Assembly: GCA_918797485.1 (NCBI GenBank)
Contig: CAKKNE010000006.1
Coordinates: 2,170,001-2,234,000 of the forward strand
Length of the DNA stretch: 64,000 nt
Reading direction: 5' to 3'
Source of the DNA: Pelagomonas calceolata
Lineage: Eukaryota
In this document: positions 1 through 64,000 of the stretch, one piece after another
Layout: the number at the start of each line of letters is the position of its first letter
Numbering within the stretch: the stretch's first letter is position 1
Notes under the pieces: model-generated
Told to the model about the DNA's origin: nothing
The model's database searches: none
What the model saw: the letters and a program-made list of their open reading frames with translations, nothing else
Made by a program: the position numbers and the translations under genes

Positions 1-3000
1 GGCGTCGACAACACGCACCCCGACCTGGCGAAGCTCGACGTCGCGAACTCCTGCGACGTCTACGCGCCCTCCGGCTGGGACGCGCACGGCACGGTCTGCG
101 CGTCGCTGGCGGCCGGCGACGCGAACTCGCACTGCGGCGTCGGCGCCGCGCCGGGCGCCGGCATCGCGTCGTGCACGATGATGGGCGCCAACTTAGCCTC
201 GGAGTACTACGACGGGAGCTTCATCTCGCACCACCACGACGTCAACGACATCTCCTCCAACAGCTGGGGCTACGACCTCTGCGAGCGCCATTCGTACTCG
301 GCGAGCTGCCCGTTCTCGTGCCCCTCGGGCACGTCGTCCTGCCCCTGCGACGTGTGCGACGGAGACGACTGGTCCAGTGGTGATCTCTCGTCGTCCTGCG
401 AGGCCGCGGTCGTGAGCTACTGCTCGTACTACTTCAACAACGACGTGACGCCCTGTTTGGAACTGGACCACTACTTCGTCCAGTGCGGCTACAGCCAGCT
501 CTCGACCGCGGCGCACGACAAGCTCGTCGAGGGCACGACGGCGGGCCGCGGGGGTCTAGGTATGGTCTTTGTCTTCGCGGCGGGCAACTCGTACGACGTC
601 GGCCAGGACGTGAACTACGAGGGCTACCAGAACTCCCGGTTCACGATGAGCGTCGGCGCGCTCGGCCAAGACCTCAAGCACGCGTCTTACTCGTCGACCG
701 GCGCGCCGGTCTTCATCAGCGCGCCCGGCGGCGACTCGGAGAACTACCACGGCATGCTCGCCGCGCAGCCGCTCTCCCACGGCCTCACCGATAATTGTGG
801 CGACGCCGGCATGGGCACGTCCTACGCGGCCCCGCTCGTCTCCGGCGTCGTGGCGATGGTCCTCGAGGCGAATCCCAATTTGACGTGGAGGGACGTGCAA
901 GGCGTGCTGGCCTCGACGGCGACGCGGCCCCACGAGGACGCCGAGGACCAGTGGACCACGAACCAGGCCGGCGTCAAGCACAGCTACAAGTACGGGTTCG
1001 GGCTCGTCGACGCGCTGGCCGCCACCGCGGCGGCGACGACCTGGACGACCTGGGGCGCGGAGTTGACGCTCATGACGCAGACAGTGAGCGGCGAGGCCCT
1101 GGTCGACTTCGACGGCGCCGAGCACTGGGTCGAGTCGGAGGCGGCGGCGTTCGGCTCGTCGGAATTTGTGATAGAGGGCGTCGCGGTCTACGTGACCATC
1201 AAGCATCCCAGGCGAGGCGACCTGCGGATCGAATTGGAGAGGAACGGCGTGACCTCGCTGCTCACGGACGACAAGCTCGAGTTCGGCACGCGCTACACGC
1301 ACCACAAGTATACCACCCTGAGACACTGGGGCGAGCGCGCGGACGAGGGCGCGTTCACGCTCCGCGTGGCGGACCGGAGAGCGGGGAGCGGCGACGACGA
1401 CGACCTCGGGTCGAACTACTGGGCCGAGTACTACGCCGACGACGACGGCGACGACGACGGCCTCCTGGTGTCGTGGACGCTCCAGCTCTACGGCCACGAC
1501 GGCGACCCGACGACGCAGGAGACGCCGCAGCCGACGCTAAGCCCGCCCACGATCACGCGGTGGGGCAGCGGCCAGGGCTGGTGCTACTCGGACCTCGACT
1601 ACTACATCGGCGGGTACAGCGGCGACGAGTGCTGGCGTGAATGCGAGGCGATCTACGGCGCCTCCCTCGTGGCCGTCAACTGGGACACGGTTGGGGGGGA
1701 GGCCAGTTGCTCCTGCCAGAACGACTGCCAATGCATGTTGCCTGTGGGCGACGCCGGTTTCCTCGCGACAGTGGAGGCGGTCGCGGAGCTCCCGGGCGCG
1801 TGCGACGACTCGGTCGACTCCGAGAGTGAAAACCAGGGCGGCACCGACGTGGCGGACTGCTCGGGCGACGGCGACGCGTGCCCCGAGGCCTGGGTCGGCG
1901 ACGGGTACTGCGACGGCGCGGACCAGGTGTACGACTGCGATTTGACCTGCTACGACAACGACGGCGGCGACTGCGAGCCCCCGCCGACGGCCTGGGAGCC
2001 GGGCGCGGGCTGGTGCGCCTCGGAGCTCGACGCGAGCGTCGGCACGACGGTGAGCGCCCAGGCGTGCTGGGACAAGTGCGTGGACACGCACGGCGCGGAC
2101 GTCGTCAAGGCGGTCGACTGGTGGAGCGGCGAGTGCTGGTGCCAGGACGATTGTCAGTGCATGGAGGACCAGGGCGACGAGGACATCCACCTCGTGACGT
2201 CGAGCGACATCGCGGCGCTCCCGGACCGCTGCGTCGGCCCGTGCCCCGACGAAGAAGCGGCCTACCACACGTGCATGAACGAGAACGACAGCGCGCGGGG
2301 GGACGACGACGGCGACGACGGAGATGATGGAGACGACGACGCCGGGAGCCTCAGCACCTGCGCGGACGTGCAGGCCTGGTTCCCGGACCAGTGCGAGCTG
2401 TTCGGCCTCTGGCAGTGCCGGGAGCCGTGGTTCGCCTACGTCGAGTGCCACTACGAGGCCCTGGCCGCGTCGGAACTCGGCCTCGCCTGCGACCTCGACT
2501 GCCGGCCGCCGTCGCCCCAGCCGACCGCGAGCCCGACGCTGTCGCCGACGCCGGCGCCCTTCATTGTGGGCGAGGTCACCTTCGACGGTCTCGACGAGGC
2601 CGACGCCGAGGCGCACGAGGACGTCATCGTCGATGCCATCGCCGAGGTCGCCGGCGTGTGCCCGGTGTCGCAGGACGAGCTCCACAACGCGACGGCCATC
2701 GCCGCGCGCTGCCCGCCGGGCGCGACGCCGGCGGTCGTGACGATCCGCGTCTCGTCGTCGTCGTCGCGGCGCCGCCTCGACGGCGAGGTCGTCGTCGAGT
2801 ACGAGGTCGAGGCGGTCGACGTCGCGGCGATCTCGAACGTCGAGTCGGCGCTGGCCAAGGCCGAGGAGGACACGACGCTCGTGGACGAGGCGCTCGAGGA
2901 CGCCGCCAAGGCCGCGACCCTCGAGGCGGCCCAGACCGGCGGCGACACGTCCGTGGCCCAGGCCTTCGCCTCGGTCGCGACGACGCAGCTCCACAGCGAG

Positions 3001-3411
3001 GTCGTGGCGCCGAGCCCCGCGCCCACGGCCGTGCCGACGCTCGCGCCGACCGTGTCGCCGACCACCGTCGAGTACCGCAAGAAGCAGCAGCGCAAGGAGC
3101 TCGTCCGCAACGTCGGTATTCTGACCGGCATCATAGTCGCGGCCATCGTCGCCGGCTGCGCCACGGTCGCCCTCTGCGCGTTCGCCGTGGGGAAGGGCCC
3201 CTGCAAGAAGACGAAGAAGACCACGATGGCGCCGGTCGAGGGGGTCCCGGCGAACACCCCCGCGCTCTTCGAGGCGCAGAAAAAGAAGCCCTTCTGGGTG
3301 CTGCCGGGGACTCCTCGACGCGCAGAAAAGGCCTGGAGGCCGGAGTCCCCGGGTCCGCCGCCCCTGGCGCCGATCCCTGGGGCGACGGAGACGCCGGCGG
3401 AGGAGCCCTGA
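1..3411 (+). CDS. Kexin/furin-like subtilisin protease (S8 + P domain, Cys-rich/LNR modules, C-terminal TM); 5' end outside window
   Basis: Frame open from base 1: GVDNTHPDL, HGTVCASLAAG (His), SSNSWG, FVFAAGN, GTSYAAP (Ser), NPNLTWRDVQ, YGFGLVDA, P domain HPRRGDL, CPEAWVGDGYCD, hydrophobic TM near the C-terminus. Confidence 0.92.
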   Translation, partial: GVDNTHPDLAKLDVANSCDVYAPSGWDAHGTVCASLAAGDANSHCGVGAAPGAGIASCTMMGANLASEYYDGSFISHHHDVNDISSNSWGYDLCERHSYSASCPFSCPSGTSSCPCDVCDGDDWSSGDLSSSCEAAVVSYCSYYFNNDVTPCLELDHYFVQCGYSQLSTAAHDKLVEGTTAGRGGLGMVFVFAAGNSYDVGQDVNYEGYQNSRFTMSVGALGQDLKHASYSSTGAPVFISAPGGDSENYHGMLAAQPLSHGLTDNCGDAGMGTSYAAPLVSGVVAMVLEANPNLTWRDVQGVLASTATRPHEDAEDQWTTNQAGVKHSYKYGFGLVDALAATAAATTWTTWGAELTLMTQTVSGEALVDFDGAEHWVESEAAAFGSSEFVIEGVAVYVTIKHPRRGDLRIELERNGVTSLLTDDKLEFGTRYTHHKYTTLRHWGERADEGAFTLRVADRRAGSGDDDDLGSNYWAEYYADDDGDDDGLLVSWTLQLYGHDGDPTTQETPQPTLSPPTITRWGSGQGWCYSDLDYYIGGYSGDECWRECEAIYGASLVAVNWDTVGGEASCSCQNDCQCMLPVGDAGFLATVEAVAELPGACDDSVDSESENQGGTDVADCSGDGDACPEAWVGDGYCDGADQVYDCDLTCYDNDGGDCEPPPTAWEPGAGWCASELDASVGTTVSAQACWDKCVDTHGADVVKAVDWWSGECWCQDDCQCMEDQGDEDIHLVTSSDIAALPDRCVGPCPDEEAAYHTCMNENDSARGDDDGDDGDDGDDDAGSLSTCADVQAWFPDQCELFGLWQCREPWFAYVECHYEALAASELGLACDLDCRPPSPQPTASPTLSPTPAPFIVGEVTFDGLDEADAEAHEDVIVDAIAEVAGVCPVSQDELHNATAIAARCPPGATPAVVTIRVSSSSSRRRLDGEVVVEYEVEAVDVAAISNVESALAKAEEDTTLVDEALEDAAKAATLEAAQTGGDTSVAQAFASVATTQLHSEVVAPSPAPTAVPTLAPTVSPTTVEYRKKQQRKELVRNVGILTGIIVAAIVAGCATVALCAFAVGKGPCKKTKKTTMAPVEGVPANTPALFEAQKKKPFWVLPGTPRRAEKAWRPESPGPPPLAPIPGATETPAEEP

Positions 3412-3566
3412 ATTCGAAGACCCCCTTTAACTCGTTTACCCCTACGGTGCTAGGACTAGTGCGATCCCTACCTCGGTCCCGCAGCACCCCGAGGCGCGCC
3501 CCCGCTGCCCCGCAGTTAAGATATCCATAGTAAGTGACTCCATAGCTGCCCTTCAGTTATGTATGA

Positions 3567-6500
3567 TTAATTACCCTGAGGTGCAGGCACCTTGAGGTGC
3601 GCCAGGAGCGCGTCCAGTTTGCCCGACGTCGCCCGCGCGTCCGCCTCGAGGCGCCGAACCCGCTCCAGGACGTCCCCGCCCAGATCGCCGCCCAGCCAGG
3701 CCTCGCGCTGCTCCGTGTGCACGTCCAGCGTCACCATCTTGCGCCAGGCCGTCGTGATCTGGGACACCGCCCGCTCGACCTCGAGCCAGCACCAGTTGTT
3801 CCTCCTAAAGCGACTGGTGACATAGGTCGCGGGCACGTTCTCATATAAACAAGAATAATAACCGTCGGCATCCACCGTGCAGATCGTCGCCAAGGCCTCC
3901 GACCGCTCGAGAAAACACCCGGGCTCTCTTATAGTAACAGTGCTCCCGGGCTGGTGCCGCAGCGTGATCGCATTTCGTTCCACGACCACGTCGACGTTCT
4001 GGAAGCTGACTTCGATCCTCCCGTCCCCCTTGAGCTCGACGACGCGCGCCCGCTGCGGCGCCATGTTCTCCGCGAAGCGCGCGTACACGAGGTCGCCCTT
4101 TGAGAGTTGCGTCTTCTGGAAGCGCGACGCGGGCGACAGCATGCTTTGAGTTTTCTGCATCATGGACTGGGCTTTCGGTGGAGACACCGTCGTCATCTCG
4201 CCTTTTTTTAGTAAAGCGTCGACGTCGTGCGCGACGGATTCTTTGGATACGGTTTGTCTCGTTCGTGGGAGCCTTACGGTGTACCTTATCTCGTCATCCC
4301 CCGACGTTTTCTCGTTCTCCGCGATGTCGAGGTCTCGCCGTTCGTGCGTGGTGCGTATTCGTAACTCGCAGACCACTTCCGCGGGACGCATCTCGCCCTG
4401 TCCGAGTTGGACATAAACCTTCTGGCCCGCGTGGAACTCGTCGGACTCCGGTCTTTTCGTGAGGATGTCGCAGTCCTTCACCTTCGCGCGGCGCCAGAGC
4501 TGGGGCTTGAAGGGTCGCGTGAGCTTGGCTAGCGTCAGGGGGTCCTCCTTGATCTTCGACTTGCGTCGCTTCGCGAGGACTTCTCGATGATGGACTCGTA
4601 GCGCAAGTTTCTGGCACAGGTACGCGGCGTTGTAATACCTAAGTCGAGCTCGGCGCTCCTGCGCGGCGTACGCACCGACCCTAAAAACACCGACCCGGAA
4701 GAGTTGCCAGCCGGCTAATCTACGAGTAGCTGCCAACAATTTAGGACAGGCCTCCTGGGACATGATCCGCTCCAGCGTCTCGGCCGACAAGGCGTTCACG
4801 AAGACGTGACCAATAGCCGCCACATGATGCGTCGACGGCATCGGCTGGCCCACCAAAGCATGAATAATATCGACCCCAATCACGTCGTGGTTCCTCGACG
4901 ACAGGAACTCGCCCGAACTCAAACCTTCGGAGAAGCCGTCGCCGTCCTCCGGATGCCGCGCATCCCCATATTTCTTCGCATCATAATCATTCGGCCCGCC
5001 GTCGCCCTCGTCGTGCCACGACGCTCTCGCCCTGATTCTAAAGGCGGACCCCTCGAACATGAGCGATAACTGGTCGTTCACTTGACCGCCGCGGACGATA
5101 AACTCCTTCGCGGCGTATAGTCTAGGCATCAAGGCCAGCGAGATCTCCGTCACGAGCGTCTGGCACTCCCTGTTCGCGGACTCGAACCTCCGCAACCAGG
5201 GACTCGAGGACGGTAACCTCAATCGACTATGCGTGACACCGGTCTCGATGTGCGGCCCGCCGTCCCACCTTTCTCCATAGTGTACTGTGTATCTGAGTAC
5301 CTTATCTAGCGACTTGATCCTCGCGTACAACTCGCCGTGGGCCGTGAACTCGACGTCGGACGGGGCTACGACCACAAGGGTACCTACCTTAAGTCCCGAG
5401 ACGGATCGCACCGTATCATTCAGGAACGGTAACTTCGCGACATACCCACCGAGCTCCTCTTTCGCTACGGCTCGTTGCAATGCCGGTGATAGCGATTGCA
5501 GCATCTCCCTGTGATATGTCTTGCGGAACAACCCCTCCGAGTTAATGTAGTACTCCTTCAGGTGCCTTTTCAGGGACGTCGTGATGTTCCTTTCGGTAAT
5601 GTACTGGTTCAGGTTGTCCATGGACGTCCTATACGCATTCAAGGCGGGATCAAAATTCGTCAAAACGTTGGCAATTTCGCCGATCAACAGGGCCGTCATG
5701 ACCATCCCACACAACATGATCGCCGCGCCCAGCATGTGCTCGCCGAACGTGATGGCGTCGGCTTCTCCCCCAAAAGCTTTGGCCGCCCAGGAGAGCGCCG
5801 CGACGTACTCGTACCACAGGCCCCGGCTCTGGAAGCGCACCGTCGCGAGCCAGCACTTGGGCTCGCCCTCCATATCTAGTTCATACACAATATTGTCATT
5901 GAGGTCATGGATGTTGAGATGGTCAAATTCATAAAGCTGCGAAGTTCTCTCCTTGAGACCAGTATACTGCGGGCACATCGCGCCCACCAAGCGAATCATG
6001 CACGCGAATAAGTGCGTCGTGACGAGGAGTAGGGCCGTGTACTTGAGCATCGTCGTCAGTTTGAAGCTTACATTAACTTTGGAGGCTAGTCGAGAGATCA
6101 CTCTCCCAAATCTCAGCATCCGCAACAACCGCGGCAACCGCAGCAGCTTCGCCATCCGGATGACCATGGACCCGGACTTGTGGCGGTCGTTCGAGTGCAC
6201 GAAGATCTCGCCGAACGTCGCGCCGCTCTGCAACATGACGACGGCCTCGAACGGGAAGCAACTGATCAAATCCAGGACGAACCACCCTTTTATATATTGC
6301 ACGGCGATGGGCCACAGATGCAGGACCCAGCGATCCCGCTCCCGGTCATAGAACGCGAGGTTGAAATTCACCAGTAAATCGACCAAGAAGTAAATGTCCA
6401 CGATGAGATTAATATAGAACAGCGTCGCGTCGCTCGAAATGAACGCGATCTCGAAGGGCGTCACCAGCGCCACGTAACAGAGGAAGGGGATCATCGTGAT

Positions 6501-6938
6501 CGACCACGCAGAAAAGCACGCGCCGCGCGGGTTGAAGCGCCACGTGCCCCGCGGAAACGTCTCCTCCTGCCGCGCGCGCCGCATCATGGGGTTTTCCGCC
6601 TGGTTTACGCCTATTATGACCTTCCGCCAGTAGTTCACGGCCGTCTCATAGCAGTATCGCCGCCTTTCATTCATTTTACTCACGGAGATCTCCTCGACCA
6701 AGTTCATGGGACTGACTTTGGCCGTCCGCCGGCGCCATCTTTTGGATTTAGCGTCGTAGGCGTAGTGGTCCGCGTGGGGCTGCGCCTCGCGCGGCGCGGC
6801 GGCGTTCTGCGGCAGGGGACTGAAGGCCCACTCGTCGTCGTCTCTCCCAATGCTCGCGCGCGTCGACCCCGTCGTTCGCCGGATGCGCGGCAGCTCCTGC
6901 ATCGACGGCCGCCGGTTCATGGCCGGGCGCGGGTCCAT
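3567..6938 (-). CDS. Voltage-gated cyclic-nucleotide-binding-domain cation channel (KCNH/HCN-like), divergent pore
   Basis: S1-S3 motifs (YVALVTPFEIAF, YIKGWFVLDLISCFPFE), S4 KLLRLPRLLRMLRFGR, C-linker LSPALQRAVA, partial CNBD. Start placed at MDPRPAMN (6938) rather than 7130. Confidence 0.85.
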   Translation of the reverse strand: MDPRPAMNRRPSMQELPRIRRTTGSTRASIGRDDDEWAFSPLPQNAAAPREAQPHADHYAYDAKSKRWRRRTAKVSPMNLVEEISVSKMNERRRYCYETAVNYWRKVIIGVNQAENPMMRRARQEETFPRGTWRFNPRGACFSAWSITMIPFLCYVALVTPFEIAFISSDATLFYINLIVDIYFLVDLLVNFNLAFYDRERDRWVLHLWPIAVQYIKGWFVLDLISCFPFEAVVMLQSGATFGEIFVHSNDRHKSGSMVIRMAKLLRLPRLLRMLRFGRVISRLASKVNVSFKLTTMLKYTALLLVTTHLFACMIRLVGAMCPQYTGLKERTSQLYEFDHLNIHDLNDNIVYELDMEGEPKCWLATVRFQSRGLWYEYVAALSWAAKAFGGEADAITFGEHMLGAAIMLCGMVMTALLIGEIANVLTNFDPALNAYRTSMDNLNQYITERNITTSLKRHLKEYYINSEGLFRKTYHREMLQSLSPALQRAVAKEELGGYVAKLPFLNDTVRSVSGLKVGTLVVVAPSDVEFTAHGELYARIKSLDKVLRYTVHYGERWDGGPHIETGVTHSRLRLPSSSPWLRRFESANRECQTLVTEISLALMPRLYAAKEFIVRGGQVNDQLSLMFEGSAFRIRARASWHDEGDGGPNDYDAKKYGDARHPEDGDGFSEGLSSGEFLSSRNHDVIGVDIIHALVGQPMPSTHHVAAIGHVFVNALSAETLERIMSQEACPKLLAATRRLAGWQLFRVGVFRVGAYAAQERRARLRYYNAAYLCQKLALRVHHREVLAKRRKSKIKEDPLTLAKLTRPFKPQLWRRAKVKDCDILTKRPESDEFHAGQKVYVQLGQGEMRPAEVVCELRIRTTHERRDLDIAENEKTSGDDEIRYTVRLPRTRQTVSKESVAHDVDALLKKGEMTTVSPPKAQSMMQKTQSMLSPASRFQKTQLSKGDLVYARFAENMAPQRARVVELKGDGRIEVSFQNVDVVVERNAITLRHQPGSTVTIREPGCFLERSEALATICTVDADGYYSCLYENVPATYVTSRFRRNNWCWLEVERAVSQITTAWRKMVTLDVHTEQREAWLGGDLGGDVLERVRRLEADARATSGKLDALLAHLKVPAPQGN

Positions 6939-7434
6939 GGTGAGGCAGCCCCCCGGTGCTTGCAGGCTGGGCAGGCTGGGGTGCAGCCCCCGGCGCGCGG
7001 TGGTTCGGTTGGAGGCGCGTCCAGTGGGCTCCGAGAGGCCCACTCCGCACGTCACGCCGCGGTCCGGGCGCGCTAGGACGGCGGTGGTACACCGCCTCTC
7101 CTTCACGTGAGGCGTTTTGCGCCTGAACAAGGGCTTTCGAGGGCGGCGTTTAGATTCGTCTTTTCGTCCGGTCGGCGCTGCGGGAGGGCTCGGGGAGACG
7201 AGTGGGAGCCGCGGCGTCGTGTCGGATCGTGCGGGTTCGATATGCTCTGGAGCGCAAGAGGAACTAACCTTGTAAGTATAGTACTCTTGAGCGCAGATTG
7301 GAGCGCTTGTTTCGAGCAGACTTGCCTTTCGTGCGCGAAGCCTGCTCGATCACAATGATACGCACGAGTCGTTCGCACCGGCGGTAGCCGCGACAGGCAG
7401 CCCGCCCACTGAGGGAGGAGCAGGGGCTGCCCCC

Positions 7435-7929
7435 ATGCCCAGGATGGCCCGGTCGCAGTCGCTGCCCCTTGCCCGCGCGCGCGTCGACGACGGCCGCCTC
7501 GTCCGGTCCGCGTCGCCGCGGCGGCGATTAGATGAAGACGATCCTGGTCGCGAGGACGACGCCGCGACCGCGTCGAGGCTGGGGCGGGTCCTCGCGCTCG
7601 TCGTCCTGACATCCTCGCCAATCTTCCTCTTCCTGCTCTGCGCGGCGGCGCCGGCCTCGAGCTTCCTGGCGCACGTGGCGGGGACGGTCGCGTGGGCGCT
7701 GGTTATAGGAAGGGCCGAGGCCGGGGCCTTCGCCGGCATTTTTTGGTTGGTGGAGGCGCTCGGCGGCGCGTTGGGGATCGCGGGCGTCTTAACGCTGCCG
7801 TTCCTGGTGGACCCGCCGCTGACAGTTCTTTTCGGGGTGCTCGCTTCGATGCACGTCGCGCTCCTCGACTACTCGCGGCGGCAGCTCGAGCGCCTCTTCG
7901 ACCGGCGGCGCGTCGCGAGCGAACCCTAA
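7435..7929 (+). CDS. Hypothetical multi-pass membrane protein
   Basis: 164-aa ATG ORF with about 4 hydrophobic segments, filling the gap between neighbours. Confidence 0.6.
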   Translation: MPRMARSQSLPLARARVDDGRLVRSASPRRRLDEDDPGREDDAATASRLGRVLALVVLTSSPIFLFLLCAAAPASSFLAHVAGTVAWALVIGRAEAGAFAGIFWLVEALGGALGIAGVLTLPFLVDPPLTVLFGVLASMHVALLDYSRRQLERLFDRRRVASEP

Positions 7930-7941
7930 GCAACATGTTTT

Positions 7942-9807
7942 TTAACTGGGCTGGCCGTCGCGCGCGCCCCCCTTGGGGACGACGCGCGGGACCGGTTGAT
8001 CCAAGGGACACCTCGAAGCATGGACGAAGGCGCAGACCTTCGGCCAGAACGTCTCCGACTTTTCGGTAGAGAAGTCCAGCTCAAGGACGTCGGTCAATGC
8101 TCTCACACGAGCATCGTGCTTCGCGAGTAAACCCGCGGCCTCGTCGCGAGAAGGCGTCCCGCGGAAGCCCATAGCCGCCCAGAAGTGGTCGGCGTACGGC
8201 GCGTAGGCGCGGCTCCGGAGCTGCGTCCATCGTAACGAAGACGCCGCCCAGACGTCGGGCGATCGCGTCGTAAGGACAAATTTGGCGTCCGGGAAATGCC
8301 TTGCGATGACCGGGATGAGCTCGGGGTCCGTGAAGGGCGAATCCTGGAAGCACTCGTAGGGAGAAAGAGCGTCTATGAATGGTTGAGGGTCGCCCCGCAA
8401 GGCGCGTACGTGAAGCTTCTCATCTAAAACTCGGGCCTTGGCCCGGAGCCCCATCTCGCGCAGCCCCAACAGGCGGCAGACCGCACTTAATGACGTCGTG
8501 CCCGTCTTCTTCGCCCCGACTCCAAATAGACGCACCCTTTTATCGCAGGTCGAGGGCGACCGCCGCTCGCAGGCGGCGACGCAGGCGTCCACGATGGCAT
8601 CGTTCCAGTTCTGGCCGCGGTCTCTGGTTTTTTGCGCGCACTCGAGCCAGCACTCGTGCGGGTCGATGGACTGCGTCCTTTTTTTGTGGAGGCACGTCGG
8701 CAGGGCGGCTTTCGTCGACGCCGTGTACGCTCGAAGCCTATCGAGGGAGACGGCGTAGCGCACGACGCGCGACGGCGGCAGTCGTTCCATCTCCTTATCG
8801 TCGTCAAAGACCCCGTGCACGCCGCGATGCACGTAGAAGAAGACCTTGTCATTCCTGGAAACGAGGCCGAGGACCGGGTGGTCCGTGGACCGGCCCAACG
8901 AACTCGGCGTCGAGTTGAGCAGCCGTTTCAGGGGCGAGAAGGCGACGCCGTCGCAAGTCAGCGCGAGGCCGACGAAGGCGTCGTCCCCCCCGGGCGCGTT
9001 GTGGACGACGGGGAAGAGGCCCAGCGCCGTCGACGGGTCGACGGGGTTCGCGGTCACCGCCGCGTAATAAATGTTGTCGCCCGGCTCGACGCACGTTGCG
9101 TAGGCCGCGATGTTGATCGAGGCGAAGGGTCCGAACGTCGCAGAACTTTCCAAGATCGCCGCCTGGACGTGCCGCCCGCCGAAGCCGCCGTCGCGGGTCC
9201 TGTTGCGGATCAGATTCGACCGCGCGTAGGCCACGACCCTGTCGGAGACGCGCACCATCGACACGCGCCCGTCGAATTCGCAGAACGTGCCCGTCCGCGG
9301 CCGCCGATCTACGCACGAGGCGTGCGACCCCAAGAGCGTGGCCTTGGTCGGGGCGCGCCCGAGGCTCGCGAGGCCCTCGGGCGTGGGCGCGACGGGCCCC
9401 CTCAACTCCAGGCCCTGCTTCGCGTTCCCGAGGCCGCCCAGGGCGTAGAGGCCATCCGCGTCTCTCCAGAGCGCCAGGTTATGAGCCGCCGACCGGCCCC
9501 GGAACAGCGTCGTCTTCGCGTCGGTGCACGCGAACGCATCGTCGCAGCCCGTCTCGACGTGGACGTACGTGCCGGGCCCGTCGGCCGACGGCGCCGCACC
9601 GCGCCGCGCCGCGAGCGCGAGCCCGGACGCGCCGAGGCCGACGACCGTCAGATACCGGCGCTCGTCGTCGAACGAGCGCACGACGCGCGCGTCGCCGAAG
9701 AAGTCCCGGTCATAGTTCGTGTCGTCGTCGCCGACGCACGTCGCCGGCGTGCAGTCGGCGCGACGCCTTACCGCTCCGACCACGGCGCAGCAGAGGACGA
9801 GCCTCAT
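7942..9807 (-). CDS. Secreted protein: possible beta-propeller glycoside-hydrolase-like domain fused to a C-terminal sulfotransferase-like P-loop domain
   Basis: Signal-like start; EFDGRVSMV..VAYARSN..GGRHVQ and LALTCDGVAF motifs; GVGAKKTGTTSL (PAPS loop), FPDAKFVLTTR..WAAS. Confidence 0.7.
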   Translation of the reverse strand: MRLVLCCAVVGAVRRRADCTPATCVGDDDTNYDRDFFGDARVVRSFDDERRYLTVVGLGASGLALAARRGAAPSADGPGTYVHVETGCDDAFACTDAKTTLFRGRSAAHNLALWRDADGLYALGGLGNAKQGLELRGPVAPTPEGLASLGRAPTKATLLGSHASCVDRRPRTGTFCEFDGRVSMVRVSDRVVAYARSNLIRNRTRDGGFGGRHVQAAILESSATFGPFASINIAAYATCVEPGDNIYYAAVTANPVDPSTALGLFPVVHNAPGGDDAFVGLALTCDGVAFSPLKRLLNSTPSSLGRSTDHPVLGLVSRNDKVFFYVHRGVHGVFDDDKEMERLPPSRVVRYAVSLDRLRAYTASTKAALPTCLHKKRTQSIDPHECWLECAQKTRDRGQNWNDAIVDACVAACERRSPSTCDKRVRLFGVGAKKTGTTSLSAVCRLLGLREMGLRAKARVLDEKLHVRALRGDPQPFIDALSPYECFQDSPFTDPELIPVIARHFPDAKFVLTTRSPDVWAASSLRWTQLRSRAYAPYADHFWAAMGFRGTPSRDEAAGLLAKHDARVRALTDVLELDFSTEKSETFWPKVCAFVHASRCPLDQPVPRVVPKGGARDGQPS

Positions 9808-10155
9808 GGCTGCCCATCGATGGCGCGTTGCATCGATGGCGTGGTTTGAGGCTACCCGATGGCAGGAGACGTTAAACGCGCTTAGCCTAGCCTCGTTTTT
9901 ACCGAAAAACGCGCGGGCGTAAAGCCTAGTGTGTCAATTAACTCTAGATGGCAGAAACTTTTTCTCCCCCGCATTGATGCAGATGGCCACGACAGGCTGC
10001 CCAAACGACTGTTCTCCCCCGCATTGATGCCGCTTCCGACGCATTGGACAAGCCTCGAATACTCGCTACTGCCCTGTGAGCAGCAAAGGCAAAATGGTCG
10101 CGTTATAGAGGCCTCGTGCCATTGGCCGGGGATTCTCTAGCTTGGCGTCGTGAAA

Positions 10156-11346
10156 ATGGTCGCCATAGCGGTCGGGCTGGGCGCCCTGCTGCTCCGGGCA
10201 GCGGCGGCCTGGCACCCGACGCCGCACAGTAAGGCGCCGAACGCGACGGCCGGCGAAGAGCTCTTCGAGCGCGCGGTCGCGGCCGTGCGGGGCTGCGCCG
10301 CGCAAGACGACGCGTACCTCTCGTGCGCGCTGGGCACCGAGGCGGGCGCGTGGGACTTTCACTTCCATCGCTTCGGGCCCGCGCAGATCACGAACCCCAC
10401 GGGGCGCGGCGGGCAGCTGACGCTCGTCGAGGGCTTCGACGTGCCGCACTGCACGAGCGCGCGGGCGCCGGGCCGCCGGATCCGCCGCGCCTGCCCGCTC
10501 GCGCCCCGGGGCTTCAACGACACGGAGGCGGTCCTCCTCACGCACCCCTGGGGCGGCAACTTCCAGCATTACGTGTTCGAGCTGCTGCCCCGGGCCTGGC
10601 TCGCCGCCGAGCTGTTGCGACGGGCGCGTCCCGACGACGCCGAGCCCGCGTTCGTGGTCCACCTGCACAAGTACCGGCGGACGGGCTTCTTCGCGGACGC
10701 CGCGCGCCTGGCCGTGGGCACCGAGATCGAACTTGTTGTTGATCAGGAGGGCCGCGGGGGCTTCCGGAACGTCTGGGTGCCGCCCTACGTCGTCGAGAAC
10801 TTCCGGAGTTGGTCCGCGCTGGGCCTGAAGGCCCTGCGACATATGCATGCGAAGGCCCAGGAGACGTACGTAACGAGGCCGCCGCGGCCCGGGACGATCG
10901 TCTACTTCACGCGCCGCGACGCAAGTGCCGGGAAGGGACGGGCCCTGGTCAACGAGGCGGAGCTCATCGAGGCCCTCGCGGGCCGCGGGGCCCGCATCCT
11001 GGACTTCAGCGCATTCCCGACGCTCGGCGACCGCGTCCGCGGCCTCGCCAACTACTCCGTCGTGGTGACGCCGTTCGGCGCCGGCTTCGCGAACTTGGTT
11101 TTTGCGCACCCCGGCGCGCGGTGGCTCAGCGTCTGCCCGCCGACGATGTGCAATTCGCACGAGCGGTTCTTCCTCGACCAGCTCACCAGCGCCCTGGGCT
11201 TCCGGACCGGCGTGCAATACACGGCCGCGACCGCCGCCCGCGCCGTCAACGACGGCGGGGGCGGCGCCGGCGACCCGAAGAACGTGCCCTACAGCGTCGA
11301 CGTGCCCGCCGTCGTTCGTGCGGTCGAGGGGCTCGCGAGAAGTTAA
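10156..11346 (+). CDS. Glycosyltransferase family 61-like protein
   Basis: Signal peptide; NFQHYVFELLPR, RALVNEAELIEAL, TPFGAGFANLVF (HGAGLxN-like). Confidence 0.8.
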   Translation: MVAIAVGLGALLLRAAAAWHPTPHSKAPNATAGEELFERAVAAVRGCAAQDDAYLSCALGTEAGAWDFHFHRFGPAQITNPTGRGGQLTLVEGFDVPHCTSARAPGRRIRRACPLAPRGFNDTEAVLLTHPWGGNFQHYVFELLPRAWLAAELLRRARPDDAEPAFVVHLHKYRRTGFFADAARLAVGTEIELVVDQEGRGGFRNVWVPPYVVENFRSWSALGLKALRHMHAKAQETYVTRPPRPGTIVYFTRRDASAGKGRALVNEAELIEALAGRGARILDFSAFPTLGDRVRGLANYSVVVTPFGAGFANLVFAHPGARWLSVCPPTMCNSHERFFLDQLTSALGFRTGVQYTAATAARAVNDGGGGAGDPKNVPYSVDVPAVVRAVEGLARS

Positions 11347-11688
11347 CTATGTGGTCGCTATTATTATTGCGCTAGGACCAGACCTCTAATTACAGCCGGT
11401 GCGCGCTACTTTAGCCTGCTAAAAGTGGTAAATACAGGAGCACCAAAAATTCCACACCACGAGTCCTGGAGCCCGGGCGACGCGTGCACCAAGCCGCGTC
11501 GGGCGTTCAATTCCCCTCTAGAAAAAGAACCGAAATCAGGCAAAGCCCCCCGAGGGTGGCCGGCCAGGCCTGCAGGCCGGGCCGCCCACAGAGCAGAAAG
11601 GTGCCGGTACTGCTCGAACCGGCATTGGGTCCGCCGCCCGACGACACGTGCGCATCGATACCGCATCATCGAGGCTGCCCCAACTGCG

Positions 11689-12144
11689 ATGGCTACCTCC
11701 ACTAGACCTGCCTGGATTGCGGCAGCAGAACGACGCCTCGCGGGCGCACCAGACGTTGTGGAGGAAGCGCCACGCGCCGCTTCCGCCGCGGCGCCGCCGT
11801 CGCCGCGCGTGCCCGAAACGGCGGCGCCGGTCGTCACCGCCGCGGCGCTCGAGGCCGAGTACGAGGCCGCGCTCGCGGCCGCCTCGGCCGTGAACAACGA
11901 CGACGGCGACGCCTCGGCCGTGAACAACGCCGCCGACCGAATTGCCGCCGCGGCGCACCGCCGCCGCGGCGCCCGGGCCGCGTTCCTCACGGGCCTCGGG
12001 GAGGAACCCGACCACGAGCTCTACCCGAACTATCAGCACGAGCGGCGCCTGCGCCGCGCCGCGGGCGAGTCGGACGAGGCCTGGGAAAAGCGTATGCTGG
12101 CGGGGTCGCCGACGCGACGGCGGCGGCCGCCGGGGGCGGGTTAA
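11689..12144 (+). CDS. Hypothetical Ala-rich protein
   Basis: ATG at 11689 within ORF 11425-12144; coding-like GC3; internal 18-bp duplication GCCTCGGCCGTGAACAAC (11881, 11911). Confidence 0.45.
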   Translation: MATSTRPAWIAAAERRLAGAPDVVEEAPRAASAAAPPSPRVPETAAPVVTAAALEAEYEAALAAASAVNNDDGDASAVNNAADRIAAAAHRRRGARAAFLTGLGEEPDHELYPNYQHERRLRRAAGESDEAWEKRMLAGSPTRRRRPPGAG

Positions 12145-12157
12145 ACATACAGCATTA

Positions 12158-14038
12158 TTATCTTCTATGCACGACGCGGTCTGGCGGCCGAGCTGTCGTG
12201 TCGGCGCATTGCCGCCGGAAGGCCGCCTCGTCGAGGCCGAGGCAATAGGCGACTCGTGCGCGCGTGACCTCCGACTGCCGATGGCCGTGGACGGCGCGGC
12301 AGGCGTACGCGCCGCGCGAGTTCCAGCCGTGCCAGGACGTGTTCCAAGTCGGTGGGCGCGCGGCCGACAGCGGGACGTTCGGACAGTAGTAGTCCTCGGG
12401 CAGGATCAGGAGGCGGAGCCGGCCCGCGAGGTTTTCCTGCCACTCATACCACAGCATTTCCTGGTCACCCTGGCGCACGTGCGCGTGCCGCTTCGTAGCC
12501 AGCCGGTCGGCCGCGCCCAGGAGCCACGCTTCGACCAACGGGGACTTGGTGAGGCGTAGGACGCACGCGCAGAAGGGCGGCGCCGCGGACGCGTCGGCCC
12601 CCCACGTGGAGTGGGCGAAGTAGCGCGCCGGGTCGACCGGGGCGGCCGCGTCGGTCTCGAGCGCTAGCAGCGAGTGGACGAAGGTCGGTCGCAGCACGAG
12701 CACGTCCGTGTCCAGGGACAACGTCGCCTCGAATGGGCTCTGGAGCCACGCCGACAGGCGCCAGAGCCAGATATTGTCCTCCGTCGCCGCTGCGCGCGCC
12801 TTTATGCGCGGGTCGACTCCAACGACGCCTGAGTCGTCCCACGGCGCGGGTGCCGCGGCACGAGCCAGGCGAGCGAGGAGGTCCCCTGAGCTCGCCGCGA
12901 GGAATACCGGGTAGCGCGACGCCTGAACCGCGACGCGCCGGGTGAAAGTCAGGCTCGCGACAACGTCGCGGACGTAGCGGTCCGGTGTGCCCCCAGGGCG
13001 GTCCCATACGGCGTATAGCACGCCGGCGGCCGCAGCGAGGCGGCGGCGTGGCCTCCTGTTGTTCCCGTTCCGCACGATCTCCTGGGCATGCGCGAACTCC
13101 GCGGCCGAGAGGGAGCCTGCGGCGCGCAGCGCCGCGAGCCGCGCCAGCGGGGCGTCGGACGCCGTCGCGTTGCTCGCGGTCGACCCAGCCGTCGGTCTAG
13201 GGACCAGCGGCGGCACCGACGTCGGACCCTCCGGCGCGCAGGAGTTGGGGGGCGCCGGCCACGCCGCCGGGGCTTCGCCGCTCTGCTCCGCCAGGGCTGG
13301 CACGACCACGACCTTGGAGAACGCCGCAGCGACGCGTTCGATGTGCCCCACGACTATGAAGTTCGGCGGCGCGTCCTCAAGCGCCGCCCACGCGTCGAAC
13401 GTCCGACCAGCGCTGGCCAGGTAGGCAACGCTCGACCAGACGAGGCAGTCGCGCCCCAGCGCGCACCATGGCCTCCGACTGACGTCGCATGCGCACGCGC
13501 AGCCGCGCCCGTCGTCCCGGGACCACGTCGTCCCCGGCGCCCGCTCGCCCCCGAACCCCCACCCTAGCCGCACGCTGAGCCACCCCGCGGCGCGGAGCAC
13601 CGTCGCATCGAACTCCGCCAGCCGCGCGCGAGACCACGGCGGCGCGGCCGTCGCGACCGCGTCGTCCTCGAGCACGAGCACGGTCGCGTTCAGCGCGAGT
13701 GTCTCCCGTGCGTCTTGTAGCACTGCGAGGTGCGTCAGCGTCGCACGCGACTGCTGCCGCGTCGCACCGTCCACGCGCGCGCATCGGTCGTAGCGCAGGC
13801 CGTCGACGACGAACGCATGGCGCCACGCGCTCGGCGCGAGCTCCGGCGTCCGCTCGCAGCGCCGCGCACAGAGGACATACACGCGCTCCACCAACCCGCC
13901 GATGGCCGCGAGCGTCGATTCGTCGCGTTGCGTGCCCTGGAAGGGGCGGAGCGCGCCTTGGCACTGGCGCAGTGGCGGCGCATTGAAGCGGCCATGCACG
14001 CAGTGCAGCGCTGCGACGATTACGAGCGCGATGCGCAT
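12158..14038 (-). CDS. Secreted tandem glycosyltransferase-like protein (GT25-like + SHOCT-like helix + GT-A/GT8-like)
   Basis: Signal peptide; VLVLEDDA; LARLAALRAAGSLSAAEF; SPFEATLSLDTDV and GDQEML. Confidence 0.7.
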   Translation of the reverse strand: MRIALVIVAALHCVHGRFNAPPLRQCQGALRPFQGTQRDESTLAAIGGLVERVYVLCARRCERTPELAPSAWRHAFVVDGLRYDRCARVDGATRQQSRATLTHLAVLQDARETLALNATVLVLEDDAVATAAPPWSRARLAEFDATVLRAAGWLSVRLGWGFGGERAPGTTWSRDDGRGCACACDVSRRPWCALGRDCLVWSSVAYLASAGRTFDAWAALEDAPPNFIVVGHIERVAAAFSKVVVVPALAEQSGEAPAAWPAPPNSCAPEGPTSVPPLVPRPTAGSTASNATASDAPLARLAALRAAGSLSAAEFAHAQEIVRNGNNRRPRRRLAAAAGVLYAVWDRPGGTPDRYVRDVVASLTFTRRVAVQASRYPVFLAASSGDLLARLARAAAPAPWDDSGVVGVDPRIKARAAATEDNIWLWRLSAWLQSPFEATLSLDTDVLVLRPTFVHSLLALETDAAAPVDPARYFAHSTWGADASAAPPFCACVLRLTKSPLVEAWLLGAADRLATKRHAHVRQGDQEMLWYEWQENLAGRLRLLILPEDYYCPNVPLSAARPPTWNTSWHGWNSRGAYACRAVHGHRQSEVTRARVAYCLGLDEAAFRRQCADTTARPPDRVVHRR

Positions 14039-14221
14039 ACTCGCAGCATGTGACGGGCTGCCCGAGTTGCGAGGTAGCTAGAGACGACGGGCTCTAGACT
14101 TATAATTTCCCGCTCCAAGCTTAAAATCAGATTCTGTACCCAGCAACCAAGGGGGACTAATATACACGTATACTTAGACGCCCTTGGAGCTGCCCGAGGG
14201 CTGCCCATAGGCATAATATGC

Positions 14222-17200
14222 ATGCTTAACCAACACATGGGCGGCAGTGCCTGGCGGCTGCTCATTTGCGCCGCCTGCCAGGCTGCCGCGGTGACGTGCC
14301 CGGCAAATGAGGGCTCGGAGGCATGTCGTCTGGTGCCGCCCGCGGCCGGCTACACGCGTCATGGCATAACTCTAGACGCGCTCCGGTCGTCGGACTGCGT
14401 CGTGGTGACAACGACGATGCGCCACCCCGGCAGGGGCATCGAGATCGCCGCGCAGCTCGCGCGCGCGACGCCCGTCGTCGCCCCAGATGCCTGCTGCGCG
14501 CGCTTTGTGCCTCTGACGTTCTGCCGCGAAGAGGCTCGCTTACTCGATGCGAACGGCACGTGCAACGTCTCCACGGCGCGCAACACCGGCAAGGAGGCGA
14601 TGGGACTGCTGATCGCGTTCTCGGACGAGGTCCTACGACCGGCGCTGGCGCGGGCGTGCGGCGTCCTCAGCGTCCCCGAGACGGCAATGGACCGCGTGGG
14701 CCGCGACCGCGAGCGCCGGGCGACGCGGATCGCGCGGACCTTGAGAAGCGGCGTCGCCGTCGGGCCCTACTGGAGCGGCGGGGCGTTCCGCCAGCATGGT
14801 CAATTCCACTGGAGGCCGCCGCTCACGTACAAGGCGTGGACGCTCGACCCGGCGTCGCCGGCCACCCTGGGAGAGTGGGGCCGCGCGGTCCTGCCGCCGG
14901 ACGCCGTGGCGCGGGCCGCCCGGGGCAACTGGAGCACCGAGTGGTCCAAAGGCGTCTTCTTCGTCAACGCGACGGCCGCGCGCCGCTACGCGGCCCCGAC
15001 CTACGTCCGCTTCATGCGGGAGCTCGCTTTTCCGCACCCGGCCGCGGGCCACTTCCTGGAGCGTCTCTGGCGGGCCCTCTACGGGGCCGAGAGCGCGGCG
15101 GCGGCGCGCGTCGCCGAGGATCGACCCGTCATCGGCGCCTCCCGCGCGCTCGGAGCGGGCACTGACTGGTGGGCGAACCTGTCGACGCCGGCGGCCGCGC
15201 GCTACCAGTACGGCGGCGATCACGCCAGCGCCTGCGCGGACGCGCGCGCGCGGCAGCGCGCGTGGCGCAGTGCGTACGAGCACGCGGGGTGGGTCGCCGA
15301 CGCGCCGGACCTCGGCGTGTGCGAGCCGCGCGGCGCGCCGTGCGTCGAGGATAGCCTCTCTGGCTGCTGCGACCGCGGGCCGGTCCCCGGGCCGGCGCCG
15401 CCGCGGGCAGGTTCCTTCGTCGCGGTGTCGCTCGCGTCGTCCGAGGCGCCCTGCGCAGTGCGGCAGAGCGTGGTCGACGTGCTCGCCGTCGCGGTGCCGG
15501 CGACGCTGGTCGTCATCCACGTCGGCTGCTACTCGCCGGCGTCGCCCGCGGACCGCGTGGCGCTCGCCGACGCGTTCCCCGGTCGCGCCGTCCTGAACCC
15601 CGCCTGCGTGCCGACGCTCCGCGCCTACGGCAGCATTCTCCACGCGCACCTCCGCAACGTCAAGTTTTTGGCGGCGCTCTACGGGTCGAGCGGTCCGTCC
15701 CACGTGATCCTCGCGGCGGCGAACCTCGCGTGGCGCGCGCGGGGCTTCGAGGCGTTCGCGGTGCGAACGGGGGCGTCGGCGCTCGCCGCCCCTGCCTTCC
15801 GGCGCCTCGACCGGAACCGGACGTTCGACGCCGCCGACGGCGACTGGGCGCGCCTCAACCGGACGCGGGCCGGGGACGGCGTGCTCGTGCAGAAGCACGA
15901 GGGCGCGTTCTATCCCTTTGCCGTGCTCGAGCGGATGGTCGCGTTCCTCGAGGCCGCGGGCCCCCTCGGGCGCCTGAACGCGCGGACGTGCCTCGGCTGC
16001 GCCGCGCTGCCCGGGCTCTGCGTCGAGGAGCTCTACCCGGCGAACCTCTACCGCCTCCTGACGGGCGCCGGTGGCGCGCCGTGCGCCGCCGACGACGCGT
16101 GCCGCCCCTGGGACGGCACGCTCGCCGCGCGCGCGGACCACCTCCGCCCGGGCGACCTCGGCGCGACGAAGTTCGCCGTCAAGGACTGGCGTCACCGCGG
16201 CTGCGACGGGGCGCCCGAACCGGACGCCGCAGGCCCCGCGGCCCCGCCGCCGGTGTCAGCGTTCGACTGCGCGTCCGACGACGACTGCGACGCGGCGCGG
16301 CGTGAGCGTTGCGTCGGCCGGGGCGAAGGCCCGGGCGCGGCGTGGCCGGGGCAGTGCGTCGTCGAGGCCCCGCCGGCGCCCTGGGCCTTCACGTGCGCCT
16401 ACGCCTACCCGGCGGTCGGAGGCGCCGTCGCGGGCGCGCCCGTGGTGCCCGACGGCGCGCCGTGCCTGACGCTCGTCGTCGACGCCGCGCCGCCGCGCGT
16501 CGCCGCCGCGCCGGCGGTCGCAGTCCTCGTGGTCGGGCTTGCGGAGGGCCTCGACCGGCCCCAAGTTTACGAGAGGATGCGGAGCTGCTTCCTCCGGAAC
16601 TTGGGGCGCCACGACGTCTTCGTGAACCTCGAGCTCGCCGCGGACCCCAAGACGCTCATGGCGGACGCGCGCTGGAACCACGCGGGCCGCGCCGTCGGCG
16701 CGCGGGACGTGGCGCCGGCGCTCGCGGCGCTGCGGCCGCGCCTCGTGACGCTCGGCGAGCCGCGCATCGAGGGCTTCGCGGACGGCGGCAACGCGTGGAA
16801 CCGAAGCGACTGGTACTCGGGCACGCGGCACGACACGCACTGCGGCGGCCGGGCGTGGAAGGTGGACCTCCACTACGGCGCGGGCCGCGCGGTCCGTATC
16901 TACGACCGGTACCGCCGGGCCATGCTCCTGGTCAACGCCGCCGAGCGCGCGGACGGGCGCCGCTACGACTGGGTCGCCAAGCTGCGACCGGACCTCTTCT
17001 TCGCCGCACCCGTCGGCTTCGCGGACGTCTTCGGGGACGCGGGCGCCAACGTCGCGGTCCGCTGGGCGTGGTTCAACGCGGTGTCGCGCGACGCCGCGAC
17101 GGCGGGTTTCGTGGACGGCGCGCTCACCTACTGGCGCTGCGCCGGCGTCGAGGGCCTGCCTGGCCACACGACCGTCAAGGACGAAACGTGGCTCGCCGAG

Positions 17201-17362
17201 TCGCTCCGGCGCGGCGGCGCGCCGATCAGGCACGGCGGCGCGGAGCTTCGGGCCGCGATCTGCCTGCTCCGCGCGACGCCCGATGACGACTCGCTCTGCG
17301 CCGCCCGCCGCCGCGCGAATTCTTCGGCGATATCCGCGTGCCCCGCAAACACGCGCTCGTAG
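14222..17362 (+). CDS. Large secreted multidomain glycosyltransferase-like protein (DUF3431-like N-terminal domain, C-terminal YDWVAKLRPDL domain)
   Basis: 1046-aa ORF with signal-like start; NTGKE and GHFLERLWRALY motifs; YDxVxxxRPD motif. Confidence 0.65.
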   Translation: MLNQHMGGSAWRLLICAACQAAAVTCPANEGSEACRLVPPAAGYTRHGITLDALRSSDCVVVTTTMRHPGRGIEIAAQLARATPVVAPDACCARFVPLTFCREEARLLDANGTCNVSTARNTGKEAMGLLIAFSDEVLRPALARACGVLSVPETAMDRVGRDRERRATRIARTLRSGVAVGPYWSGGAFRQHGQFHWRPPLTYKAWTLDPASPATLGEWGRAVLPPDAVARAARGNWSTEWSKGVFFVNATAARRYAAPTYVRFMRELAFPHPAAGHFLERLWRALYGAESAAAARVAEDRPVIGASRALGAGTDWWANLSTPAAARYQYGGDHASACADARARQRAWRSAYEHAGWVADAPDLGVCEPRGAPCVEDSLSGCCDRGPVPGPAPPRAGSFVAVSLASSEAPCAVRQSVVDVLAVAVPATLVVIHVGCYSPASPADRVALADAFPGRAVLNPACVPTLRAYGSILHAHLRNVKFLAALYGSSGPSHVILAAANLAWRARGFEAFAVRTGASALAAPAFRRLDRNRTFDAADGDWARLNRTRAGDGVLVQKHEGAFYPFAVLERMVAFLEAAGPLGRLNARTCLGCAALPGLCVEELYPANLYRLLTGAGGAPCAADDACRPWDGTLAARADHLRPGDLGATKFAVKDWRHRGCDGAPEPDAAGPAAPPPVSAFDCASDDDCDAARRERCVGRGEGPGAAWPGQCVVEAPPAPWAFTCAYAYPAVGGAVAGAPVVPDGAPCLTLVVDAAPPRVAAAPAVAVLVVGLAEGLDRPQVYERMRSCFLRNLGRHDVFVNLELAADPKTLMADARWNHAGRAVGARDVAPALAALRPRLVTLGEPRIEGFADGGNAWNRSDWYSGTRHDTHCGGRAWKVDLHYGAGRAVRIYDRYRRAMLLVNAAERADGRRYDWVAKLRPDLFFAAPVGFADVFGDAGANVAVRWAWFNAVSRDAATAGFVDGALTYWRCAGVEGLPGHTTVKDETWLAESLRRGGAPIRHGGAELRAAICLLRATPDDDSLCAARRRANSSAISACPANTRS

Positions 17363-17428
17363 CGATTAAATGTGCCAGTGTTGTCCGCGTGAGTACTTGC
17401 TTGTAGTACATACATTCAAAAACCACAA

Positions 17429-18962
17429 TTACACAAAGGTCCCTGCGTCCGGACTTGCGTCCGGCGGCGCCGCGTCCGCGTCCGCGTCCGCCGCGGGCGA
17501 CGCCGCCCGCTTCGGCCGCACGGCCCGCGCCAGCGGCGACACGATCCGCTCGAGGGGCTGCCTTGCTAGGCCGCGCGCGACCTGGGACGTCTCTCTATGG
17601 ACGTCGGACACGTCGAAGAGCACGCGGCCGACGCCGACGCCCGGCGGCGCCCGCCCGACGCGCCGGTGGCGCCAGAGCCGCCGCTCCCGCCGCTGCACCT
17701 CGTAGAAGTCGCCCCAGGCCCCGAGCCAGCCCTCCGCCACCCGTCCGAATTGCGCCGCGGGGAAGGCCCAGGCGTGCAGTAGCGCGAAAAGCAGCATCTC
17801 GACGCACATTAATGTGGCTTTGATCGCCGACTGCACCGCGGGGTCTTTTGCTGGACGCGCGAGGAAGTAGGCGCTGATCCCCAGATCCTGGAAGAACGTG
17901 CCAAAAACTAAACCCTTGACTGCCACAAACTTCCAGAAGGGCTCCGCCGGCACCAGTATGTTCGACTTTTTGCACGTCGCGTAGTAGAACAAGACCAGAC
18001 AGTAGATGGCGTGGTTCGCCACGTTGAACTGCACGAAGTCGAGCCAGTTCTTGGGCGAGAGCAGGGCCGCCGTGACCTGTGTGGAAATCGACCAGTACGC
18101 CATCGAGCTGCCGCGGTCACGGCGACAACGTCGCGTCGATGGCGTGGGGCGCCCGAAATTCGATTTCCACACAGGCCGTGACCGAGGCGTCGTCCGAGCT
18201 CGCGAGGCTCCCCAACACGTCGACCAAACCATTCAACGGGGCGACCGTCGCATAGAGTAAAATGACGTAGCGGCACTGGTCGAAGAAGTCGGAAGTGTCC
18301 AGCCGCCAGGGCGCCCAGACGTAGGGCGACATGATAGGATGCGAGACAATCGGGTAGGAGATGTCCGGCGTCACTATCGGAGTATGTGTGACAGGCACGA
18401 CGTCCTCCGTCCGTAACGCGTTCTGGAGCACTTTATAAGGCGGCGCGTCGAAGTGGACTTCTAGATAAGTCGACATAAAATAAAAAAAGTTCAGCACCGT
18501 GTAGGCCTCGTAGCAGTCCCGGAGAGCCGCGGGGATCGACGCGAATTTCAACATGTCCGGCGCGCCGTGGATCGCCGCTAGGGAAAAAGCCAGCTCACAC
18601 AACGAACAGATCGCATAGACGGGCACCATCCACAAAATCCTCACCACATACACTTGGAGGACCGGCTGCCAGAAATTCGTGAGGTGCTGTCTGATACCAT
18701 GTATGGAAATCGGGATCGAGATGCCCGCGAAGATTAATGAGACGGGCAGCAGGAACTTGTCCGGCGTGGCCTTTCTGTAAGCTGCGAGCCAATAGAGCAT
18801 GGCCGGTAAGGCTGCCGCTAATAGGAGCATGATAAAAAGTACTAAACACACGTAGGTCGCCTTTTCCTTCACGACGTGCCGTCGCTGTAAGCGCTCATAT
18901 AACTCGTCATCATCTGTGTCGTCGTTCAGCGGTGCGCTGAGTTCCGTCGGGTCCGGCTCCAT
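17429..18962 (-). CDS. TMEM184: TMEM184/OST-alpha family transporter; exons 18962-18183 and 18076-17429 (475 aa)
   Basis: LQVYVVRILWMVPVYA, RDCYEAY, KFVAVKGLVFGTFFQ, LMCVEML. Removing the GT..AG intron 18077-18182 joins the two ORFs in frame. Confidence 0.9.
18069..18182 (-). mobile_element. Introner (MITE-like intron): 98-bp element 18077-18174, 15-bp perfect TIR, 8-bp perfect TSD
   Basis: GCCGTGAC (18069-76) CTGTGTGGAAATCGA ... TCGATTTCCACACAG GCCGTGAC (18175-82); inner inverted repeat ACGCCATCGA/TCGATGGCGT. Confidence 0.95.
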
Positions 18963-19155
18963 GGTTCTGCCAGCCGATGCGCGCCGCAGCCGCGCGGATG
19001 CTCTGTTTGACCAGGGTGTCTGAGAGCCCGCGGCTAAGGGGCGTAGCGCGAGGGCTCGTGGAATGAACTGAGAAGAAATAAATGACCCAGTAACTCGTAC
19101 AGGCCCGCAGGGAGACCACGGAGGCGCACTTTTGACTTTTGGCCTCCGAGCATAG

Positions 19156-19176
19156 CTAGCGCATGTAAGACACTAG
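19156..19176. promoter_or_regulatory. CTAG-N13-CTAG intergenic motif
   Basis: CTAGCGCATGTAAGACACTAG between divergent starts. Confidence 0.6.
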
Positions 19177-19438
19177 TCCGGCGCTGTATTCGCCTCCTGA
19201 GGCAGTATATCGACGGATAGAGGGCATAAAGCTGCCACACGCATCCCACGCGAGGCGCACAAACCTTTTGGGGCTGCCTCGACGCCACCGACGCGCGCCC
19301 AGCTGCCCCACCAAGAGCCCTGCCAAACAATACGCCTGTCGTAGCGGTGGGGAATATCCTTTGGGCTGCCCGACGCGATATATAGGCTGCAGAGTAAGCC
19401 AAGGCCAAGAATAGCTGCCAGAGCAAGCCAAGGCCAGA

Positions 19439-19915
19439 ATGTCAGACATCCGAGTGACCGTGCCACCCTTGGACGAGCTCAAGGAAGCCTTTGCGAAATT
19501 CGACACGGAAAGCTCGGGCGCGATACCGGTCCACGACCTCGGAGCATTATTGCGCTCCGTCGGCGTCGTCGAGCTCAAGGAAGATGACCTGCAGGCGCTG
19601 ATTAGTGAAGAGATGTTCGACAAGAATTTCGACCTGCCCGAGTTCTTAGCATTAATGGTCGAGATCGGCCACACGCTGCCCGCGCCCGGCACGGAGAAGA
19701 AAGAGCTGCGGAAGGCCTTTAAGGCTGCCGATTCTGACAAAGACGGCTACCTGACGCCCGACGAGCTGCGACAAGCGATGGACGGCATGGCCGCCGAGCC
19801 GTTGGGAGATGACGAGTTTCAAGTCATGCTGGATGAGTGCAGGAGGGACGCGGAGATCGAAGAAGGCGAGCCGATAAAAATCGACGCGGCGGTGCGGTTC
19901 TTCCTGACCTCATAA
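19439..19915 (+). CDS. Calmodulin/centrin-like EF-hand protein
   Basis: ELKEAFAKFDTESSG, ELRKAFKAADSDKDGYLTPDEL. Confidence 0.85.
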   Translation: MSDIRVTVPPLDELKEAFAKFDTESSGAIPVHDLGALLRSVGVVELKEDDLQALISEEMFDKNFDLPEFLALMVEIGHTLPAPGTEKKELRKAFKAADSDKDGYLTPDELRQAMDGMAAEPLGDDEFQVMLDECRRDAEIEEGEPIKIDAAVRFFLTS

Positions 19916-19963
19916 AATTGTATATGTGAGACGAGCACTTAAGGGGAGAAAAGGGACAAAAAT

Positions 19964-20389
19964 TCACTCCTCGGCGTCGCCCGCATCAGCCATCGCGCGC
20001 GCGTCCTCGCGCGCCTTCTTGCACGCGTCGTAGGCGGCCTTGCACTTCTCCTCGACCTCCTTCGCCTCGGCCGCGAGGCGCTCGGCCTCCTTGCACTTCT
20101 CGGTCACCGTCTCGCGGTCCTTGCGCTCGATGGCCGCGAGCGCCTCCTGGGACGCCTGCTGGGCCTGCTGCGAGAGCGACTCCGCCTCGAGCGCGTACTT
20201 CTGGGCCTCCTGGGCGCGCGCCTCGATCTCCTCGACGGCCTTCAACGACATGCCCTGGGAGAGGTCGGGCCGCGGGTCCTTGGCGAGGTAGGGAGACACG
20301 GGCGTCCAGTTGCGCCAGCTCGCGGGGTCGCTCGCCGGCGCGTCTGCGGGGGGGCGGTCGCGTCGCCGGGCGTTTGCGGTCGCGCGCAT
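19964..20389 (-). CDS. Hypothetical coiled-coil protein (5' end uncertain)
   Basis: 141-aa ORF, E/K/A-rich helical C-terminus with strong GC3; ACACAAATG start context. Confidence 0.65.
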   Translation of the reverse strand: MRATANARRRDRPPADAPASDPASWRNWTPVSPYLAKDPRPDLSQGMSLKAVEEIEARAQEAQKYALEAESLSQQAQQASQEALAAIERKDRETVTEKCKEAERLAAEAKEVEEKCKAAYDACKKAREDARAMADAGDAEE

Positions 20390-20996
20390 TTGTGTGTAGC
20401 AGCCGCGGCCGTGTAGAGACCGGCGTCATCGGGGCGGTTTCGCGCAGGTGCGTCTCGGCCGGCCGACGCGGCGCGCCGTCGTTGGAGTGCGCGTGCTGCC
20501 AGGTGTGTGTGGAGCGTCCGTTCGATCGCTAACGGCCGCGGCGCCGCAGGAGTTCGGGCGGCGGCAAACGAGGGTCCTAGTGATTGGAGCTGTTGGGCAC
20601 TGGTAGCCACCGGTCGGCATCGCGCTCGACATCTCTGCACAGCGGTGGTCTTTTAGCACTGCCCAGCTGTATGGAAAGGGCCCGAGGCGTGCTGATTTGC
20701 CAAAAACGCCGAGCGCTGAGCGGTTGGAGGAAAACCCGAATTGATTTGTTCGTTCGAAACCATCTCAATAATGAGTGTACAAGAGTGTTCTCAGCGCCGT
20801 CAGAGCGTGGCACCGCCGGAGAAAACCCGCATTCTCAGCCAAGCTTGCAAAAAGACTGCGCGGCATTGTCCATATCACAGCCGCGGTGTGCCCGCACGGC
20901 TGGTGTAGTAGTGCTACGTGTCGCACTGCTGCCACCACAACAGCTGGCGAGCCCTGCGCTGCCTACGAGCAGCACAGGCAGCAGGGCAGCTATAGC

Positions 20997-23900
20997 ATGA
21001 AGACCAAACCAGGCGGACGCGCAGCGAGAACCGACCTGCCACCCGACATTCCGGAAGAGCTCAAGGCACTAGATGACGCCGCGTTACTAGATGCACTAGA
21101 AACGCAGCCGCCGGCCGTCGCGACGCGCGCGCTGCACGAGCGATTAAGGAAGAAACCGGCGCCCTCGGACGCGTTCAAGAGTGGCGCGCGCGTCTTGCTC
21201 GCGCGCATCGTCTTCCGCACGCCGTCGTCGAGTGCGGCGACGGCCGCCGCGGCTTATGGATTTTCCGGACCCGACGGCGCGCTCTTGCTCGAAGCGTTGC
21301 GAGGCGCGCTCGAGAAAACATCATCGACCAATGCGTTTACGAACGCGGCGGCTCGAGCCTTGGTCGCTACTGATTCTGAAGCGTACAAACGCGAGGAGTG
21401 GCCGCTGTCCGCGAAAGTCGCGCTCGTCCACGCCGCCGCCAAGACGCTGAAACATACGGAAGCCGCTTCAAAAATCTGCGCGGACGCTTCTAGAACTGCG
21501 GACGACGATGTCACAAGGGCCGCGGCGCTCGACGCGCTCACGGCGCTGGCGAAGCGCTCGAAATCATGCCGCGGTATCGCATCACAAGCGGCCGCCGATT
21601 CATTAAGGCGGCCCCTGGACCGGCGGCGGTTTGCCGCCGCCGTGGCCTGCTTGAAGATTTGCGGTTCGTCAAATGTGACCGCAGCATTAAAGACGGCGAA
21701 CGACCCCGACGCGTGCCTCAGAGGCCGCTGCGCCGCTCTAGAAGCGGCGCTGCCTTCGTTACAAGCGCCGCCATCGACTATGTGGGTTGATTTAGTTGAG
21801 CCGGGATTAACTGGAGACGCGGGGTCGAGACGAGCGGCCGTGGACCTCGCCTCAACAGCTTCGAACACCTTCGGCTTCGAGAGCTCGGGCGCGCTGCAGT
21901 GTTTGGTGCAGTCATTAGCCTCGTCCAAACAAGGCGTCGACGAGCTGTGCCTCAAGCTCTTGGATTGTGAGGATCATGATAGGAGGTGCTCATCGTTAGC
22001 CGCGGAGCTGCTTCTCGGGGCGCCGCCTTCCTGTAGAGTCCGGGCCTGCCGCGCGGCGTTGCAAGCGCGGTCGCAGTCGACGCACGCTTCGAAGCTGCTC
22101 GACGACGACGCGTTACGTGAAGCTTTGATGGATGCCGACGACGCGTGCCGCGCGGCGGCCGTCGAGGTGCTGGGGAGGCGCTCGTCCGATCCAAGGCGCC
22201 TGGCGGCGTTTTTTGATGATGCGCCGCTCGAGAAAGCGCTGAAATGTGCGGCGCGGCGCTTAGCGCGGAGTTCAGCAGCTCTAGAATTGGGCGAACTCGC
22301 GTGTCGTGCCTTGGGCGATGCCAGTACGGAGGCGAACGCGTCATCAGTGCTCGAGGGCTTGTCCGACGGCCCCCACGCCGTGGAATTAGTGGAAAGATGC
22401 CGTTCTTCACTATTAGAAGCTTTGCGGACGTCGCGCTGGGACCGACGGCGGCGCGTCTACTACGACTTACTGAAACTAGGCCCACCGATCAAGGAAGACC
22501 ATGATGAGGACTTCTCCGACGGTTCTGCAAGGCTGACCGCTTTGTCTGGAGATTTGAGCCTCGCGTCGAAAGCAGAGGCGACCATAAAATCGCCTTATCT
22601 AGGAGCGCTTTCGCTCCTAGCGGACCAATTGGACGACTCAAGCGCTCTCAGTGCCGCCGGCGCCGCCGCGCGAGATTTAAGGTTGTGGGGTGCCCAGCTG
22701 CCGGCCGAAGATGGCCATGAAGACTCGTCTGATGAGGAGGGCGAGTCCGACGCGTGGCACGGCTGCCGGAACGCCTGCGCGTTGGCAGCTTCTGTAGCGC
22801 GCCACGCCCCTACTATGATTGGCGACGCGGCCCTTGAGCTACTATTGAGGACGCGCCACACGGGCGCCATCAACGGGGGCGAGAGTGTCCTAAGGGCGGC
22901 GTCCTTGTCAGGCACGGACGAGGATCGAAGGAGGTGGCTCAAGACCGCGTTGACGTCGTGTCGGCGACCGGACGACCATTTATCGAGACGCCGGAGCGCC
23001 GGCCTCGGCGCGGCGCACGCCGCTTTGCTGGACACGGATCCCTCTCTCTCACAAAACGCGTGCAAGTTTCTGATTACCATCGCTTCCAATGGAGGAGCTA
23101 GAGACGCGAAGAGGGCGTTGAATGTTCTGGCGGCCGTCGCCGACCGCGCCTCGAATGCGTTGCGGCACGATTTGGGGAAGGCGCTGAGCGCCTCGCTGAC
23201 ACGCGCGGACGACGGCGACTGGGGGTGTCGAGGGGCGGCGGCGCTGTGCGCCGCCGCTTTGTTGAGACGTTTGTACCGCGACGAGCGGAGTCTTTTCGAC
23301 GGGGCGGAAGGCGACTTGCGGTCCTATACTCATATAAAGGAGGCCGTCGACGACGCTTTAGCACGGGAGGGCCCCATCGGCCGCACGATCGCGTTGCGTT
23401 GTATTCGTGGCTGCCGAGCGTCAAAACCATCGCAAGAGACGTGGCTCGCGTTACTCGGCGCGAGCGACCAGCGCGTCCGCGTCGCCGCCGCCGAGACGCT
23501 TTCTTCCTTGAACGAACCCTGGTGCACTCCATCACTACTGTGCGACGGCTTGTTACCTCAGAACGACCCCAATGGTGCCCACGGCCGCCTCCTGTGCTGC
23601 GCTTTACTCCCTCAAACAAATTCCACGGACGACGTCAAGAGTTTAATTAGATGCGCGTCGCGCCTCGCGCCCAAGAATGCCGATGAGGTCTGGTGCCCGC
23701 CCGTCCATCTGGTGGCGTGCGAGGCCTTGGCAAAGCACGCGCCGGCGACGCCGCGCCTGGCCGCGGCCGAGAACGCATGTATTGAGCGAATATTGGCGCG
23801 TGGCACACGCCCCGACACTTTACCAGGAGAGGGCCGCCTCGACGCGGCGCTCGCTATTAGAAGATGCGCGCGGTTAATTGGAGAGGACGCGAACGAGGCC

Positions 23901-24926
23901 CTCAAGCTGCTCGACGACGACGTCGCGGACCCCGTCGCCATTGGATTGCTGGGCGCGGCATCAAAAGCGTGCGGCATTGTCAGAGACGAGCGGTTTTTAG
24001 ATGATTTGGATCTGGACGAGGCTACGTGTGAAATTGGGGAGGGCCGCGTGCCGCCGTACGTCGTCCAGGCCGAGCTTCGGAGGCTCACGACGGCGTCTCC
24101 ATCAAGGCGCGCGGCGGCGCTGAAACTCGCGCTCGCGGCGGCGGCGTGCGGGAGCCTCCACGAGGCCGTCGTCGAGGTCGAGGTGCCTGCCGCCGTCGTC
24201 GAATCTTCCAGGAGGTGGCCCGAGGCCGCGCGCGCGGTCGTGGCGCAGCTCAGGGCGATCCTACAAAACGACCACGGGCCCGCGTTGTCGTGCTTCCGGG
24301 CCAACGGCGGCGTTCTATTGAGGCGGGGCGCCGCGCGCGCGTGTGCGCTGCTCCAGGACCCGCCTTCTTCAGTAATTCAGGCGTGCCTGGCCCTCGCGTG
24401 CGATTCTGATCGCGTCGTCCGGGCCAACGCGGCCGACGCGCTGGCGCCGGGGCTCAGTCCGGCGGCCGCCGTCGTTAGTGTGGCGGCGGAGTTCACGGGC
24501 GTCGTGCCCGTCAAGGCCAAGGCGCTGCTGGCGCGGCGCGCGGCGTTGATGAAGGCGCCGCCCGCGGCCGCGCCGCCGGGGCTCGTGGTCGACGCGCCGC
24601 CGCCGCCGCCCTCGCCGATCTCTCCGGCGACGCCCCCCAAGCGCGTTGGCTCCAACAGCAAGTTCCCGGCAGTTCCTGATCCCGAGACGGTCCGCGCGCC
24701 CGCGACGACGCCGCTCGCGTCGCCCCAGCGGGCGGCCGCGCCGCCGCCGCCGCCGTCGCCGACGACGCCGCGCAAGTCCGTGGACCTCCCCGGCTTCGCG
24801 CCCTCGAAGGCGGCGAAGCCCGTCGCGGCGACGCCCGACGCCAAGCCGCGCCGCAAGGTGTCCTCGCTCATCAAGCGCTTCGAGCGCAAGAAGGGCGCCG
24901 CGTCCCCGCCGGAAGCACCTAAGTGA
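20997..24926 (+). CDS. THADA: THADA/Trm732-like ARM-repeat protein with Pro-rich tail
   Basis: LLRTRHTGA, SRRRSAGL, ALNVL, DWGCRGAA resemble the DUF2428 region of THADA; start at MKTKPG. Confidence 0.7.
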   Translation: MKTKPGGRAARTDLPPDIPEELKALDDAALLDALETQPPAVATRALHERLRKKPAPSDAFKSGARVLLARIVFRTPSSSAATAAAAYGFSGPDGALLLEALRGALEKTSSTNAFTNAAARALVATDSEAYKREEWPLSAKVALVHAAAKTLKHTEAASKICADASRTADDDVTRAAALDALTALAKRSKSCRGIASQAAADSLRRPLDRRRFAAAVACLKICGSSNVTAALKTANDPDACLRGRCAALEAALPSLQAPPSTMWVDLVEPGLTGDAGSRRAAVDLASTASNTFGFESSGALQCLVQSLASSKQGVDELCLKLLDCEDHDRRCSSLAAELLLGAPPSCRVRACRAALQARSQSTHASKLLDDDALREALMDADDACRAAAVEVLGRRSSDPRRLAAFFDDAPLEKALKCAARRLARSSAALELGELACRALGDASTEANASSVLEGLSDGPHAVELVERCRSSLLEALRTSRWDRRRRVYYDLLKLGPPIKEDHDEDFSDGSARLTALSGDLSLASKAEATIKSPYLGALSLLADQLDDSSALSAAGAAARDLRLWGAQLPAEDGHEDSSDEEGESDAWHGCRNACALAASVARHAPTMIGDAALELLLRTRHTGAINGGESVLRAASLSGTDEDRRRWLKTALTSCRRPDDHLSRRRSAGLGAAHAALLDTDPSLSQNACKFLITIASNGGARDAKRALNVLAAVADRASNALRHDLGKALSASLTRADDGDWGCRGAAALCAAALLRRLYRDERSLFDGAEGDLRSYTHIKEAVDDALAREGPIGRTIALRCIRGCRASKPSQETWLALLGASDQRVRVAAAETLSSLNEPWCTPSLLCDGLLPQNDPNGAHGRLLCCALLPQTNSTDDVKSLIRCASRLAPKNADEVWCPPVHLVACEALAKHAPATPRLAAAENACIERILARGTRPDTLPGEGRLDAALAIRRCARLIGEDANEALKLLDDDVADPVAIGLLGAASKACGIVRDERFLDDLDLDEATCEIGEGRVPPYVVQAELRRLTTASPSRRAAALKLALAAAACGSLHEAVVEVEVPAAVVESSRRWPEAARAVVAQLRAILQNDHGPALSCFRANGGVLLRRGAARACALLQDPPSSVIQACLALACDSDRVVRANAADALAPGLSPAAAVVSVAAEFTGVVPVKAKALLARRAALMKAPPAAAPPGLVVDAPPPPPSPISPATPPKRVGSNSKFPAVPDPETVRAPATTPLASPQRAAAPPPPPSPTTPRKSVDLPGFAPSKAAKPVAATPDAKPRRKVSSLIKRFERKKGAASPPEAPK

Positions 24927-24976
24927 ATGTGACTCATCAACTTCATACGCCATCGCCGCGAATTCTAGAAGAATAC

Positions 24977-25789
24977 TTAGTCCCCGGCGGCCGCTCGAGC
25001 GGCCGCGGCAGCATCAGCGAGTGCGGCAGCCGGCGCCGGCGCCGGCACCACGGCCAAATAGTCGGGCCCGATGCGCGGCGCCGGCGGGGCCCTATACGGA
25101 CCGACGCACTGCTTCCGGAACTCGTTCAGCAGGGGATACACTTTCCGGAAGGCCTCGTGCAGTTGAGCTACGGATCTCGCCCCCGTCAAGACGATGCGCC
25201 CAGACACGAAGGTCAGGATCACCGTCTTCGGCTCGAGCAACCGATAGATCAGCCCCGGAAATAATTCAGGCTCGTAACTTGCATAAGTGTTGTGCGCGAA
25301 GGCCAACGCCTCCAACCGAATAGGGAAGCCCACGTTCACCGTCGCGACGACGTTCTGTAGTCTGAAACCAGTGAACTGGACCGGAAAACCAATTTTTGCT
25401 ATTATAGCGGCGTAGATCCGCGCGCCTCGCTTCGCGGCCGCTTCGGATTTCGCGCCGGTGCACACCAACTTGCCGCTCTGGAACACGAGAGCCGTACACC
25501 TAGGCTCCCGTAACCGCATCACGACCGCGGAGAACTTTCTTGGATTGTACTCGGCGTTGCGCGCATGCGTGGAAAGTTTTCTCAAATCCAAGGGTGTTTT
25601 CAGATTGACCGTGGCGACGACGTTCTGGACCTCCATCGTCGTCCTTTGTTGCAACATGGCCTTCGTCACCTCGTCGTCGTCTTCACCGGCCTCTAAGAGG
25701 GGGTCGGTTCTATTGGCTTCGTCCGTCGCCTGCTCGACGGTGGCCACCAGCGCGTCGTCGGCGGCGTCGTTCGCGGCGAGTTCGGCCAT
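24977..25789 (-). CDS. TBP: TATA-box binding protein (or TBP-like)
   Basis: QNVVATVNL, NAEYNPRKFSAVVMRLREP, SYEPELFPGLIYR, FVSGRIVLTGA. Confidence 0.97.
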   Translation of the reverse strand: MAELAANDAADDALVATVEQATDEANRTDPLLEAGEDDDEVTKAMLQQRTTMEVQNVVATVNLKTPLDLRKLSTHARNAEYNPRKFSAVVMRLREPRCTALVFQSGKLVCTGAKSEAAAKRGARIYAAIIAKIGFPVQFTGFRLQNVVATVNVGFPIRLEALAFAHNTYASYEPELFPGLIYRLLEPKTVILTFVSGRIVLTGARSVAQLHEAFRKVYPLLNEFRKQCVGPYRAPPAPRIGPDYLAVVPAPAPAAALADAAAAARAAAGD

Positions 25790-26719
25790 TTTGTTCTTTG
25801 TTTGCGTCGCGCGCTCGGCGCTGCACCGCAGCGCTGTGATGTTTGGCCTGTTGCGAGGGCGCTACGGCACCGGCGATTGTAAGCTCTCCCAGTCCGCTGC
25901 GGGCCGGCTCTGGGAAGTTGTACGACGCGCTCTTTGCGTGTGGTTACGCGTCTATAGACGTGTTTTGGTCGATTTGCGCCGGGGCCGCAAACTAGCGTGC
26001 ATAGAGACACTAGTGCGACGGAAAATCTGATTCTCGGCGGAGGTGTCTTGGAAGGCTCGTCAGAAGCCAGAATAGACTCTTGCGATTCTGTTGTCTGCAT
26101 TCGGCCGCGCCCAAAAGCTGAGTTTTGGCATAAGACGAGGCGCGAGGCAGCTGGCCACGCCGCTGCGCTGTGAAGTAAAGCACGGCGTCTAGGAAAGATT
26201 GTATTTGCGATTCGCTGCCCTCTACCTCCGAAACCGCCCCAGCGGGTGCGCTGAGGAGGCTGTACCGCAACCCTCACCGATTGGAGCCATTCTCTGCCGA
26301 GCGGCGCGGCGCGGGCTTGCGCGCTCTCTAACGGCGGCCCAATGCGCTGCTGCGCGCCGTGCGCTTCCGCCGGCGGGACTGGCGGCGGTACTGCTGGAAC
26401 CGCGGCGCGACCGGGTCGTGTTCCGCGCGTTCCGCTCAGTCAAAAGCCCAGCCCGAGCGTTGCGCCGCGGGCTCGCGCGCGCGCTGCTCCGGATGGCTCA
26501 CTCAAAAACGCCACCCGAACGGGGCGCCGCCGGCTTGTGATGCTCTCCGCGGCTCAAACCGCCTGAGGCGCCGCCGCCTCACTCAATTCCCGCCCTTGCG
26601 CCGCCGCCGATTGCTGTTGCCCCACGCGATGCCCCCCGCGCAGGTGAGAAGTCGACGCGACCGCTGCGCCGGTGACTTGAGTGCTAAACGTCGACGCCAC
26701 CGCGCCGACGACTTGAGAA

Positions 26720-27109
26720 ATGTGGGCCCTCGCAAGGAGGGCGCCGCGGCTCGCCGCAGCCGCCGCGCGGCCGCGCTGCGCCGCGCGGGCCTTGTCCGGC
26801 AGCGACGGCAAAATCCCCGAGGACATCAACCAGCAGGCGGGCCGGCGGCTCGAGGAGATGAAGTACGAGCTCGCCGGCGAGGGCGAGCTCTTCTCGCGGG
26901 ACCCCATCGTGCCGCCCGCCGACCAGGGCACGAAGGAGAACCCGATCCTCGTGCCGAGCGCCGAGCACGAGCGGGCCGTCGGCTACGAGGACCCCGACGC
27001 GGGGCAATTGGTCTGGTTCACGCTGACCAAGGGGCCGGTGCACTACGTGCCGGACATCGACCTCTACTTCAAGATGTTCCCTGTGGGCGACGGGTCCGGC
27101 GGGCACTGA
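26720..27109 (+). CDS. COX5B: Cytochrome c oxidase subunit 5b-like, mitochondrial
   Basis: Arg/Ala presequence; QQAGRRLEE, GTKENPILVPS..ERAVG, LVWFTL. Confidence 0.85.
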   Translation: MWALARRAPRLAAAAARPRCAARALSGSDGKIPEDINQQAGRRLEEMKYELAGEGELFSRDPIVPPADQGTKENPILVPSAEHERAVGYEDPDAGQLVWFTLTKGPVHYVPDIDLYFKMFPVGDGSGGH

Positions 27110-27507
27110 GCGCTTGGCGGCCGCGCTATTCTGCCGCGTCTGTCTCGGCGGCGGCGCGTCCCGCATTAATACATAGTCTAGATTACTCTCCTTTTGTGCG
27201 CGTCGGCGGCGCCGGGTGGGAGCGCTAGCGCGTCCTGGCTCTACGTCCTGGCCCGGGAATGGCACCCCGCGCGCGACCAGTAAACGCGACGCCGTCGCTC
27301 CGGTCTCTCTCTCCATTCGCCCTTTCTGCGGGTATATCGTTACGGTGATAGGACTAGTGGCGGAGCCTCTCTCGGCTAGTGCCTTACAGGGTCTAGCTGC
27401 TGTTCTTTGCCATCAGATTTAAGGCTGCCACGAAGCACCTCTGCCGGTGACGGCATCGATTTTGTAAGGAGTGTGCTGCCAGCTCTCTCGACGCCGCAGC
27501 AGATTCA

Positions 27508-28366
27508 ATGGCGCGACTCGTGTGGGCATGCAGCCTCGCACTCTGCGCAGGCTTCCAGCCGCCGCGCCTTACGCCGCCGCCGCGGCACACCATGCAGGCC
27601 GACGCGGCCAGCATCTTGGACAGCACGCTGTCGCTCGCCAACTCCGAGGAGTTTTTGGGGGGCATCGTCGGCTTCTTACCGCTCATCGCAAGACCCAGTG
27701 CGTAAATCATGACCTCACGCCATCGACGCGACGCCAGCTCGATGGCACGGCACACAGGCGATCCCCGGCGTGCTCGTCGGCATCCCGTTCCTCGTGTTCA
27801 ACCGCCTGAAAGACTTGGAAGGAGACGCCTACACGGAGACGGTCTTCACGGACAAGCAGCCTCCCCGGCGGCCCGGGGCCGAACCCGTCGTGCGAAAGAA
27901 GGACATCGACATGTCCTACGCGGAGCTCGAGCAAAAGTACGGCGAGGCGACGCTCTTCAAAGATGACGCGCCGCCGAAACCGCCGGTGAACGAGCCCTTC
28001 GCGCTGCCGGAATTGCCGTCGTTTCCGAGCTTCGGCGGCGACGCGCCCGCGCCGCCAAAATACGAGGCGCCACCTTCCCAACCGGAGGAGGAGTTCGCCC
28101 TCCCGGAGCTCAAGCTCCCTTCGTTACCATCCTTTCCGTCCTTCGGCGGCGGCGCCGCGGCGCCGCCGCCGCGATACGACGACGCGGCGCCGGCGCCGCC
28201 CGAGGAGGAGTTCAAGCTCCCCGAGATCTCCCTGCCGTCGTTCCCGAACCCGTTCGGCGGCGGCGCGCCGCCCGCGCGGGAGCCCGTCTTCGCCGACGAG
28301 GAGGAGGACGAGCCGGCGGCCGAGGAGCCGTTCAAGCTGCCCGAGGTGAAGTTTCCCTGGCAGTGA
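27508..28366 (+). CDS. Putative plastid-targeted single-TM protein with F-x-L-P repeats; exons 27508-27687 and 27758-28366 (262 aa)
   Basis: Signal + CAG-F transit motif; GC..AG intron removal gives the continuous hydrophobic stretch GIVGFLPLIAIPGVLVGIPFLVF; repeats FALPELPSFPSFGG. Confidence 0.75.
27688..27757 (+). mobile_element. Decayed introner-family intron (GC-AG, 70 nt)
   Basis: GCAAGACC vs GCGATCCC (5/8); ends CAGTGCGTAAATC..CACACAG; core CACGCCATCGACGCGACG..CAGCTCGATGGC shared with the 18077 element. Confidence 0.85.
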
Positions 28367-28509
28367 GGTCGCATTTCCGGCGCCGCGACGGCGTCGGGGC
28401 TAACCTTTGGTTTGGGAATACTTCTAGTACTAGTTCTAGAAACAGAATCCCCGAGTCGGGGGAGTTCGAGTTGCTATTGTGTTTGAGTCGGCAGCGTTGA
28501 TCCTGTGTT

Positions 28510-29670
28510 TTACGCTCCCCCCGGCGTCATCGCTTCCACCGCATCGCGGATGGCGCTCACGCCGCCGTCGCGGGCGGCGCGCACGGCTCGCGCCAGTTGC
28601 AGGCGGAGCTCAGTCGCCACTGTGAGGGGGTGCGCGCCACCAAGCACGCGCCGCACGGTCGGTTCCATGTCCTCAAACGTCGTCACCGCCTCGCGGAGAT
28701 CGTCGAGCGTGGCACCGTCGTCGCAGTAGAGCGACTGCGCGTAATTCACCCTCATTCTGAGCGTGAGCTCATTACTCTCTCCATGAACGCGTTGCGCCAC
28801 GGGCATCGTTTTGCGCAACAGTGCCTTGGCTTCTTTGAAGCGCTTTAGAGTCATAAGAGACGACCCGTAGTTAATAGCTGCAGCGAGGGTGTCCCTATGT
28901 TCCTCGCCCTTGAGCTTAAACCATCCAGAGTACATGTCTCGCCGCATGCACATGGCCTCTTCAAGCCGTCCGAGCTTTTGATACGAGTTCGCAATATTGG
29001 TCTGCATGATGAGGATGTCCTCTTTTGATGTGTCAAGGCGCAGCAGCGTAGCCAAATGGGCCTCTCTCACGGACAACGCCTCCTCGTTGTGATTTGCAGC
29101 GGCTAAACCGTTCCCAAGGTTCGTCATTGCGTAGCACCCAATCCAGTCCGTCTCTGGCCGCCCCAAGTACGTCTTCCAGCACGCCCATCCGAGTGCGCAC
29201 GCCACGACACCGTGGTATTGTTGCTCGCACAGGCTACAAGTGTGCCACCGCTCCCACTTATCGTTGTCCAAATTCCTCTCCTGGGCATCCGCGACCAAAA
29301 TCTTTGCCTGCTCCGCCAGGCACGACACGTGCACAAAGCCTGCTGTTCCACGGCACGAACACCCACGCACGAGACCCTCCTTCGTCTTCCAGTGGAGGGC
29401 CTGCGTGCAGATGAAGCACGTCTGGCCCTTGGTGTCCTCCGCGCACGCCTCCGCCGCGACCGTCACGGCCTCCGTGTATCTGTTATTTGCGTTGTATTGC
29501 TCAGCGCCACCAGCCTTTTTAATCTGTTTGCAGAGCTTGTCGTGGCCGCCCGATTCCCAGTGTTGTTTCTGGCATTCGGGCCCACAATAGCGTGTGCTGC
29601 AGCGGCCGCATTTCTTACCCAAGGTTAAGCCAAGCTCGGTGGCGCAGACGGCGCACTGCGTGAGGATCAT
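28510..29670 (-). CDS. MYND zinc finger + RING-CH-like + TPR-like protein (copy 1)
   Basis: CAVC..CGRCSTRYCGPECQKQHW..HDKLC; CFIC..CSCRGTAGFVHVSCL..CSLC; HPLT/HRDT kinesin-light-chain-type TPRs. Confidence 0.85.
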   Translation of the reverse strand: MILTQCAVCATELGLTLGKKCGRCSTRYCGPECQKQHWESGGHDKLCKQIKKAGGAEQYNANNRYTEAVTVAAEACAEDTKGQTCFICTQALHWKTKEGLVRGCSCRGTAGFVHVSCLAEQAKILVADAQERNLDNDKWERWHTCSLCEQQYHGVVACALGWACWKTYLGRPETDWIGCYAMTNLGNGLAAANHNEEALSVREAHLATLLRLDTSKEDILIMQTNIANSYQKLGRLEEAMCMRRDMYSGWFKLKGEEHRDTLAAAINYGSSLMTLKRFKEAKALLRKTMPVAQRVHGESNELTLRMRVNYAQSLYCDDGATLDDLREAVTTFEDMEPTVRRVLGGAHPLTVATELRLQLARAVRAARDGGVSAIRDAVEAMTPGGA

Positions 29671-29736
29671 CTTTTATGTTGTCGAAATGCTCGGGGGCAG
29701 CCCTACGAGCAAAAAGCCTCGCGCCCCGAATTTTTG

Positions 29737-29757
29737 CTAGTGCCTTACAGCCGCTAG
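29737..29757. promoter_or_regulatory. CTAG-N13-CTAG intergenic motif
   Basis: CTAGTGCCTTACAGCCGCTAG between divergent starts. Confidence 0.6.
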
Positions 29758-29856
29758 CTCAGCTAGAGAGCCTGAGCTTTGGATTTGGCTCTTTGGCAGC
29801 TCTCGCAGCCTTCAGACGCAGGCACGGTTTCAGGAGGACCGCCACAAACCGCTGCA

Positions 29857-30504
29857 ATGATGCCGCCATCGCTGCGCCTTCTCACACTCTGTGCCGCGAG
29901 CCAGGCCCTCAAGCCTGAGTTTCTCAAAGCGCCACAGCCCTCCCGGCGCGAGATCCTCAAAGCGCCTCTAGCTCTTGCAACCGTCGTCGCACTACCAGCG
30001 GTGGCGGCGGACACGAAGACCATCTCCGTGCCGGTAGGATCGTCCGCGAAGGACGGCTCGCCTCTCAGCAAGGCCACGTTCTCCGTGCCGGCCGACTGGG
30101 TCAAGCTGTCCGGCGATCCAGGTGGAGGGAGAAAGATGGAGCTCTACGCCGACCCGAACAACGCGGACACGAACGCCTTCGCACTCATCACCCCTGTAAG
30201 GGGAGACTATACCTCCCTAGGAAGTTTTGGTAGCGTGGAGGTTGTCCAGGACACGGTCATGCCCGCGGCGCCGGACATCACCTACGACGTCATCAAGTCG
30301 GAAGCCCAGACGGGCAAGTACGTCTATGAATACATCGTACAGGTGCCAGAACAGCCGAAGCGGCACCTGACGACGATCTTCATGGTCGTCTCGGACTGCA
30401 TCGTGACATTCAACTTCCAGGCCAAGCAATCGGACTACAACGGCGACGTTCCCGGTTTAGCGAAGACTGTGGCCGCGTCGTTCAAGACGGGTAAGGCATC
30501 TTAG
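29857..30504 (+). CDS. PsbP-domain thylakoid lumen protein
   Basis: Signal peptide, twin-Arg SRREIL..AVAA, FSVPADW, DYTSLGSFGS, YVYEYIV. Confidence 0.8.
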   Translation: MMPPSLRLLTLCAASQALKPEFLKAPQPSRREILKAPLALATVVALPAVAADTKTISVPVGSSAKDGSPLSKATFSVPADWVKLSGDPGGGRKMELYADPNNADTNAFALITPVRGDYTSLGSFGSVEVVQDTVMPAAPDITYDVIKSEAQTGKYVYEYIVQVPEQPKRHLTTIFMVVSDCIVTFNFQAKQSDYNGDVPGLAKTVAASFKTGKAS

Positions 30505-30520
30505 TCCTAAAGGGGGGGAA

Positions 30521-33500
30521 TCAGCCCGAGCGCTGGAACCGCGGAGACCGGCGTGGCGAGCGCCGCGGCGGCGGCGAGTTCTCCCGCGTTTTGATGGGTG
30601 TCTTGCGCGAACCCGGCGTCTTCGACCGCTTCCGGTTCGCGCCCGCCGAACTTCGTAATCGTGAGGACAGCGGCGGCGACGGCGCGCGCGGCGACTGGGG
30701 GTTCGGCACCGCCGCCACGAAGGCCGCGAGCTTCGACGGCGACTTTCGTGATTGAGACCGCGGCGACAGCGCCGGGGAGGTCGGGTTCGGCACCTTGGCC
30801 ATAAACGCCGCAAGAGGAGAGGTAGGAGCAGCTTTCCGCGGGGACCGCGCCGGCGACTCGAGGCTCCTCCGGCTGAAGGCGCCGAGTGCCAGCTCCGGCG
30901 ACGCGGACGCGGCAGGCTCGGGCGACCGTTTCGACGCCCAGGCGTCGAGCGCGCCGAGCGCGCCGGCGGTGTCCGCAGGCGGCGTCTTGGGCAGCGACGG
31001 CGCCGCCGACGCCCAGGCCGAGAGCGAGAGCGGCTGCGAGCTGGGCTCCGTCTTTGTTGGAGACGGCGCCTCCTCCGTGGACGCGGGCGACGGCTGTTCC
31101 TCGGCCACGGGCGACGCCACGGGCGTCGGCGCGTCGCAGTGCTCCCGCAACGCGTGCGCCGTCTGGACGATGCGCCACAACTTCAACCGCCGCGCCACGA
31201 CCCGCCACCGGCCCGTCAGGTGGTGCTTGCGGCAGGCGCCCAGCAGCTCCGCGTCGAAATCCGACGCGACCGTCGGGGCCGCCGGCGCGACGGTCGACGC
31301 CGGGACGACGGCGCCGTCGGCGAGCGTCACGTTCACGGACTGGGGACGCGGCGGCAGGGGCGGCGGCACGGGCGGGCACACGGAGAGCCGTGTCGCGTCG
31401 ACGGCGAAGACCTCGCCCTGGGCCCGGTGCGCCTCCAATTCGTTCTGCAGATCTTGTAAACGCACCTCCAATTGATCGGTTTTGGAGGCCTTGGCCTCGG
31501 CCACGTCCAAGGCGCGCTGGAGCTTTCTCAATTGCAGTCGCAGGTCGTCGGCGTCGTCGTTCGCGCGGATGTAGGCGCGCTGCGTCCCGATCGTGCCCTT
31601 GAGGTCGCGCACGGTCTGGCGGAGCTCCTTGCACTCGTCCTTGTGTTGTTCCGACGACTGTCTTCTCAATTCCGCCTCGGCGCGCGCCGCTGATAATGCT
31701 TCGGCGTTTCGCCGTTGTTCAGCCTCGGCGTCGCGTCGCGCCGCCACCTCGGCATCGCGCCGGGCCGCCGCCTCGGCGTCGCGTCGCGCCGCCGCCTCGA
31801 TCGCCTCCACCGCATCGGCCCCGGCGCCTTCCCGCGCCAAAGATAACCGCGCGGCGCTCAGCGCGCCCTCGACCAATCCATCGGCACAAGCGTCGCGCGC
31901 GCCGTCCACGATCGTGGCGACGCGCTGCGTGAAGCCCGCCGCGTCGTCGGCTAAAGCCGCCGCGGCCTGGGCCGCGTCGGCCGCGGCGCCGCGCGACGCC
32001 GCGAGCGCCGCCTCGGCGCGGTCGGCGCGCCGCGCCCGCTCGGCCGCGTCGGCCTCGGCCCGCGCCGCGCGCGCCTCGGCGGCCGCGCACCGGTCCCGCG
32101 CGTCGCCGCCGTCCGCGAGCGCCGCCTCGGCGCGCGCCGCGCGCGCCAGCGCGTCCTCGGTCGTTTTCATGCGCGCCGCGCCTGCGTCGGCGGTGTTGCG
32201 TAATCGACGCGATGGCGTAGCAATGGGGGACGCCGGCACCGAACCGTCGCTCGCGTTCTGTTTAAGAGCCGCCTCGGCCGCCTCCGCCCTTCTACAGAGA
32301 GCGCCGACGGCGTCCAGCGACGCGCGCGGCGGCTTCTCCCTTTCATCACGCAAGACGTTGCCCGTCGTGCGCCGCCGCCTTCTCTTAAGCTCGGCGATCG
32401 CGTCGGCGTCGCCGACGCTCAGCGCCAGCTTCTCCAGCGTCTTGATGCGTCTAGCTTTCTCCTCGAGCTTCGCCGCTTGGGCGGCCACGGCGCGCGCCAA
32501 CTGCAGGTTCTCCCTCTCTAATCTCTCGGCCCGCGCGGCCGCCTCTGGATCACTTTTCTTCGGTACGACGGTGTTCGGCACGATGCGGATGGACGCGCGC
32601 GCCGCCCTTCTTCCAAATTGGAGCGTCCTTCTGGTTTCCTCGAGCTGGGCCGTCCCCGGCGCGACGCAGCAGATCAGTGCTAATTTAGCCCGTCCTTGTA
32701 ACGTGGGCTGCAGCAACCTCGTCAAAGTCGCGTTGCGAAAACTGGGTTTCAGGCGGTCGCCCATCTGCCTCAACACATGGTTTAAGGCACTCAACGACTT
32801 GTTGATGCCGACGCCCTCGTGGAACCGCGTTTCAGGCGCGCTCACCCAGGCCCGCTGGCCGTTCTGCGAGTGCTCTCCCGACTTCCTTCTTTTAGGCTTC
32901 TCGGACCCCGCCAGGTCGACCACACAGAGCGTCGCCTCAAACCTTACACCTCGGACGTCCGTCTCGACGCGCAGTCTTAATACAGCGTGGCTCCGCGACG
33001 ACTTCGCGTTCAGTCGCGTCGCCCCGCGTTTTCGGTTCCGTTCACCCCTATTGACGACCGCATCCAGGGCGTTCGGCGAGCCGATGCGCACCTCGTGCGC
33101 GCCCGTGACGCGGACCACCGGCTTGTCCTTGACTTGTACTGAGGACCTCGCGTCGAGTAAATCGGTGAGCTTCTCGTCATAGACCTCAAGATACGACGCC
33201 CACACTCGAACACCGCCCTCGGCCGTGCCCTCGTCGAAGACCTGCTCGCAGGCGAGCCGCATGACGCCCTGGGTCGTGTGCGTCTTGCCCGACGCCGTCT
33301 GGCCGTAGGCGACGATCGTGCCGGACCGTCCTACCAATAAGCCGCCCACGACTTCCCGGCAACTCCTCTCGTAGACTTGTTCCGTATGTACATCAGTACC
33401 ACACACCGCGTCGAACCTATAACGCTCGCCGGAGTGCTTGCCGGCCGCTTGCGTGATCGTCGTTTGATCGACGGTCCAGCCCGCCTCGCCGTCGGCGCCG

Positions 33501-33583
33501 CCCGCCGGCCGGACGCGGACGCAGACGAGGACGGATTCCTCCTCGCCTTCCTCCTGCTTCGTCTGTTTGGCGGGGGTCGTCAT
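30521..33583 (-). CDS. Kinesin motor protein (kinesin-7/CENP-E-like)
   Basis: VCVRVRP, AYGQTASGKT, SYLEVYDE, SSRSH, VDLAGSE, INKSL, coiled-coil stalk. Confidence 0.93.
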   Translation of the reverse strand: MTTPAKQTKQEEGEEESVLVCVRVRPAGGADGEAGWTVDQTTITQAAGKHSGERYRFDAVCGTDVHTEQVYERSCREVVGGLLVGRSGTIVAYGQTASGKTHTTQGVMRLACEQVFDEGTAEGGVRVWASYLEVYDEKLTDLLDARSSVQVKDKPVVRVTGAHEVRIGSPNALDAVVNRGERNRKRGATRLNAKSSRSHAVLRLRVETDVRGVRFEATLCVVDLAGSEKPKRRKSGEHSQNGQRAWVSAPETRFHEGVGINKSLSALNHVLRQMGDRLKPSFRNATLTRLLQPTLQGRAKLALICCVAPGTAQLEETRRTLQFGRRAARASIRIVPNTVVPKKSDPEAAARAERLERENLQLARAVAAQAAKLEEKARRIKTLEKLALSVGDADAIAELKRRRRRTTGNVLRDEREKPPRASLDAVGALCRRAEAAEAALKQNASDGSVPASPIATPSRRLRNTADAGAARMKTTEDALARAARAEAALADGGDARDRCAAAEARAARAEADAAERARRADRAEAALAASRGAAADAAQAAAALADDAAGFTQRVATIVDGARDACADGLVEGALSAARLSLAREGAGADAVEAIEAAARRDAEAAARRDAEVAARRDAEAEQRRNAEALSAARAEAELRRQSSEQHKDECKELRQTVRDLKGTIGTQRAYIRANDDADDLRLQLRKLQRALDVAEAKASKTDQLEVRLQDLQNELEAHRAQGEVFAVDATRLSVCPPVPPPLPPRPQSVNVTLADGAVVPASTVAPAAPTVASDFDAELLGACRKHHLTGRWRVVARRLKLWRIVQTAHALREHCDAPTPVASPVAEEQPSPASTEEAPSPTKTEPSSQPLSLSAWASAAPSLPKTPPADTAGALGALDAWASKRSPEPAASASPELALGAFSRRSLESPARSPRKAAPTSPLAAFMAKVPNPTSPALSPRSQSRKSPSKLAAFVAAVPNPQSPRAPSPPLSSRLRSSAGANRKRSKTPGSRKTPIKTRENSPPPRRSPRRSPRFQRSG

Positions 33584-34055
33584 GCTGCTCTGGACGTTTT
33601 GCTCTTTCTCTTCGCAGCGACAACGAATTGAGACCGCTCCTTCTCCACAGCTCTTGCCAGGCGCTGCGAAACTCTGTTCGTGGCCTCAGTTAGCTCAGCG
33701 CCGGCCCGTGCTGAGCGTTTTAGCAGAGGCAAAAGTGCGGAGCCAAACGTGCATACCCGCACCCATTGGATACCGTTTTTTCTTACCATGCCTGCACAGG
33801 AGTCCTCCGGAAGCCTCTCGCGGGACAATGGCTCCGGGCGGTGCCCTCGCCGGGGCGAGGTAGCAGTCTGCGTCGTGTGAGTGCAATTGAGGCTAAGACC
33901 AGCCTCTGCGATTGCACAGACGGCACACCTACGGACTAGGTCGGCGAGAGAGTTCTCTCCCTCGCACAGCCGTCTCGGTTCACGCAAATCGCCGTAAACC
34001 GCCTCACTGCAAGTCAGCAGCGCTGTCGCCGTAACCACACCTCACAGCAAGCAAG

Positions 34056-35087
34056 ATGCAGCGAGTCATCGTCGCACTCGCGCTCAGCGCGGGCGCCACT
34101 ACGGCCCTGCAGTTCGCCGCGCCGGTGCGCCCACTCAGCAAGCATGTCATGCGGGCCGAGGCCGACGCGCCGGTGACGGCCGCGGACATCGAGGACGCCG
34201 CCGAGGCCGCCGAGGAGGCGCCCGTCGTCGCCGAGGAGGCCGCCGCCGAGGAGAAGCCGAAGCGCAAGAGCAAGAAGGACGCGACGCCGCTCGACCAGCT
34301 GGTCGTCGGCGATTCCTACGACGGCACGATCACTGGAGTGGCCGCCTATGGCGCATTCGTGGACATCGGCGCCCAGTCCGACGGGCTGGTCCACATCTCC
34401 GAGTTGAGCACGGAGTTCGTGTCCGACGTGAGCGCGGTCGTCTCCGAGGGCGACGCCGTCTCCGTCAGAGTTCTTAAAGTAGACGAGCAGAAGAAGCAGT
34501 TGTCTCTCTCCCTAAAGCCCGAGGGCGCGGCGGCGCCGCCGAAGCGCGGCGGCGGCGGGCGGCGCACGAAGAAGGCCGGCGCCGACGAGCTGCGCAAGTA
34601 TTTGGATGCTGATCCTCAAGAGTTCGTCGAGGGCACGGTCCGCACGGTGCTGTCCTGGGGCGCCTTCGTGAACATTGCGGAAGGTGTGGATGGGTTGGTG
34701 CACATTTCGCGCGTGTCTGATGATCGCGTCGAAGATTTGGAGGCCATGCTGTCCCCGGGCGACAAGGTCCAGGTTCGAGTGGTCGAAGTCGACCTCGAGA
34801 AGGCCACGTTAGCCTTGGCCATGAACACGTACCGCGATCCGTCCACATTGCCTCCTAGAAGAGCTCGGGACGACGGCGACGGCGAGTCCGCCGCGGCGAG
34901 ACGCGCGAGGGACCCGGACGCCAAGTTCGGCGGCCAGCGCAAGCCGAAGCGCCGTGATCCGGGAGACGACATCTGGGACAACACCGACGACTTCGTCTGG
35001 AAGGACGTCTTGGAGAAGGCGGAGAACGAGGACGACATGTCGTCGGGCTTCGTCGTCGACGAGAAGGGCGTGCTGTCGCTCATGTAG
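34056..35087 (+). CDS. Plastid-targeted tandem S1-domain RNA-binding protein
   Basis: ATTALQF bipartite leader; two S1 repeats YGAFVDIG..DGLVHIS and WGAFVNIAEGVDGLVHIS. Confidence 0.88.
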   Translation: MQRVIVALALSAGATTALQFAAPVRPLSKHVMRAEADAPVTAADIEDAAEAAEEAPVVAEEAAAEEKPKRKSKKDATPLDQLVVGDSYDGTITGVAAYGAFVDIGAQSDGLVHISELSTEFVSDVSAVVSEGDAVSVRVLKVDEQKKQLSLSLKPEGAAAPPKRGGGGRRTKKAGADELRKYLDADPQEFVEGTVRTVLSWGAFVNIAEGVDGLVHISRVSDDRVEDLEAMLSPGDKVQVRVVEVDLEKATLALAMNTYRDPSTLPPRRARDDGDGESAAARRARDPDAKFGGQRKPKRRDPGDDIWDNTDDFVWKDVLEKAENEDDMSSGFVVDEKGVLSLM

Positions 35088-35136
35088 GGTTCCCCTCTCC
35101 GCTCCGTAAGTGCTATGGTATATATCTCGTGTGGCT

Positions 35137-36492
35137 TTACGCGTCCCCCGGCGCCAGCGCCCCCACCGCCTCGCAGATGGAGCTCACGACGCCGGAGAAG
35201 GGCGCTTCTCTCGCCTCGAGGCGCCGTTGTATGGCGTCCAAGTCCCTTTGTAACGCGTCGCGTTCTGCCACTTGCACCGTCCCCGCTTCGCAGGCAAGCT
35301 CGAAGCGCCGTCGTAAGGCGTAGAGGTCCCTTTGTAACGCGCCGGCGGCGGCGCGGTCCGCCACTCGCACCGCCTCAGCTTCGCGGGCGCGGAGGGCGGC
35401 TCGCGCGTCTCGCAGGGATTTCTCAATCCCCACTGCATCCGGGTGCGCGCCACCGAGAACGCGCCGCGCGGTCCGTTCCAACTCCTCGTGCTTGCTTACG
35501 GCCTCGCGGAGATCGTCAAGCGTGGCGTCGGCGTCCCTGTAGAGCACCCTCGCGTAAATCCAATTCATCTTGAGCGTAAGTTCATCACTTGTTCCGACGC
35601 GTCGCGCCACGGGCAGTGTCCTGCGCAACAGTGATTTGGCTTCTTCGAAGCGCTGTAGGTCCAGAAGCGACGACGCTAAGTTGTTGGCTTCTCGGAGGGT
35701 GTCAAAATGTTCTTCGCCGTATAGCTTCAACCAGCCAGAGTATATCTTCCGTCGCATCCGCAAGACCTCTTCATGCTGTCCAAGCGCTTCATACGCGATT
35801 GCAAGGTTTCCCTGCACAACGAGAATGTTGTGTTGTGATCCATTAGTGCGGAGCAGCATAGACAACTCGGCCTCTCTCACGGACAACGACTCTTTGTGAT
35901 GACGTGCAGACGCTAAACCGTTCCCAAGCACTGAAATCGCCACATTGTAAGCCCAGTCATCCTCCGGCCGCCCCACGTACGTCTTCCAGCACGCCCACGA
36001 GAGCGCGCACTCCACGACGCCGTGGTACATCTGTTCGCAAAGGCCGCACGTGTGCCACCGCTGAAACCTATCATTCTGCACCTTCCAGTCCAAGTTGTTC
36101 TCCTCGGCCTCTGCGACCAAAATCTTCGCTTGCTCCGCCAAGCACGAAACATGCGCGAAACCCGCCGTCCCGCGGCACGCGCACATTCGCACGAGGCCTT
36201 CCTTCGTTTTCCAATGGAGGGCCTGCGTGCAGATGTAGCACGTCTGACCCTTGGTGTCCTCGGCGCATTCCTTCGCAGCAACCGCTACGGCCGCCGTATA
36301 CTTCGTATCGGCATGAAATTGCTCGGCGCCGCCGCTTTTCTTTATCAATTTGCAGAGTTTGTCGTGTCCGCCTCCCTCCCAGTGTTGTTTCTGGCAGGCC
36401 AATCCGCAGTAGCGCGTCTTGCAGCGGCTGCATTGCTTGGCATTGGTACTGTGAAGTGGGGCAGCGCAGGCGGGGCAATGCGTGAGGATCAT
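35137..36492 (-). CDS. MYND zinc finger + RING-CH-like + TPR-like protein (copy 2)
   Basis: Paralog of 28510-29670 (shared ICTQALHWKTKEGLVR, ATLDDLREAV); start at MILTHC. Confidence 0.85.
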   Translation of the reverse strand: MILTHCPACAAPLHSTNAKQCSRCKTRYCGLACQKQHWEGGGHDKLCKLIKKSGGAEQFHADTKYTAAVAVAAKECAEDTKGQTCYICTQALHWKTKEGLVRMCACRGTAGFAHVSCLAEQAKILVAEAEENNLDWKVQNDRFQRWHTCGLCEQMYHGVVECALSWACWKTYVGRPEDDWAYNVAISVLGNGLASARHHKESLSVREAELSMLLRTNGSQHNILVVQGNLAIAYEALGQHEEVLRMRRKIYSGWLKLYGEEHFDTLREANNLASSLLDLQRFEEAKSLLRRTLPVARRVGTSDELTLKMNWIYARVLYRDADATLDDLREAVSKHEELERTARRVLGGAHPDAVGIEKSLRDARAALRAREAEAVRVADRAAAGALQRDLYALRRRFELACEAGTVQVAERDALQRDLDAIQRRLEAREAPFSGVVSSICEAVGALAPGDA

Positions 36493-36859
36493 CCTAGTGT
36501 TTGGGCTGCTTCTCGTGCTTTTCGCTTGGCACAACCGCTGCTTTTTGAGGCAGGTCTTTCAGCTAGTGGGTCGATACACTAGCGCCGAACCGGGCTGTGT
36601 TTCCATGCGTCCTATGGAGCCATGGGGCGCGCGAGCATGAGCCCTCAGAGCCGACTTTCGCACTTGCAAAAATAGGCGATTGGCAAGACAGCACATATCA
36701 AAACGCGGCCTCGCTAAGCAGCGTCTCCGCGAGCAAGCGCGCCAGCAGCACCTCTCAAAAGCCTCACAGCATTGCCGCGTGCAACGCTTTGAGCCAACGC
36801 CGTCGACGCGGCAGGATCAAAGCAGCTGACCTTGCAAAAAGCAAAAGACCACACACAAG

Positions 36860-38320
36860 ATGGGCAAGAACCAGGGCGCCAAGAAGGGCACAGTAGTACA
36901 TTTAGCCCATTTAGTCGCGAACGACAAGGCGCACATCCCCGACCGGCCGCAGGAGCGCGCTCCCGACGACCAGGGCTTCTTCCGGCGCGACTTCCGGGGC
37001 TACGGTTCGGACAGGCCGCAGGGCGATCGACCGACTTTTAGAAGTGAAGGTGATGACGACTGGCGGCGCGGTGGCGGCGGCGGCGGCGGCGGCTTCGGGG
37101 GCGGCGGCGGTTACGGGGGAGGCGGCGGCTACGGCGGCGACCGAGGCGGCTACGGCGGCGGCGGCGGCGGCTACGGCGGAGGCGACGCGCGGGGCTACGG
37201 CGGCGGCTCGTCCGGCGGCGAGCGGCCGCGCCTCAACTTGACGAGGAGAGGCGACTCCGGCGACGCCGGCCCGGCCAAGGTCGCGCCGTACGCGGCACCG
37301 CCCTCATCAGGCGGCGGCGGCGACAAGTGGGACAACATGTTCGGAGGGGGGAATAGAGGACCGCAGAGCGACCCGCCGCCGCCTTCTAGGTATGGCGCCG
37401 GCGGCGGCGAGTCGCGGTACGGCGGTGGTGGCGACGCGCGGGGAGGCTACGGCGGTCCCTCTCGCTACGGCGCCGGGTCCAGTGATAGACCGTCGGGCAT
37501 GGGTCGTTATGGTAGCGGAAACCGCTACGGCGCTTTACAGACTGGAAGTTCAGCGCCGGCGCCTAGAAAGGAAGAATTCCCGACCATGGCCGCCGCTACG
37601 CAAAAGAAGGAAGAACCTCAACACGTCAAGGAAGCTAGGTTAGCGATGGAGAAGGTCAAGCTCGAGAAGCGTCGATTGGCCGAGGAGGCGCACCGCAAGG
37701 AGCAGGAGGCCGCCGCGGCCAAGAAGAAGGCCGAGCGCGAGGCCGCCGAGCAGGCTGAAGCTGCGGCGAAGCAGAAAGCTTTAGAGGACGCGGAGAAGGC
37801 GCGCGTCGCGGGTCTGGAGTCCGCGAAGAAGCTTGAAGGGCTCACGGGCCAATCATTAGCTGATGCTGTAGCAAAACTCCCGGACAAGCCGAACGCCGAC
37901 GCCTTTGCCACGGCGCGCTTCGGTAAACATGGGAGCGACGTTTCGTGGCTGAAGACCGAGGCGCCCGCGCTTAAAGTGGTCGCGCCCTCTACCGAGGAGC
38001 AGGCTTCTCTCTTGTTAGCGACGCAGCGCCACCTCGCGTCCCTCGAGTTCCCGAAGGACGCGAACGGCAAGGGTCTCATTCAACAGGCCTTCAAGTTCCT
38101 GTTCCTCTGCGAGGTCTGTGATGTGGAGGCCTACGAGGCCTGGCGCGACGCCGACGATGCTGTGTCCGAGGCCGTGCCCGGGAAGATCAAGGCCTTGACA
38201 CAAACCACGGAGTTCTTCGCGTATCTAGATACGATCGATGAAAGCGATTCTGATGAAGAAGGCGACGAGGAGGAGGACGAGGAGGAGGACGAGCTGGCTC
38301 CCGCACCCGTCCCCATCTAG
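36860..38320 (+). CDS. Translation-factor-like protein: Gly/RGG-rich eIF4B-like N-terminus + C-terminal W2-like domain
   Basis: DDWRRGG, ERPRLNL, coiled coil, EAYEAWRD..PGKIKAL..FFAYLD followed by an acidic tail. Confidence 0.7.
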   Translation: MGKNQGAKKGTVVHLAHLVANDKAHIPDRPQERAPDDQGFFRRDFRGYGSDRPQGDRPTFRSEGDDDWRRGGGGGGGGFGGGGGYGGGGGYGGDRGGYGGGGGGYGGGDARGYGGGSSGGERPRLNLTRRGDSGDAGPAKVAPYAAPPSSGGGGDKWDNMFGGGNRGPQSDPPPPSRYGAGGGESRYGGGGDARGGYGGPSRYGAGSSDRPSGMGRYGSGNRYGALQTGSSAPAPRKEEFPTMAAATQKKEEPQHVKEARLAMEKVKLEKRRLAEEAHRKEQEAAAAKKKAEREAAEQAEAAAKQKALEDAEKARVAGLESAKKLEGLTGQSLADAVAKLPDKPNADAFATARFGKHGSDVSWLKTEAPALKVVAPSTEEQASLLLATQRHLASLEFPKDANGKGLIQQAFKFLFLCEVCDVEAYEAWRDADDAVSEAVPGKIKALTQTTEFFAYLDTIDESDSDEEGDEEEDEEEDELAPAPVPI

Positions 38321-38384
38321 GCGTCCTGTCTCGTCCTATAGTAACGTTTCCATATAAATATAGTACTACTTAGCCAACTAACAT

Positions 38385-40373
38385 TCACATGCGCGCGAGC
38401 TGGAGCTGCACTTCCGCGAGCACATCTTTGAGGTCGGCGACCGCCTCCTCGCATTCGGCGCGGTCGGTCAAAGCGTCGAGCCTCGACCGCGCGTCGCGCG
38501 CTATTTCGTGGCGCGTGGACGGGTCGGCGCGCTCCGCCGTCACGCCGGCCGCCCGCGCGAAGGCGTCGACCCGGAACGGCCCGCGCCGGGTCCCTCGGGC
38601 GACCTCCGCGTCGTGCGCGTACCTTCTAATCTGCGTATCGAGATACTTGGCCTGCTGGTCGTTGGTAGCTAAATTGAAGAAGACCGCCATAGGTATGGTG
38701 GCCGTCCAAATGCCCGACTCCTTTTCGCCGCGCTCCGCGATCAATTTCAACGTAAAAACCAAACTACTCCGCGTCGCGTGCTCCGGACACAGCAAGACCG
38801 TCGCCACCGTAAACACCTCGCGTACCGCTAAGTCCTGCGCCTCGTCTTTTATCGGGTGCCCAGCCAGTCTGAACATCGTGTAGTGCCACCGCTGCTCGAA
38901 GAAGCGCTCATTAAAGACTTCGAGGGCGACCAGGTCGTTCTTGTCCGCGTAGGTGGTCGACTGATACCAGAGCTCGTCCATATCCAATTTGAGCTTGCGT
39001 CCAGTGCGTTCGTAGTCGCCGAGCAGCCACCACCGCTGCGTATCTAACTCGGCCGGCGTCCCAATCCTAAGCGACTCCTTGAATCCAACGGAGATAAGAT
39101 GACCCTCGGCGGCGCGGATATGGTCCGACAGTATAGTGAGCATGCCGCGGATCGCGTGGCGCCCCTGCCTATTATCGCTCGCATCAAATAAATCCAGCTC
39201 CTCGACCTCGTCGTCCACATCGAGCCCGGCCAGCGCCTGGAGCTCCTGCACTGCTTCGTCCTCCTCGTCGTCCTGCTGCATCAATACGGGGACCTGCGCG
39301 GAACGACGTGGTTGCGAAACGGTCGCGGCGCCCTCACGAGACGCGTAGACCCCTTCGCGCGGCCGCGTCGGCAGCGTCTCGGTGGCGTGGTAGCGCGTCG
39401 ACGCGCGTCGCGGCGACCGCGTCATGTCGAAGCACTTTCCGCGCGGGGTACTGACGCGCGGCCGCGCCGCAGCCTTCCGTCGGGCCGCCGCGGCGTCGCG
39501 GGCTCCTTCGAGCCGGCCCGACGCGCCTATTCCCCAGTGCGACTCGCTGCCGTCAACGCGTACCTTTGTCTGCCGGCCGCGCTCGTCCGGGACCTTGTAC
39601 TCGTCGAGGCGCCCGTCCCCTCTCGGACCGGTCCAGGGCAAGCCCTTCTTCGAGTCCTTCGCCCCCTTCTGCATCCAGGCCGGCCGGCTCTTGAAGAAGG
39701 CCGACGTGTCCCAGTCGCCTTTGCGAAAGGTGAGGGCGTTCACGGCGCCCTGCTTCGCGCACTTGTCTTCGGCGCCCTTCGCCTCGCCTTTCGCGCCGTA
39801 GTCAAACACACATCGCTCCCACCTGTTCCTGAAATCGCAGTGTCGCAGATGACAATTTTGAAGGGCTCGAAACTGCGACGGCCCCACGTATCTAGTCCTA
39901 AAAATCTGCAGCAGCGCCTCTTCGTCCACGGGATCGGCCTCGAGCAGCGCTTGGACGTCCTCTGGGAGTCCGGAGTGCCAGTCACTTGCCCGGGCCGCCG
40001 TGCCTACTTCATTCATAGACTTTTGGCCTCTTGCGCGGAGTGCGTCTCTGTCAAAATCGAGCTCCCAGGCTCGAACTTCTAGGCCATTCACCGTTTTTAA
40101 AGGTCTCATAGGGACTCGCTCTTCTGCTACTAGGGCGCAGGTCAGGTCGACTCTTTTGCCCGCCCTGTACTCGCCGTCTTTGATGCGGAACTCGATTCGT
40201 GCAGCTCCGGCGAAGAACGTGCCGTCTTCCTTCTTAATCCTAAGTCCCAATTCTCTTGGCGTCGTGGTGTCGACGGTCATTTCATCGTCCTTGCGCACGC
40301 GTATGGGGCAGCGCGGGCCGCCGACCACAGCACCTCTGTATGCGGGCGCAGCTTTTTTCGGCATCTCTTGCAA
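38385..40373 (-). CDS. Orphan hypothetical protein (608 aa if the in-frame intron 39294-39455 is removed)
   Basis: 662-aa ORF with coding-like composition; no family recognised. Confidence 0.7.
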   Translation of the reverse strand: MQEMPKKAAPAYRGAVVGGPRCPIRVRKDDEMTVDTTTPRELGLRIKKEDGTFFAGAARIEFRIKDGEYRAGKRVDLTCALVAEERVPMRPLKTVNGLEVRAWELDFDRDALRARGQKSMNEVGTAARASDWHSGLPEDVQALLEADPVDEEALLQIFRTRYVGPSQFRALQNCHLRHCDFRNRWERCVFDYGAKGEAKGAEDKCAKQGAVNALTFRKGDWDTSAFFKSRPAWMQKGAKDSKKGLPWTGPRGDGRLDEYKVPDERGRQTKVRVDGSESHWGIGASGRLEGARDAAAARRKAAARPRVSTPRGKCFDMTRSPRRASTRYHATETLPTRPREGVYASREGAATVSQPRRSAQVPVLMQQDDEEDEAVQELQALAGLDVDDEVEELDLFDASDNRQGRHAIRGMLTILSDHIRAAEGHLISVGFKESLRIGTPAELDTQRWWLLGDYERTGRKLKLDMDELWYQSTTYADKNDLVALEVFNERFFEQRWHYTMFRLAGHPIKDEAQDLAVREVFTVATVLLCPEHATRSSLVFTLKLIAERGEKESGIWTATIPMAVFFNLATNDQQAKYLDTQIRRYAHDAEVARGTRRGPFRVDAFARAAGVTAERADPSTRHEIARDARSRLDALTDRAECEEAVADLKDVLAEVQLQLARM
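39294..39455 (-). mobile_element. Probable introner-derived in-frame intron (162 nt)
   Basis: Minus strand GTCAGTACC CCGCGCGGAA ... TTCCGCGCAG|GTC; 9/10 inverted ends. Confidence 0.65.
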
Positions 40374-40463
40374 CGCGAGGCAACAGCAATAATTGAGTAG
40401 GCACGTAAGGTGCCAGATATGGATTCTTCTCCGGGGTGCCCAGGCTTTTGGAAATTGTGCGAG

Positions 40464-40485
40464 CTAGCGGCCAGTAAGACACTAG
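40464..40485. promoter_or_regulatory. CTAG-N14-CTAG intergenic motif
   Basis: CTAGCGGCCAGTAAGACACTAG about 90 bp upstream of the start at 40373. Confidence 0.6.
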
Positions 40486-41253
40486 CAAGCAGGGCAAAAA
40501 TCGAGGCGCACAGCCGCTGAGGCAGCCTGCACGACCGCATCGCTGGCCAGAGTGATGCGTTGTATCAGTGCGTTCGGTCGCTGGACGCTGGACGCTGAAC
40601 GGCTGGCGCACGACGCGGTGCCGGCGGTCAGGCAGCCAGCGCTACTTGCAACAGGGCTGTGTTCGGGCGCTAAGCTCGCGCGGCACAGAAAGATTGGCCA
40701 CGGACGACAGCTCGTCGGCGTCGAAAAAAAACCCACACGACGCAGCTCACGAAGCGGCCACGCTTCCGCTCGCCGCGCTCCGGCTGGCGGGCGCCTGACG
40801 GTGTCAGCTCTGCCGCGACGTATCGCCTGCGCCACGGCTCCGGGCAAAGCCATGGTTTCGTCGCTTAAAGCCGCGTCGCGCCCAGCGTGACACGGCACTA
40901 CAACGGACGCGTCGCGCTGCTGTGTGACCTACCACGCTTTTTGCCCACTGCTTCGGCATCGGATGGCCACGTGCAGATGGTGACGCCGCGCCGGCTGTTG
41001 GCTCTTCGACGGTGTCGAGTCGCCTGATCTGTACGCCGTCGGCGTGCTGAGTCTACATAAAGTGCTCGATGATCACTAACACCGCTCGCGTCACAGCCAA
41101 CGGCAGACCGAGCGGCCCTCAGATTACCGCAACGGTATCCTGGGGGGCGCGGACTTCGGGCGTCACGCGTCGTACTCGGCGGCGCCCGCGGAGGGATCCT
41201 GCCGCTCAGCGCTCGATGTGCGAGAAAGAGAGAGAAGTTCTAGTACTTAGTAA

Positions 41254-42545
41254 TTAGTAGCGGCCGAACTTGCGCTGCAGCGCGAGCGCCTGCTTGACAA
41301 ATAAACGAACGCTCGCCCACGCGGACCCGGTGTATTTCTTTTTGAAATTCTGCCGGGTCTGGAAGTCGAAGCGATTGTTGAGGGGGGCGGGCATGAGAAA
41401 AAAATTCTCGAGGTCGTCGCAGATCGTGCCGAGGATGTGGTCGGTTTGGAAAAACCGATGCTTGACGAGGTTCTTGATGGTGTCCTCGGAGAGGCCGTAG
41501 TCGAACGCGTTGAGGGCCATCTTCTCGAAGAAGCCCTCGTAGCCGAAATTCTCGTTGAGGTAGCCCTTGAAATTGTCCCGCCACGTGCGGATGCTCCGGC
41601 GGGCCCCGCCGAATGCCGCGCGCGCCTGTGAGTGCCAATCCAAGTTCAATGTCAAGTTCAACGAAAAAAATTTACTCTCGTGCGAAACGGGCGACGGCCC
41701 GCCTCTCTCCTGCGGGCTCCTGCTCGTGTCAGCAGGATAGTCGAAGAAACAGGAAAAAGACGCGGGCGCTCACTTCCTCGTTCTCCTGGGCGTAGCGGTC
41801 GTCGGCCATGTGGAGCGCCCCCTTTTTGGGGTTGCGGATGACATTGGCGGCGTCCGCGAAGGGGATGGGCTTGCCGTTCGCGCCGAACAATTTGAAGCCC
41901 TTCTTCCTACATAACTTCCTCAAACCCTCGTCGAGGGCCTGCACCATGGTGACGTCGCCTTCCGTGTCGAGGATGACCTGCTCGCGCTCACACTCCGCTC
42001 TCCAGTGCCCCATGCCCTTCCACTTGAACTCGCCATCTTTCATCCGCGCGGCCACGTCCAGGAGCGCGTTTCGGCGCCGCGCGCGCCGCGCGCCGTTCTT
42101 CGACCTACGTGATGCGAGTGTAGAGAACGTGAGCGTAGGTCGTCGTGACGCCGTAAATCCACTGCTTGAACGCTTCTAAGAGGGCCTTGGCTTTTTCTTT
42201 TTCGTCCATGCCCTCGTAACAGATCGCGACTGTGAGCTCAAAGTAGCGCGCCGCGCCCTGGCGCTGCGCCTCTATGACGACGTAGGACCTCGTCTTCGTG
42301 TCGTCCCGGACCGGCCTTAATTTATTTCCTTTCGGCGTCTTAGCATACTGCGGTTTTGGGCCGTGCCACGCCGTCGCGCCGTCGACCATGTCGACCTCCG
42401 TCAGCTCTTGAGAGTTAACCATGCCTTCGGTCTTCGTCTGCTTGCGCGTGCGCTTTTTTTCCGGCGACGCGCGCGCGCCGCCGCGCGTCTGGTCGCGGTT
42501 CTTGTCGGCCTCCTCGCGGCGCGCTTTCGCCAGTACCGAATGCAT
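41254..42545 (-). CDS. Orphan protein with C-terminal HNH-like motif; exons 42545-42163, 42104-41774, 41625-41254 (361 aa)
   Basis: Two GT..AG introns join three ORFs in frame; QTDHILGTICDDLENFFLMPAPLNNRF resembles DHI..N..N. Confidence 0.7.
41626..41773 (-). mobile_element. Probable introner-derived intron (148 nt)
   Basis: Donor octamer GTGAGCGC vs downstream exon GCGCGCGC (6/8); ends CCGCGTC..GATTGGCACTCACAG. Confidence 0.6.
42105..42162 (-). mobile_element. Possible introner-derived intron (58 nt)
   Basis: GTGGATTT + ACGGCGTC ... CACGTAG; same 8-nt + (C/A)CGGCGTC layout as the 44690 and 54309 introns; removes a stop and fixes the frame. Confidence 0.55.
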
Positions 42546-42647
42546 CGTTTTGCGTGAGTGATTTGTTCAATATATAGCGCGCTTTTAGGTCCTGTGAACT
42601 CGCCGTTCACGGCGTCAAAGTTGTGCGTTTAAAATCGATGCTTGTCC

Positions 42648-42669
42648 CTAGTGTCTTACACGCCGCTAG
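42648..42669. promoter_or_regulatory. CTAG-N14-CTAG intergenic motif
   Basis: CTAGTGTCTTACACGCCGCTAG about 100 bp upstream of the start at 42545. Confidence 0.6.
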
Positions 42670-42697
42670 CCGAAAAGAAGGTGTCAACTAACCCCAC

Positions 42698-44071
42698 TTA
42701 CTTACCCCCACCAACAAGCAGCGCGTGCTTCTTCTTCCCCGACGAGAGCTTCACCTCGGCGCCGGCCAGCGCGACCTCCTGCTCGACGTCCTCTACCTTC
42801 ACGCCGTCGACGCGCGCGCCGCCGCCCTTGATGAGACGTTTAGCTTCGCCCTTGGACTTGGCGAACTCGGCCGCGATTAAGGCGTCGACCACTGAAATCG
42901 AAGCCTCGGCGACCTCGACGCGAGGCAAATCTGCGAGGTTCCCGCCCTTGTTCTTGAACAACGAGTCCGCCGTCTCGTGGATCGCCGGTAGACAGTCCGC
43001 ACCGTGCAGTAAAGTAGTGCACTCGTCCGCGAGGCGTCTTTTCAGCGCATTCACAAAGGTAGGTCCTGTTTCCGTGGCGAGTTGGCCCGCCATCTCCTCG
43101 ATCTCGCTCAACTCGAGCTCCGTGAACAGCTTCATAAATCGAATCACGTCGGCGTCCGCCGAATTGCGCCAGAACTGCCAGTAGTCGAAGGGACTCAGTT
43201 TCTCGGGCGAGAGCCAGACCGCGCCTGCCGCCGTCTTGCCCATTTTGCGCCCGTCGGCGGTCTGCAACAACGGGGCCGTCAGACCGATGACCTTGCCCTG
43301 CTCGACGCGGCGCGTGAGCTCGACGCCGCTGACAATATTACCCCACTGGTCCGACCCGCCCAGTTGGAGCTCGACGCCCTCCCTCCGGTAGAGCTCGAGG
43401 AAGTCGTAGGCCTGCAGCAGCATGTAGTTGAACTCGAGAAAAGACAGGGGCTGCTCCCGCCCCAACCGCTGCTTGACGCTCTCAAACGATAACATGCGGT
43501 TCACCGTCACTTGCGCGCCCACCGTGCGCAGGAACTCCACATAACCCAGCGAATCCAACCAATCAGCGTTGTTCACCAGGATCGCTTTATCCGTACCAAA
43601 TTCAATAAATTTGTCGAAGACGCTAGAGATGCCGTCTATATTACTTTGGATTGTAGCTTCATCGAGCAATTGGCGGGACTCGTCTTTGCCCGACGGGTCG
43701 CCGACCTTCGTCGTGCCGCCCCCAACGAGCACGACGGGCCGGTGGCCGTGCTTCTGCAATAATCTCAAGATCATGATCTGGAGCAGCGAGCCGACGTGTA
43801 ATGAGTCGGCAGTCGCATCAAAGCCTAAGTAAGCGGAGACCCTGCCTTCCGTGAGTTTTTCATCTAACCCTTCAATGTCGGTGCACTGCGCGAGGTAGCC
43901 GCGGCTGGCGAACTCGCGGAGGAAGGGCGACTTCGCTTGTAAGGCTTTGTCCATGTCAGCATCGGTGGCGACCGCCCGCAACACGTGCGGCCGCCGCCGC
44001 ACCGCGGCGCGCGCCGTCAGGCCCGCCACGCGGCCGAGGCAGGCGTACATGAGCACCAATGCCGAGCGCAT
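42698..44071 (-). CDS. tyrS: Tyrosine-tRNA ligase, bacterial type (organellar)
   Basis: YLGFDATADSLHVGS, LQLGGSDQWGNI, KMGKT, C-terminal S4-like domain, N-terminal targeting leader. Confidence 0.97.
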   Translation of the reverse strand: MRSALVLMYACLGRVAGLTARAAVRRRPHVLRAVATDADMDKALQAKSPFLREFASRGYLAQCTDIEGLDEKLTEGRVSAYLGFDATADSLHVGSLLQIMILRLLQKHGHRPVVLVGGGTTKVGDPSGKDESRQLLDEATIQSNIDGISSVFDKFIEFGTDKAILVNNADWLDSLGYVEFLRTVGAQVTVNRMLSFESVKQRLGREQPLSFLEFNYMLLQAYDFLELYRREGVELQLGGSDQWGNIVSGVELTRRVEQGKVIGLTAPLLQTADGRKMGKTAAGAVWLSPEKLSPFDYWQFWRNSADADVIRFMKLFTELELSEIEEMAGQLATETGPTFVNALKRRLADECTTLLHGADCLPAIHETADSLFKNKGGNLADLPRVEVAEASISVVDALIAAEFAKSKGEAKRLIKGGGARVDGVKVEDVEQEVALAGAEVKLSSGKKKHALLVGGGK

Positions 44072-44546
44072 GAGCTGCTCAATTTGCGCGGCGGCGACGC
44101 GGCGGCAGCCTACGCACTCGCACAGTTCCCTGCGTTTCGGGCCTCTTTCGACTCCTGCGAGCCGGTTTTACGCGTTTCGCACTGTGCGGCGCGTGGTGAG
44201 CACGTTTGCAGTCGTGCTGGAGCAACAAGCAGAGTCGAGGTGCTCACCGTCCTCGGACTGCCCGCTCGGTTACAGCTGTAAGCGCTCTCGCCGTTCAAAA
44301 GCACCAACGGTCCACGAGCGACCTGCACAATCGCTATCGCGGCGACGCGTGAAGCTGCCACTGTGGGAGAGCACAATCTGTGCAGGGCCTGCTGGGAGAG
44401 CCGGCGGCGAGCGCGACCGCGAAACGCCGACGCCGCGCCGCTAGCGCGAGCAGCTCTCGAAACCGGAGCCTCGCCGCTCCCGCACGCCGCCGCGCGACGG
44501 TAAGCGTATGCGTCGACGACTGGCCGGCTGCCTCGCGACCGCGCAG

Positions 44547-45123
44547 ATGGCCTCCTGCCTCTTCCCACCGAACCTGTCCGACGGACCCACAAATTTACCG
44601 CTCGCCGAGGACATCGAGAAGAACCCGACGGTCTTTGGGGAGCTGCTGCGCGGCGAGGCGCCCATCCGGAAACTGCACGAGTGCGACGCGTCGCGACCCG
44701 GCGTCCTTGGAGCGCCTGCGTACGCCATCGACGAGTCCGTGCCTGCTCGATGGTGTGCCACGTAGGTATCTCGCCTTTCGCAACGTGAAGAACTATGCAC
44801 CGCTTGCTGGGTTGGTCATTCCAAAGCGGCGGCGGCCGCAGGACCCCGACGGCTTGAAAAAGGCCGACGTAGCGCTCTTGGAGGACATGCGGCGCATCGC
44901 CCTCGAGGTGTGCCAACGGGAGCAGCCCGAGGCCTTCGCGGCGAACGACTACTGGCTCCGCTTCCACCGAAGACCCTGGCACAGTGTCGATCACCTCCAC
45001 CTGCACGTGCTCGCGCCGGCCTCCAAAGTATCGAGCTGGACGGCGTTCATATTCCTGGCGGGCTCACCGTGGAGCCTCGACGCCGACGCTCTTTTAGAGA
45101 AGCTCCGTCGAAGCCGAGAGTAA
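44547..45123 (+). CDS. HIT family hydrolase (HINT3/aprataxin-like); exons 44547-44689 and 44766-45123 (166 aa)
   Basis: Spliced LHECDAYLAFRNVKNYAP..LVIPK; FHRRPWHSVDHLHLH histidine triad. Confidence 0.85.
44690..44765 (+). mobile_element. Decayed introner-family intron (76 nt)
   Basis: GTCGCGAC CCGGCGTCCT..ACGCCATCGACG..GCTCGATGG..CACGTAG; an intron here is required to restore the HIT frame. Confidence 0.75.
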
Positions 45124-45149
45124 ATGTTTGTTGTCATACAAGTCGGTCC

Positions 45150-45581
45150 TTACACGTAGACGCCTCCTCCGGCCTGGACGGGTCCGCTCAGCACGCTGAT
45201 CAGCGTGGGCAGGAAGGCGAGGGCCGCGATGACCGCGAACCAGAAGACCGCGTCTTTGGACAGCGACGGCGCCCGCGGCATGGAGTTCGCCGCGCGCGCG
45301 GCGCCGCGCTGGACGCTCCGGGCCGCGTCCGTCGCTTTTCTTTTTGCGACCCTTCCGGTCCGCTCGACCTCGAGCCCGACCTCGTTCAGCTTCGCGGCCT
45401 TGCCCGTCTCGCCCCTTTTCAAGCGCTTGAACTCCTCGTCCCAATCGACCTCGCCGGGGCTCACCTCTGGGAGCTCGTCGGCCTGGCGCAGCGTGATCGC
45501 TCGCCGCGGCGCCGCGGGCTGGACAAATGCTACCGCGGTCGCGACGAGCGTGGCCGCGGCGATGGCGTGGCGGGGCGGCAT
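45150..45581 (-). CDS. Small putative plastid-targeted membrane protein
   Basis: Signal + AVA-F motif, VDWDEEF, C-terminal TM. Confidence 0.7.
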   Translation of the reverse strand: MPPRHAIAAATLVATAVAFVQPAAPRRAITLRQADELPEVSPGEVDWDEEFKRLKRGETGKAAKLNEVGLEVERTGRVAKRKATDAARSVQRGAARAANSMPRAPSLSKDAVFWFAVIAALAFLPTLISVLSGPVQAGGGVYV

Positions 45582-46157
45582 CGTTATACGGGCGTGGGTA
45601 CGCCGCGAGTAGCAGACTTGCGTGTTACGGCTTTCTGCTTTGGGAATCGCACGGCGCGTGCGCGGGAGTCCGAAAAAGTTACTGCTCGGCTGGCGATGGT
45701 GACTGCGAGTCTGCCCCGCGTCGCTGTTTCGTTACTAATTCGCTAGGCAAGTGTGCGAGCCGTGTCTTTTACAGGCTCCGCGAAGACTAGCGTATCGAGA
45801 GACACTAGCACGAGGCAGACGCCGTCCTGAGGCTTACAGACGGGTCGAGAGGATTCGGAGGAGGTCGCGGGAGCGCTGGGGGAAGGCCGCGCGACCAGCA
45901 GCTCGGAGCAAAACGCTGCCTTCGTCTCCGCAGGCAAGCTCATCTTCGGGGTCCTTAGAAGACAGACACGGCAGCGCACGAGGGCTTCTGAAAAGAACTG
46001 TCGGGGTCGGACACAGACGCGAACTCTAAAGAACCGGAGGCCCGCAGATCCAAGAGGGAGAGCATCCAAGTGCTACTCACCTCGGCAGCCGACGCCCGCC
46101 CTCTGACGACCTCAAACGCGCCGACGACTCGAGCCGACGACCAAAAAAACAAACAAC

Positions 46158-47873
46158 ATGGAGCCCGACGAGTTAGAGCCGCCGCTCCCGCCGCCGCCGC
46201 CGCCCCAGCCAATCATCGAGGAAGAGGAAGGCGAGCGCATGTGCCGCTACTGCTTTGATGGAGAAGAGGAGGGCGAGCTCATAGCGCCCTGCGCCTGTAA
46301 GGGTGGCCAGCGCTGGGTCCACCTCGAATGCCTCCGAAGGTGGCAGCGCATGGTTTTAGTGAGTCAACCGACCCACCCCATGTTCCACGGCGACGACCTA
46401 CGACAGCAGACCTGCAACGTGTGCAAGCAGCCTTATACTTGTGAACCGCCCACGAGGCACGACCTCATGAGAAGTTTTACGGGGGTCGAAATTGCGTCCC
46501 TCGTCGACGTCGGTTGTATCATCGCGGCGGGCGAAGAGTTCTCGAGGGAGCTGGAAGAGCAGTTGGATGGCATGCCTCCTTATCTAAGGCATGCGTCCAG
46601 TTACGAGCACTGGTGTCGCTCGGCTTATGTGATTACTGGTGTCCAGGACGATGATGGTTTATATGAATTAACGTTGGACACGGAAAGATCTCTCGAGAGG
46701 TTACGGGAAGCTCTTGGTGCAGATGGTGCTACGGTGTCCTTGCGAGGCAAGCGGTTACGGGCGACGGCTCGTGGTTCCCTGGAGGGCGCCGAGGACATCG
46801 GCGAAGCGCTGGCAGCTCTAGAAGCGCCGGCGACCGTCGTATTGATAGAAGTGAACGCCGATGGGTCACCTACCCCAAGATCTTGCGGCGACGACCACGT
46901 CGCCGCGGTGAACGTGTGTCGGCCTCTACCGGAGGACTGGGACAATCCGCGGAGTAGAGCGGCCGTCGCGACCGCACTCGATTCTATTTCCACGAAGTTC
47001 GGCGCCGAATGGCGCGAAGAATGCGACAAAGTTCGACTAGTACATCATGTGGGCGGGCCGTGTGATGCGAGGAGTATCGTGAGGTGCTTCGTGCTTGGGA
47101 CGGGCGGGGCGCGGGGCTACTCCATCGTCGAATCCTTACCGGACGCGATGCTTTTGGCGGCGCGCCTGGCGAAGAAGGCCTCTGAAAATCGCGACCTGAG
47201 TCAGGGCATCGGCCCCGGCGCGCGCGTGCGCCTCCAGAACCTAGCCACGGCGACGGAGCTCAACGGTGTTTTAGGTGTGGTACTAGACACAGCCCGGGGC
47301 GACCGCTGGAAGGTGGCCTTAGCTTCCGAAGATGGCACGTCTAGAATTGTTACTTGTAGACCAGAAACACTTATCCCAGAAACCTCCTCCTTGTACGGCC
47401 ATCCGCCGACACCGATCGAACAGAACGAGTCGTCGGACGACGACGAGTCCATGGACGGCGGCATCGAGGCCGCGCCGCCGGCCGAGCACGGCGCGCCCAT
47501 CACTTCGGACGCGACGCCGGCGACGGGCACGGTCCTGTGCTTCTGGGGCGACGCGCGCTGGTCGCGGACTCAATTACTGGGGGAGATCGCGCGGGGGCAC
47601 TGGGGCATGTGCCGCGCCTACGCGCGCGACGTCCACGCCGCGCCGGACCAGCGACGGAGCGGGCTCGAGGACCGGCTGGTCTTCGCTCCTGTCACGGCGA
47701 TGACCGAGGAGAGCATCGTGCGCGCGCGGACGCAGATGCGGCCGCTGCGCGAGCAGGCGCGCCTGGCGGCTCAGGGAGAAGAGGGTGCCGCCGAGGACGC
47801 GGCGTCGCCGCGGCGCGCGTCGGACGCGTCGAACGAGCCGCCGCCGCCGCCCTCGCCGATGGGCTCGCCCTGA
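46158..47873 (+). CDS. RING-CH (RINGv) protein with DUF179/AlgH-like motifs
   Basis: CRYC..PCACKGGQRWVHLECLRRW..CNVC; VGGPC and FWGDARWSRTQLLGEIARGHW. Confidence 0.85.
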   Translation: MEPDELEPPLPPPPPPQPIIEEEEGERMCRYCFDGEEEGELIAPCACKGGQRWVHLECLRRWQRMVLVSQPTHPMFHGDDLRQQTCNVCKQPYTCEPPTRHDLMRSFTGVEIASLVDVGCIIAAGEEFSRELEEQLDGMPPYLRHASSYEHWCRSAYVITGVQDDDGLYELTLDTERSLERLREALGADGATVSLRGKRLRATARGSLEGAEDIGEALAALEAPATVVLIEVNADGSPTPRSCGDDHVAAVNVCRPLPEDWDNPRSRAAVATALDSISTKFGAEWREECDKVRLVHHVGGPCDARSIVRCFVLGTGGARGYSIVESLPDAMLLAARLAKKASENRDLSQGIGPGARVRLQNLATATELNGVLGVVLDTARGDRWKVALASEDGTSRIVTCRPETLIPETSSLYGHPPTPIEQNESSDDDESMDGGIEAAPPAEHGAPITSDATPATGTVLCFWGDARWSRTQLLGEIARGHWGMCRAYARDVHAAPDQRRSGLEDRLVFAPVTAMTEESIVRARTQMRPLREQARLAAQGEEGAAEDAASPRRASDASNEPPPPPSPMGSP

Positions 47874-48209
47874 TAGTCCCTTCCCTTGCTTGTTAACCCC
47901 CGAAGTAAGTCACATACTACTCCTCGGCTCGTGTGCTGCCGCGCGCCGGCGGGAAATGAGAGCGAGCACCCGGGGGCGACGGCGTATGAGGGCTGGGGAC
48001 GGTCGCGAATGCGGTCGCGTCGGCTCCGCGCTAGGTGGCCTAGCCGAAGCAAAGCAAAAGAAGTTCATTTTCCGAGAGCTGTGTTGTGAGACATCCAGGG
48101 CAGGATGTGTATGGATACACCCGTCAGGCGTCGTGCGGGGCCGTTGCGAAGGGCAGCAAACGAAGGGCTGGCCGATAAAAAGCCGCCAAGCGCACACATA
48201 TTAACCAAG

Positions 48210-48932
48210 ATGGCTGCCCCGCGGCAGCCGTTGCGGCCGCGCAACGTCGACGACGCGGCGCGGCCGCCCCTGAAGCCGCGCGGCGTGGACACGACGCCCC
48301 AAAAGCTGCGCGCACGACACGAGACGGATGATGAGCGGCTGCGCGACGCGGACGACGACAAGACTGATGAGAGGCTCCCCCAGAAACGGATCAGGCTCCT
48401 CCCCAAGAAACGTATCAGGATGCTGCCCGCGCGCGACGAAAAGTGGACCGCGCCTTTACATTCGCCGGAACGCGACCGCCCGCCGGACCTCGACGCGAGC
48501 ATGGACGGCAGCATCGTCATGGCCCTCGCGACGCCAACACAAAGCTCACCGGTCGTGGAGGAGGCGCCGACGGAGCCGCCGCCGGCGTCGATGGGCGCCG
48601 TGGCCAAGCTCGGCTCCCTGGCCGCGCTGGCAAAAGTTCTGAGGAAGCCCTTCGACGCGGCCACTCAACATGTTTTCGACCTCTATAATAGGACGTGGCG
48701 CGACTTCGACGCGAGCGGTCGGGCGCCGCCGGCGAAACCCGGCGCCGAGCTATCGGAGGACGAGGTTAGAAGGTTACGCGGCGGCCTCGCGGTGCCCATC
48801 GTCGATGCGCCGGTATCGGCCGTAAAGCCGCCGCCGGCGCCGCCGCGCAAGTTCCGCCTGAAGAGTCTGTTGAAAGTCTTCCGGTGGAAGAAGTCGTCGC
48901 GCATCGCGCCGGCACCCGCGCCTAACACCTAG
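48210..48932 (+). CDS. Hypothetical Pro/Arg-rich protein
   Basis: ATG in CCAAGATGG context; 240-aa ORF filling the gap. Confidence 0.55.
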   Translation: MAAPRQPLRPRNVDDAARPPLKPRGVDTTPQKLRARHETDDERLRDADDDKTDERLPQKRIRLLPKKRIRMLPARDEKWTAPLHSPERDRPPDLDASMDGSIVMALATPTQSSPVVEEAPTEPPPASMGAVAKLGSLAALAKVLRKPFDAATQHVFDLYNRTWRDFDASGRAPPAKPGAELSEDEVRRLRGGLAVPIVDAPVSAVKPPPAPPRKFRLKSLLKVFRWKKSSRIAPAPAPNT

Positions 48933-48937
48933 TAGTA

Positions 48938-51900
48938 TCACCTCCTTAGCCACGCGATACTCAAAATCAAAACCCACCAAGTAGATGGACGCCCGCGACA
49001 CGCGGCACAATAGGCCCATAAAAACGAACAGTCCTCGCCGCCCCAGCGCTGGTACGGCCGCCAGTTCTGGTAGGGCGAGTAGATCATCTCGCACGTGCAC
49101 AATCCTGTCGTATGATTGCAGAGACCATTCGGATAGCTACAGTTGTTCAGGCACACTTGGTACTGGCAATGTTTCCCATAGTACCCCGGGTCGCAAATAC
49201 ACCGAGACACGGGAAACTCCACGGAGCAGTGGCCTCGATGCGAACAGTTGTGGTCGCAGTCTCGTATGCTACAATCATCATTGATGAAGGGCGGCGCGCA
49301 CTGGCACGTCCCGAACCCATCACAAATGCCATTCGACTCGCCAAAACTTCCATCTTGCCGGTGCGACGCGAAGGTACACGGCACGCGAGGCACGTCGACT
49401 TGATATTTATCATGCTCAGTATGATTGTACCCGGCCTGGCAGCAGTGCTGGCAGACCTGTTCGTTCGTGTCCTGGTCGACGTAACAAAAATCACCGGGAC
49501 AGCTGATGTTCGAACAGTCCGCCCCATAATAACCGCGGTGGCACTGGCAGAAACCGTAACTACAATTACCTTGATTGTTGCAGTTGTTCGGACAATCATG
49601 CACACCCAACCGCCACATGTCATCGAGCACGACGGATGGGAAGGTGTGGTCCGTGGTCTGTTTCTGCTCGACGCCATAACCGACCCCACCGAACATGTAG
49701 ATCTCGCCTAAGGCTCGCGTATTCGTCGTCCACCGGCCCAGATGCGGCACCAGAATAGCAGCATGGTCAGACCTTTGGTTAGGTCTCAGGTACTGGAGAC
49801 CCGTATCTAAAATCAGAGAAGCATTGGAAGGACACTCGAATCTGTCAGGAAACTTCTGCCTTTCCCCGGGATACAAGCCCGGTTCGTTCGGGTGCACCCC
49901 AAAGCACGTATCTCGACAGCCGTCCCAGCCCGGCGCCCGTCTCCTTTTTTGCGGTATTAATACGGACCCATTCGCTCGTCCGTTCAACCCATCCGGCGCT
50001 TTAGGGTGCCACCCCAGCGTGCCACCCCTTGTAGCATCTCCATACACAGAAGTACACCTTCTATAATACACGCCTCGATAGGCCTCGAAGTCCTGCCTGA
50101 ACTTCTTACCATTTTTAATCTCGGGAAGAGATTTGTTGTACGATACGGTGTAATTCTCGAGAAAGGCCACGTCTCGACTGAGATCTTGCGACCAGAAGCT
50201 ACACTCCCTATCGTCAAATTGTTTAGTACCGCAATCCCTACGCCGAAAGTGGTCCTTGAGCCAGTCCTCGTCCCAATACCTAGGTCCGGTGACCCACTGG
50301 TTCGGTCCTGTTGCGGCATACTTGACGATGGGGTCCCCGAACTTCGGCTTATCTACCTGTGGGTCGGGCCTGGGCCCGTCCTTGTCGACGATGCCGTAGA
50401 AGGGAAAGGCCGAAAACTCGATATATTTCGACTTCTTGATGCACGTCGACGACGCCTCATGAAAGCTACAATCACCATCTACTCTACACGACATCATCCT
50501 GTCATGTGAACAAACGGCCATATTTAACAAATGGACCATCTTCGTGTTGTTCGGGTCGAGCGACCACCAGTCGAAGCCCGCACAGCCCTCGTCCGCCTCG
50601 GACGCGCACGCGGCGGCCCCTCCCACTAACTGCGCCGGGGCCACGGACGTCCCGACTAATGGGGGAGAGTCCTTCTTCGTCGAGTCGACGGCCATGTCCG
50701 TCTTCGAGACGACGACCACATGGATCGTGTCGTACAAATCACTCAGGTCGTGGCGCTGCGCCTGGACGAGGCCGTCCGGTCGGACCGGTCGCGCGTAATC
50801 GAGCAAAAAGCAACTCGAGTTCGCAATAATTTCGTCGTCGTCCGTGCAGCCCGGCGGCCACAGCGGGTGGACCTGTTGTCTTTTTTCCAACCATCGTGTC
50901 TTTCGGGTATCAAACAACCACGTATCATCGAAGTGGTGCGACCCGTTGTACCCGCCAAAAACTATCAACATGGGGCCGAAGCACGCCCCATCATCATCGA
51001 CAGAAGATCGGCAGTAGCCCATGTCCAGGACCATGCTCATGTCCGTGCGCGGGGCCGGTACGTCACTGCTAAGTGGTACGAGCAGGGTCCAATACCCTGT
51101 GGTTAGGTTGTAGACCCACAAATCATTCAAGTAGTAGGGATAGTCGGGAAAGGGAATGAAGCCCTTCGCGTTCGGCTTCGCCGCCGCGCCCCATCCACTG
51201 CCGGGACCATCCGTGGACAGGTAGGGGAAAAAAGTAGTGTAGCCGCCGAACACATAAACTCCGCCGTTTTTGGCGTCCAAAGCTGACGTATGCCCTGCGC
51301 GCGCCGTGGGCCACTCGACCTCGCAGTTCTGGTCGTCGCGGCCTTCCCACGTCGCGCCCGGCTCGTCGACGCACGTCGCTTTGCCCGTATAATTCCGCCA
51401 GAGCCCTAGTCCTGCACTGCTTGTAGGCATCGGTTCATCTGGATTCAATAACCTTTTATTGTAGACCCAGAGGTCGTCCATGTAGCCCCCGTCCGGTAAC
51501 TCCTCATTCGACCGCCATCTATTATCCTCACTATTGTCGCGCGCAAAGCCGTGCCACAGCCGAAAACCGCCAAAGATGTAGAACCGCCCACATTCAATTT
51601 CATCTTGATTTTGTTCTTCGAGTGCCTTCGGGCAGGGGTACCTTTGGCCATCACTGACAAGTGAAAACCGCCACCGCTTGCCCGGCGCGTCGCCAAACGC
51701 GAACTTCCCCACCTCGTAGATCTCCATCCACGTGTTGTCGCGCACGTCAAAGGCCCACAGATCATCACAATAATCCTCGCATCTTTGGGAAAAGCCGCCG
51801 TACACGAGCATCGTACTATCATCAAACATGGAAGCACCATGCCTCCACCTCTCCGAAGGGTGCGTGCACACTTCGCGCCCGAGCACATACCTACAACCGC

Positions 51901-52597
51901 CCCGCCGCGCCCCATAATCTAATTCCTTCCAGGCCTGGTCCTCGCACGGCAAGTCGCTCCCGAGGCACGCCCACGATTTCGCATTCTGGTTGTCGTCCGT
52001 GGCGGGGCACGGCCCGGTGCCCGACGAGGCATCGTAGTTTGCGGTGGAGCCGAAGGTCACTTCCTCACACTTCTTGAAGGGCGTTTCCTCGCAGTCATCA
52101 TCAGAAGTGCATCGGTCGCCGTTAAAGACGCCCCCGCAGAACTGGGCCTGTTCGCCTTGGGCCGTCGTGCCTTCCCGATAACAGTCCAATTCATAGGCCC
52201 ACACATCATTAAAGTACAATCCGACATTTATGGGATTTTTGCAGACCTGTTCGCCCGTGTCCGGGTCCGTCGTGCACATCTCCGTTTTTATTGGAGATTT
52301 ATCATAGCTCACGAAGTCGATGGTCCCTGAACTAATCTTGATCTCGTAGGTCTTGGGCACGTGCTGCTTGAAGATCTCGTTCGACCGGCCGCCAAACAAC
52401 ACTATTTTCGTCGTGGCTTTCTCCGTCTCCGTCGCCGGCTTGTGGTGTAATACTAACGAGTGTCCTCTGCGCGCGCCCGGTCCTCTCTCTAACCCCCAGA
52501 GCTCCTTCCACTGCTGCGTCGCGTCGGCCTTGTACTCCCAGCGCTGCCAGGCGTTTGCCGTCGTGGCTACCGCGAGGAGCCTTGCGAGCAGCAGCAT
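48938..52597 (-). CDS. Secreted/surface Kelch-repeat and EGF-like repeat protein
   Basis: Signal MLLLARLLAVATTANA; repeated FGG..DxW Kelch blades; CPNNCNNQGNC..YYGADC EGF-like repeats; hydrophobic C-terminus. Confidence 0.88.
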   Translation of the reverse strand: MLLLARLLAVATTANAWQRWEYKADATQQWKELWGLERGPGARRGHSLVLHHKPATETEKATTKIVLFGGRSNEIFKQHVPKTYEIKISSGTIDFVSYDKSPIKTEMCTTDPDTGEQVCKNPINVGLYFNDVWAYELDCYREGTTAQGEQAQFCGGVFNGDRCTSDDDCEETPFKKCEEVTFGSTANYDASSGTGPCPATDDNQNAKSWACLGSDLPCEDQAWKELDYGARRGGCRYVLGREVCTHPSERWRHGASMFDDSTMLVYGGFSQRCEDYCDDLWAFDVRDNTWMEIYEVGKFAFGDAPGKRWRFSLVSDGQRYPCPKALEEQNQDEIECGRFYIFGGFRLWHGFARDNSEDNRWRSNEELPDGGYMDDLWVYNKRLLNPDEPMPTSSAGLGLWRNYTGKATCVDEPGATWEGRDDQNCEVEWPTARAGHTSALDAKNGGVYVFGGYTTFFPYLSTDGPGSGWGAAAKPNAKGFIPFPDYPYYLNDLWVYNLTTGYWTLLVPLSSDVPAPRTDMSMVLDMGYCRSSVDDDGACFGPMLIVFGGYNGSHHFDDTWLFDTRKTRWLEKRQQVHPLWPPGCTDDDEIIANSSCFLLDYARPVRPDGLVQAQRHDLSDLYDTIHVVVVSKTDMAVDSTKKDSPPLVGTSVAPAQLVGGAAACASEADEGCAGFDWWSLDPNNTKMVHLLNMAVCSHDRMMSCRVDGDCSFHEASSTCIKKSKYIEFSAFPFYGIVDKDGPRPDPQVDKPKFGDPIVKYAATGPNQWVTGPRYWDEDWLKDHFRRRDCGTKQFDDRECSFWSQDLSRDVAFLENYTVSYNKSLPEIKNGKKFRQDFEAYRGVYYRRCTSVYGDATRGGTLGWHPKAPDGLNGRANGSVLIPQKRRRAPGWDGCRDTCFGVHPNEPGLYPGERQKFPDRFECPSNASLILDTGLQYLRPNQRSDHAAILVPHLGRWTTNTRALGEIYMFGGVGYGVEQKQTTDHTFPSVVLDDMWRLGVHDCPNNCNNQGNCSYGFCQCHRGYYGADCSNISCPGDFCYVDQDTNEQVCQHCCQAGYNHTEHDKYQVDVPRVPCTFASHRQDGSFGESNGICDGFGTCQCAPPFINDDCSIRDCDHNCSHRGHCSVEFPVSRCICDPGYYGKHCQYQVCLNNCSYPNGLCNHTTGLCTCEMIYSPYQNWRPYQRWGGEDCSFLWAYCAACRGRPSTWWVLILSIAWLRR

Positions 52598-52882
52598 CTC
52601 TCCTCTATGCTCCTCTGTTGCCCGTCGACGAAGGAGGTCTCGCGGGACGCCTTGTGTCTCTATTGGTAGCGCCTTGGGCGGCTGGTTTTGCGCAGAGCTT
52701 GGGCTGCCCGGCGGGCGCGCGGGGGCGGCGCCGCCGGCGGAACGCGCAGCCGAGCACGCGTCTGGCCGCGGGAGCCCGCGTACGCGTCCTTTACGGCCCA
52801 CAGCGCACCACCAGCGGAATTGCGGGCTAGAGTCTTACGGGCCGCTAGGTCCGCACGGCTGCCCCTCCTCACTGTTTCGACC

Positions 52883-53590
52883 ATGCCCTCCATCAGCCAG
52901 CGCATGGCCCAGAGCGAGGGCCGCCCGATTTCAACAAGACGGCCCTCCTCAACAACGGCGCCCGACGCGCCGCCGACGAGCCGCCAGCCCTTCGTGCCCA
53001 CCACCGACGCCGGCGCCTGGGGCGGCTTCCTCGACGCGCAGGCGCACAAGCCGGGCGGGACGGCGCGGCGCCAGAAGCACGCTCCCCAACCGCCGCCGCC
53101 GCCGCCGCCGCCGCCTCCCTCAAAAAAGTGGGACCGCTACGTCGACGCCGCAAGTGGCAAGCCCTACTGGCACGACGCTCATTCGGGAGAGACGACCTGG
53201 GACGAGCCCGTGACGCCACCGCCGCCGCCGCCGCCGCCAAGAGAGCGCTGGGTCGAGTTGTATGACGACGCGAGCGAGCGCCCGTACTACCACGACCCGG
53301 CCTCCGGTAGCGTTCGATGGGACGAGCCCGAGACGATTGACGAGCACGGGTCGGCGCTCTTCGCTCTCTCAGGCAAGGCCGTGCCGCCGCCTCCATCAGA
53401 AGAGGCGGAGGAGGCGCCGCCCGCGCGGACGCTCCGCCGGCCGTCGAACCCGTGGCAGAAGAAACCGGCCGCGCCGGTGGTCGACTCATCGAGCGAGTCG
53501 GAGGCAGCCGATGATACGGACCTCGCGGCGCGCGTGGCGGCGCTGGAGAAGACGGTCGCGGCGCTCGTGCGGCGCCTGGCGCGTTCTTGA
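52883..53590 (+). CDS. Tandem WW-domain, poly-Pro protein
   Basis: WDRYVDAASGKPYWHDAHSGETTWDEP and WVELYDDASERPYYHDPASGSVRWDEP. Confidence 0.85.
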   Translation: MPSISQRMAQSEGRPISTRRPSSTTAPDAPPTSRQPFVPTTDAGAWGGFLDAQAHKPGGTARRQKHAPQPPPPPPPPPPSKKWDRYVDAASGKPYWHDAHSGETTWDEPVTPPPPPPPPRERWVELYDDASERPYYHDPASGSVRWDEPETIDEHGSALFALSGKAVPPPPSEEAEEAPPARTLRRPSNPWQKKPAAPVVDSSSESEAADDTDLAARVAALEKTVAALVRRLARS

Positions 53591-53875
53591 CCCCCGTGGC
53601 CCCTTCAGCTGAGTAAGTGGGTAGCTGTTACTTGGATTTTGGGAGCGCTAGCACCTTTCAGCTGATGCAACAAAACCCGTACAAGCTGCAGAGCGCCTGT
53701 CCAGGTCTGCAGCCTGTGCTACAGGACAAGCGGAGCAGTAAGAAGTTGCATTCGTTCAGGTCATCATACGTGCGCATTCGTTCCGTTTGAGTTAGGCGCC
53801 TGTTAGCTGTATAATCGATCGTGCACACCGGAGAGCACTCTCCCAAACGCCATCCGTGCGACATTGCGAGAACGC

Positions 53876-54670
53876 ATGGCTCGACACGTCGTCGCCGCGG
53901 CCCTCTGCTTCGCCGCTGCATGGGCATTGCTGCATAACCAACGCACACGCAACCTACCACTGGCCATCGCCGCGAAAAAGACGGTCTGGACCTTCGACGA
54001 GGCGCGCGACTACGCGCGGTCTTTCGGCTTCGGCTCCAAGGACGAGTACGTCGAGTACCGCTGCCCCGGCGCGTATGCGCTACCTCGAAACCCGGTCGAG
54101 GCGTTTGGTGAGCGCTGGACGTCATGGGAGGACTACCTCGGGCTTCGTACAGGTGTCGATGATGCGGAAGTCGTGACGCGGCCGGGCTTCGAGCAGGTGC
54201 TGTTCGTCGAGATGGGCTGGGGCGCCGACCAGCACGGCCAGAACGCGACCAAGGCGTGCGTCCGCGCGGCTCGGAATGCTATCGAGTTTAACAGCATCCC
54301 GTCGATCCGCGCGGAGCCGGCGTCCTCGACTCGTCGACGCCGTCGCGCGCGTCGCGTCGATAGCGTCGGGGGGGGGGGACGCCGTCGCCGCGTGTTGCGT
54401 CGACGGCGCCACACTGACCATGCGAACGCAGGCGCGCTCGTGCCCAATGGCTACGAGGGCATGAAGCTGGCCGTGGACCTCGCCGTGCCGGAGGCGTACC
54501 ACGAACATATCGACGTCGACGCCGTCGGGGCGGTCTTCCCCTACGGCGCCGTCTCAATACGACTGCAGCCCGGCGGCGCGGAGTTCTCCTCGGGCATCGC
54601 GATCCCGGCCATGGGTGATAAAGGAGACGCGCTCGTCGTCGCGCTGTGCTGCGTGACCGTGGGCTACTGA
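53876..54670 (+). CDS. Lin0512-family domain protein with N-terminal integrase-repeat-like unit; in-frame intron 54309-54431
   Basis: FDEARDYAR..LPRNP..WTSWEDYLG; FVEMGWGADQHGQNATKACVRAARNAIEFNSIP..VFPYG..VTVGY. Confidence 0.8.
   Translation: MARHVVAAALCFAAAWALLHNQRTRNLPLAIAAKKTVWTFDEARDYARSFGFGSKDEYVEYRCPGAYALPRNPVEAFGERWTSWEDYLGLRTGVDDAEVVTRPGFEQVLFVEMGWGADQHGQNATKACVRAARNAIEFNSIPSIRAEPASSTRRRRRARRVDSVGGGGRRRRVLRRRRHTDHANAGALVPNGYEGMKLAVDLAVPEAYHEHIDVDAVGAVFPYGAVSIRLQPGGAEFSSGIAIPAMGDKGDALVVALCCVTVGY
54309..54431 (+). mobile_element. Decayed introner-family in-frame intron (GC-AG, 123 nt)
   Basis: GCGCGGAG vs GCGCGCTC (5/8); CCGGCGTCCT..GAACGCAG; contains GTCGCGTCGATAGCGT (family core, reverse orientation). 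Confidence 0.75.
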
Positions 54671-54826
54671 TGTCGCCTCGCCATTGGCTGCGGCGGTCGC
54701 GCTCGCACCACGAAAGGAGGCAAGATGGATCCGTCGCCCTCGACGCCATCGCCGTAATCTGTGTATGTCTGTCCCCGAACACGTGATAGAAAGAACACAT
54801 CCCTACGCGCCCCCTACGACGAAGCC

Positions 54827-55339
54827 CTAGCCGAGGACGATGCCCTCGTACTTCTGCTGGAACCACTGGACCGCCTGGTCCTTGGTGATGCGGTGCTTGA
54901 CGCCGACGCGCGCCTGGCGCGCCTTCCGCCGCGCGACGCGGAAGCCCGGCCGCTCCAGGCACACGTAGAAGTCCATGCCGTAGATGCCGGTCGTCGGGTC
55001 GTACTTGATGCCGAGGTCGATGTGCTCCGTCACGCCGAAGCCGAAGTTGCCCGTCGCGCTGAAGTTCTTGCGCTGGAGCTCGTACTCCTTCACCTTCAAA
55101 CCGCGCTCGAGAATCTCCGTCGCCTTCTCGCCGCGGACCGTCACGTGGACGGCGATCTTCTCGTTTCTTCGGATGGAGAAGCCGCGGCACGTGTACCGCG
55201 CCTTCGAGTAGACCGGCTCCTGGCCCGTGAGCTGCTCGAGCACGCGCGCCGCGCGCGTCAGTCGATCGCCCGACTCGCCCACACAACAATTGAGGATCAG
55301 CTTCGAGACCTTGATCTCGCGCATCTTGTTCTCCGCCAT
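54827..55339 (-). CDS. RPL11: 60S ribosomal protein L11 (uL5)
   Basis: [46 protein letters not shown]. Confidence 0.99.
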
Positions 55340-55990
55340 GGTTAAGGCTGGAGTCGCGACCTGTGCGTGCGTTGGTCTCGTCGTCGCTCTGTGTGTGTCT
55401 CTCTCTCTCTCGCGGGTCCGGCGGGCGGCGTTCGAGCGCCAGCAGGGCGATCCGGAGCGACCGGCGGCCGCAGCGGTGGCGTAGTAAGCGGTGGCTTGCC
55501 TCGGCGGCGCAGCGGGCGGCCAGCGGCTGCAGCAGGGCTATGCAAAATGCTGCTTGGCTGAAGTGCCTCTGTGCCCGCTCGCTGATGCCGCACGCTATAG
55601 CAGCGCTTGCCAGACCGTCTCAATCACTTCTCGGTTGCTGCACGCGTCCCGGATTTTGCAGACTCCGTCGCTAACCTCGTTTACACGGCGTCGCTTTTAC
55701 GGCTCGAGATGGCGATGCGCCGCAGGCGTCTTACAAAAAGCGACTCGAGAGGCCTCCAGGCGCACTCGGAGCTGTCGCAGGAGTCGCCTCAAGCATTCTG
55801 ACGCGTAGCAGGCTAGCGGCGTGAGACACTAGCAAGGCAGGCAAGCCGAGTCGAGGAGCTGATCGCAGCAACGCGGTCCGCTCCGGACAACTTGAGCCAG
55901 GATAAACTAGCACGACTGCTTTAGAGCCGGTTGCAGCGGTTCTGAGCCGGCTGCAGCGAGCGGCTGTGCTCAAAAGCGTCGTGCACATTA

Positions 55991-56332
55991 ATGCCGGCTC
56001 GCACCACGAACGCCGCGCTGCAGCAAAAACTCAACGAGTTGTCCGCCTTCGCAGCCAAAAACGAACGGAAGGCATTTGTCGAGGCCTTCGTGCCCCTGGA
56101 CTGCTCTCCCGAGGACCAGTCAAACTACCTGTCGGTTTTGACAGGAGACGACGCCGAGTGGGCCGCGCTCTCCTCTGAAATTCAGGCCATCGCCGCCGGC
56201 GCGACCGTCGAGAAGATCGAGGGCGACCAGACTACAAAGGCGGTCTTCTTCTTCCCGCACCCTTTTCTCGAGCGGTGCGACCGGGAGGTGGTCTTCGTGT
56301 GCGTTGACGGCGAGTGGCGCGCGGAGGGCTAA
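55991..56332 (+). CDS. Hypothetical 113-aa globular protein
   Basis: ATG ORF with complex sequence, ends DGEWRAEG. Confidence 0.65.
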   Translation: MPARTTNAALQQKLNELSAFAAKNERKAFVEAFVPLDCSPEDQSNYLSVLTGDDAEWAALSSEIQAIAAGATVEKIEGDQTTKAVFFFPHPFLERCDREVVFVCVDGEWRAEG

Positions 56333-56727
56333 TGGATCCGCAAACGACTGGTGGCGAGCGGTCGTCACGGGAGCGACGCGACAGGAGCCGCAGCCGGGGA
56401 AGTAGCTCCAGGCGGCGCCGACGCGGCCGCAGCAGGAGTAGGAGCCGCAGTCACGACCGCAGGAGACGTCGCAGCCGCGACCGCAGCCGCAGCCGTCGTG
56501 AACGGCGTCGCGACGACGACGACTACCGGCGGCGCGATCGCGACCGACGCCACGACGACGACACGCCGCGCCCGCGACGGGAAGACCGGCGCCCGCAGCG
56601 CCTCCGCCCCAACGCCAGCTCGTTTGGCGCGTTCCTCAAGGGAGTCGTCAGAGAGCGAGAACGTGCTGATGACGAGCTCCGCCGCGCGGCCGACAAGCAG
56701 TTGGCCCGGATCGAGTTCGGCGAGTAA
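56332..56727 (+). CDS. Small RS/RD-rich protein
   Basis: MDPQ..RSRSRSRS..FGAFLKGVVRERE; its ATG overlaps the upstream TAA. Confidence 0.55.
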   Translation: MDPQTTGGERSSRERRDRSRSRGSSSRRRRRGRSRSRSRSHDRRRRRSRDRSRSRRERRRDDDDYRRRDRDRRHDDDTPRPRREDRRPQRLRPNASSFGAFLKGVVRERERADDELRRAADKQLARIEFGE

Positions 56728-56753
56728 TTCAATTTGTTGTCTACACCGGCCCC

Positions 56754-58121
56754 CTACAAGTGCCCCCCCAGCGATGGCGGCGCGGGTGCCGGCGCCTCGG
56801 TCGCAGCAGGCGCCGGCGCCTCACTAACGGCAGGCGCAGGCGCCTCGACGGGCGCCGGTGCCGGCGCCGGCGCCCCGAGCGGCGCAGAAACGGGCGCCTC
56901 GGCGAGCCGCTTGACGGGGCTCCGCACGACGCCCGGCGCCTCGGCTTCCGAGGGGCAGGGCGACGCCAGCGGCTCGTCGGCGAAGGGCGGGTCCTCCAAG
57001 CTCCGCGAGGACGACGACGACGACGACGAGGACGAGGACGACGACGGCGGCGTCGGGGGCGGCGGCCGCGCGGCGAGCTCCTCCGCCGCGGTCACATGTC
57101 GCGACGCGATCTGCACGTCTTTCAGAGCCTCGGCGACGGCCTGGCGTTCTTCCCGAGGATCCGTGCCGGCGTCGCCGACGTCGATTCGCTGGATACCACT
57201 TAACAAAGAAGTGAGCTCGGGCACGCTCGGGTCCTTCCTCGATGCGATCTTCTCGGGAATGCGGATCGAGGCCGTCGACGGCCTTCCGTCGCCTTGGTGT
57301 TGTTTTTCGTACGCTTGGACCTCCCGCAACAATCGGTTGACCTCCTTGTCCCGCTTATCCAATAAAGCTTCTCTCTCATCCAATTCCTGCTGCCTCTGGA
57401 CGGCCTTTTCTCTTTCCTTCGCAACTAGAGCTTCCACCTCCTTCACAGAAAGCGCCATCCTTCGTTGCACCTCGAAGTCCCTCTGCACGAGTCGGTCCTC
57501 CAACGCCTGGACCCGCTCCCTAGCTTCCTGCTCTTTCCGCTGTAACGTCGCCTCCATGTTTTGTTCTTCATGCTCCCAGTCCCGCTTCTGTTGCTCTAGA
57601 CCCCGTAAACAAGCCGCGACCTCGGCGTGCTGGGCGTCCAAAATGCCCTGGCCCTTGCCGAAGGAACACTTCGACGCGATCGTCACCTCGAGGTGCTTCG
57701 CGACGCCCTTGACCGACCCTTCGAGGGCCCGTTCCCGCGCGGCCACTTTGACCTCCTTGAGCCGCAACCGCGCCTCATCATCACGGAAAGACATGATCTT
57801 CTGCGACGCTTTTTCTTCCCTTTCAACAGCGCGACTTTCGGTGGCGGCCTCGCGCGCCTCCGCCGCCGCGATGCTGCTTCTAGCTCTTAACAAAACTTCG
57901 GCGTCGAGGCCCTCGATCTTCGCCCTCATGTCCGCCTCGAGCTTCTCGAGCTCGGCCTCCCGCCTGGCGAAGTCGTCCTCCTGCTCCTGCACCCAGGCCG
58001 CCTTGTCCGCCACTTCTTGGTCATGGCGCCGTCGTGCCTCGGCCTCGGCCTGCTCCTGGGCCAGGCGCGCGGCGACGACCTCGGGGTCCTCCTTCTTGCC
58101 CTTCTTGCCCTTCTTGGGCAT
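56754..58121 (-). CDS. Coiled-coil protein with Pro/Ala-rich tail
   Basis: MPKKGKKGKK start; long E/R/A helical region. Confidence 0.75.
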   Translation of the reverse strand: MPKKGKKGKKEDPEVVAARLAQEQAEAEARRRHDQEVADKAAWVQEQEDDFARREAELEKLEADMRAKIEGLDAEVLLRARSSIAAAEAREAATESRAVEREEKASQKIMSFRDDEARLRLKEVKVAARERALEGSVKGVAKHLEVTIASKCSFGKGQGILDAQHAEVAACLRGLEQQKRDWEHEEQNMEATLQRKEQEARERVQALEDRLVQRDFEVQRRMALSVKEVEALVAKEREKAVQRQQELDEREALLDKRDKEVNRLLREVQAYEKQHQGDGRPSTASIRIPEKIASRKDPSVPELTSLLSGIQRIDVGDAGTDPREERQAVAEALKDVQIASRHVTAAEELAARPPPPTPPSSSSSSSSSSSSSRSLEDPPFADEPLASPCPSEAEAPGVVRSPVKRLAEAPVSAPLGAPAPAPAPVEAPAPAVSEAPAPAATEAPAPAPPSLGGHL

Positions 58122-58369
58122 GGTCGTGCGGTCGTGAGTTTATGCGGGCTGCCTCGTTGGCGTTTGGCGCCGTCGATGCGATTGGCAGCACGCAACGCCG
58201 TCAACGACACACAGCGCTGTGCCGCCAGCTTCCGACCCGGCCTGGGGACGGGTGGGAGGCCCTCCCGAGGCCTCGCTGGCCCCGGGGCGCGGGGGGGGCG
58301 TCTTTTCTCGTGGCGTGCGGGTTCGGGGCCTCGAGCCGATCAAAACGAAGGAGACACAAGGCGATACAC

Positions 58370-61345
58370 TTAGACGAGGTCCCCACCTTTCGGCGTCCCA
58401 AGGAAGGACTCCCGCTCCTCGTCGCACGGCGCGTCGCGCCCGAACCACCTCCTACACCGCCGCTCGCCCGTCTTCTGAGAGAGGTCAGGCGGCGCATAGA
58501 GCCGCAAAGCCAAGGAAGACAGCACGACACTAACCGAAGAGAAGACCATGCAGGCCGCCGCCGCGGCCGGCGGCAGTCTTTGACGTGTTGCGGGATAGAA
58601 CGCCCCCGCCGCCGCCGGGACCAAGACCAGGTTGTAGCACGTCGCCCAGGCGAAGTTCAGGCGGATGCGGTTGTATGTATGTCTAGCCAAATCTAAGGCC
58701 GTCGATACACCTCGCAAGTCGTCGCCAACTAAAACCACGTCCGCGGCCTCGACCGCGACGCCGCTCCCGGCACCCAACGCCACTCCCACATCGGCTTGAG
58801 CTAACGCAGGAGCGTCATTGACACCATCACCGACAAAGACCACCAAACCGTCGTTCTGGAGTTCCGTGATCAAATCGCGCTTATCTCGCGGTAATTGCCC
58901 TGCTCTAACGCGGTTGCGCGACAGGCCCACTTGTAGAGCGACGGCGTCCGCCGTTTGCGAGGAATCGCCCGTGCACATCCACACGTCTATACTCTGACGG
59001 TGGAGCCACGCTATCACTAAAGACGCTTCGGGTCGCGGCGCGTCCGCGATAGCTATGGACCCGGCGAAGCGCCGATCGAACGCGACGTGGACCACCGTGG
59101 CAGCTTCTTGGCGCCATCTCTGGGTCGTTTCATCCTCAACCACGTCCACGCCCAGCTCCCGCAAGAACCGCGACGAGCCCACCGCCACACTCGCCCCGAG
59201 GTCGCCCACATTGGCCTGCGCGCCTAGTCCCTCAACATCCTTCGCGTCGTCTACTCGCAATAACTTCAGTCCTCTTTGTTGCGCCGCTCTCCGCAACGCG
59301 CCAGCTAAAGGGTGCGACGAGTGCTGCTCGCATGAGGCCGCCGCTCGTATCAAATCATCTTCGGTCATCTTGTACGCTTGACAACCGACGACGCGGGGCT
59401 TACCTTGCGTAAGTGTCCCGGTCTTGTCAAACACCACGACCTTGCACGCCGCCGCGTGTTCCAGGGCCGCGCCGCCCTTCGCTAAAACACCTAGATTGGC
59501 ACCGACGCCGGTGCCGACCATGACCGCCGTCGGCGTCGCCAAACCCAACGCACAGGGGCACGCCACGACGACGACAGAAACCCCAAACAACAAAGCAAAC
59601 AGAAACGTGTCGCGCTCGTCGAGCCAGCTCTCCGGGACGTTACCTGTCTCTGCGGCGATGTACCATGCCATAAACGTTGTAAGACCCAGAAACACAACAC
59701 AGGGCGCGAAGACCGACGCGATGCGGTCCGCAAAATTTTGTATGGGCGCCTTGTCCAGTTGGGCGTCTTCGACTAAACGAGCGATCTGCGCGACGCACGC
59801 GTCGCCGCCGACGGCCTCGATTCTGATATAGCAGCTCCTCCCCATGTTCTTTGACGACGCAAAAACTTTGGCGCCGCGCGGCCGTTTCGCGGGTTTGGAC
59901 TCTCCGGTCAGCGCCGACTCGTCTAATCTCGCTGAGCCACCGCCCTCGACGAGAATAACAACCCCATCCGCGGGCACGGCTTCTCCTTGTGATACTCTAG
60001 CAACATCACCAACTTCGCAGGCGTCCGCATCGACGTCGCCCGCGACGCACTGAGCTGCCAGCGATCGGAAGTCCCGCTCTAAGGCTGAAGCGTCCTCATT
60101 GACATCGAGCCTTGATAATTTAGTAGCGACGTCCCGCAACTCCGACGAAGGTAACAGAGTAGCGGAGGCCGGCCGTAAAGCCAGCAGCGCCTCGACGGCG
60201 TCGCCGGTGCGCTGCTTCGCCCTGCTTTCCAGGAACTTTCCCAGCGTCACGAATAATAAGAGCATGGCCGCCGTGTCGAACAGTAAGTGCTGGTGGTTCG
60301 CGTCGTACACACAGCAGTCTATGAGTGAATAGAAGGAGTACGTGACGACCGTGGACGTAGCTACAACTATCAGAGAATCCATACCCCAAGAACAACTCCG
60401 GAATTGCGTGTAGGCGTTCCGGTAGAAGCGCCCGCCCACAAAGATCTGGACACTTAACCCGCAGACACTTGCGACTAAGGCCTCGATCGTGAACATCCCG
60501 TGGCACCCTATACCTGTATGCCAAAATTCCTGTCCGGGACCGATCATCCCACCCCACTTCGCCACGAAGATCGGGATCGAGAGGAGGAGTGCTACTTTCA
60601 AGCTGCGCCACCAGCCTGCCACTTCCCGTTGCGACGCTGCGGCGGGCGACTCGTCCCGCGTCGCGAGTGAACAGCGGAAGCCGCATTTCTTAACAGCGGC
60701 GACGCAGTCCGCGCGGTCTCCTTCTTGACTAAGAACGACTCGTGCTCTATGAGTAGCCACAGACACATCCGCTCGTAACACGCCCGGCACTTCAGATAAA
60801 GCGCGCTCGACTTTCGAAGAGCAAGCAGCACAGGACATGCCCTCCACTTTCAAAAGTAGGGCGCCGTCATTCGTCACGTCGACGGCCTCGCACGCGTAGC
60901 CTTCCGCGGTCACGGCCCGCTCGACGTCTCTCGCGTTACAATCTGAGGAAGCGAGCAGCCGCCCGGCGTTGACGTTCACTTTCGCTGAACCACAGCCCGC
61001 CTTGAGCGCGGCCTGCTCGACGCGCCGCGCGTCTGTCAAAGTGCGCATGCCGTTCACCCGGAACTCCCGCGAACTTTTCAGGGATACGGTAGAGGGCGGC
61101 GCCGGTTTTGTCTGACTAACCTCGGCGCCAAATCCCACACATTCCACCGCATCAATTAGTAAAGCCACGTCCACCTCGCCCCAGACGCTCGCGTTGTGGT
61201 CCGCGAAGGACGCCTCCGCTCGACTGACGCCGGGTACGTTGCGCAGCGCGTTCGCTACCGTACTACCGCAGGACTGCTGGCACATCATGCCCTCTATGGT
61301 CAAGACGTGGGTCGGCGGGGTCGAGGCGGGGGTCATCTCCAGCAT
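58370..61345 (-). CDS. P1B-type copper-transporting ATPase
   Basis: HMA motifs GMMCQQSC and GMSCAAC, TGES, CPCALGLATP, DKTGT, HP, GDGVNDAP, YN. Confidence 0.96.
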   Translation of the reverse strand: MLEMTPASTPPTHVLTIEGMMCQQSCGSTVANALRNVPGVSRAEASFADHNASVWGEVDVALLIDAVECVGFGAEVSQTKPAPPSTVSLKSSREFRVNGMRTLTDARRVEQAALKAGCGSAKVNVNAGRLLASSDCNARDVERAVTAEGYACEAVDVTNDGALLLKVEGMSCAACSSKVERALSEVPGVLRADVSVATHRARVVLSQEGDRADCVAAVKKCGFRCSLATRDESPAAASQREVAGWWRSLKVALLLSIPIFVAKWGGMIGPGQEFWHTGIGCHGMFTIEALVASVCGLSVQIFVGGRFYRNAYTQFRSCSWGMDSLIVVATSTVVTYSFYSLIDCCVYDANHQHLLFDTAAMLLLFVTLGKFLESRAKQRTGDAVEALLALRPASATLLPSSELRDVATKLSRLDVNEDASALERDFRSLAAQCVAGDVDADACEVGDVARVSQGEAVPADGVVILVEGGGSARLDESALTGESKPAKRPRGAKVFASSKNMGRSCYIRIEAVGGDACVAQIARLVEDAQLDKAPIQNFADRIASVFAPCVVFLGLTTFMAWYIAAETGNVPESWLDERDTFLFALLFGVSVVVVACPCALGLATPTAVMVGTGVGANLGVLAKGGAALEHAAACKVVVFDKTGTLTQGKPRVVGCQAYKMTEDDLIRAAASCEQHSSHPLAGALRRAAQQRGLKLLRVDDAKDVEGLGAQANVGDLGASVAVGSSRFLRELGVDVVEDETTQRWRQEAATVVHVAFDRRFAGSIAIADAPRPEASLVIAWLHRQSIDVWMCTGDSSQTADAVALQVGLSRNRVRAGQLPRDKRDLITELQNDGLVVFVGDGVNDAPALAQADVGVALGAGSGVAVEAADVVLVGDDLRGVSTALDLARHTYNRIRLNFAWATCYNLVLVPAAAGAFYPATRQRLPPAAAAACMVFSSVSVVLSSLALRLYAPPDLSQKTGERRCRRWFGRDAPCDEERESFLGTPKGGDLV

Positions 61346-61552
61346 CTTTGGGTGTGCCTGGCGCCTCGGCGGCGTGAATCCACTGGAAGACTACTTTGTC
61401 TAAAGCTCCCTTAGCCTTCGTGCAGCGGTCGTCCGCGCTCGAGGACAGCCTCCGCAGCTATGAATGTCCCGCTGCGCAGTCCCAGCCAGCGTCGAGTTGA
61501 TAGCTATATATGACCTCTGCAGCGCGTGCCGGCCGAAGGAAAACGTGATTAT

Positions 61553-61574
61553 CTAGCGGCATGTAAGACACTAG
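61553..61574. promoter_or_regulatory. CTAG-N14-CTAG intergenic motif
   Basis: CTAGCGGCATGTAAGACACTAG upstream of the Cu-ATPase. Confidence 0.6.
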
Positions 61575-61598
61575 CAACAAACTAATTGAACCACAGAG

Positions 61599-63269
61599 TT
61601 AAGGGAACAGCTCCCCGCACCGCGCCGCGAATTTCGACGCCCTCACCGCCGCGTCTCCAAAAAAAGCGACGCCGGCGCACGCGCCCGCGACGGCGCGGAA
61701 GCGTTGCTGCGCCTCGGCGCACCGCCGCACGCGGTCCTCCCGCGACAGGTCCACACCCAGCGCCGGCGCCGTCGCCGCGGCGGCGATCGCCGGGCCGTGC
61801 GAATCCAAAGCGCATGAACAAGCGTCGACGACCAGCACGCAGACCTCGCCCGCCCGGTCGGATTCCGCGGCGCAGCACGCCTTGAGCCACCGCTCGGCGC
61901 ACTCGGCCAATGTGGACGCGGCGTCGAGCGTCAGATCAGTCGCGTCGACGCGCTCGAGGAAGTCGCCGACGGCTTCCCAGGAGAAATTCCGTCCACTCAA
62001 CGCGCGGAAGGCCTCTTCACCATTACCCGCGCCCCACTGTTTCGACGCATGCTCCAGTTGTTCAAGGCGCGCCTCGAGCTCGTGCTTCGCCTTGCGGCCC
62101 ATCAGTATCTCCGTGATGGCGTCGTCGACGCTCGCACCGTCAGCTTTCGGCTGCGACGCTCGTCTTTTCACATCTTCAAGGTCGCTCGTCGACAGGCGCC
62201 GTCGATCTGTCTTGGTGTTGCGCGGCGCGAGGCCCCTTCTCTGTGAAGGCGCGAAGACTACAGAAGGAGAGGCCTTCGCGTCGATCTTTGACGCAGGCGG
62301 TTCCTCCACGGGAGACGCCTCCTTGGCCTCGGCCTCATCACTCACGTCGTCCTCGAAGTCGTCCTCGTACGCGAGTGACGCATTGTATACCCGGACGACG
62401 CCGTCCCTGCGGCACGCTACTGTACAGTCGTCGCCGCATTTGAGAGCACAGACACCCGCCAAACCGCCCTCGATTTCTCGACTGATGGGTTTCACATTGG
62501 CCACGTTCCACTGTCTCATCCCATTCTCGGCCGCCACGACGAGCGACCGCCCCGACGACGAGAACGCACATTCTCGCACCGCGTGCGCTTCGAGAGATGC
62601 AGGATGCGTCGCTCCTAATTCTTTCCACTGCTCCAAGTCATACAATCTAGCGGTTCTGTCCGAGCAAGAAGCAGCCAGCACCAGTTCCGTAGGTGAAAAC
62701 ACAAGAGTCTTCGCAAACACCGCTTGGGCTCGTCTCGAAGCCCCGAAGCCCTTGAGCAATTTCCCGGCAGTTAAATCCCACACTCTAATTTGACCATCAC
62801 CTCGAGAGGCCGACGCGAGCCATCTGCCGTCCGGAGAGAAACACACGGCATCGACCTCGCCGCCGTGGCCCTTGTAGGTCTGCAGGCAAGCTTTTTTCCG
62901 GGCGTCCCAGACTTTCACCGTCGAATCGGCCCCGCCAGTCGCCACGAATTCTCCGTACGGGTGAAAACGACAGCAATTCACTTGGTTCCGGTGGCCCGTC
63001 AACCCTCGCGAGGCCTTGCCTTCTCGTAAATCGTAGACTCGAGCCGAACCACCTTCGCAGCCGCTCAACACGTGGGTCTCGTCATGATCTAGGTCGAGGC
63101 AGGTGATCGACGACGTGCTGGCCGCGAAGGACTGGAGGTGCTCCGCGTCTTTTAGTCTCCAAACACAACAGCGCCGTTCCTGGCCGCCCGTCGCGATGAT
63201 GGACGAGCCGAGCGCGATGCAGTTGATGGGTGCCGGCGAGGCGACCCACTCTTGTTGGAGGGCGGCCAT
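61599..63269 (-). CDS. KATNB1: Katanin p80 WD40 subunit
   Basis: LTGHR..FHPYGEFVATG..VKVWDARKKACLQTYKGH..FSPDGRW..WDLTAGKLL; C-terminal helical domain. Confidence 0.9.
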   Translation of the reverse strand: MAALQQEWVASPAPINCIALGSSIIATGGQERRCCVWRLKDAEHLQSFAASTSSITCLDLDHDETHVLSGCEGGSARVYDLREGKASRGLTGHRNQVNCCRFHPYGEFVATGGADSTVKVWDARKKACLQTYKGHGGEVDAVCFSPDGRWLASASRGDGQIRVWDLTAGKLLKGFGASRRAQAVFAKTLVFSPTELVLAASCSDRTARLYDLEQWKELGATHPASLEAHAVRECAFSSSGRSLVVAAENGMRQWNVANVKPISREIEGGLAGVCALKCGDDCTVACRRDGVVRVYNASLAYEDDFEDDVSDEAEAKEASPVEEPPASKIDAKASPSVVFAPSQRRGLAPRNTKTDRRRLSTSDLEDVKRRASQPKADGASVDDAITEILMGRKAKHELEARLEQLEHASKQWGAGNGEEAFRALSGRNFSWEAVGDFLERVDATDLTLDAASTLAECAERWLKACCAAESDRAGEVCVLVVDACSCALDSHGPAIAAAATAPALGVDLSREDRVRRCAEAQQRFRAVAGACAGVAFFGDAAVRASKFAARCGELFP

Positions 63270-63713
63270 CTTTTGTTGTGGGGCTGCTTTGCTGCTCACG
63301 TTTCGTCGCGGGATCGACGCGTCGCGGGGCAGCCCCCCCAGGAATGGAGGCGTCGCCGCGCTGCACGATTTGAACAGCAGGTCGCGTGGGCCGGCGTTCG
63401 CAGGAATGCGAGGCGTGCGCGGCGCGGCGTGGGCTGCTGCTGGATTTGAATAGCCAGTGGGGTGCGGCTGCAAAACTGAAAAATGCTAGTGTGTCTATGA
63501 ACTAGCTCCAGCCTCCCCAATAGGCGTCCGCACGATCACATACGCGCAAACCTAGACATACTGTCCTTCGATCGACGTACCAGCCTCCGCGAAAGCCCTG
63601 CTTGTATACGTAGGCCGGGTTGCAGCTTTGGCCCAACCAGTACTCCAGAGCCAAAAGAGTCCCAGTCCATCCGCGGCGGGGATAAACGCTAGACATCGTA
63701 AAAAGACAGCAAA

Positions 63714-64000
63714 ATGGCCGCCCTGGCCGGCGCCTGGGCGCGCGAGGTCGCCGCCGACGCCTGGCCCGGCCCCGTCAACGAAGGCGCACCGAGAGCTACA
63801 CGATTGTTTGTGGCCGGCGGCGCTACCCACGCGGGCAAGTCGACCGTTTGTTTAGGCATCCTCCAAGCAGCTCTGGAAAAGTACGGCGCTTCCAATATAG
63901 CCTACGTCAAGGCCGCCACCCAAGATGAAAGAGAAGACACGGTGTCGCGGTGGTGCTCTACAAATAAAGTCGAGTATCGTTCGGGAAAGCATTGTCCTAT
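63714..64000 (+). CDS. BioD/phosphotransacetylase-N-like P-loop protein, 3' end outside window
   Basis: My translation: RLFVAGGATHAGKSTVCLGIL..IAYVKAATQ; frame open to the window end. Confidence 0.7.
   Translation, partial: MAALAGAWAREVAADAWPGPVNEGAPRATRLFVAGGATHAGKSTVCLGILQAALEKYGASNIAYVKAATQDEREDTVSRWCSTNKVEYRSGKHCP

What the first reader, a model, noticed from the sequence alone, without database searches (positions are those of the whole stretch)
9926..63505. Recurrent bipartite CTAG-N12-14-CTAG element upstream of genes
Seen 14 times, all intergenic and 5' of a start, in both orientations: 9926, 14078, 19156, 25992, 27376, 29737, 36563, 40464, 42648, 45787, 52827, 55813, 61553, 63486. 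Consensus is about CTAGCGGC(N)TGTAAGACACTAG; the 9926, 14078, 36563 and 63486 copies match the core only weakly. It precedes unrelated genes and often sits in divergent promoters. Inference: binding site of a general regulatory or nucleosome-excluding factor, or a lineage-specific core promoter element. I do not recognise it as a described motif.
Basis: partly seen in the sequence, partly recalled or inferred. Interest (0 to 1): 0.75.

Follow-up and report, generated by a model that had tools for sequence, protein, structure and literature searches.

The report
Recurrent 28-bp promoter element, marine alga
A conserved ~28-bp DNA word (CTAGCGGC-YT-GTAAGACACTAG plus short flanks) sits between genes in nearly half of the promoter-bearing gaps of this compact, GC-rich marine eukaryote's genome, with transcripts starting about 20-40 bp from its edges, so it likely acts as a lineage-specific, two-directional core promoter element bound by a still unknown protein.

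Summary
CTAG-N10-16-CTAG occurs 16 times against 2.3 expected, and CTAG pairs show a sharp spacing peak at 12-14 nt (16 pairs, about 0.6 expected). Ten copies share a strong consensus, three are degenerate and one is doubtful. Two more pairs inside an ORF are unrelated.

At least 122 marine metagenome contigs carry exact copies, each with different flanks. They extend the consensus to (A)G-CTAGCGGC-YT-GTAAGACACTAG-CAAG(C). One orthologous contig, 83-86% identical, keeps the motif while the DNA to its right diverges.

On my hand-built gene map all ten strong copies lie outside ORFs: 7 of 15 divergent gaps, 3 of 7 tandem gaps and 0 of 15 convergent gaps.

Stranded RNA-seq and transcript contigs put RNA 5' ends 17-39 nt from a motif edge at seven loci, on either side. 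Four of five predictions made before the second read-lay were met.

Best reading: a DNA-level, orientation-independent promoter element, likely placing initiation complexes on one or both sides. No factor, binding or nucleosome data exist. I found no description in print. It is a new variant of a known kind, of moderately high interest.

The parts
19156..19176 (+). Strong copy CTAGCGCATGTAAGACACTAG in the divergent gap between an Ost-alpha-like transporter gene (-) and an EF-hand gene (+)
25992..26013 (+). Strong copy CTAGCGTGCATAGAGACACTAG in the divergent gap between the TBP gene 24977-25789 (-) and the + transcript 26149-27164
27376..27396 (-). Strong copy in a tandem (+,+) gap. Downstream-gene contigs start at 27413 and 27424, and raw-read 5' ends lie at 27431/27432
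29737..29757 (-). Strong copy in the divergent gap between a MYND/RINGv/TPR gene (-, ATG at 29670) and the PsbP gene (+)
40464..40485 (+). Strong copy (exact consensus) in a divergent gap. The - gene contig reaches 40436. There is + strand RNA to the right. One deep contig (X4 record 17) runs through the motif
42648..42669 (-). Strong copy in a tandem (-,-) gap. TyrRS transcript contigs end at 42692-42711, before the motif. The next - strand ORF starts near 42545 and was almost silent in the run laid
45787..45808 (+). Strong copy in a divergent gap. The - strand RNA 5' end lies at 45766 (26 molecules), 21 nt from the motif edge. Contigs of the + gene start at 45911-45923
52827..52848 (-). Strong copy in a divergent gap. 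The contig of the kelch/EGF gene (-) reaches 52808, 19 nt from the edge
55813..55832 (+). Strong copy in a divergent gap. + RNA 5' ends lie at 55866/55871 and a contig starts at 55852. The uL5 gene (-) starts at 55696/55700, 113-117 nt away. The motif is kept in orthologous contig L087
61553..61574 (+). Strong copy (exact consensus) in a tandem (-,-) gap. Contigs of the downstream P-type ATPase gene reach 61526/61528. Upstream WD40 gene contigs end at or beyond 61628
9926..9947 (-). Weak copy CTAGAGTTAATTGACACACTAG (as read on the - strand) in a divergent gap
36563..36582 (+). Weak copy CTAGTGGGTCGATACACTAG in a divergent gap. The + gene's 5' end at 36702 lies 120 nt away, behind an A/T-rich patch of its own
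63486..63505 (-). Weak copy in a divergent gap. The + RNA 5' end lies at 63533 (28 nt from the edge), and contigs of the WD40 gene (-) reach 63456/63460 (26-30 nt)
14078..14097 (.). Doubtful copy CTAGAGACGACGGGCTCTAG in a divergent gap; it has the CTAG pair but little of the core

Best explanation
This is a recurrent, conserved ~28-bp DNA element found only in promoter-bearing gaps between genes, and it likely works as a lineage-specific core promoter element: an unidentified sequence-specific protein, predicted to bind as a dimer or through two domains, would set transcription initiation about 20-40 bp from the element on one or both sides. SHOWN: the element has two arms that are imperfect inverted repeats, GCTAG-CGGC and GACA-CTAGC (half-site GCTAGYGKC). 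A conserved but length-variable spacer, mostly (C/A)TGTAA, joins them. The element is dispersed in unique contexts and absent from ORFs. Genes on its flanks point away from it. Transcript 5' ends and contig ends stop 17-39 nt short of its edges, on either side. It precedes functionally unrelated genes in roughly 45% of the promoter gaps in this window. INFERRED: it acts as double-stranded DNA through a bound factor. The two arms and the +/-1-nt play in the spacer suggest two recognition modules. The near-symmetry would explain why it serves either side, and both sides in head-to-head gene pairs. Promoters without it, or whose start lies more than 100 nt from it, use other elements such as A/T-rich patches near -30.
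For: 1. Non-random and specific. There are 16 CTAG pairs against 2.27 expected, with a spacing peak at 12-14 nt. A gapped two-module scan finds 11 hits, 10 of them the strong copies; one strong copy (25992) falls outside the mismatch limit, 36563 is included, and one hit (23967) is a likely false positive.
2. Dispersed, not a repeat unit. Conservation ends after G at -1 (0.87) on the left and C-A-A-G-C (0.75, 0.75, 0.75, 0.47, 0.53) on the right. The same 243 kb holds 15 further near-copies against 1-2 in shuffled controls. The scan of about 596 billion bases of prokaryote genomes gave 4 hits, near the roughly 3 expected by chance (my arithmetic); the viral collection gave 0.
3. Promoter placement. 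Ten of 10 strong copies lie outside ORFs that cover 88% of the window. They occupy 7 of 15 divergent, 3 of 7 tandem and 0 of 15 convergent gaps. In metagenome loci the flanking coding strand points away from the motif on 60 of 79 callable sides. Of 14 loci callable on both sides, 4 are divergent, 10 tandem and 0 convergent. An outward ORF starts within 700 nt on 87 of 120 evaluable sides, mostly 50-300 nt away, against 48% at random positions.
4. Distance to RNA starts. From I predicted five starts (note). One search then gave: 45766 (predicted 45759-45770); contig ends at 61526/61528 (predicted 61525-61536); 63533 (predicted 63522-63533). For motif 52827 no data were shown for the predicted + side, but the - side contig ends 19 nt from the motif. 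For 55813 the predicted - side start was NOT met (55696/55700, 113-117 nt away), while the + side starts at 55852-55871. With 27413-27432 and 40436, seven loci have a start 17-39 nt from a motif edge. Five are on the CGGC side and three on the ACTAG side; 63486 counts on both.
5. Orientation does not decide the side. In tandem gaps the served gene lies on the CGGC side at 27376 and 61553 and on the ACTAG side at 42648. In metagenome tandem loci the split is 7 ACTAG to 3 CGGC.
6. Conservation. In L087, orthologous to 55516-56161 at 83-86% identity, the motif is retained and lies closer to consensus, while the sequence to its right up to the next gene is unalignable.
7. General use. Flanking genes include TBP, PsbP, ribosomal uL5, a P-type ATPase, kelch/EGF, RINGv, EF-hand and WD40 proteins.
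8. No single-strand structure. The DNA fold gives -0.4 kcal/mol, z = +1.26. There are no Rfam or tRNA hits in the window.
Against: No binding protein, chromatin data or functional test exists; the role in transcription rests on position alone. RNA starts come from ordinary poly(A) RNA-seq fragment ends and assembled contig ends, not from cap-selected data. My reading of the tool's 'end' rows as RNA 5' ends on both strands is itself an inference. I justify it by 63533, 36702 and 55866/55871 having no same-strand coverage to their left and matching contig starts. The 'begin' rows at 30435 and 48758 are not explained by it. Several flanking genes start more than 100 nt from the motif: 25992 right (136), 29737 right (101, one contig only), 45787 right (103-115), 55813 left (113-117) and 36563 right (120). 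The element is therefore not the -30 element for every neighbour. One deep contig runs through motif 40464. RNA contigs from other loci carry the motif (14 contigs at 40473; 5 at 61553), so it is sometimes transcribed. No sharp initiator signal appears at a fixed offset in the 122 loci. Eight of 22 promoter gaps in the window have no copy, strong or weak. The gene map is hand-built. The absence from convergent gaps is not significant given their short total length.
Confidence: 0.55

Rival explanations
1. The motif is the site of a general regulatory or boundary factor, comparable to yeast Reb1/Abf1/Rap1 or fly BEAF-32/DREF/M1BP sites. Such a factor would open a nucleosome-free region, insulate neighbouring genes and perhaps block read-through. 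Start sites would follow only indirectly from the edge of the open region.
For: The motif is very frequent and precedes unrelated genes. It sits mid-gap in head-to-head pairs. In 3 of 3 tandem gaps the upstream transcript's contigs end before the motif: 27164, 42692-42711 and at or beyond 61628. Several neighbouring genes start more than 100 nt away, a distance typical of such factors. The motif is long and information-rich, like a transcription-factor site rather than a TBP or TFIIB contact.
Against: At seven loci starts lie only 17-39 nt from the motif edge, closer than the roughly 80-150 nt I recall for yeast factors of this type (recalled, not tested). No chromatin data exist. This rival overlaps with the best explanation and differs only in how directly the factor places the initiation complex.
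Confidence: 0.25
2. The core TGTAAGA is a lineage-specific weak TATA variant bound by TBP. The GC-rich CGGC arm would act like a TFIIB recognition element, so the element would be an elaborated TATA/BRE module and not the site of a new factor.
For: The core centre lies roughly 28-45 nt from mapped starts on either side (my arithmetic). The highly expressed uL5 gene, which starts 113-117 nt from the full motif, has its own TTTTTGTAAGACG beginning about 35-39 nt upstream of its 5' ends 55700/55696. The window encodes a TBP with the DNA-contact stretches of yeast TBP conserved in alignment: QNVVATV, KFSAVVMR, TALVFQSG, ELFPGLIYR, TFVSGRIVLTGA.
Against: A canonical TBP would not explain the near-invariant CTAG arms, the conserved flanks G(-1) and CAAG, or a 28-bp footprint. 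TGTAAGA is a poor match to TATAWAWR (recalled consensus). The window copies vary most in this very core (GAGAGAC, GTGAGAC, ATAGAGAC), while the ACACTAG arm is the best kept part.
Confidence: 0.08
3. The motif is a trace of a mobile element: a solo terminal repeat, a tiny MITE, or a 14-nt insert flanked by a duplicated CTAG target site.
For: There are many dispersed copies. The form CTAG-14 nt-CTAG formally resembles an insert with a 4-nt target duplication. The spacer length varies.
Against: Nothing beyond about 28 bp is conserved in 122 unique contexts. No copy lies in an ORF or a convergent gap. The motif is kept at an orthologous site in a relative 83-86% identical. Its distance to RNA starts is regular. 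I know of no transposition mechanism for a 14-18-nt unit (own knowledge).
Confidence: 0.02
4. The motif acts at the RNA level. GTAAGA resembles the local 5' splice site, so it could be a U1-type signal, a UTR element or a small RNA.
For: GTAAGAC resembles intron starts seen here (GCAAGAC at 27688). Some RNA contigs from other loci contain the motif.
Against: Mapped starts lie outside the motif and point away from it at seven loci. It works in both orientations. No splice joint begins at a motif in the joints shown. It has no stable fold and no Rfam hit.
Confidence: 0.03
5. The motif is a replication-origin recognition sequence, like the ARS consensus of budding yeasts, which also lies between genes.
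For: It is a long, specific intergenic word in a compact genome.
Against: Its density, about one per 6 kb (10 in 64 kb), is far higher than typical origin spacing (own knowledge). It is tightly coupled to gene 5' ends and RNA starts and absent from convergent gaps.
Confidence: 0.03

Closest known systems
TATA box with TFIIB recognition elements (general eukaryotic core promoter)
   Same: It lies a few tens of bp upstream of the RNA start. It has a modestly A/T-rich core (TGTAAGA) next to a GC-rich arm. A near-symmetric element could in principle nucleate initiation in either direction.
   Different: It is 28 bp long with invariant CTAG arms and conserved flanks, and matches the TATA consensus poorly. 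The organism's TBP looks canonical, which gives no reason for a changed specificity.
HomolD box of fission yeast and housekeeping-promoter motifs of animals (Drosophila Motif 1/M1BP and DRE/DREF; vertebrate ZNF143 SBS, NRF1 and BANP palindromes); all recalled, none tested here
   Same: These are sequence-specific factor sites close to the start of TATA-less, often bidirectional, housekeeping promoters. They are present at a large share of genes. Some are palindromic and some direct initiation-complex placement.
   Different: There is no sequence similarity. This element is longer and bipartite, with a spacer that varies by +/-1 nt. Its lineage and factor are unknown.
Yeast general regulatory factor sites (Reb1, Abf1, Rap1); recalled
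   Same: They are frequent in compact genomes, lie between divergent genes, precede unrelated genes, and may act as boundaries and roadblocks.
   Different: Here starts lie only 17-39 nt from the site at seven loci. Nucleosome exclusion is untested.
Oomycete (stramenopile) core promoter INR/FPR and DPEP elements; recalled
   Same: These are lineage-specific core promoter words in a stramenopile group, discovered by over-representation upstream of genes.
   Different: Those overlap or follow the start site and are oriented. This element lies upstream of the start, works on both sides and has a different sequence.

Membership tests
TATA box / BRE core promoter | Match to TATAWAWR about 25-35 nt upstream of the start | tested here: not met
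   The core is TGTAAGA, with GAGAGA, GTGAGA and ATAGAGA in window copies. The core centre lies about 28-45 nt from starts. The consensus is recalled.
TATA box / BRE core promoter | Bound and bent by TBP | not testable with these tools
   I could only show that the window encodes a canonical-looking TBP.
General regulatory factor / insulator site (Reb1, Abf1, BEAF type) | Creates a nucleosome-depleted region | not testable with these tools
   No MNase or ATAC data were available.
General regulatory factor / insulator site (Reb1, Abf1, BEAF type) | Frequent, upstream of functionally unrelated genes, enriched between divergent genes | tested here: met
   Strong copies occupy 7 of 15 divergent and 3 of 7 tandem gaps. 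The neighbours are unrelated.
Core promoter element (functional definition) | Fixed short distance to transcription start sites | tested here: inconclusive
   Seven loci have 5' ends or contig ends 17-39 nt from an edge, and four of five prior predictions were met. The data are not cap-selected, and five neighbouring genes start more than 100 nt away.
Core promoter element (functional definition) | Necessary for accurate initiation | not testable with these tools
   This needs mutagenesis or in vitro transcription.
Transposon terminal repeat / MITE | Conserved internal sequence or paired terminal repeats bounding an element, with insertion polymorphism | tested here: not met
   Flanks are unique beyond about 28 bp in 122 contexts. 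The site is conserved in an ortholog. No copy lies in an ORF.
Structured RNA / small RNA gene | Stable fold or match to a known RNA family | tested here: not met
   The fold z-score is +1.26. The window has 0 Rfam hits and 0 tRNAs.

The most novel reading that the evidence does not exclude
This alga and its relatives have largely replaced the TATA box by a 28-bp near-palindromic element read by a lineage-specific factor. The factor fires RNA polymerase II in both directions from one site, so a single word organises the head-to-head gene pairs of a whole compact genome. That could mean thousands of copies, if the window's density of one per 6 kb holds genome-wide.
Probability: 0.35. Interest if true: 0.75.

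Novelty: new variant of a known kind. Interest (0 to 1): 0.6.

Why it matters
Promoter architecture is almost unknown for marine picoeukaryotes outside a few model diatoms and green algae. The sequencing runs that hold this window include seawater metatranscriptomes, but with small shares that I did not lay.

A single, easily recognised word that marks nearly half of the promoter gaps would have three uses. It would give an immediate handle for annotating gene starts and gene-pair structure in these genomes and in metagenome contigs. It would offer a compact bidirectional promoter for building genetic tools in a lineage that lacks them. It would serve as bait to identify a possibly new general transcription or boundary factor. 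It is also a clean natural case for asking how one site sets initiation on both sides.

Tried and rejected
- Whole-genome statistics were impossible: no genome is held for this window.
- The viral collection holds no exact copy, so I found no link to giant-virus promoters.
- The prokaryote genome scan gave 4 hits. One lies in a 24%-GC Mycoplasmopsis contig and is at chance level. Three lie in marine MAG contigs of 58-66% GC. The 4.1-Mb MAG behind L123 holds only that single copy, so it gave no second long region to analyse.
- The orientation rule I first proposed (starts only on the CGGC side) was rejected. The evidence is motif 42648, starts on the ACTAG side at 52827, 55813 and 63486, and the 7:3 split in metagenome tandem loci.
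- A polyadenylation or terminator reading was rejected. Transcript 3' ends lie at variable distances and on either side of the motif, and the motif is absent from convergent gaps.
- An introner or splice-site link was rejected: intron ends in the window do not carry the motif.
- Hairpin or cruciform structure was rejected.
- The protein Atlas look-up of the TyrRS gave no lineage information.
- Earlier findings of this scan held nothing for this genome, sequence or word set.
- Literature searches found no description. I tried the exact 12-mer (0 papers); 9-10-mers of either strand (the papers listed are cloning oligos or primers); and pelagophyte terms with promoter or motif terms. The Pelagomonas genome paper has no occurrence of 'motif', 'promoter' or 'intergenic' in its main text (find only; supplements not read).
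- A paper on a pelagophyte giant virus reports 6mA methylation at CTAG-type words (passages seen). I treat this as a coincidence worth noting, not as evidence.

Full report
OBSERVATION

The window is a compact eukaryotic sequence of about 58-72% GC. It has long, mostly intron-free ORFs for typical eukaryotic proteins: kinesin, subtilase with a P domain, a kelch/EGF protein, TBP, PsbP and ribosomal uL5.

A scan for CTAG-N10-16-CTAG finds 16 sites against 2.27 +/- 1.60 in 100 dinucleotide shuffles, and none of the shuffles reaches 16. CTAG itself is not enriched (113 against 142 expected). The inner distance between neighbouring CTAGs, however, has a sharp peak at 12-14 nt: 4+3+9 = 16 pairs where about 0.6 are expected. 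Eleven other palindromic 4-mers show nothing comparable.

Alignment of the 16 sites gives four groups:
- Ten strong copies of CTAGCGGC-(N1-3)-TGTAAGACACTAG(C): 19156, 25992, 27376, 29737, 40464, 42648, 45787, 52827, 55813 and 61553.
- Three degenerate copies that keep ACACTAG and the far CTAG: 9926, 36563 and 63486.
- One doubtful copy: 14078.
- Two unrelated pairs inside ORF 20775-24926: 21069 and 22599. The latter is a plain palindrome.

A two-module mismatch scan recovers nine of the ten strong copies plus 36563, with one likely false hit. The copy at 25992 falls outside the mismatch limit. Shuffled controls give 3.45 hits on average at that loose threshold.

THE ELEMENT ELSEWHERE

The viral collection has none. 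The prokaryote genome collection has 4. For 20 fixed bases in about 596 billion bases I estimate roughly 3 hits by chance, and one of the four is indeed in a 24%-GC Mycoplasmopsis contig.

The 122 metagenome contexts are all different. Conservation stops after G at -1 (0.87, preceded by A at 0.52) on the left and C-A-A-G-C on the right. The commonest spacers are CT (52), AT (26) and T (11). The element is therefore about 28 bp long: (A)G-CTAGCGGC-YT-GTAAGACACTAG-CAAG(C). It is not part of a longer repeat.

Read as two arms, GCTAG-CGGC and GACA-CTAGC are imperfect inverted repeats (7 of 9 positions alike; half-site GCTAGYGKC). They surround an asymmetric spacer of variable length. The same 243 kb of loci holds 15 further near-copies against 1-2 in shuffles.

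One locus, L087, is orthologous to window 55516-56161 at 83-86% identity. There the motif is retained, and is closer to consensus than the window's copy, while the DNA between it and the right-hand gene no longer aligns.

WHERE IT SITS

I built a gene map by hand from ORFs, third-position GC, Pfam hits and RNA strand. It has 38 genes whose ORFs cover 88% of the window.
- All ten strong copies lie in the remaining 12% (P about 5e-10).
- Strong copies occupy 7 of 15 divergent gaps, and 4 more divergent gaps have a weak copy.
- Strong copies occupy 3 of 7 tandem gaps.
- None of the 15 convergent gaps has a copy.

The convergent gaps add up to only 1,224 nt, so their emptiness is not significant by itself.

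Independent support comes from the metagenome loci. The coding strand 200-650 nt from the motif points away from it on 60 of 79 callable sides. Of 14 loci callable on both sides, 4 are divergent, 10 tandem and none convergent. An outward-reading ORF with coding periodicity begins within 700 nt on 87 of 120 evaluable sides, mostly 50-300 nt away, against 48% at random positions; that control is inflated by internal ATGs.

The neighbouring genes have nothing in common functionally.

TRANSCRIPT STARTS

Public runs of a cultured marine organism (coded) hold the window, among them stranded poly(A) RNA-seq raw reads. In these libraries reads with the first mate on + come from RNAs of the - strand; this was checked on known genes.

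From the first lay (25001-45000):
- Contigs of the gene right of motif 27376-27396 begin at 27413 and 27424, and read-fragment ends pile up at 27431/27432.
- The contig of the - gene left of motif 40464-40485 reaches 40436.

I then wrote down five predicted starts for the second half of the window. The second lay (44001-64000) gave:
- A - strand 5' end at 45766 with 26 molecules (predicted 45759-45770).
- Contig ends at 61526/61528 (predicted 61525-61536).
- A + strand 5' end at 63533 (predicted 63522-63533).
- At 52827, no rows for the predicted + side, but the - side contig ends at 52808, 19 nt from the motif.
- At 55813, a miss on the predicted side: the uL5 gene starts at 55696/55700, 113-117 nt away. 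On the other side there are starts at 55866/55871 and a contig start at 55852.
- At the weak copy 63486, contigs of the WD40 gene end at 63456/63460, 26-30 nt from its other edge.

In sum, seven loci have a start 17-39 nt from a motif edge, on the CGGC side, the ACTAG side or both.

I read the tool's 'end' rows as RNA 5' ends on both strands. The reason is that 63533, 36702 and 55866/55871 have no same-strand coverage to their left and coincide with contig starts. This is my inference, and two 'begin' rows (30435, 48758) remain unexplained.

Results against a simple picture:
- Five neighbouring genes start 101-136 nt from the motif.
- One deep contig crosses motif 40464.
- RNA contigs from other loci contain the motif (14 at 40473; 5 at 61553).
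- No fixed-offset initiator signal shows in the 122 loci.

Orientation does not decide which side is served. In the tandem gaps the served side is CGGC at 27376 and 61553 and ACTAG at 42648, where a - strand ORF begins near 42545. The metagenome tandem loci split 7:3.

WHAT IT IS NOT

- It is not a structured nucleic acid: the fold z-score is +1.26, and there are no Rfam or tRNA hits.
- It is not a transposon end: contexts are unique, ORFs hold no copy, and the orthologous site is conserved.
- It is not a polyadenylation signal: 3' ends lie at variable distances on either side.
- It is not related to the intron ends seen in the RNA data.

MECHANISM

Position, frequency, conservation and the short distance to RNA starts make a DNA-level promoter element the best reading.

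I commit to a lineage-specific core promoter element. It would be bound by an unknown sequence-specific factor, as a dimer or through two domains given the two arms and the +/-1-nt play in the spacer. That factor would place initiation complexes about 20-40 bp away on one or both sides (confidence 0.55).

The main rival is a general regulatory or boundary factor that opens chromatin and only indirectly fixes starts (0.25). The starts more than 100 nt away, and the fact that upstream transcripts end before the motif in all three tandem gaps, speak for it.

A TBP/TFIIB reading of the TGTAAGA core is possible but weak (0.08). The window's own TBP gene (24977-25789) looks canonical in its DNA-contact stretches. 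The arms, not the core, are the best conserved part. On the other side, the uL5 promoter carries a bare TTTTTGTAAGACG about 35-39 nt upstream of its starts.

Mobile-element, RNA-level and replication-origin readings each get 0.02-0.03.

COMPARISON AND NOVELTY

Functionally the element resembles TATA-less housekeeping promoter motifs and general regulatory factor sites of other compact genomes. These comparisons are recalled, not tested. It shares no sequence with them and is unusually long, bipartite and bidirectional.

I found no description in print:
- The 12-mer is in 0 papers.
- Shorter words give only oligos and primers in the papers listed.
- Pelagophyte and promoter word searches give nothing relevant.
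- The Pelagomonas genome paper never uses 'motif', 'promoter' or 'intergenic' in its main text (supplements not read).

VERDICT

I rate it a new variant of a known kind, with interest 0.6.

Noticed in passing
window 27688-27757 and 44690-44765: Two short introns (70 and 76 nt, confirmed by RNA joints) share the core CGCCATCGACG-N-CTCGATGG, which is itself an inverted repeat; 2 matches against 0 expected. The stretch 27716-27746 is hit by thousands of partly mapping RNA reads from elsewhere (2,777 and 2,880 loose ends). This suggests a dispersed short intron or repeat family, possibly introner-like.
   Followed up: partly
window 24977-25789 (-): The gene for TATA-binding protein lies in the window. 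Its two repeats align to yeast TBP with the DNA-contact stretches conserved (E 1e-69). Its own upstream gap carries a strong copy of the motif (25992).
   Followed up: partly
window 55700-55740 (- strand): The very highly expressed uL5 (RPL11-type) gene starts at 55696/55700. It has TTTTTGTAAGACG, the motif's core without the CTAG arms, about 35-39 nt upstream. The 110 nt between this start and the full motif are strongly conserved in the orthologous contig L087.
   Followed up: partly
window 28510-29670 (-) and 35137-36534 (-): These are two paralogous MYND / RING-variant / TPR genes 6.5 kb apart. Each is followed head-to-head by a + gene and has a motif copy in the shared gap (strong at 29737, weak at 36563). 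Many RNA reads cross-map between them.
   Followed up: no
window 27688, 54309: Two of the five introns seen in RNA begin with GC, not GT (GC..AG).
   Followed up: no
window 22599-22620: A near-perfect palindrome, CTAGGAGCG-CTTT-CGCTCCTAG, lies inside the large THADA-like ORF. It is unrelated to the promoter motif.
   Followed up: no
window 48933-48943: The kelch/EGF gene's transcript appears to end within a few bases of its stop codon (3' ends at 48942/48943; the ORF's stop codon lies at 48938-48940). Its 3' end abuts the convergent neighbour's ORF.
   Followed up: no
L067 701-787; L076 462-540: Two metagenome loci carry two motif copies in the same orientation only about 40-60 nt apart.
   Followed up: no
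literature (PMC12700378, passages seen): A giant virus of a pelagophyte alga is reported to methylate adenine in CTAG-type words (CTAG, CTAGY, CYTAGC). Whether CTAG methylation touches a host CTAG-reading promoter factor is pure speculation.
   Followed up: no

Follow-up and report, generated by a model that had tools for sequence, protein, structure and literature searches.

The window analysed here is a stretch of 64,000 nt of Pelagomonas calceolata DNA, and its minus strand carries a gene of the Solute_trans_a (TMEM184-like) family whose two exons are separated by a short intron built from an inverted-repeat element and one copy of its target site duplication (TSD). The element is bounded by terminal inverted repeats (TIRs), and the features of the locus are as follows, in the order in which the gene is read:

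18183..18962, minus strand: first exon (exon 1) of the Solute_trans_a (TMEM184-like) gene, running for 260 codons from its ATG and equal to residues 1-260 of CAH0379513.1 (P0015)
18077..18182, minus strand: spliceosomal intron of 106 nt, GT..AG, made of one TSD copy and the whole element and seen in RNA joints
18175..18182, minus strand: intronic (upstream) TSD copy, reading GTCACGGC along the gene strand, whose bases 1-2 are the 5' splice site
18160..18174, minus strand: 5'-side TIR arm of the intron, reading CTGTGTGGAAATCGA along the gene strand and holding the internal donor candidate CTGT|GTGG
18092..18159, no strand assigned: core of the element, containing the inner 10-bp inverted repeat
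18077..18091, minus strand: TIR arm on the 3' side of the intron, whose end ...CCACACAG gives the AG acceptor
18069..18076, minus strand: exonic (downstream) TSD copy, the 8 nt with which exon 2 opens, GTC ACG GC.
17429..18076, minus strand: exon 2, 215 codons and the TAA stop

Both exons match the Pfam family PF03619, Solute_trans_a (TMEM184/OST-alpha), with E 3.7e-23 for the exon piece that covers profile positions 4-142 and E 3.2e-18 for the one that covers 165-266, in agreement with the preliminary description of this DNA, which had named the host gene as TMEM184. The product of exon 1 and exon 2 equals CAH0379513.1 of P. calceolata (P0015) in 475 of 475 residues, so that the focal intron is already part of the public gene model, and the spliced product is colinear with its orthologs across the junction. 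The identity of the product, together with a GC content of 64.5% in the window (published value 63%), places the locus in the nuclear genome of P. calceolata.

The anatomy of the insertion given in the preliminary description, namely a 98-bp element whose 15-bp TIRs are perfect, whose 8-bp TSD is exact, and which holds an inner 10-bp repeat, is reproduced in every feature by the sequence and by a repeat finder. Specifically, the element spans 18077-18174; the TSD GCCGTGAC is exact over 8 bp and reaches 9 nt when the next C is included; the TIRs are 100% complementary over their 15 bp and reach 16 nt with the flanking C/G; and the inner inverted repeat pairs 18097-18106 with 18136-18145 over 10 nt at 100%. 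The predicted hairpin of the element has an energy of -65.8 kcal/mol (z = -4.15), with 0 of 200 shuffles folding equally well, and in the pre-mRNA the TIR hairpin would draw both splice sites together. The core also contains a perfect inverted copy of the target (18115-18124 versus 18068-18077), which was considered as a family trait and rejected: an 8/8 copy occurs in 0 of the 35 perfect-TSD copies listed, the shuffled-pairing rate is 0.4%, and the focal case is treated as chance.

Read on the minus strand from 18182 to 18077, the 106 nt of the intron start with GT and end with CAG, and their removal joins GAC GCC TCG | GTC ACG GCG GCC CTG CTC, that is DAS|VTAALL. The length is 1 mod 3, so that retention would shift the reading frame. 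The GT opening the upstream TSD copy serves as the 5' splice site and the CAG closing the TIR as its 3' counterpart, and the mRNA encodes an uninterrupted Solute_trans_a protein; with the GT given by the TSD and the CAG given by the TIR, splicing deletes exactly what the insertion added. In the raw polyA RNA-Seq run X21, the joint 18068>18175 (CT..AC, cut +8; GT..AG on the minus strand) is carried by 18 reads with 14 start places, all of them on the strand of the exons, and the same 106-nt skip is present in one contig each of X8, X11, and X13, which are presumed to be RNA data sets, each with 0 other letters. The DNA run X3 yields contigs 17300-18095 and 18147-22176 with 0 other letters across the borders between the element and the exons, the DNA run X10 yields a contig 18147-19166 with 0 other letters, and the joined form 18068>18175 is found in 0 DNA contigs of X3 and 0 of X10; since the DNA contigs retain the element, the joined RNA form represents real splicing. 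The preliminary description had pointed to an RNA junction at 18182/18077, to the TSD as the GT donor and the TIR as the CAG acceptor, and to the restoration of the pre-insertion codons DAS|VTAALL: the junction is there, with RNA from four studies skipping exactly 106 nt, the origin of the two splice sites is shown by RNA and DNA reads, and the restored codons agree with both the sequence and the RNA joints. The internal donor CTGT|GTGG, with which 12 nt (4 residues) would be kept, has no such joint in the complete RNA joint table and was rejected for the focal copy.

The window contains a further member of the same family:

27688..27757, plus strand: second, degraded family member, a 70-nt GC..AG intron, identified by an RNA joint, alignment, and profile

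This second copy is composed of the 8 nt GCAAGACC and a 62-nt element CAGTGCG...CACACAG, and the 8 nt that follow are GCGATCCC. Its joint 27687>27758 is carried by 45 RNA reads with 24 start places and by one RNA contig, the copy aligns to the focal element (pairwise, on the gene strands), and a profile built from environmental copies only matches it with E 5.5e-4. The other two introns between 17300 and 28000, at 20344-20610 and 26175-26643, stay unmatched by the family profile at E <= 10, and a candidate for a third relative at 54308-54436 was discarded, its family profile E of 2.8 being not significant.

Beyond the window, a scan of metagenome contigs served as the family census and returned at least 120 stretches and at least 121 copies at no fewer than 111 unique sites, with the termini of the focal element. 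Among the 109 evaluable sites listed, the TSD is matched at 8/8 in 35, at 7/8 in 23, and at 6/8 in 17, whereas shuffled pairings give an 8/8 match in 0.3%; moreover, perfect duplications are confined almost entirely to one register, with 35 of the sites listed at 8 and 0, 1, 0, and 0 at 6, 7, 9, and 10. These sites support the family as a multi-copy one. When exactly 8 nt and the element are taken out, the two-sided ORF is longest at 55 of the 82 scorable sites listed (p = 5e-10), while the other two registers are best at 16 and 11 of these 82, and 2 more sites are too weak; exact excision and an internal donor that retains 12 nt are inseparable by this ORF test because they leave the same frame. 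At the 55 ORF-restored sites listed, 39 donors are GT, 9 are GC, and 7 are of another kind; the family uses GT or GC at TSD positions 1-2 as its donor. Both ends read CTGTG...CACAG, which allows the family to sit in genes in either orientation, and the two orientations occur at 31 and 24 of the same 55 sites. The CACGCCATCG / CGATGGCGTG motif of the inner repeat is found in 69 of the 117 distinct environmental copies listed. In the DNA and RNA runs, depth climbs steeply across the element on either strand, and many different flanks begin at the TIR end; the summed DNA depth of X3 is 11867 at 18161 versus about 16 for single-copy contigs, a rough figure that is not a copy number.

Taken together with the family analysis, the reads bear out the earlier assignment to a non-autonomous introner family, and the 98-bp element is very probably a non-autonomous TIR transposon (introner) of P. 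calceolata that is spliced out with one TSD copy as a 106-nt GT..AG intron. One alternative, in which an ordinary intron rich in GC contains these repeats by chance, can draw on the abundance of short repeats in GC-rich DNA (12 inverted pairs in 451 nt), but it is refuted by the profile from environmental copies alone, which matches the focal element with E = 1.4e-18, and by more than 100 other sites that share the termini and have 8-bp TSDs of their own, and its probability is negligible. It is also very unlikely that the joined form stems from DNA excision, or from an empty allele in the cultures, rather than from splicing. Of the four RNA data sets, three count as RNA by presumption, and contigs drop rare variants; against this, the 18 junction reads of X21 come from raw polyA RNA and lie on the exon strand, the joined form is in neither DNA run while both have clean contigs over the borders, and what is removed ends in GT..AG and corresponds exactly to the element with one TSD, a precision that cut-and-paste excision rarely attains. 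No less improbable is the entry of the element into a pre-existing intron, which it would have decorated rather than created: MITEs are often found in introns and the focal site has no empty counterpart at the DNA level, but the 106 nt are the sum of 8 and 98 with nothing besides the TSD copy and the element, the second copy obeys the same sum (70 = 8 + 62), the frame is restored by removal of 8 nt and the element at the 55 of 82 environmental sites listed, and a related protein is uninterrupted at the site.

The related protein just mentioned is P0027, a 78% identical relative encoded on a 122-kb contig, and its lack of interruption at the focal site is a protein-level comparison; the intron gain would likely fall within the P. 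calceolata lineage. Empty focal sites in other strains, suggested as a check in the preliminary description, were not found at the DNA level in X3 and X10, which are both occupied, the DNA of X10 being letter-identical to the window at the focal locus. The term recent, applied to the insertion in the same description, stands in a relative sense only, as environmental haplotypes with 95-98% identity in exon 1 also read through the focal insertion, there with internal substitutions. The copies closest to the focal element among those listed are only 92-93% identical to it, and there is hence no sign of recent activity of the focal subfamily. Several further environmental proteins are uninterrupted (P0016, P0021, P0024, P0022, P0026, P0019, and P0001) and could be products of spliced RNA instead of empty DNA.

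At another place in the window, the family itself provides a filled and an empty state of one site:

54286..54293, plus strand: empty target site GTTTAACA, filled in the orthologous environmental contig L076

At the orthologous site, L076 reads GTTCAGCA, a 113-bp family element, and GTTCAACA, and this filled/empty pair shows mobility among ocean Pelagomonas lineages.

The insertion would likely be the work of a cut-and-paste transposase encoded elsewhere and predicted to be hAT-like, a prediction that follows from the 8-bp TSD and the GY....RC target bias; in the window, 37 of the 38 ORFs of at least 300 aa were scanned and contained no transposase, the 38th being the host gene. Among the 35 perfect TSDs listed, GY is present at one end or the other in all 35 and at both ends in 14, versus 9.7% expected (p = 2e-6), and this palindromic component of the bias hints at a preference of the transposase. 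When the same 35 TSDs are symmetrised into one profile, T2 and A7 each reach 39/70 and C2/G7 24/70, values that are confounded by selection for GT/GC donors. The target of Hermes/hAT is given as nTnnnnAn with an 8-bp TSD in the accessible part of PMC10368747, and the family resembles Hermes in the TSD length, may share with it T at position 2 and A at position 7, and differs from it in the termini CTG..CAG and in a target that adds G1/C8 and tolerates C2/G7. On the coding strand inferred from the ORFs, TSD position 1 is G at 50 of the 55 sites listed and position 2 is T or C at 49 of 55, and among the sites listed the coding-strand bias is far stronger at positions 1-2 than at 7-8. GY-starting TSDs are equally common where the ORF is restored (51/55) and where it is not (26/29), again among the sites listed, so that selection and target preference are not cleanly separated.

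An alternative is a non-hAT transposase as the enzyme that mobilizes the family, such as a P, MULE, or Zisupton-like one, all able to give TSDs of 8 bp or similar length; the GY at the start of the TSD would then reflect nothing but selection for insertions that can be spliced. The 5' ends of hAT elements typically read CAG or TAG, which the CTG...CAG termini of the family would not fit; the focal element starts with CTG (first bases CTGTG), and the second-copy element at 27696 begins with CAGTG. The window ORFs scanned have no transposase match, and the coding-strand bias at TSD positions 1-2, much above that at 7-8, is in line with this alternative. Conversely, the TSD of exactly 8 bp, the palindromic GY in 14 of the 35 TSDs listed, and the apparent agreement of T2/A7 (39/70) with the Hermes nTnnnnAn speak against this explanation, which is possible but rather doubtful. 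Under the hAT-like prediction, it is conceivable, if still somewhat short of an even prospect, that a palindromic GY....RC preference of the enzyme and the mirror ends of the element act together, so that each insertion, whatever its strand or orientation, would from the outset bring a 5' splice site at TSD positions 1-2 along with a CAG 3' splice site, and a TIR hairpin holding both. If true, this would amount to a strand-symmetric "ready-made intron" design that arises from enzyme preference, beyond selection on survivors.

Bursts of intron gain have their best-supported mechanism in introners; the locus is a verified case of this published route and adds no element of a new type. The introners of Aureococcus anophagefferens and Micromonas pusilla were reportedly described by Huff, Zilberman, and Roy in Nature in 2016 as MITE-like DNA transposons that make introns genome-wide, with TSDs, TIRs, and co-opted splice sites, as here, and the elements of A. 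anophagefferens are said to be about 210 bp long, versus 98 bp for the focal one. The DNA of the window does not come from A. anophagefferens, whose ortholog of the host gene has 52% identity over 36% of exon 2. In P. calceolata, 956 putative introner elements whose donors are GT and GC, whose acceptors are AG, and whose TIRs are conserved are reported in the available text of Guerin et al. (2022, Commun Biol, PMC9481584); these repeat-derived introns belong to the same organism and share the donors, acceptors, and TIRs seen here, although that text stresses a peak of intron length near 210 bp and the focal intron measures 106 nt. The available portions of PMC9481584, PMC9860276, and PMC12130899 contain no statement of an 8-bp TSD or of a TSD-donor rule for Pelagomonas, and the main text of the last (PNAS 2025) has no mention of Pelagomonas, Aureococcus, hAT, or pelagophytes. 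Four motifs of the element have no match in the accessible supplements of PMC9481584, nor do the element motifs in that of PMC9860276.

TSD-donated 5' splice sites are published for other pelagophytes, as far as the accessible text of Gozashti et al. (2022, PNAS, PMC9860276) goes, and the same text describes introner family 4 of Aureococcus sp. (TARA MAG), with TIRs, an 8-bp TSD, and introns of about 77 nt. The likeness of this family to the one in Pelagomonas lies in the pelagophyte host, the TIRs, the 8-bp TSD, the short length, and an internal donor 4 nt in, which corresponds to CTGT|GTGG here. In family 4, as described, the element carries both splice sites, and 12 nt (4 + 8) stay in the mRNA and add 4 residues, whereas in Pelagomonas splicing uses the GT of the TSD (in the second copy its GC) and leaves nothing extra in the mRNA, a comparison made by description. 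The introners of Symbiodinium microadriaticum (the available part of PMC9860276) likewise have TIRs, a 3' splice site on the element, and a 5' splice site from the TSD, but their TSD is 4 bp long rather than 8 bp and their host is a dinoflagellate, and no kinship of sequence is expected.

Set against these systems, the focal locus is a textbook-clean case in which the whole model can be read from one gene and is backed by reads. The additions made here are a family TSD of exactly 8 bp, a GT/GC donor rule at TSD positions 1-2 that holds in both orientations, a palindromic component of the target bias, and a filled/empty orthologous pair.

The minus-strand Solute_trans_a (TMEM184-like) gene hosts a 98-bp introner, and each part of the anatomy claimed in the preliminary description (the 98-bp element, the perfect 15-bp terminal inverted repeats (TIRs), the exact 8-bp target-site duplication (TSD), and the inner 10-bp repeat) is re-found in the sequence:

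18077-18174, inside the minus-strand gene: introner element, 98 bp (sequence and repeat finder)
Ends of 18077-18174: TIRs CTGTGTGGAAATCGA, perfect over 15 bp, 16 bp counting the flanking C/G (repeat finder)
18069-18076 and 18175-18182, flanks of the 98-bp element: exact 8-bp direct repeat GCCGTGAC
18097-18106 / 18136-18145, core of the 98-bp element: inner 10-bp inverted repeat
18962-18183, minus strand: exon 1, 260 codons, Pfam PF03619 Solute_trans_a, profile positions 4-142
18076-17432, minus strand: exon 2, 215 codons, PF03619 Solute_trans_a, profile positions 165-266
18182 to 18077, minus strand: intron, 106 nt, one TSD copy plus the whole element

On the gene strand, the intron takes its opening GT from the start of the upstream TSD copy (bases 1-2) and its closing CAG from the final three bases of the TIR; its length is 1 mod 3, so that retention would break the frame. 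In the raw polyA RNA-Seq run X21, 18 reads with 14 start places skip exactly 106 nt (reads on 17300-19200), and one contig of about 1.35 kb from each of three other studies (X8, X11, and X13, taken as RNA) crosses the joint with no other letters. Because of the duplication, the joint slides over 9 letters and, with the cut shifted by 8 places, it reads CT..AC on the plus strand, that is, GT..AG on the gene strand. The proposed junction at 18182/18077, with its donor from the first TSD copy and its acceptor from the TIR, is therefore borne out by reads and contigs alike.

An empty allele as the source of the joined form is ruled out by the DNA contigs: clean X3 contigs join exon 2 to the element (17300-18095) and the element to exon 1 (18147-22176), one of X10 spans 18147-19166, and the joined form occurs in no contig of either DNA run, being confined to RNA and thus due to splicing. 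The other candidate, an internal TIR donor (CTGT|GTGG) that keeps 12 nt in the message, is excluded for the focal copy, since the complete joint table for 17300-19200 holds no such joint. The accessible text of PMC9860276 does describe, as had been claimed, a family with an 8-bp TSD in the pelagophyte Aureococcus sp., whose internal donor keeps 4 + 8 nt of sequence in the message, whereas the focal copy employs the GT of the TSD and nothing is retained. The two exons joined at the junction match CAH0379513.1 (P0015 of the host protein cluster, "unnamed protein product [Pelagomonas calceolata]") at 475/475 residues, in agreement with the claimed exact restoration of the pre-insertion codons, and the deposited gene model therefore already removes the focal intron. 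The exon 2 protein search retrieves a 90% cluster of 72 members and relatives in Chrysophaeum taylorii (47% identity), Pelagophyceae sp. CCMP2097 (47%), and Aureococcus anophagefferens (52% across 36% of the query). The focal observation is confirmed, its reading as an introner is supported, and the locus is a very clean, fully evidenced example of its kind.

The element belongs to a large family. Over it, RNA and DNA runs show read depths 10- to 100-fold higher on both strands, with mutually discordant loose ends that start exactly at the TIR end (18174-18176); the summed depth of X3 DNA contigs (11867 at 18161 and 25423 at 27736, with single-copy contigs at about 16) is not a copy number and is taken only as "hundreds or more". 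Metagenome contigs, scanned for two 12-nt termini 60-90 nt apart, which limits the visible lengths to 84-114 bp, contain at least 120 stretches matching the paired termini, with at least 121 family copies at no fewer than 111 unique insertion sites, so that the copies with other 8-bp TSDs that were to be looked for do exist. Among the matches listed, 109 sites have both flanks, and their TSD copies agree at 8/8 positions in 35 cases, 7/8 in 23, 6/8 in 17, and 5/8 or fewer in 34, as compared to 0.3% at 8/8 for shuffled flank pairings; perfect direct repeats in registers 6, 7, 8, 9, and 10 number 0, 1, 35, 0, and 0, respectively. Reading frames were scored at 82 of the 84 listed sites with at least 150 nt on each side, the other 2 being too weak: at 55 sites the longest two-sided open frame is obtained by excising exactly 8 nt together with the element, and the wrong registers are best at 16 and 11 (binomial p = 5e-10). 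At these 55 listed sites, with the coding strand read from the ORFs alone, the first dinucleotide of the upstream TSD copy is GT in 39, GC in 9, and another one in 7, and the asymmetric core is oriented 31 versus 24. The mirror-image ends fit this occurrence in both orientations: both strands read CTGTG...CACAG, hence a CAG acceptor is available in either. The focal element is matched (E = 1.4e-18) by a profile built solely on environmental copies, and its two nearest kin among the 117 distinct environmental elements listed, both 98 bp long and inserted at different sites, are 92.9% and 91.8% identical to it.

Several sequence peculiarities accompany these data. About 16-24 nt from the end, in one orientation, the family majority (stretches L001-L120) reads ...AATCAACCAGTGAGT... 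and holds a strong donor-like GTGAGT, which presumably stays unused, since it would put 26 extra nt into the message and shift the frame; the focal copy has GTACGC in its place, on the non-coding strand. Position 18123 is C in the focal copy and mostly G or A elsewhere in the family, and at 18090 and 18161 both TIR arms read ...ATCGA in the focal copy and ...ATCAA in most family copies; T at 18161 makes up 94% of the X3 DNA depth and is also present in nearly all environmental copies listed. Other haplotypes with the same insertion have K (AAA) where the window and the cluster member P0023 have E (GAA). The core also contains a perfect 10-nt inverted copy of the element's own target (18115-18124 versus 18068-18077 and 18175-18183) that could pair with either TSD copy in RNA; it recurs in 0/35 of the listed perfect-TSD environmental copies (shuffled pairings, 0.4%) and is therefore probably due to chance.

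What the data show is an insertion-type anatomy, with TIRs and an 8-bp TSD, and an element that splicing takes out precisely, using a donor at TSD positions 1-2 and an acceptor at the end of the TIR whichever way the element is oriented. The elements would have been inserted by a cut-and-paste mechanism through a transposase encoded elsewhere; among the window's 38 ORFs of 300 aa or more, 37 were scanned and none is a transposase, and the 38th is the host gene. In the pre-mRNA, a long hairpin is predicted (-65.8 kcal/mol, z = -4.15), the TIR stem of which may set the donor beside the acceptor. Among the matches listed, the TSD starts with GY on at least one strand at 98/109 sites, against 32% of background 8-mers, and the fraction is alike where the ORF test fails (26/29) and where it succeeds (51/55). 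In all 35 perfect TSDs listed, GY is present at one end at least, and in 14 at both ends (GY....RC; 9.7% expected under independence, p = 2e-6); their symmetrised profile has T2 and A7 at 39/70 each, to which donor selection may also contribute. Such a palindromic component would be expected of a transposase with a target preference; in a gene-dense genome, insertions that can be spliced are surely favoured by selection as well, and the observed bias may combine both. The palindromic component resembles the nTnnnnAn target of Hermes/hAT, which also generates an 8-bp TSD (accessible part of PMC10368747); the family has the 8-bp TSD typical of hAT members, and the hAT label is a hypothesis.

L076, an environmental ortholog of 53314-54560 (81-92% identical), is with the window a DNA-level filled/empty pair. 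Mismatches by coordinate mod 3 number 74, 35, and 25, a pattern that sets the coding frame on the plus strand; along the gene strand, the L076 sequence is GTTCAGCA[113-bp family element]GTTCAACA and the window has a single uninterrupted GTTTAACA at 54286-54293, with the duplication expected from transposition and a TSD that starts with GT. Nearby, 54308-54436 (129 nt, plus-strand gene, frame of ORF 53807-54670) corresponds to just AGAAAA in L076, so that the two differ by a net 123 nt, with the frame kept. This stretch includes CGTCGCGTCGATAGCGTCGGGG, similar to the core of the family, and ...GCCACACTGACC; on it the profile reaches only E = 2.8, and possible readings are a decayed relative, a further intron, or an inserted coding segment.

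The claim that the focal insertion is recent holds at the scale of lineages in the species complex, but not in the sense of a brand-new event. Five cluster members of 281-282 residues read from exon 1 through the same element to its stop codon, with 0 to 4 residue differences in the element-encoded tail (for example, ...VTACVDIKFRAPHAI... versus ...VTACVEIEFRAPHAI... in the window); a direct residue count puts four of them at 95-98% identity to exon 1, and P0025 is 96% identical by alignment, its direct count being spoiled by a one-residue offset. The insertion is thus common to several diverged haplotypes. Sister-group proteins (SSNDAS..., 469-475 residues, contigs of at most 4.9 kb) are uninterrupted and may derive from DNA or spliced RNA alike, while P0027 (78% identical), whose longest contig of 122 kb is necessarily genomic, is also uninterrupted at the focal site. 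From this presence and absence at the protein level, we infer that the intron was probably gained within the P. calceolata lineage. Located 18 codons downstream of the focal junction, P0027 has a different insert of 37 residues, in frame and read through, VKRGAS...PRLQ, which P0002 and P0031 carry as well (all three 77-79% identical) and which is absent from its near-twin P0003 and from the window; its ends resemble a GT...CAG intron read through by a gene caller, which suggests a separate intron gain in a sister lineage in the same gene.

The founding introner paper, on Aureococcus and Micromonas, is reportedly that of Huff et al. 2016 (Nature). Introners with their own 3' splice site and a 5' site recruited from the TSD are described in the accessible text of Gozashti et al. 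2022 (PMC9860276), whose Supplementary Table 6 lists, in its accessible part, Pelagomonas MAG families of ~80-85 nt and ~180 nt with "?" as TSD and TIR calls. For P. calceolata, the accessible text of Guerin et al. 2022 (PMC9481584) reports 956 putative introner elements whose donors are GT and GC, whose acceptors are AG, and whose TIRs are conserved, in a genome of 63% GC with 0.45 introns per gene; the window, at 64.5% GC and with eukaryotic, gene-dense content, is in agreement with this genome. Class, mechanism, and host species are thus published, and the deposited annotation includes the intron. The accessible parts of these sources were not found to state for Pelagomonas an exact 8-bp TSD, a TSD-donor rule in both orientations, or a palindromic target bias, each of which the Guerin element table or Huff et al. 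2016 may contain.

RNA reveals four introns in 17300-28000, two of which are family members, namely the focal intron and the first of the following:

27688-27757, plus strand: second-copy intron, 70 nt, GC..AG (X21, 45 reads with 24 start places; one X8 contig)
20344-20610, minus strand: other intron, 267 nt, GT..AG (727 RNA reads)
26175-26643, plus strand: other intron, 469 nt, GT..AG (34 RNA reads)

The environmental-copy profile matches 27700-27747 (E = 5.5e-4) and neither of the other two introns. This region, on the plus gene strand, aligns with the focal element: the left end is shared (CAGTGCGTAAATC versus CTGTGTGGAAATC), the core blocks CACGCCATCGACGCGAC and CAGCTCGATGGC are common to both, and the final CACACAG is the same, with internal deletions in the second copy. 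Its intron consists of 8 nt, GCAAGACC, plus a 62-nt element, and the 8 nt that follow, GCGATCCC, agree with GCAAGACC at 5/8 positions; the second copy is thus an older, eroded member that obeys the same rule of 8 nt plus element with a GC donor, in agreement with the GT and GC donors in the accessible text of PMC9481584. Lastly, very high depth and many discordant loose ends in DNA and RNA runs at 24593-24610 (also 24726-24773) suggest a further short repeat, or else a GC-rich motif of low complexity, common across the genome.

Follow-up and report, generated by a model that had tools for sequence, protein, structure and literature searches.

Introns in a 64,000-nt window of the Pelagomonas calceolata genome probably include short derivatives of a pelagophyte-type introner

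In the whole stretch of Pelagomonas calceolata DNA analyzed here (the window; 64,000 nt of contig CAKKNE010000006.1, positions 2,170,001 to 2,234,000), seven coding introns had been proposed, and a preliminary description read all of them as an age series of one introner design. Introners of Aureococcus anophagefferens are said to have been described by Huff, Zilberman and Roy in 2016 (Nature 538:533). Are the introns of the window real, and which of them descend from such an element? RNA supported all seven, six by joints that matched the predicted splice sites to the base and one (18077-18182) indirectly. Joints were observed for 27688-27757 (GC..AG; 45 raw reads and three contigs), 39294-39455 (three contigs), 41626-41773 (one contig and one read), 42105-42162 (only one contig, from a single run), 44690-44765 (GT..AG; five reads and three contigs), and 54309-54431 (GC..AG; eight reads and three contigs). 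At 18077-18182, pieces of two RNA contigs begin precisely at 18175, where the second copy of the duplication starts; excising the 106 nt yields a single frame and rejoins the Solute_trans_a domain (profile positions 4-142 and 165-266). The claimed coordinates were thus all borne out, but the seven introns are not the full set: RNA adds 20344-20610 and 55361-55675/55593, both in 5′-UTRs, and 32182-32244 is likely another.

Intron 18077-18182 (106 nt, minus strand), located in a Solute_trans_a (Ost-alpha-like) gene, is a textbook introner of what is called family 1 here. Its GT donor comes from a perfect 8-nt target duplication, of which the intronic copy (18175-18182, GTCACGGC) matches the exonic copy (18069-18076) at 8/8 positions, and its acceptor is the terminal CAG of the element (18077-18174). 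The inverted ends (18077-18091 and 18160-18174; arms of 15-16 nt, 100% complementary) enclose a core hairpin (18097-18145), and the RNA folds into one long hairpin (z -4.56). The copy matched the family profile (nhmmer E 8.5e-9) and was 95.8% identical to a metagenome locus (L017) across 71 nt; in relative terms, it is read as a young copy, that is, a recent insertion. A duplication is demonstrable in the window only in this intron.

A metagenome scan with the 18-nt core of this element retrieved at least 123 loci; a library seeded in this way, by a single 18-mer, favors young copies of one core and is blind to other families. Positions 27716-27746 and 18119-18176 also collect thousands of RNA reads that come from other copies and have unlike flanks. 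Both inverted ends were present in 58 copies, found in 55 of the 123 listed loci. In the 8-nt register, 18 of these 58 listed copies had identical flanks and 14 had flanks matching at 7/8 positions; identical flanks were observed once each in the registers of 5 and 7 nt and never in those of 9 or 10 nt. In these related copies, the register of the duplication is thus sharply 8 nt. An octamer starting with GY on one strand characterized 43 of the 44 listed copies with at least 5/8 matches; over all 58, GY allowed the plus orientation only in 21, the minus only in 22, both in 10, and neither in 5. The donors of the 35 listed copies with at least 5/8 matches and a single possible orientation were GT (27) or GC (8). 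Full-length copies measured ∼203 nt (26 aligned listed copies, 170-215 nt), and a 203-nt copy plus its octamer gives a 211-nt intron. No transposase domain was detected in the 38 ORFs of the window, nor was an autonomous partner found. Miniature inverted-repeat elements of the hAT type make 8-bp target duplications and have short inverted ends opening CAG/CTG-like; the element described here may belong to the hAT superfamily, which is our guess.

Which other introns derive from this element? Judged by sequence, at least 18077, 27688, and 44690 are copies of an inverted-repeat element of ∼200 nt that exists in many copies, these three being the introns that reached significance with nhmmer. Intron 27688-27757 (70 nt, plus strand, GC donor) is a family-1 copy which, aligned with its relatives, has two internal deletions and in which the core hairpin lies between CAGTGCGTAAATCA at the 5′ end and GCACACAG at the 3′ end. 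It matched the family (E 3.5e-7), was 100% identical to L038 over 32 nt of the core, and its 5′ end had a PWM score of 16.1 (empirical p<1e-4). Its octamers match at 5/8 positions (GCAAGACC vs GCGATCCC), and it is read as a little-diverged copy, in terms of relative age, whose donor octamer has changed. The ACGCCATCGA core occurs five times, compared with 0.24 expected. Four introns had been credited with it; the hairpin pattern is exact in 18077, 27688, and 44690, and because 54309 contains only degenerate versions, the count is three exact and one degenerate.

A second subfamily had been suggested by (C/A)CGGCGTC lying exactly 8 nt past the donor in three introns. The motif (background 4.4e-4 per position) is indeed exact in 42105, 44690, and 54309 and recurs at the same offset in 32182, and the subfamily, with CCGGCGTCC (background 3.9e-5 per position) as its end, was confirmed and extended by 32182 as the fourth window member and by metagenome relatives. 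Its layout, the motif followed by the core hairpin and a CGCGCAG end, is also found in the independent metagenome loci L007, L024/L092, L095, and L107. Intron 44690-44765 (76 nt, plus strand, phase 2; duplication 3/8) lies in a HIT/DcpS_C gene, whose next exon begins at HIT profile position 16, and combines the family-2 5′ end CCGGCGTCC at offset 8 with the shared core hairpin (TACGCCATCGACG..CTCGATGGTG; core pattern matched, nhmmer E 1e-3). Intron 54309-54431 (123 nt, plus strand, GC donor, in frame; duplication 5/8) interrupts the Lin0512_fam domain of its gene (2-37 / 46-114); it has CCGGCGTCC at offset 8, a degenerate core, an internal inverted pair (CGGCGTCC..GGACGCCG, intron positions 10-76) that forms a hairpin in the fold, and a marginal nhmmer match (E 0.064). 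Intron 42105-42162 (58 nt, minus strand), aligned together with the family-2 members, carries ACGGCGTC at offset 8, a 5′ motif like that of family 2, and shares its 3′ end, CACGTAG, with 44690; neither BLAST nor nhmmer matched it to the 123 listed loci. The candidate 32182-32244 (63 nt, minus strand, in frame; duplication 5/8), in the tail of a kinesin gene, was located via the list of family-2 motif sites and reads GTTCGGTG/CCGGCGTCC..TACGCCATCGCGTCGAT..GACGCAG/GCGCGGCG; like 44690, it combines the motif with the transposon core. A piece of an RNA contig (run X10) stops exactly at 32244, matching the splicing prediction, and a contig of X4 extends into the sequence unspliced; 32182-32244 is thus likely to be an intron.

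Intron 39294-39455 (162 nt, minus strand, in frame; duplication 3/8) carries inverted ends (CCGCGCGGAA.. / ..TTCCGCGCAG) starting 9 nt past the donor, with a self-complementarity of 10/12 (null P 4.5e-4). The core is absent, and the nhmmer comparison with the family was not significant (E 4.1). The CTGCGCGGAAATC end variant is present in metagenome copies L016 and L032, of which 39294 is likely a diverged relative. Introns 44690, 54309, 42105, 32182, and 39294 would be older or more rearranged relatives. At least two end types can be told apart, a family 1 with CTGTGTGGAAATCA ends and a family 2 with the CCGGCGTCC 5′ end, and the two have one hairpin core (ACGCCATCGACGCGACG..CTCGATGGCGT) in common. 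In all eight family-2 sequences compared (four from the window and four from the metagenome), the spacer between donor and end is 8-9 nt long and variable in sequence, and 2-5 of 8 duplication positions match; because this is about chance, a family-2 duplication would be deduced only from the constant spacer of variable sequence.

Three introns appear to lie outside the families found. Intron 41626-41773 (148 nt, minus strand), in the same gene as 42105, is unclassified: its duplication matches at 6/8 positions, but against the low-complexity GCGCGCGC, and its inverted ends (8/9; GTGAGCGCC / GGCACTCAC+AG; null P 0.013 per intron) lie in another register, one comprising the donor; the fold has a z of -3.3. 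Intron 20344-20610 (267 nt, minus strand), spliced in 727 reads and in contigs of three runs and followed downstream of its acceptor by the start ATG, has CAGTGC at offset 8, the 3′ end CCCGCAG, a 1/8 duplication, and a PWM p of 0.046. Intron 55361-55675 (minus strand), in the 5′-UTR of a ribosomal protein uL5/L11-like gene, uses two donors according to its RNA joints (55675, major, 205 reads; 55593, minor, 23 reads), ends CGCACAG, and is followed by an exon beginning GT. BLAST and nhmmer revealed no similarity of these three introns to the 123 listed loci, and the idea of one family comprising all introns was not supported. Neither could "one introner design" be upheld, given at least two end types and the donor-including register of 41626. 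The C(T/C/A)G said to stand 8-9 nt past every donor is there in six of the seven introns, but 42105 has ACG/CGG.

It might nevertheless be argued that every window intron is an aged copy of one duplication-donor design, whose octamer decayed or was reshaped into a better donor, the intron coming to look ordinary. All 10 introns end CRYAG (chance 0.19 given YAG; P 6e-8), the unmatched 41626, 20344, and 55361 included (3/3, then GY in 2/3); the next exon starts with GY in 9/10 (chance 0.16; P 7e-7), and the upstream exon ends with AG in only 1/10. This asymmetry of the exons is what a duplication-supplied donor predicts, and the variable 8-9-nt spacer of family 2 points the same way. Ten introns are too few, however, to separate descent from a species-specific preference for splice sites. 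Thus, of the claim that most introns here are fossil transposons, the splice-site pattern stands but not the proof, and a broad introner origin is plausible but unproven. The octamers themselves argue against a single aging design. The match counts of the preliminary description (8, 5, 3, 6, 4, 3, and 5 of 8 for the seven introns in order) were exact on recount, but the excess of identity that it expected was at chance outside 18077: without this intron, 29 matches were counted in total vs 25.3 ± 3.6 under the null (P=0.19), and positions 3-8 gave 16/48 vs 14.2 expected (P=0.33). Nor does identity of the duplication follow divergence. The well-preserved 27688, identical in its core to relatives, has only 5/8, whereas 41626 reaches 6/8 without any family match; the octamer matches therefore do not work as a simple clock of age. 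In the 58 listed metagenome copies, mismatches in the ends did not predict the identity of the duplication (rho -0.15, p 0.27). The suggested drift toward a better donor was partly seen: 3/7 GC-donor copies with mismatches (27688, L011, and L120) have A at +3 in the intron and G in the exon copy, that is, a change toward GCAAG, but mismatches of GT-donor copies showed no trend to the consensus. Furthermore, if neutral decay had brought the octamer to chance level, ends and core would have been erased as well, yet these are visible in 27688, 44690, and 54309. Together with the different ends and the register of 41626, these results make a single design underlying all introns rather unlikely.

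The opposite view, according to which only 18077, 27688, and 44690 derive from a transposon, the rest being ordinary, unrelated introns, and CCGGCGTCC, CRYAG, and GY reflecting splicing signals or GC-rich composition, is more doubtful still. It is consistent with nhmmer significance in just these three, with duplication identity at chance elsewhere, with the lack of a duplication in family-2 copies, and with the frequency of CGGCGTC-like words (114 sites in the window). It does not account for the rare CCGGCGTCC recurring at an unchanged offset in three introns, with ACGGCGTC taking that place in a fourth, for the same layout in independent metagenome loci, for motif and transposon core occurring together in 44690 and 32182, or for the 10/12 ends of 39294, a variant found in true copies. 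That the shared hairpin core (ACGCCATCGA..TCGATGGCGT) is a selected functional RNA or protein-binding module and not a passive remnant is very improbable: it is the best conserved part, common to elements with different ends, sometimes doubled (L019, L121), and a stable stem in 18077, 27688, and 44690, but its apparent conservation is circular because the library was selected on the core, there is no Rfam match in the window, the folds of 27688 and 44690 do not surpass those of shuffled sequences (z -1.4 and -0.7), and it is missing from 39294, 41626, 42105, 20344, and 55361.

The preferred reading is thus that the window introns probably include short deletion derivatives of a known pelagophyte-type introner with at least two end types. 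Its likeness to the published Aureococcus and Pelagomonas families is one of design, length, and lineage, not of alignment. For P. calceolata, the genome of which has 63% GC and 0.45 introns per gene (PMC9481584), putative introners were reported with an intron peak at ∼210 bp, GT/GC donors, AG acceptor, and conserved inverted ends (PMC9481584, Suppl. Note 3), which the 211 nt deduced above and the GT/GC donors, the AG acceptor, and the inverted ends seen here resemble. Neither the length of a duplication nor a second type of end is stated in the main text and Suppl. Note 3 of that article, and short, deleted, or diverged copies (27688, 44690, 54309) would likely be missed by its rule. Introners of Aureococcus have an 8-nt duplication, GHN6, in either orientation (bioRxiv 10.1101/2020.10.14.339549), inverted ends, main families of ∼199-200 nt with 2-3% GC donors in two large ones, and minor families that are shorter (67-77 nt), GC donors reaching 33% in one of them (PMC9860276 Suppl. 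Table 6; bioRxiv 10.1101/2020.10.14.339549). Duplication, orientation, inverted ends, and element lengths agree with those described here; unlike Aureococcus, the window has only short deletion derivatives (58-162 nt), and GC donors occur in 2/7 introns compared with 2-3% in its two large families. The introner-like classes 6, 8, and 10 of Polarella glacialis also have an 8-nt GHN6 duplication (bioRxiv 10.1101/2020.10.14.339549), whose 5′ end is the donor, with the element end as acceptor, in both orientations, but the lineage is unrelated, GC content differs, and GA donors are common there; sequence similarity is not expected. In the same preprint, later base changes in duplication-derived donors were deduced by comparing intron and exon copies, which is the drift idea discussed above. 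The introners of Micromonas pusilla are short, non-autonomous, and spliced, have inverted ends, and owe one splice site to the element and the second to the duplication (PMC11282704); with a 3-nt duplication, a donor in the element, and an acceptor co-opted from the duplication, they mirror the design described here.

The design found here is the one already published for pelagophyte algae. Beside what was observed directly (splice sites, inverted ends, 8-nt duplication, copy number, and use in both orientations), a mechanism can be proposed. The element would likely move as DNA, presumably by cut-and-paste transposition, and duplicate eight target bases; a GT or GC opening the duplicated octamer would become the splice donor and the terminal CAG of the element the acceptor. 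Splicing would then excise the element and one copy of the octamer, so that the mRNA would be as it was before the insertion.

The clearest case was the intron at 18077-18182 (minus strand), which reads GTCACGGC/CTGTGTGGAAATCGA...TCGATTTCCACACAG/gtcacggc on its coding strand, the slashes marking its borders. Its inverted ends are perfect over 15-16 nt and it comes with a direct repeat (the target duplication) matching at 8/8 positions; bases 1 and 2 of the upstream repeat copy constitute the GT donor, and the element contributes the acceptor with its final two bases. The RNA of this intron is predicted to fold as a single long hairpin (z -4.56). That 18077-18182 is spliced at the predicted bases can be seen indirectly: two RNA contigs start a piece at exactly 18175, which is where the 8-nt repeat would place a spliced molecule, two long reading frames are joined only if the 106 nt are removed, and removal rejoins a Solute_trans_a domain (profile positions 4-142 and 165-266).

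The core word of this element, ACGCCATCGA, occurred five times in the window (0.24 expected), and the core hairpin pattern was present in three of the window introns. A metagenome search with the 18-nt core returned at least 123 loci, some of them plainly chance matches in bacterial-looking DNA. BLAST of introns 18077 and 27688-27757 (plus strand) matched all 123 listed loci, and the cores of both introns were covered by thousands of RNA reads derived from other copies. Among the window introns tested, multi-copy similarity was limited to these two and 44690-44765 (plus strand); for 39294-39455, 41626-41773, 42105-42162, 20344-20610, and 55361-55675 (all minus strand), neither BLAST nor nhmmer against the 123 listed loci found similar copies. 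Fifty-eight copies, located in 55 of the 123 listed loci, had both ends within three mismatches each of CTGTGTGGAAATCA, the inverted end that defines family 1; the remaining 68 loci, lacking such an end pair, were cut by the 200-nt flank, carried a second end type, or were chance matches. In the 8-nt register, the flanks of the copies in the listed loci matched at 8/8 positions in 18 of 58 and at 7/8 in 14 of 58, and identical flanks in a 9- or 10-nt register were found in none of the 58. Where the duplication reached at least 5/8 (44 copies), the octamer began with GT or GC on one strand in all but one case (43/44). Both orientations make introns and were equally used among the 58 copies (plus only, 21; minus only, 22; both, 10; neither, 5). 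In the 35 copies that reached 5/8 or more and allowed a single orientation, the donor was GT in 27 and GC in 8. Introners of the pelagophyte type are characterized by a length near 200 nt and by insertion into nucleosome linkers. Full-length metagenome copies were ∼203 nt long (26 aligned copies of 170-215 nt, from 57 that could be oriented), so that the introns they make would measure ∼211 nt; the window copies, at 58-162 nt, were shorter than the full-length copies. Some family 1 copies (metagenome loci L019, L121, and L012) contained the core hairpin twice in tandem, the core thus behaving as a module able to duplicate inside the element.

The window itself (GC content 58-73%) is gene-dense, with eukaryotic and mostly single-exon genes (subtilase, ion channel, TBP, PsbP, kinesin, TyrRS, Cu-ATPase, and WD40 proteins); Rfam and tRNA scans of it gave no match. 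Its GC content, its low intron density, and the element described above suggest a pelagophyte-like alga. RNA evidence was obtained for positions 17000-56999 by mapping one raw poly-A run (X21) and RNA contigs from three studies (X4, X10, and X12). The borders proposed in the preliminary description were reproduced to the base by RNA joints for six introns: 27688-27757 (GC..AG; 45 reads and three contigs), 39294-39455 (three contigs), 41626-41773 (one contig and one read), 42105-42162 (one contig, from a single run only), 44690-44765 (five reads and three contigs), and 54309-54431 (plus strand; GC..AG; eight reads and three contigs). The introns 44690 and 54309 split Pfam domains (HIT/DcpS_C and Lin0512_fam, respectively). 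Two further minus-strand introns, absent from the preliminary description, lie in 5′-UTRs: 20344-20610 (727 reads) and 55361-55675 (205 reads, with a minor donor at 55593 used by 23 reads). The gene carrying the latter intron, with its alternative donors, encodes a highly expressed uL5/L11-like ribosomal protein; its poly-A site lies near 54787, as marked by a T run in loose read ends. Two other features emerged from the mapping. At 40459, eleven RNA reads begin with ∼119 unlike letters to the left, and each of the four runs has T at position 40473 where the window has A; an upstream exon beyond the mapped stretch, or a difference of assembly or strain, could account for this. Between 37132 and 37184, the alignments of reads and contigs step back by 12-48 nt in all four runs, with loose ends to either side, which suggests a short tandem repeat whose length in the sequenced strains differs from that in the window.

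To assign single introns to the family, an nhmmer profile was built from 26 long metagenome copies. It matched 18077 (E 8.5e-9), 27688 (E 3.5e-7), and 44690 (E 1e-3), in agreement with BLAST, and marginally 54309 (E 0.064) and a fragment at 9814-9845 (E 0.059); the other window introns gave no match to the profile. In the fragment, which is located just upstream of a sulfotransferase ORF and outside the confirmed introns (RNA mapping covered 17000-56999), the core arm is present in two tandem copies (CCATCGATGGCG..CATCGATGGCGTGG); it may be the remnant of an intergenic insertion. Intron 27688 is an internally deleted copy in which a strong 5′ end (CAGTGCGTAAATCA) and the core persist, together with no more than the terminal 7-8 nt of the 3′ end. 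Scoring the family 1 end by position weights is uninformative on the 3′ side of introns because every acceptor already gives CTG or CTA, and tests of self-complementarity were used in its place. By these, the ends of 39294 pair at 10 of 12 positions (null P 4.5e-4) and match the CTGCGCGGAAATC variant found in true copies, the core being absent, and the inverted ends of 42105, 44690, 20344, and 55361 were at chance level. In a pelagophyte-type introner, the donor is formed by bases 1 and 2 of the duplication, the terminal AG of the element serves as acceptor, and the mRNA is left unchanged; the RNA joints of 27688, 39294, 44690, and 54309 fall exactly at the bases so predicted, and for 18077 the indirect evidence given above points to them. 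Intron 41626-41773 has a marginal inverted repeat (8/9; null P 0.013 per intron) in a different register that includes the donor: its ends pair as GTGAGCGCC and GGCACTCAC, right at the donor and 2 nt short of the acceptor, and the RNA of this intron folds strongly (z -3.3). Possibly it is a different type of element, bringing its own donor. Overall, one or more significant introner hallmarks were present in seven of the ten window introns and absent from three.

The preliminary description had also suspected a second subfamily from the motif (C/A)CGGCGTC exactly 8 nt past the donor in 42105, 44690, and 54309, and this placement was confirmed (background frequency per position, 4.4e-4 for the motif and 3.9e-5 for CCGGCGTCC). 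When all CGGCGTCC sites were listed, a fourth case came up at 32182-32244 (minus strand), in the kinesin gene tail, as a candidate intron of 63 nt, in frame, reading GTTCGGTG/CCGGCGTCC..TACGCCATCGCGTCGAT..GACGCAG/GCGCGGCG. A piece of an X10 RNA contig stops exactly at 32244, the predicted donor, as splicing predicts, and an X4 contig runs into 32182-32244, so that the stretch is also retained; its splicing may be partial. The layout recurs in the metagenome loci L007, L024/L092, L095, and L107, where GT is followed by a variable spacer of 8-9 nt, by CGGCGTCC, and by the shared core, with an end of the CGCGCAG type. Given the shared motif position in the window introns and the like layout in these loci, the subfamily (family 2) is real and has the core hairpin in common with family 1. 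Duplication matches did not exceed chance in any of the eight family 2 sequences (2-5 of 8 matches), and we infer a duplication solely from a spacer constant in length and variable in sequence. Within 54309-54431, CGGCGTCC pairs with GGACGCCG ∼60 nt downstream, flanking a run of 11 G; this stretch (54318-54384, plus strand) resembles a small, complete unit with inverted ends of its own, lying within intron positions 1-76.

The derivation of the donor from the duplication, which the preliminary description had deduced from raw sequence, proved correct and agrees with what has been published for pelagophytes. In Aureococcus anophagefferens, one splice site belongs to the element and the other is taken from a duplication, which is 8 nt long (GHN6), and the elements work in either orientation (bioRxiv 10.1101/2020.10.14.339549). 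That alga is described as having two ∼200-nt families with inverted ends and several families of 67-77 nt, one short family using 33% GC donors (PMC9860276, Supplementary Table 6). The genome of P. calceolata is reported to have a GC content of 63% and 0.45 introns per gene, with intron lengths peaking near 210 bp (PMC9481584), and 956 putative introner elements are listed for it, their inverted ends conserved, their donors GT and GC, and their acceptors AG (PMC9481584, Supplementary Note 3). Judged by design rather than by alignment to the published consensi, the window brings no new mechanism: the 8-nt duplication and the donor derived from it are already published for pelagophytes and dinoflagellates.

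Non-autonomous hAT elements are recognized by an 8-bp duplication and a related autonomous copy encoding a hAT transposase. Family 1 as a whole has an 8-nt duplication; no transposase domain was detected among the 38 ORFs of the window, and no paper was found that joins introners with hAT, an 8-bp duplication, and pelagophytes. In introners of the Micromonas pusilla type, the duplication measures 3 nt, the element brings the donor, and the duplication yields the acceptor (PMC11282704). The supply of splice sites in the window introns is the mirror image of this (PMC11282704), and that type was ruled out by the 8-nt duplication, the duplication-derived donor, and the element-derived acceptor found here. 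A viral vector was rejected, the 16-nt end word in 13 viral contigs being in all cases a chance match in AT-richer DNA and the one short nhmmer match (E 5e-4, positions 1-69) lacking the core and the second end.

All seven introns of the preliminary description had been read as an age series of one introner design, in which the intronic copy of the duplication decays or drifts toward a better donor. The match counts between donor octamer and downstream exon on which this was built were exact. Against a permutation null, in which donors were paired with the exons of other introns, nine introns gave 37 matches (null 28.6; P 0.02), the same set without 18077 gave 29 (null 25.3 ± 3.6; P 0.19), and positions 3-8 without 18077 gave 16/48 (null 14.2; P 0.33). 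Duplication identity failed as a measure of age, as it does not follow divergence: that of 27688 is 5/8 despite 100% identity to its relatives across 32 nt, and that of 41626, which has no family match, is 6/8 against the low-complexity GCGCGCGC. Among the 58 metagenome copies, a sample biased to young copies by its selection with a perfect 18-mer, end mismatches did not predict duplication matches either (rho -0.15, p 0.27). In three of seven mismatched GC-donor copies (27688 and the metagenome loci L011 and L120), the intron copy has A at +3 where the exon copy has G, and the donors of 27688 and L120 read GCAAG; the changes are not polarized and the comparison is underpowered. This hints at a repair of GC donors toward a stronger donor, which would resemble what has been inferred in dinoflagellates (bioRxiv 10.1101/2020.10.14.339549). 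In PMC9860276, a word search for decay or under-counting of old introners gave no match.

Whether introners account for introns in general is a broader question. All ten window introns end in C-R-Y-A-G (chance rate 0.19 given YAG; P 6e-8), including the three unclassified ones (41626, 20344, and 55361), and the exon after the intron starts with G-Y in nine of ten (chance rate 0.16; P 7e-7); the upstream exon ends in AG in only one of ten. Such an asymmetry between upstream and downstream exons is exactly what a duplication-supplied donor predicts. With n = 10, the pattern fits descent or a species-specific splice-site preference alike, and an introner origin of all introns appears rather unlikely. 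On balance, the preliminary observation was largely right, and the sweeping claim of one design, one age series, and all introns finds only partial support. Also rather unlikely is the idea that nearly every spliceosomal intron of this alga, 5′-UTR introns included, arose from introners with a duplication-derived donor, the C-R-Y-A-G/G-Y junction without AG at the upstream exon end being the fossil of inverted end plus duplication, and weak GC donors being repaired later toward GCAAG. If this tentative reading were true, transposons would have made all introns of a genome, and a single genome would suffice to follow how they age.

The origin of new introns has long been debated, and introners are the best documented source of them. 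Introner elements have already been counted in a pelagophyte genome (PMC9481584), and the present window offers three leads: an introner share that may be higher, a second end type with a shared core hairpin, and an apparent repair of GC donors. Hallmarks were present in 7/10 introns of one random 64-kb stretch, whereas ∼13% were flagged in the Pelagomonas survey (956 elements over roughly 7,500 introns, i.e., 0.45 per gene × 16,667 genes; our own arithmetic from PMC9481584). Because of this difference, the share of transposon-made introns may be much underestimated.
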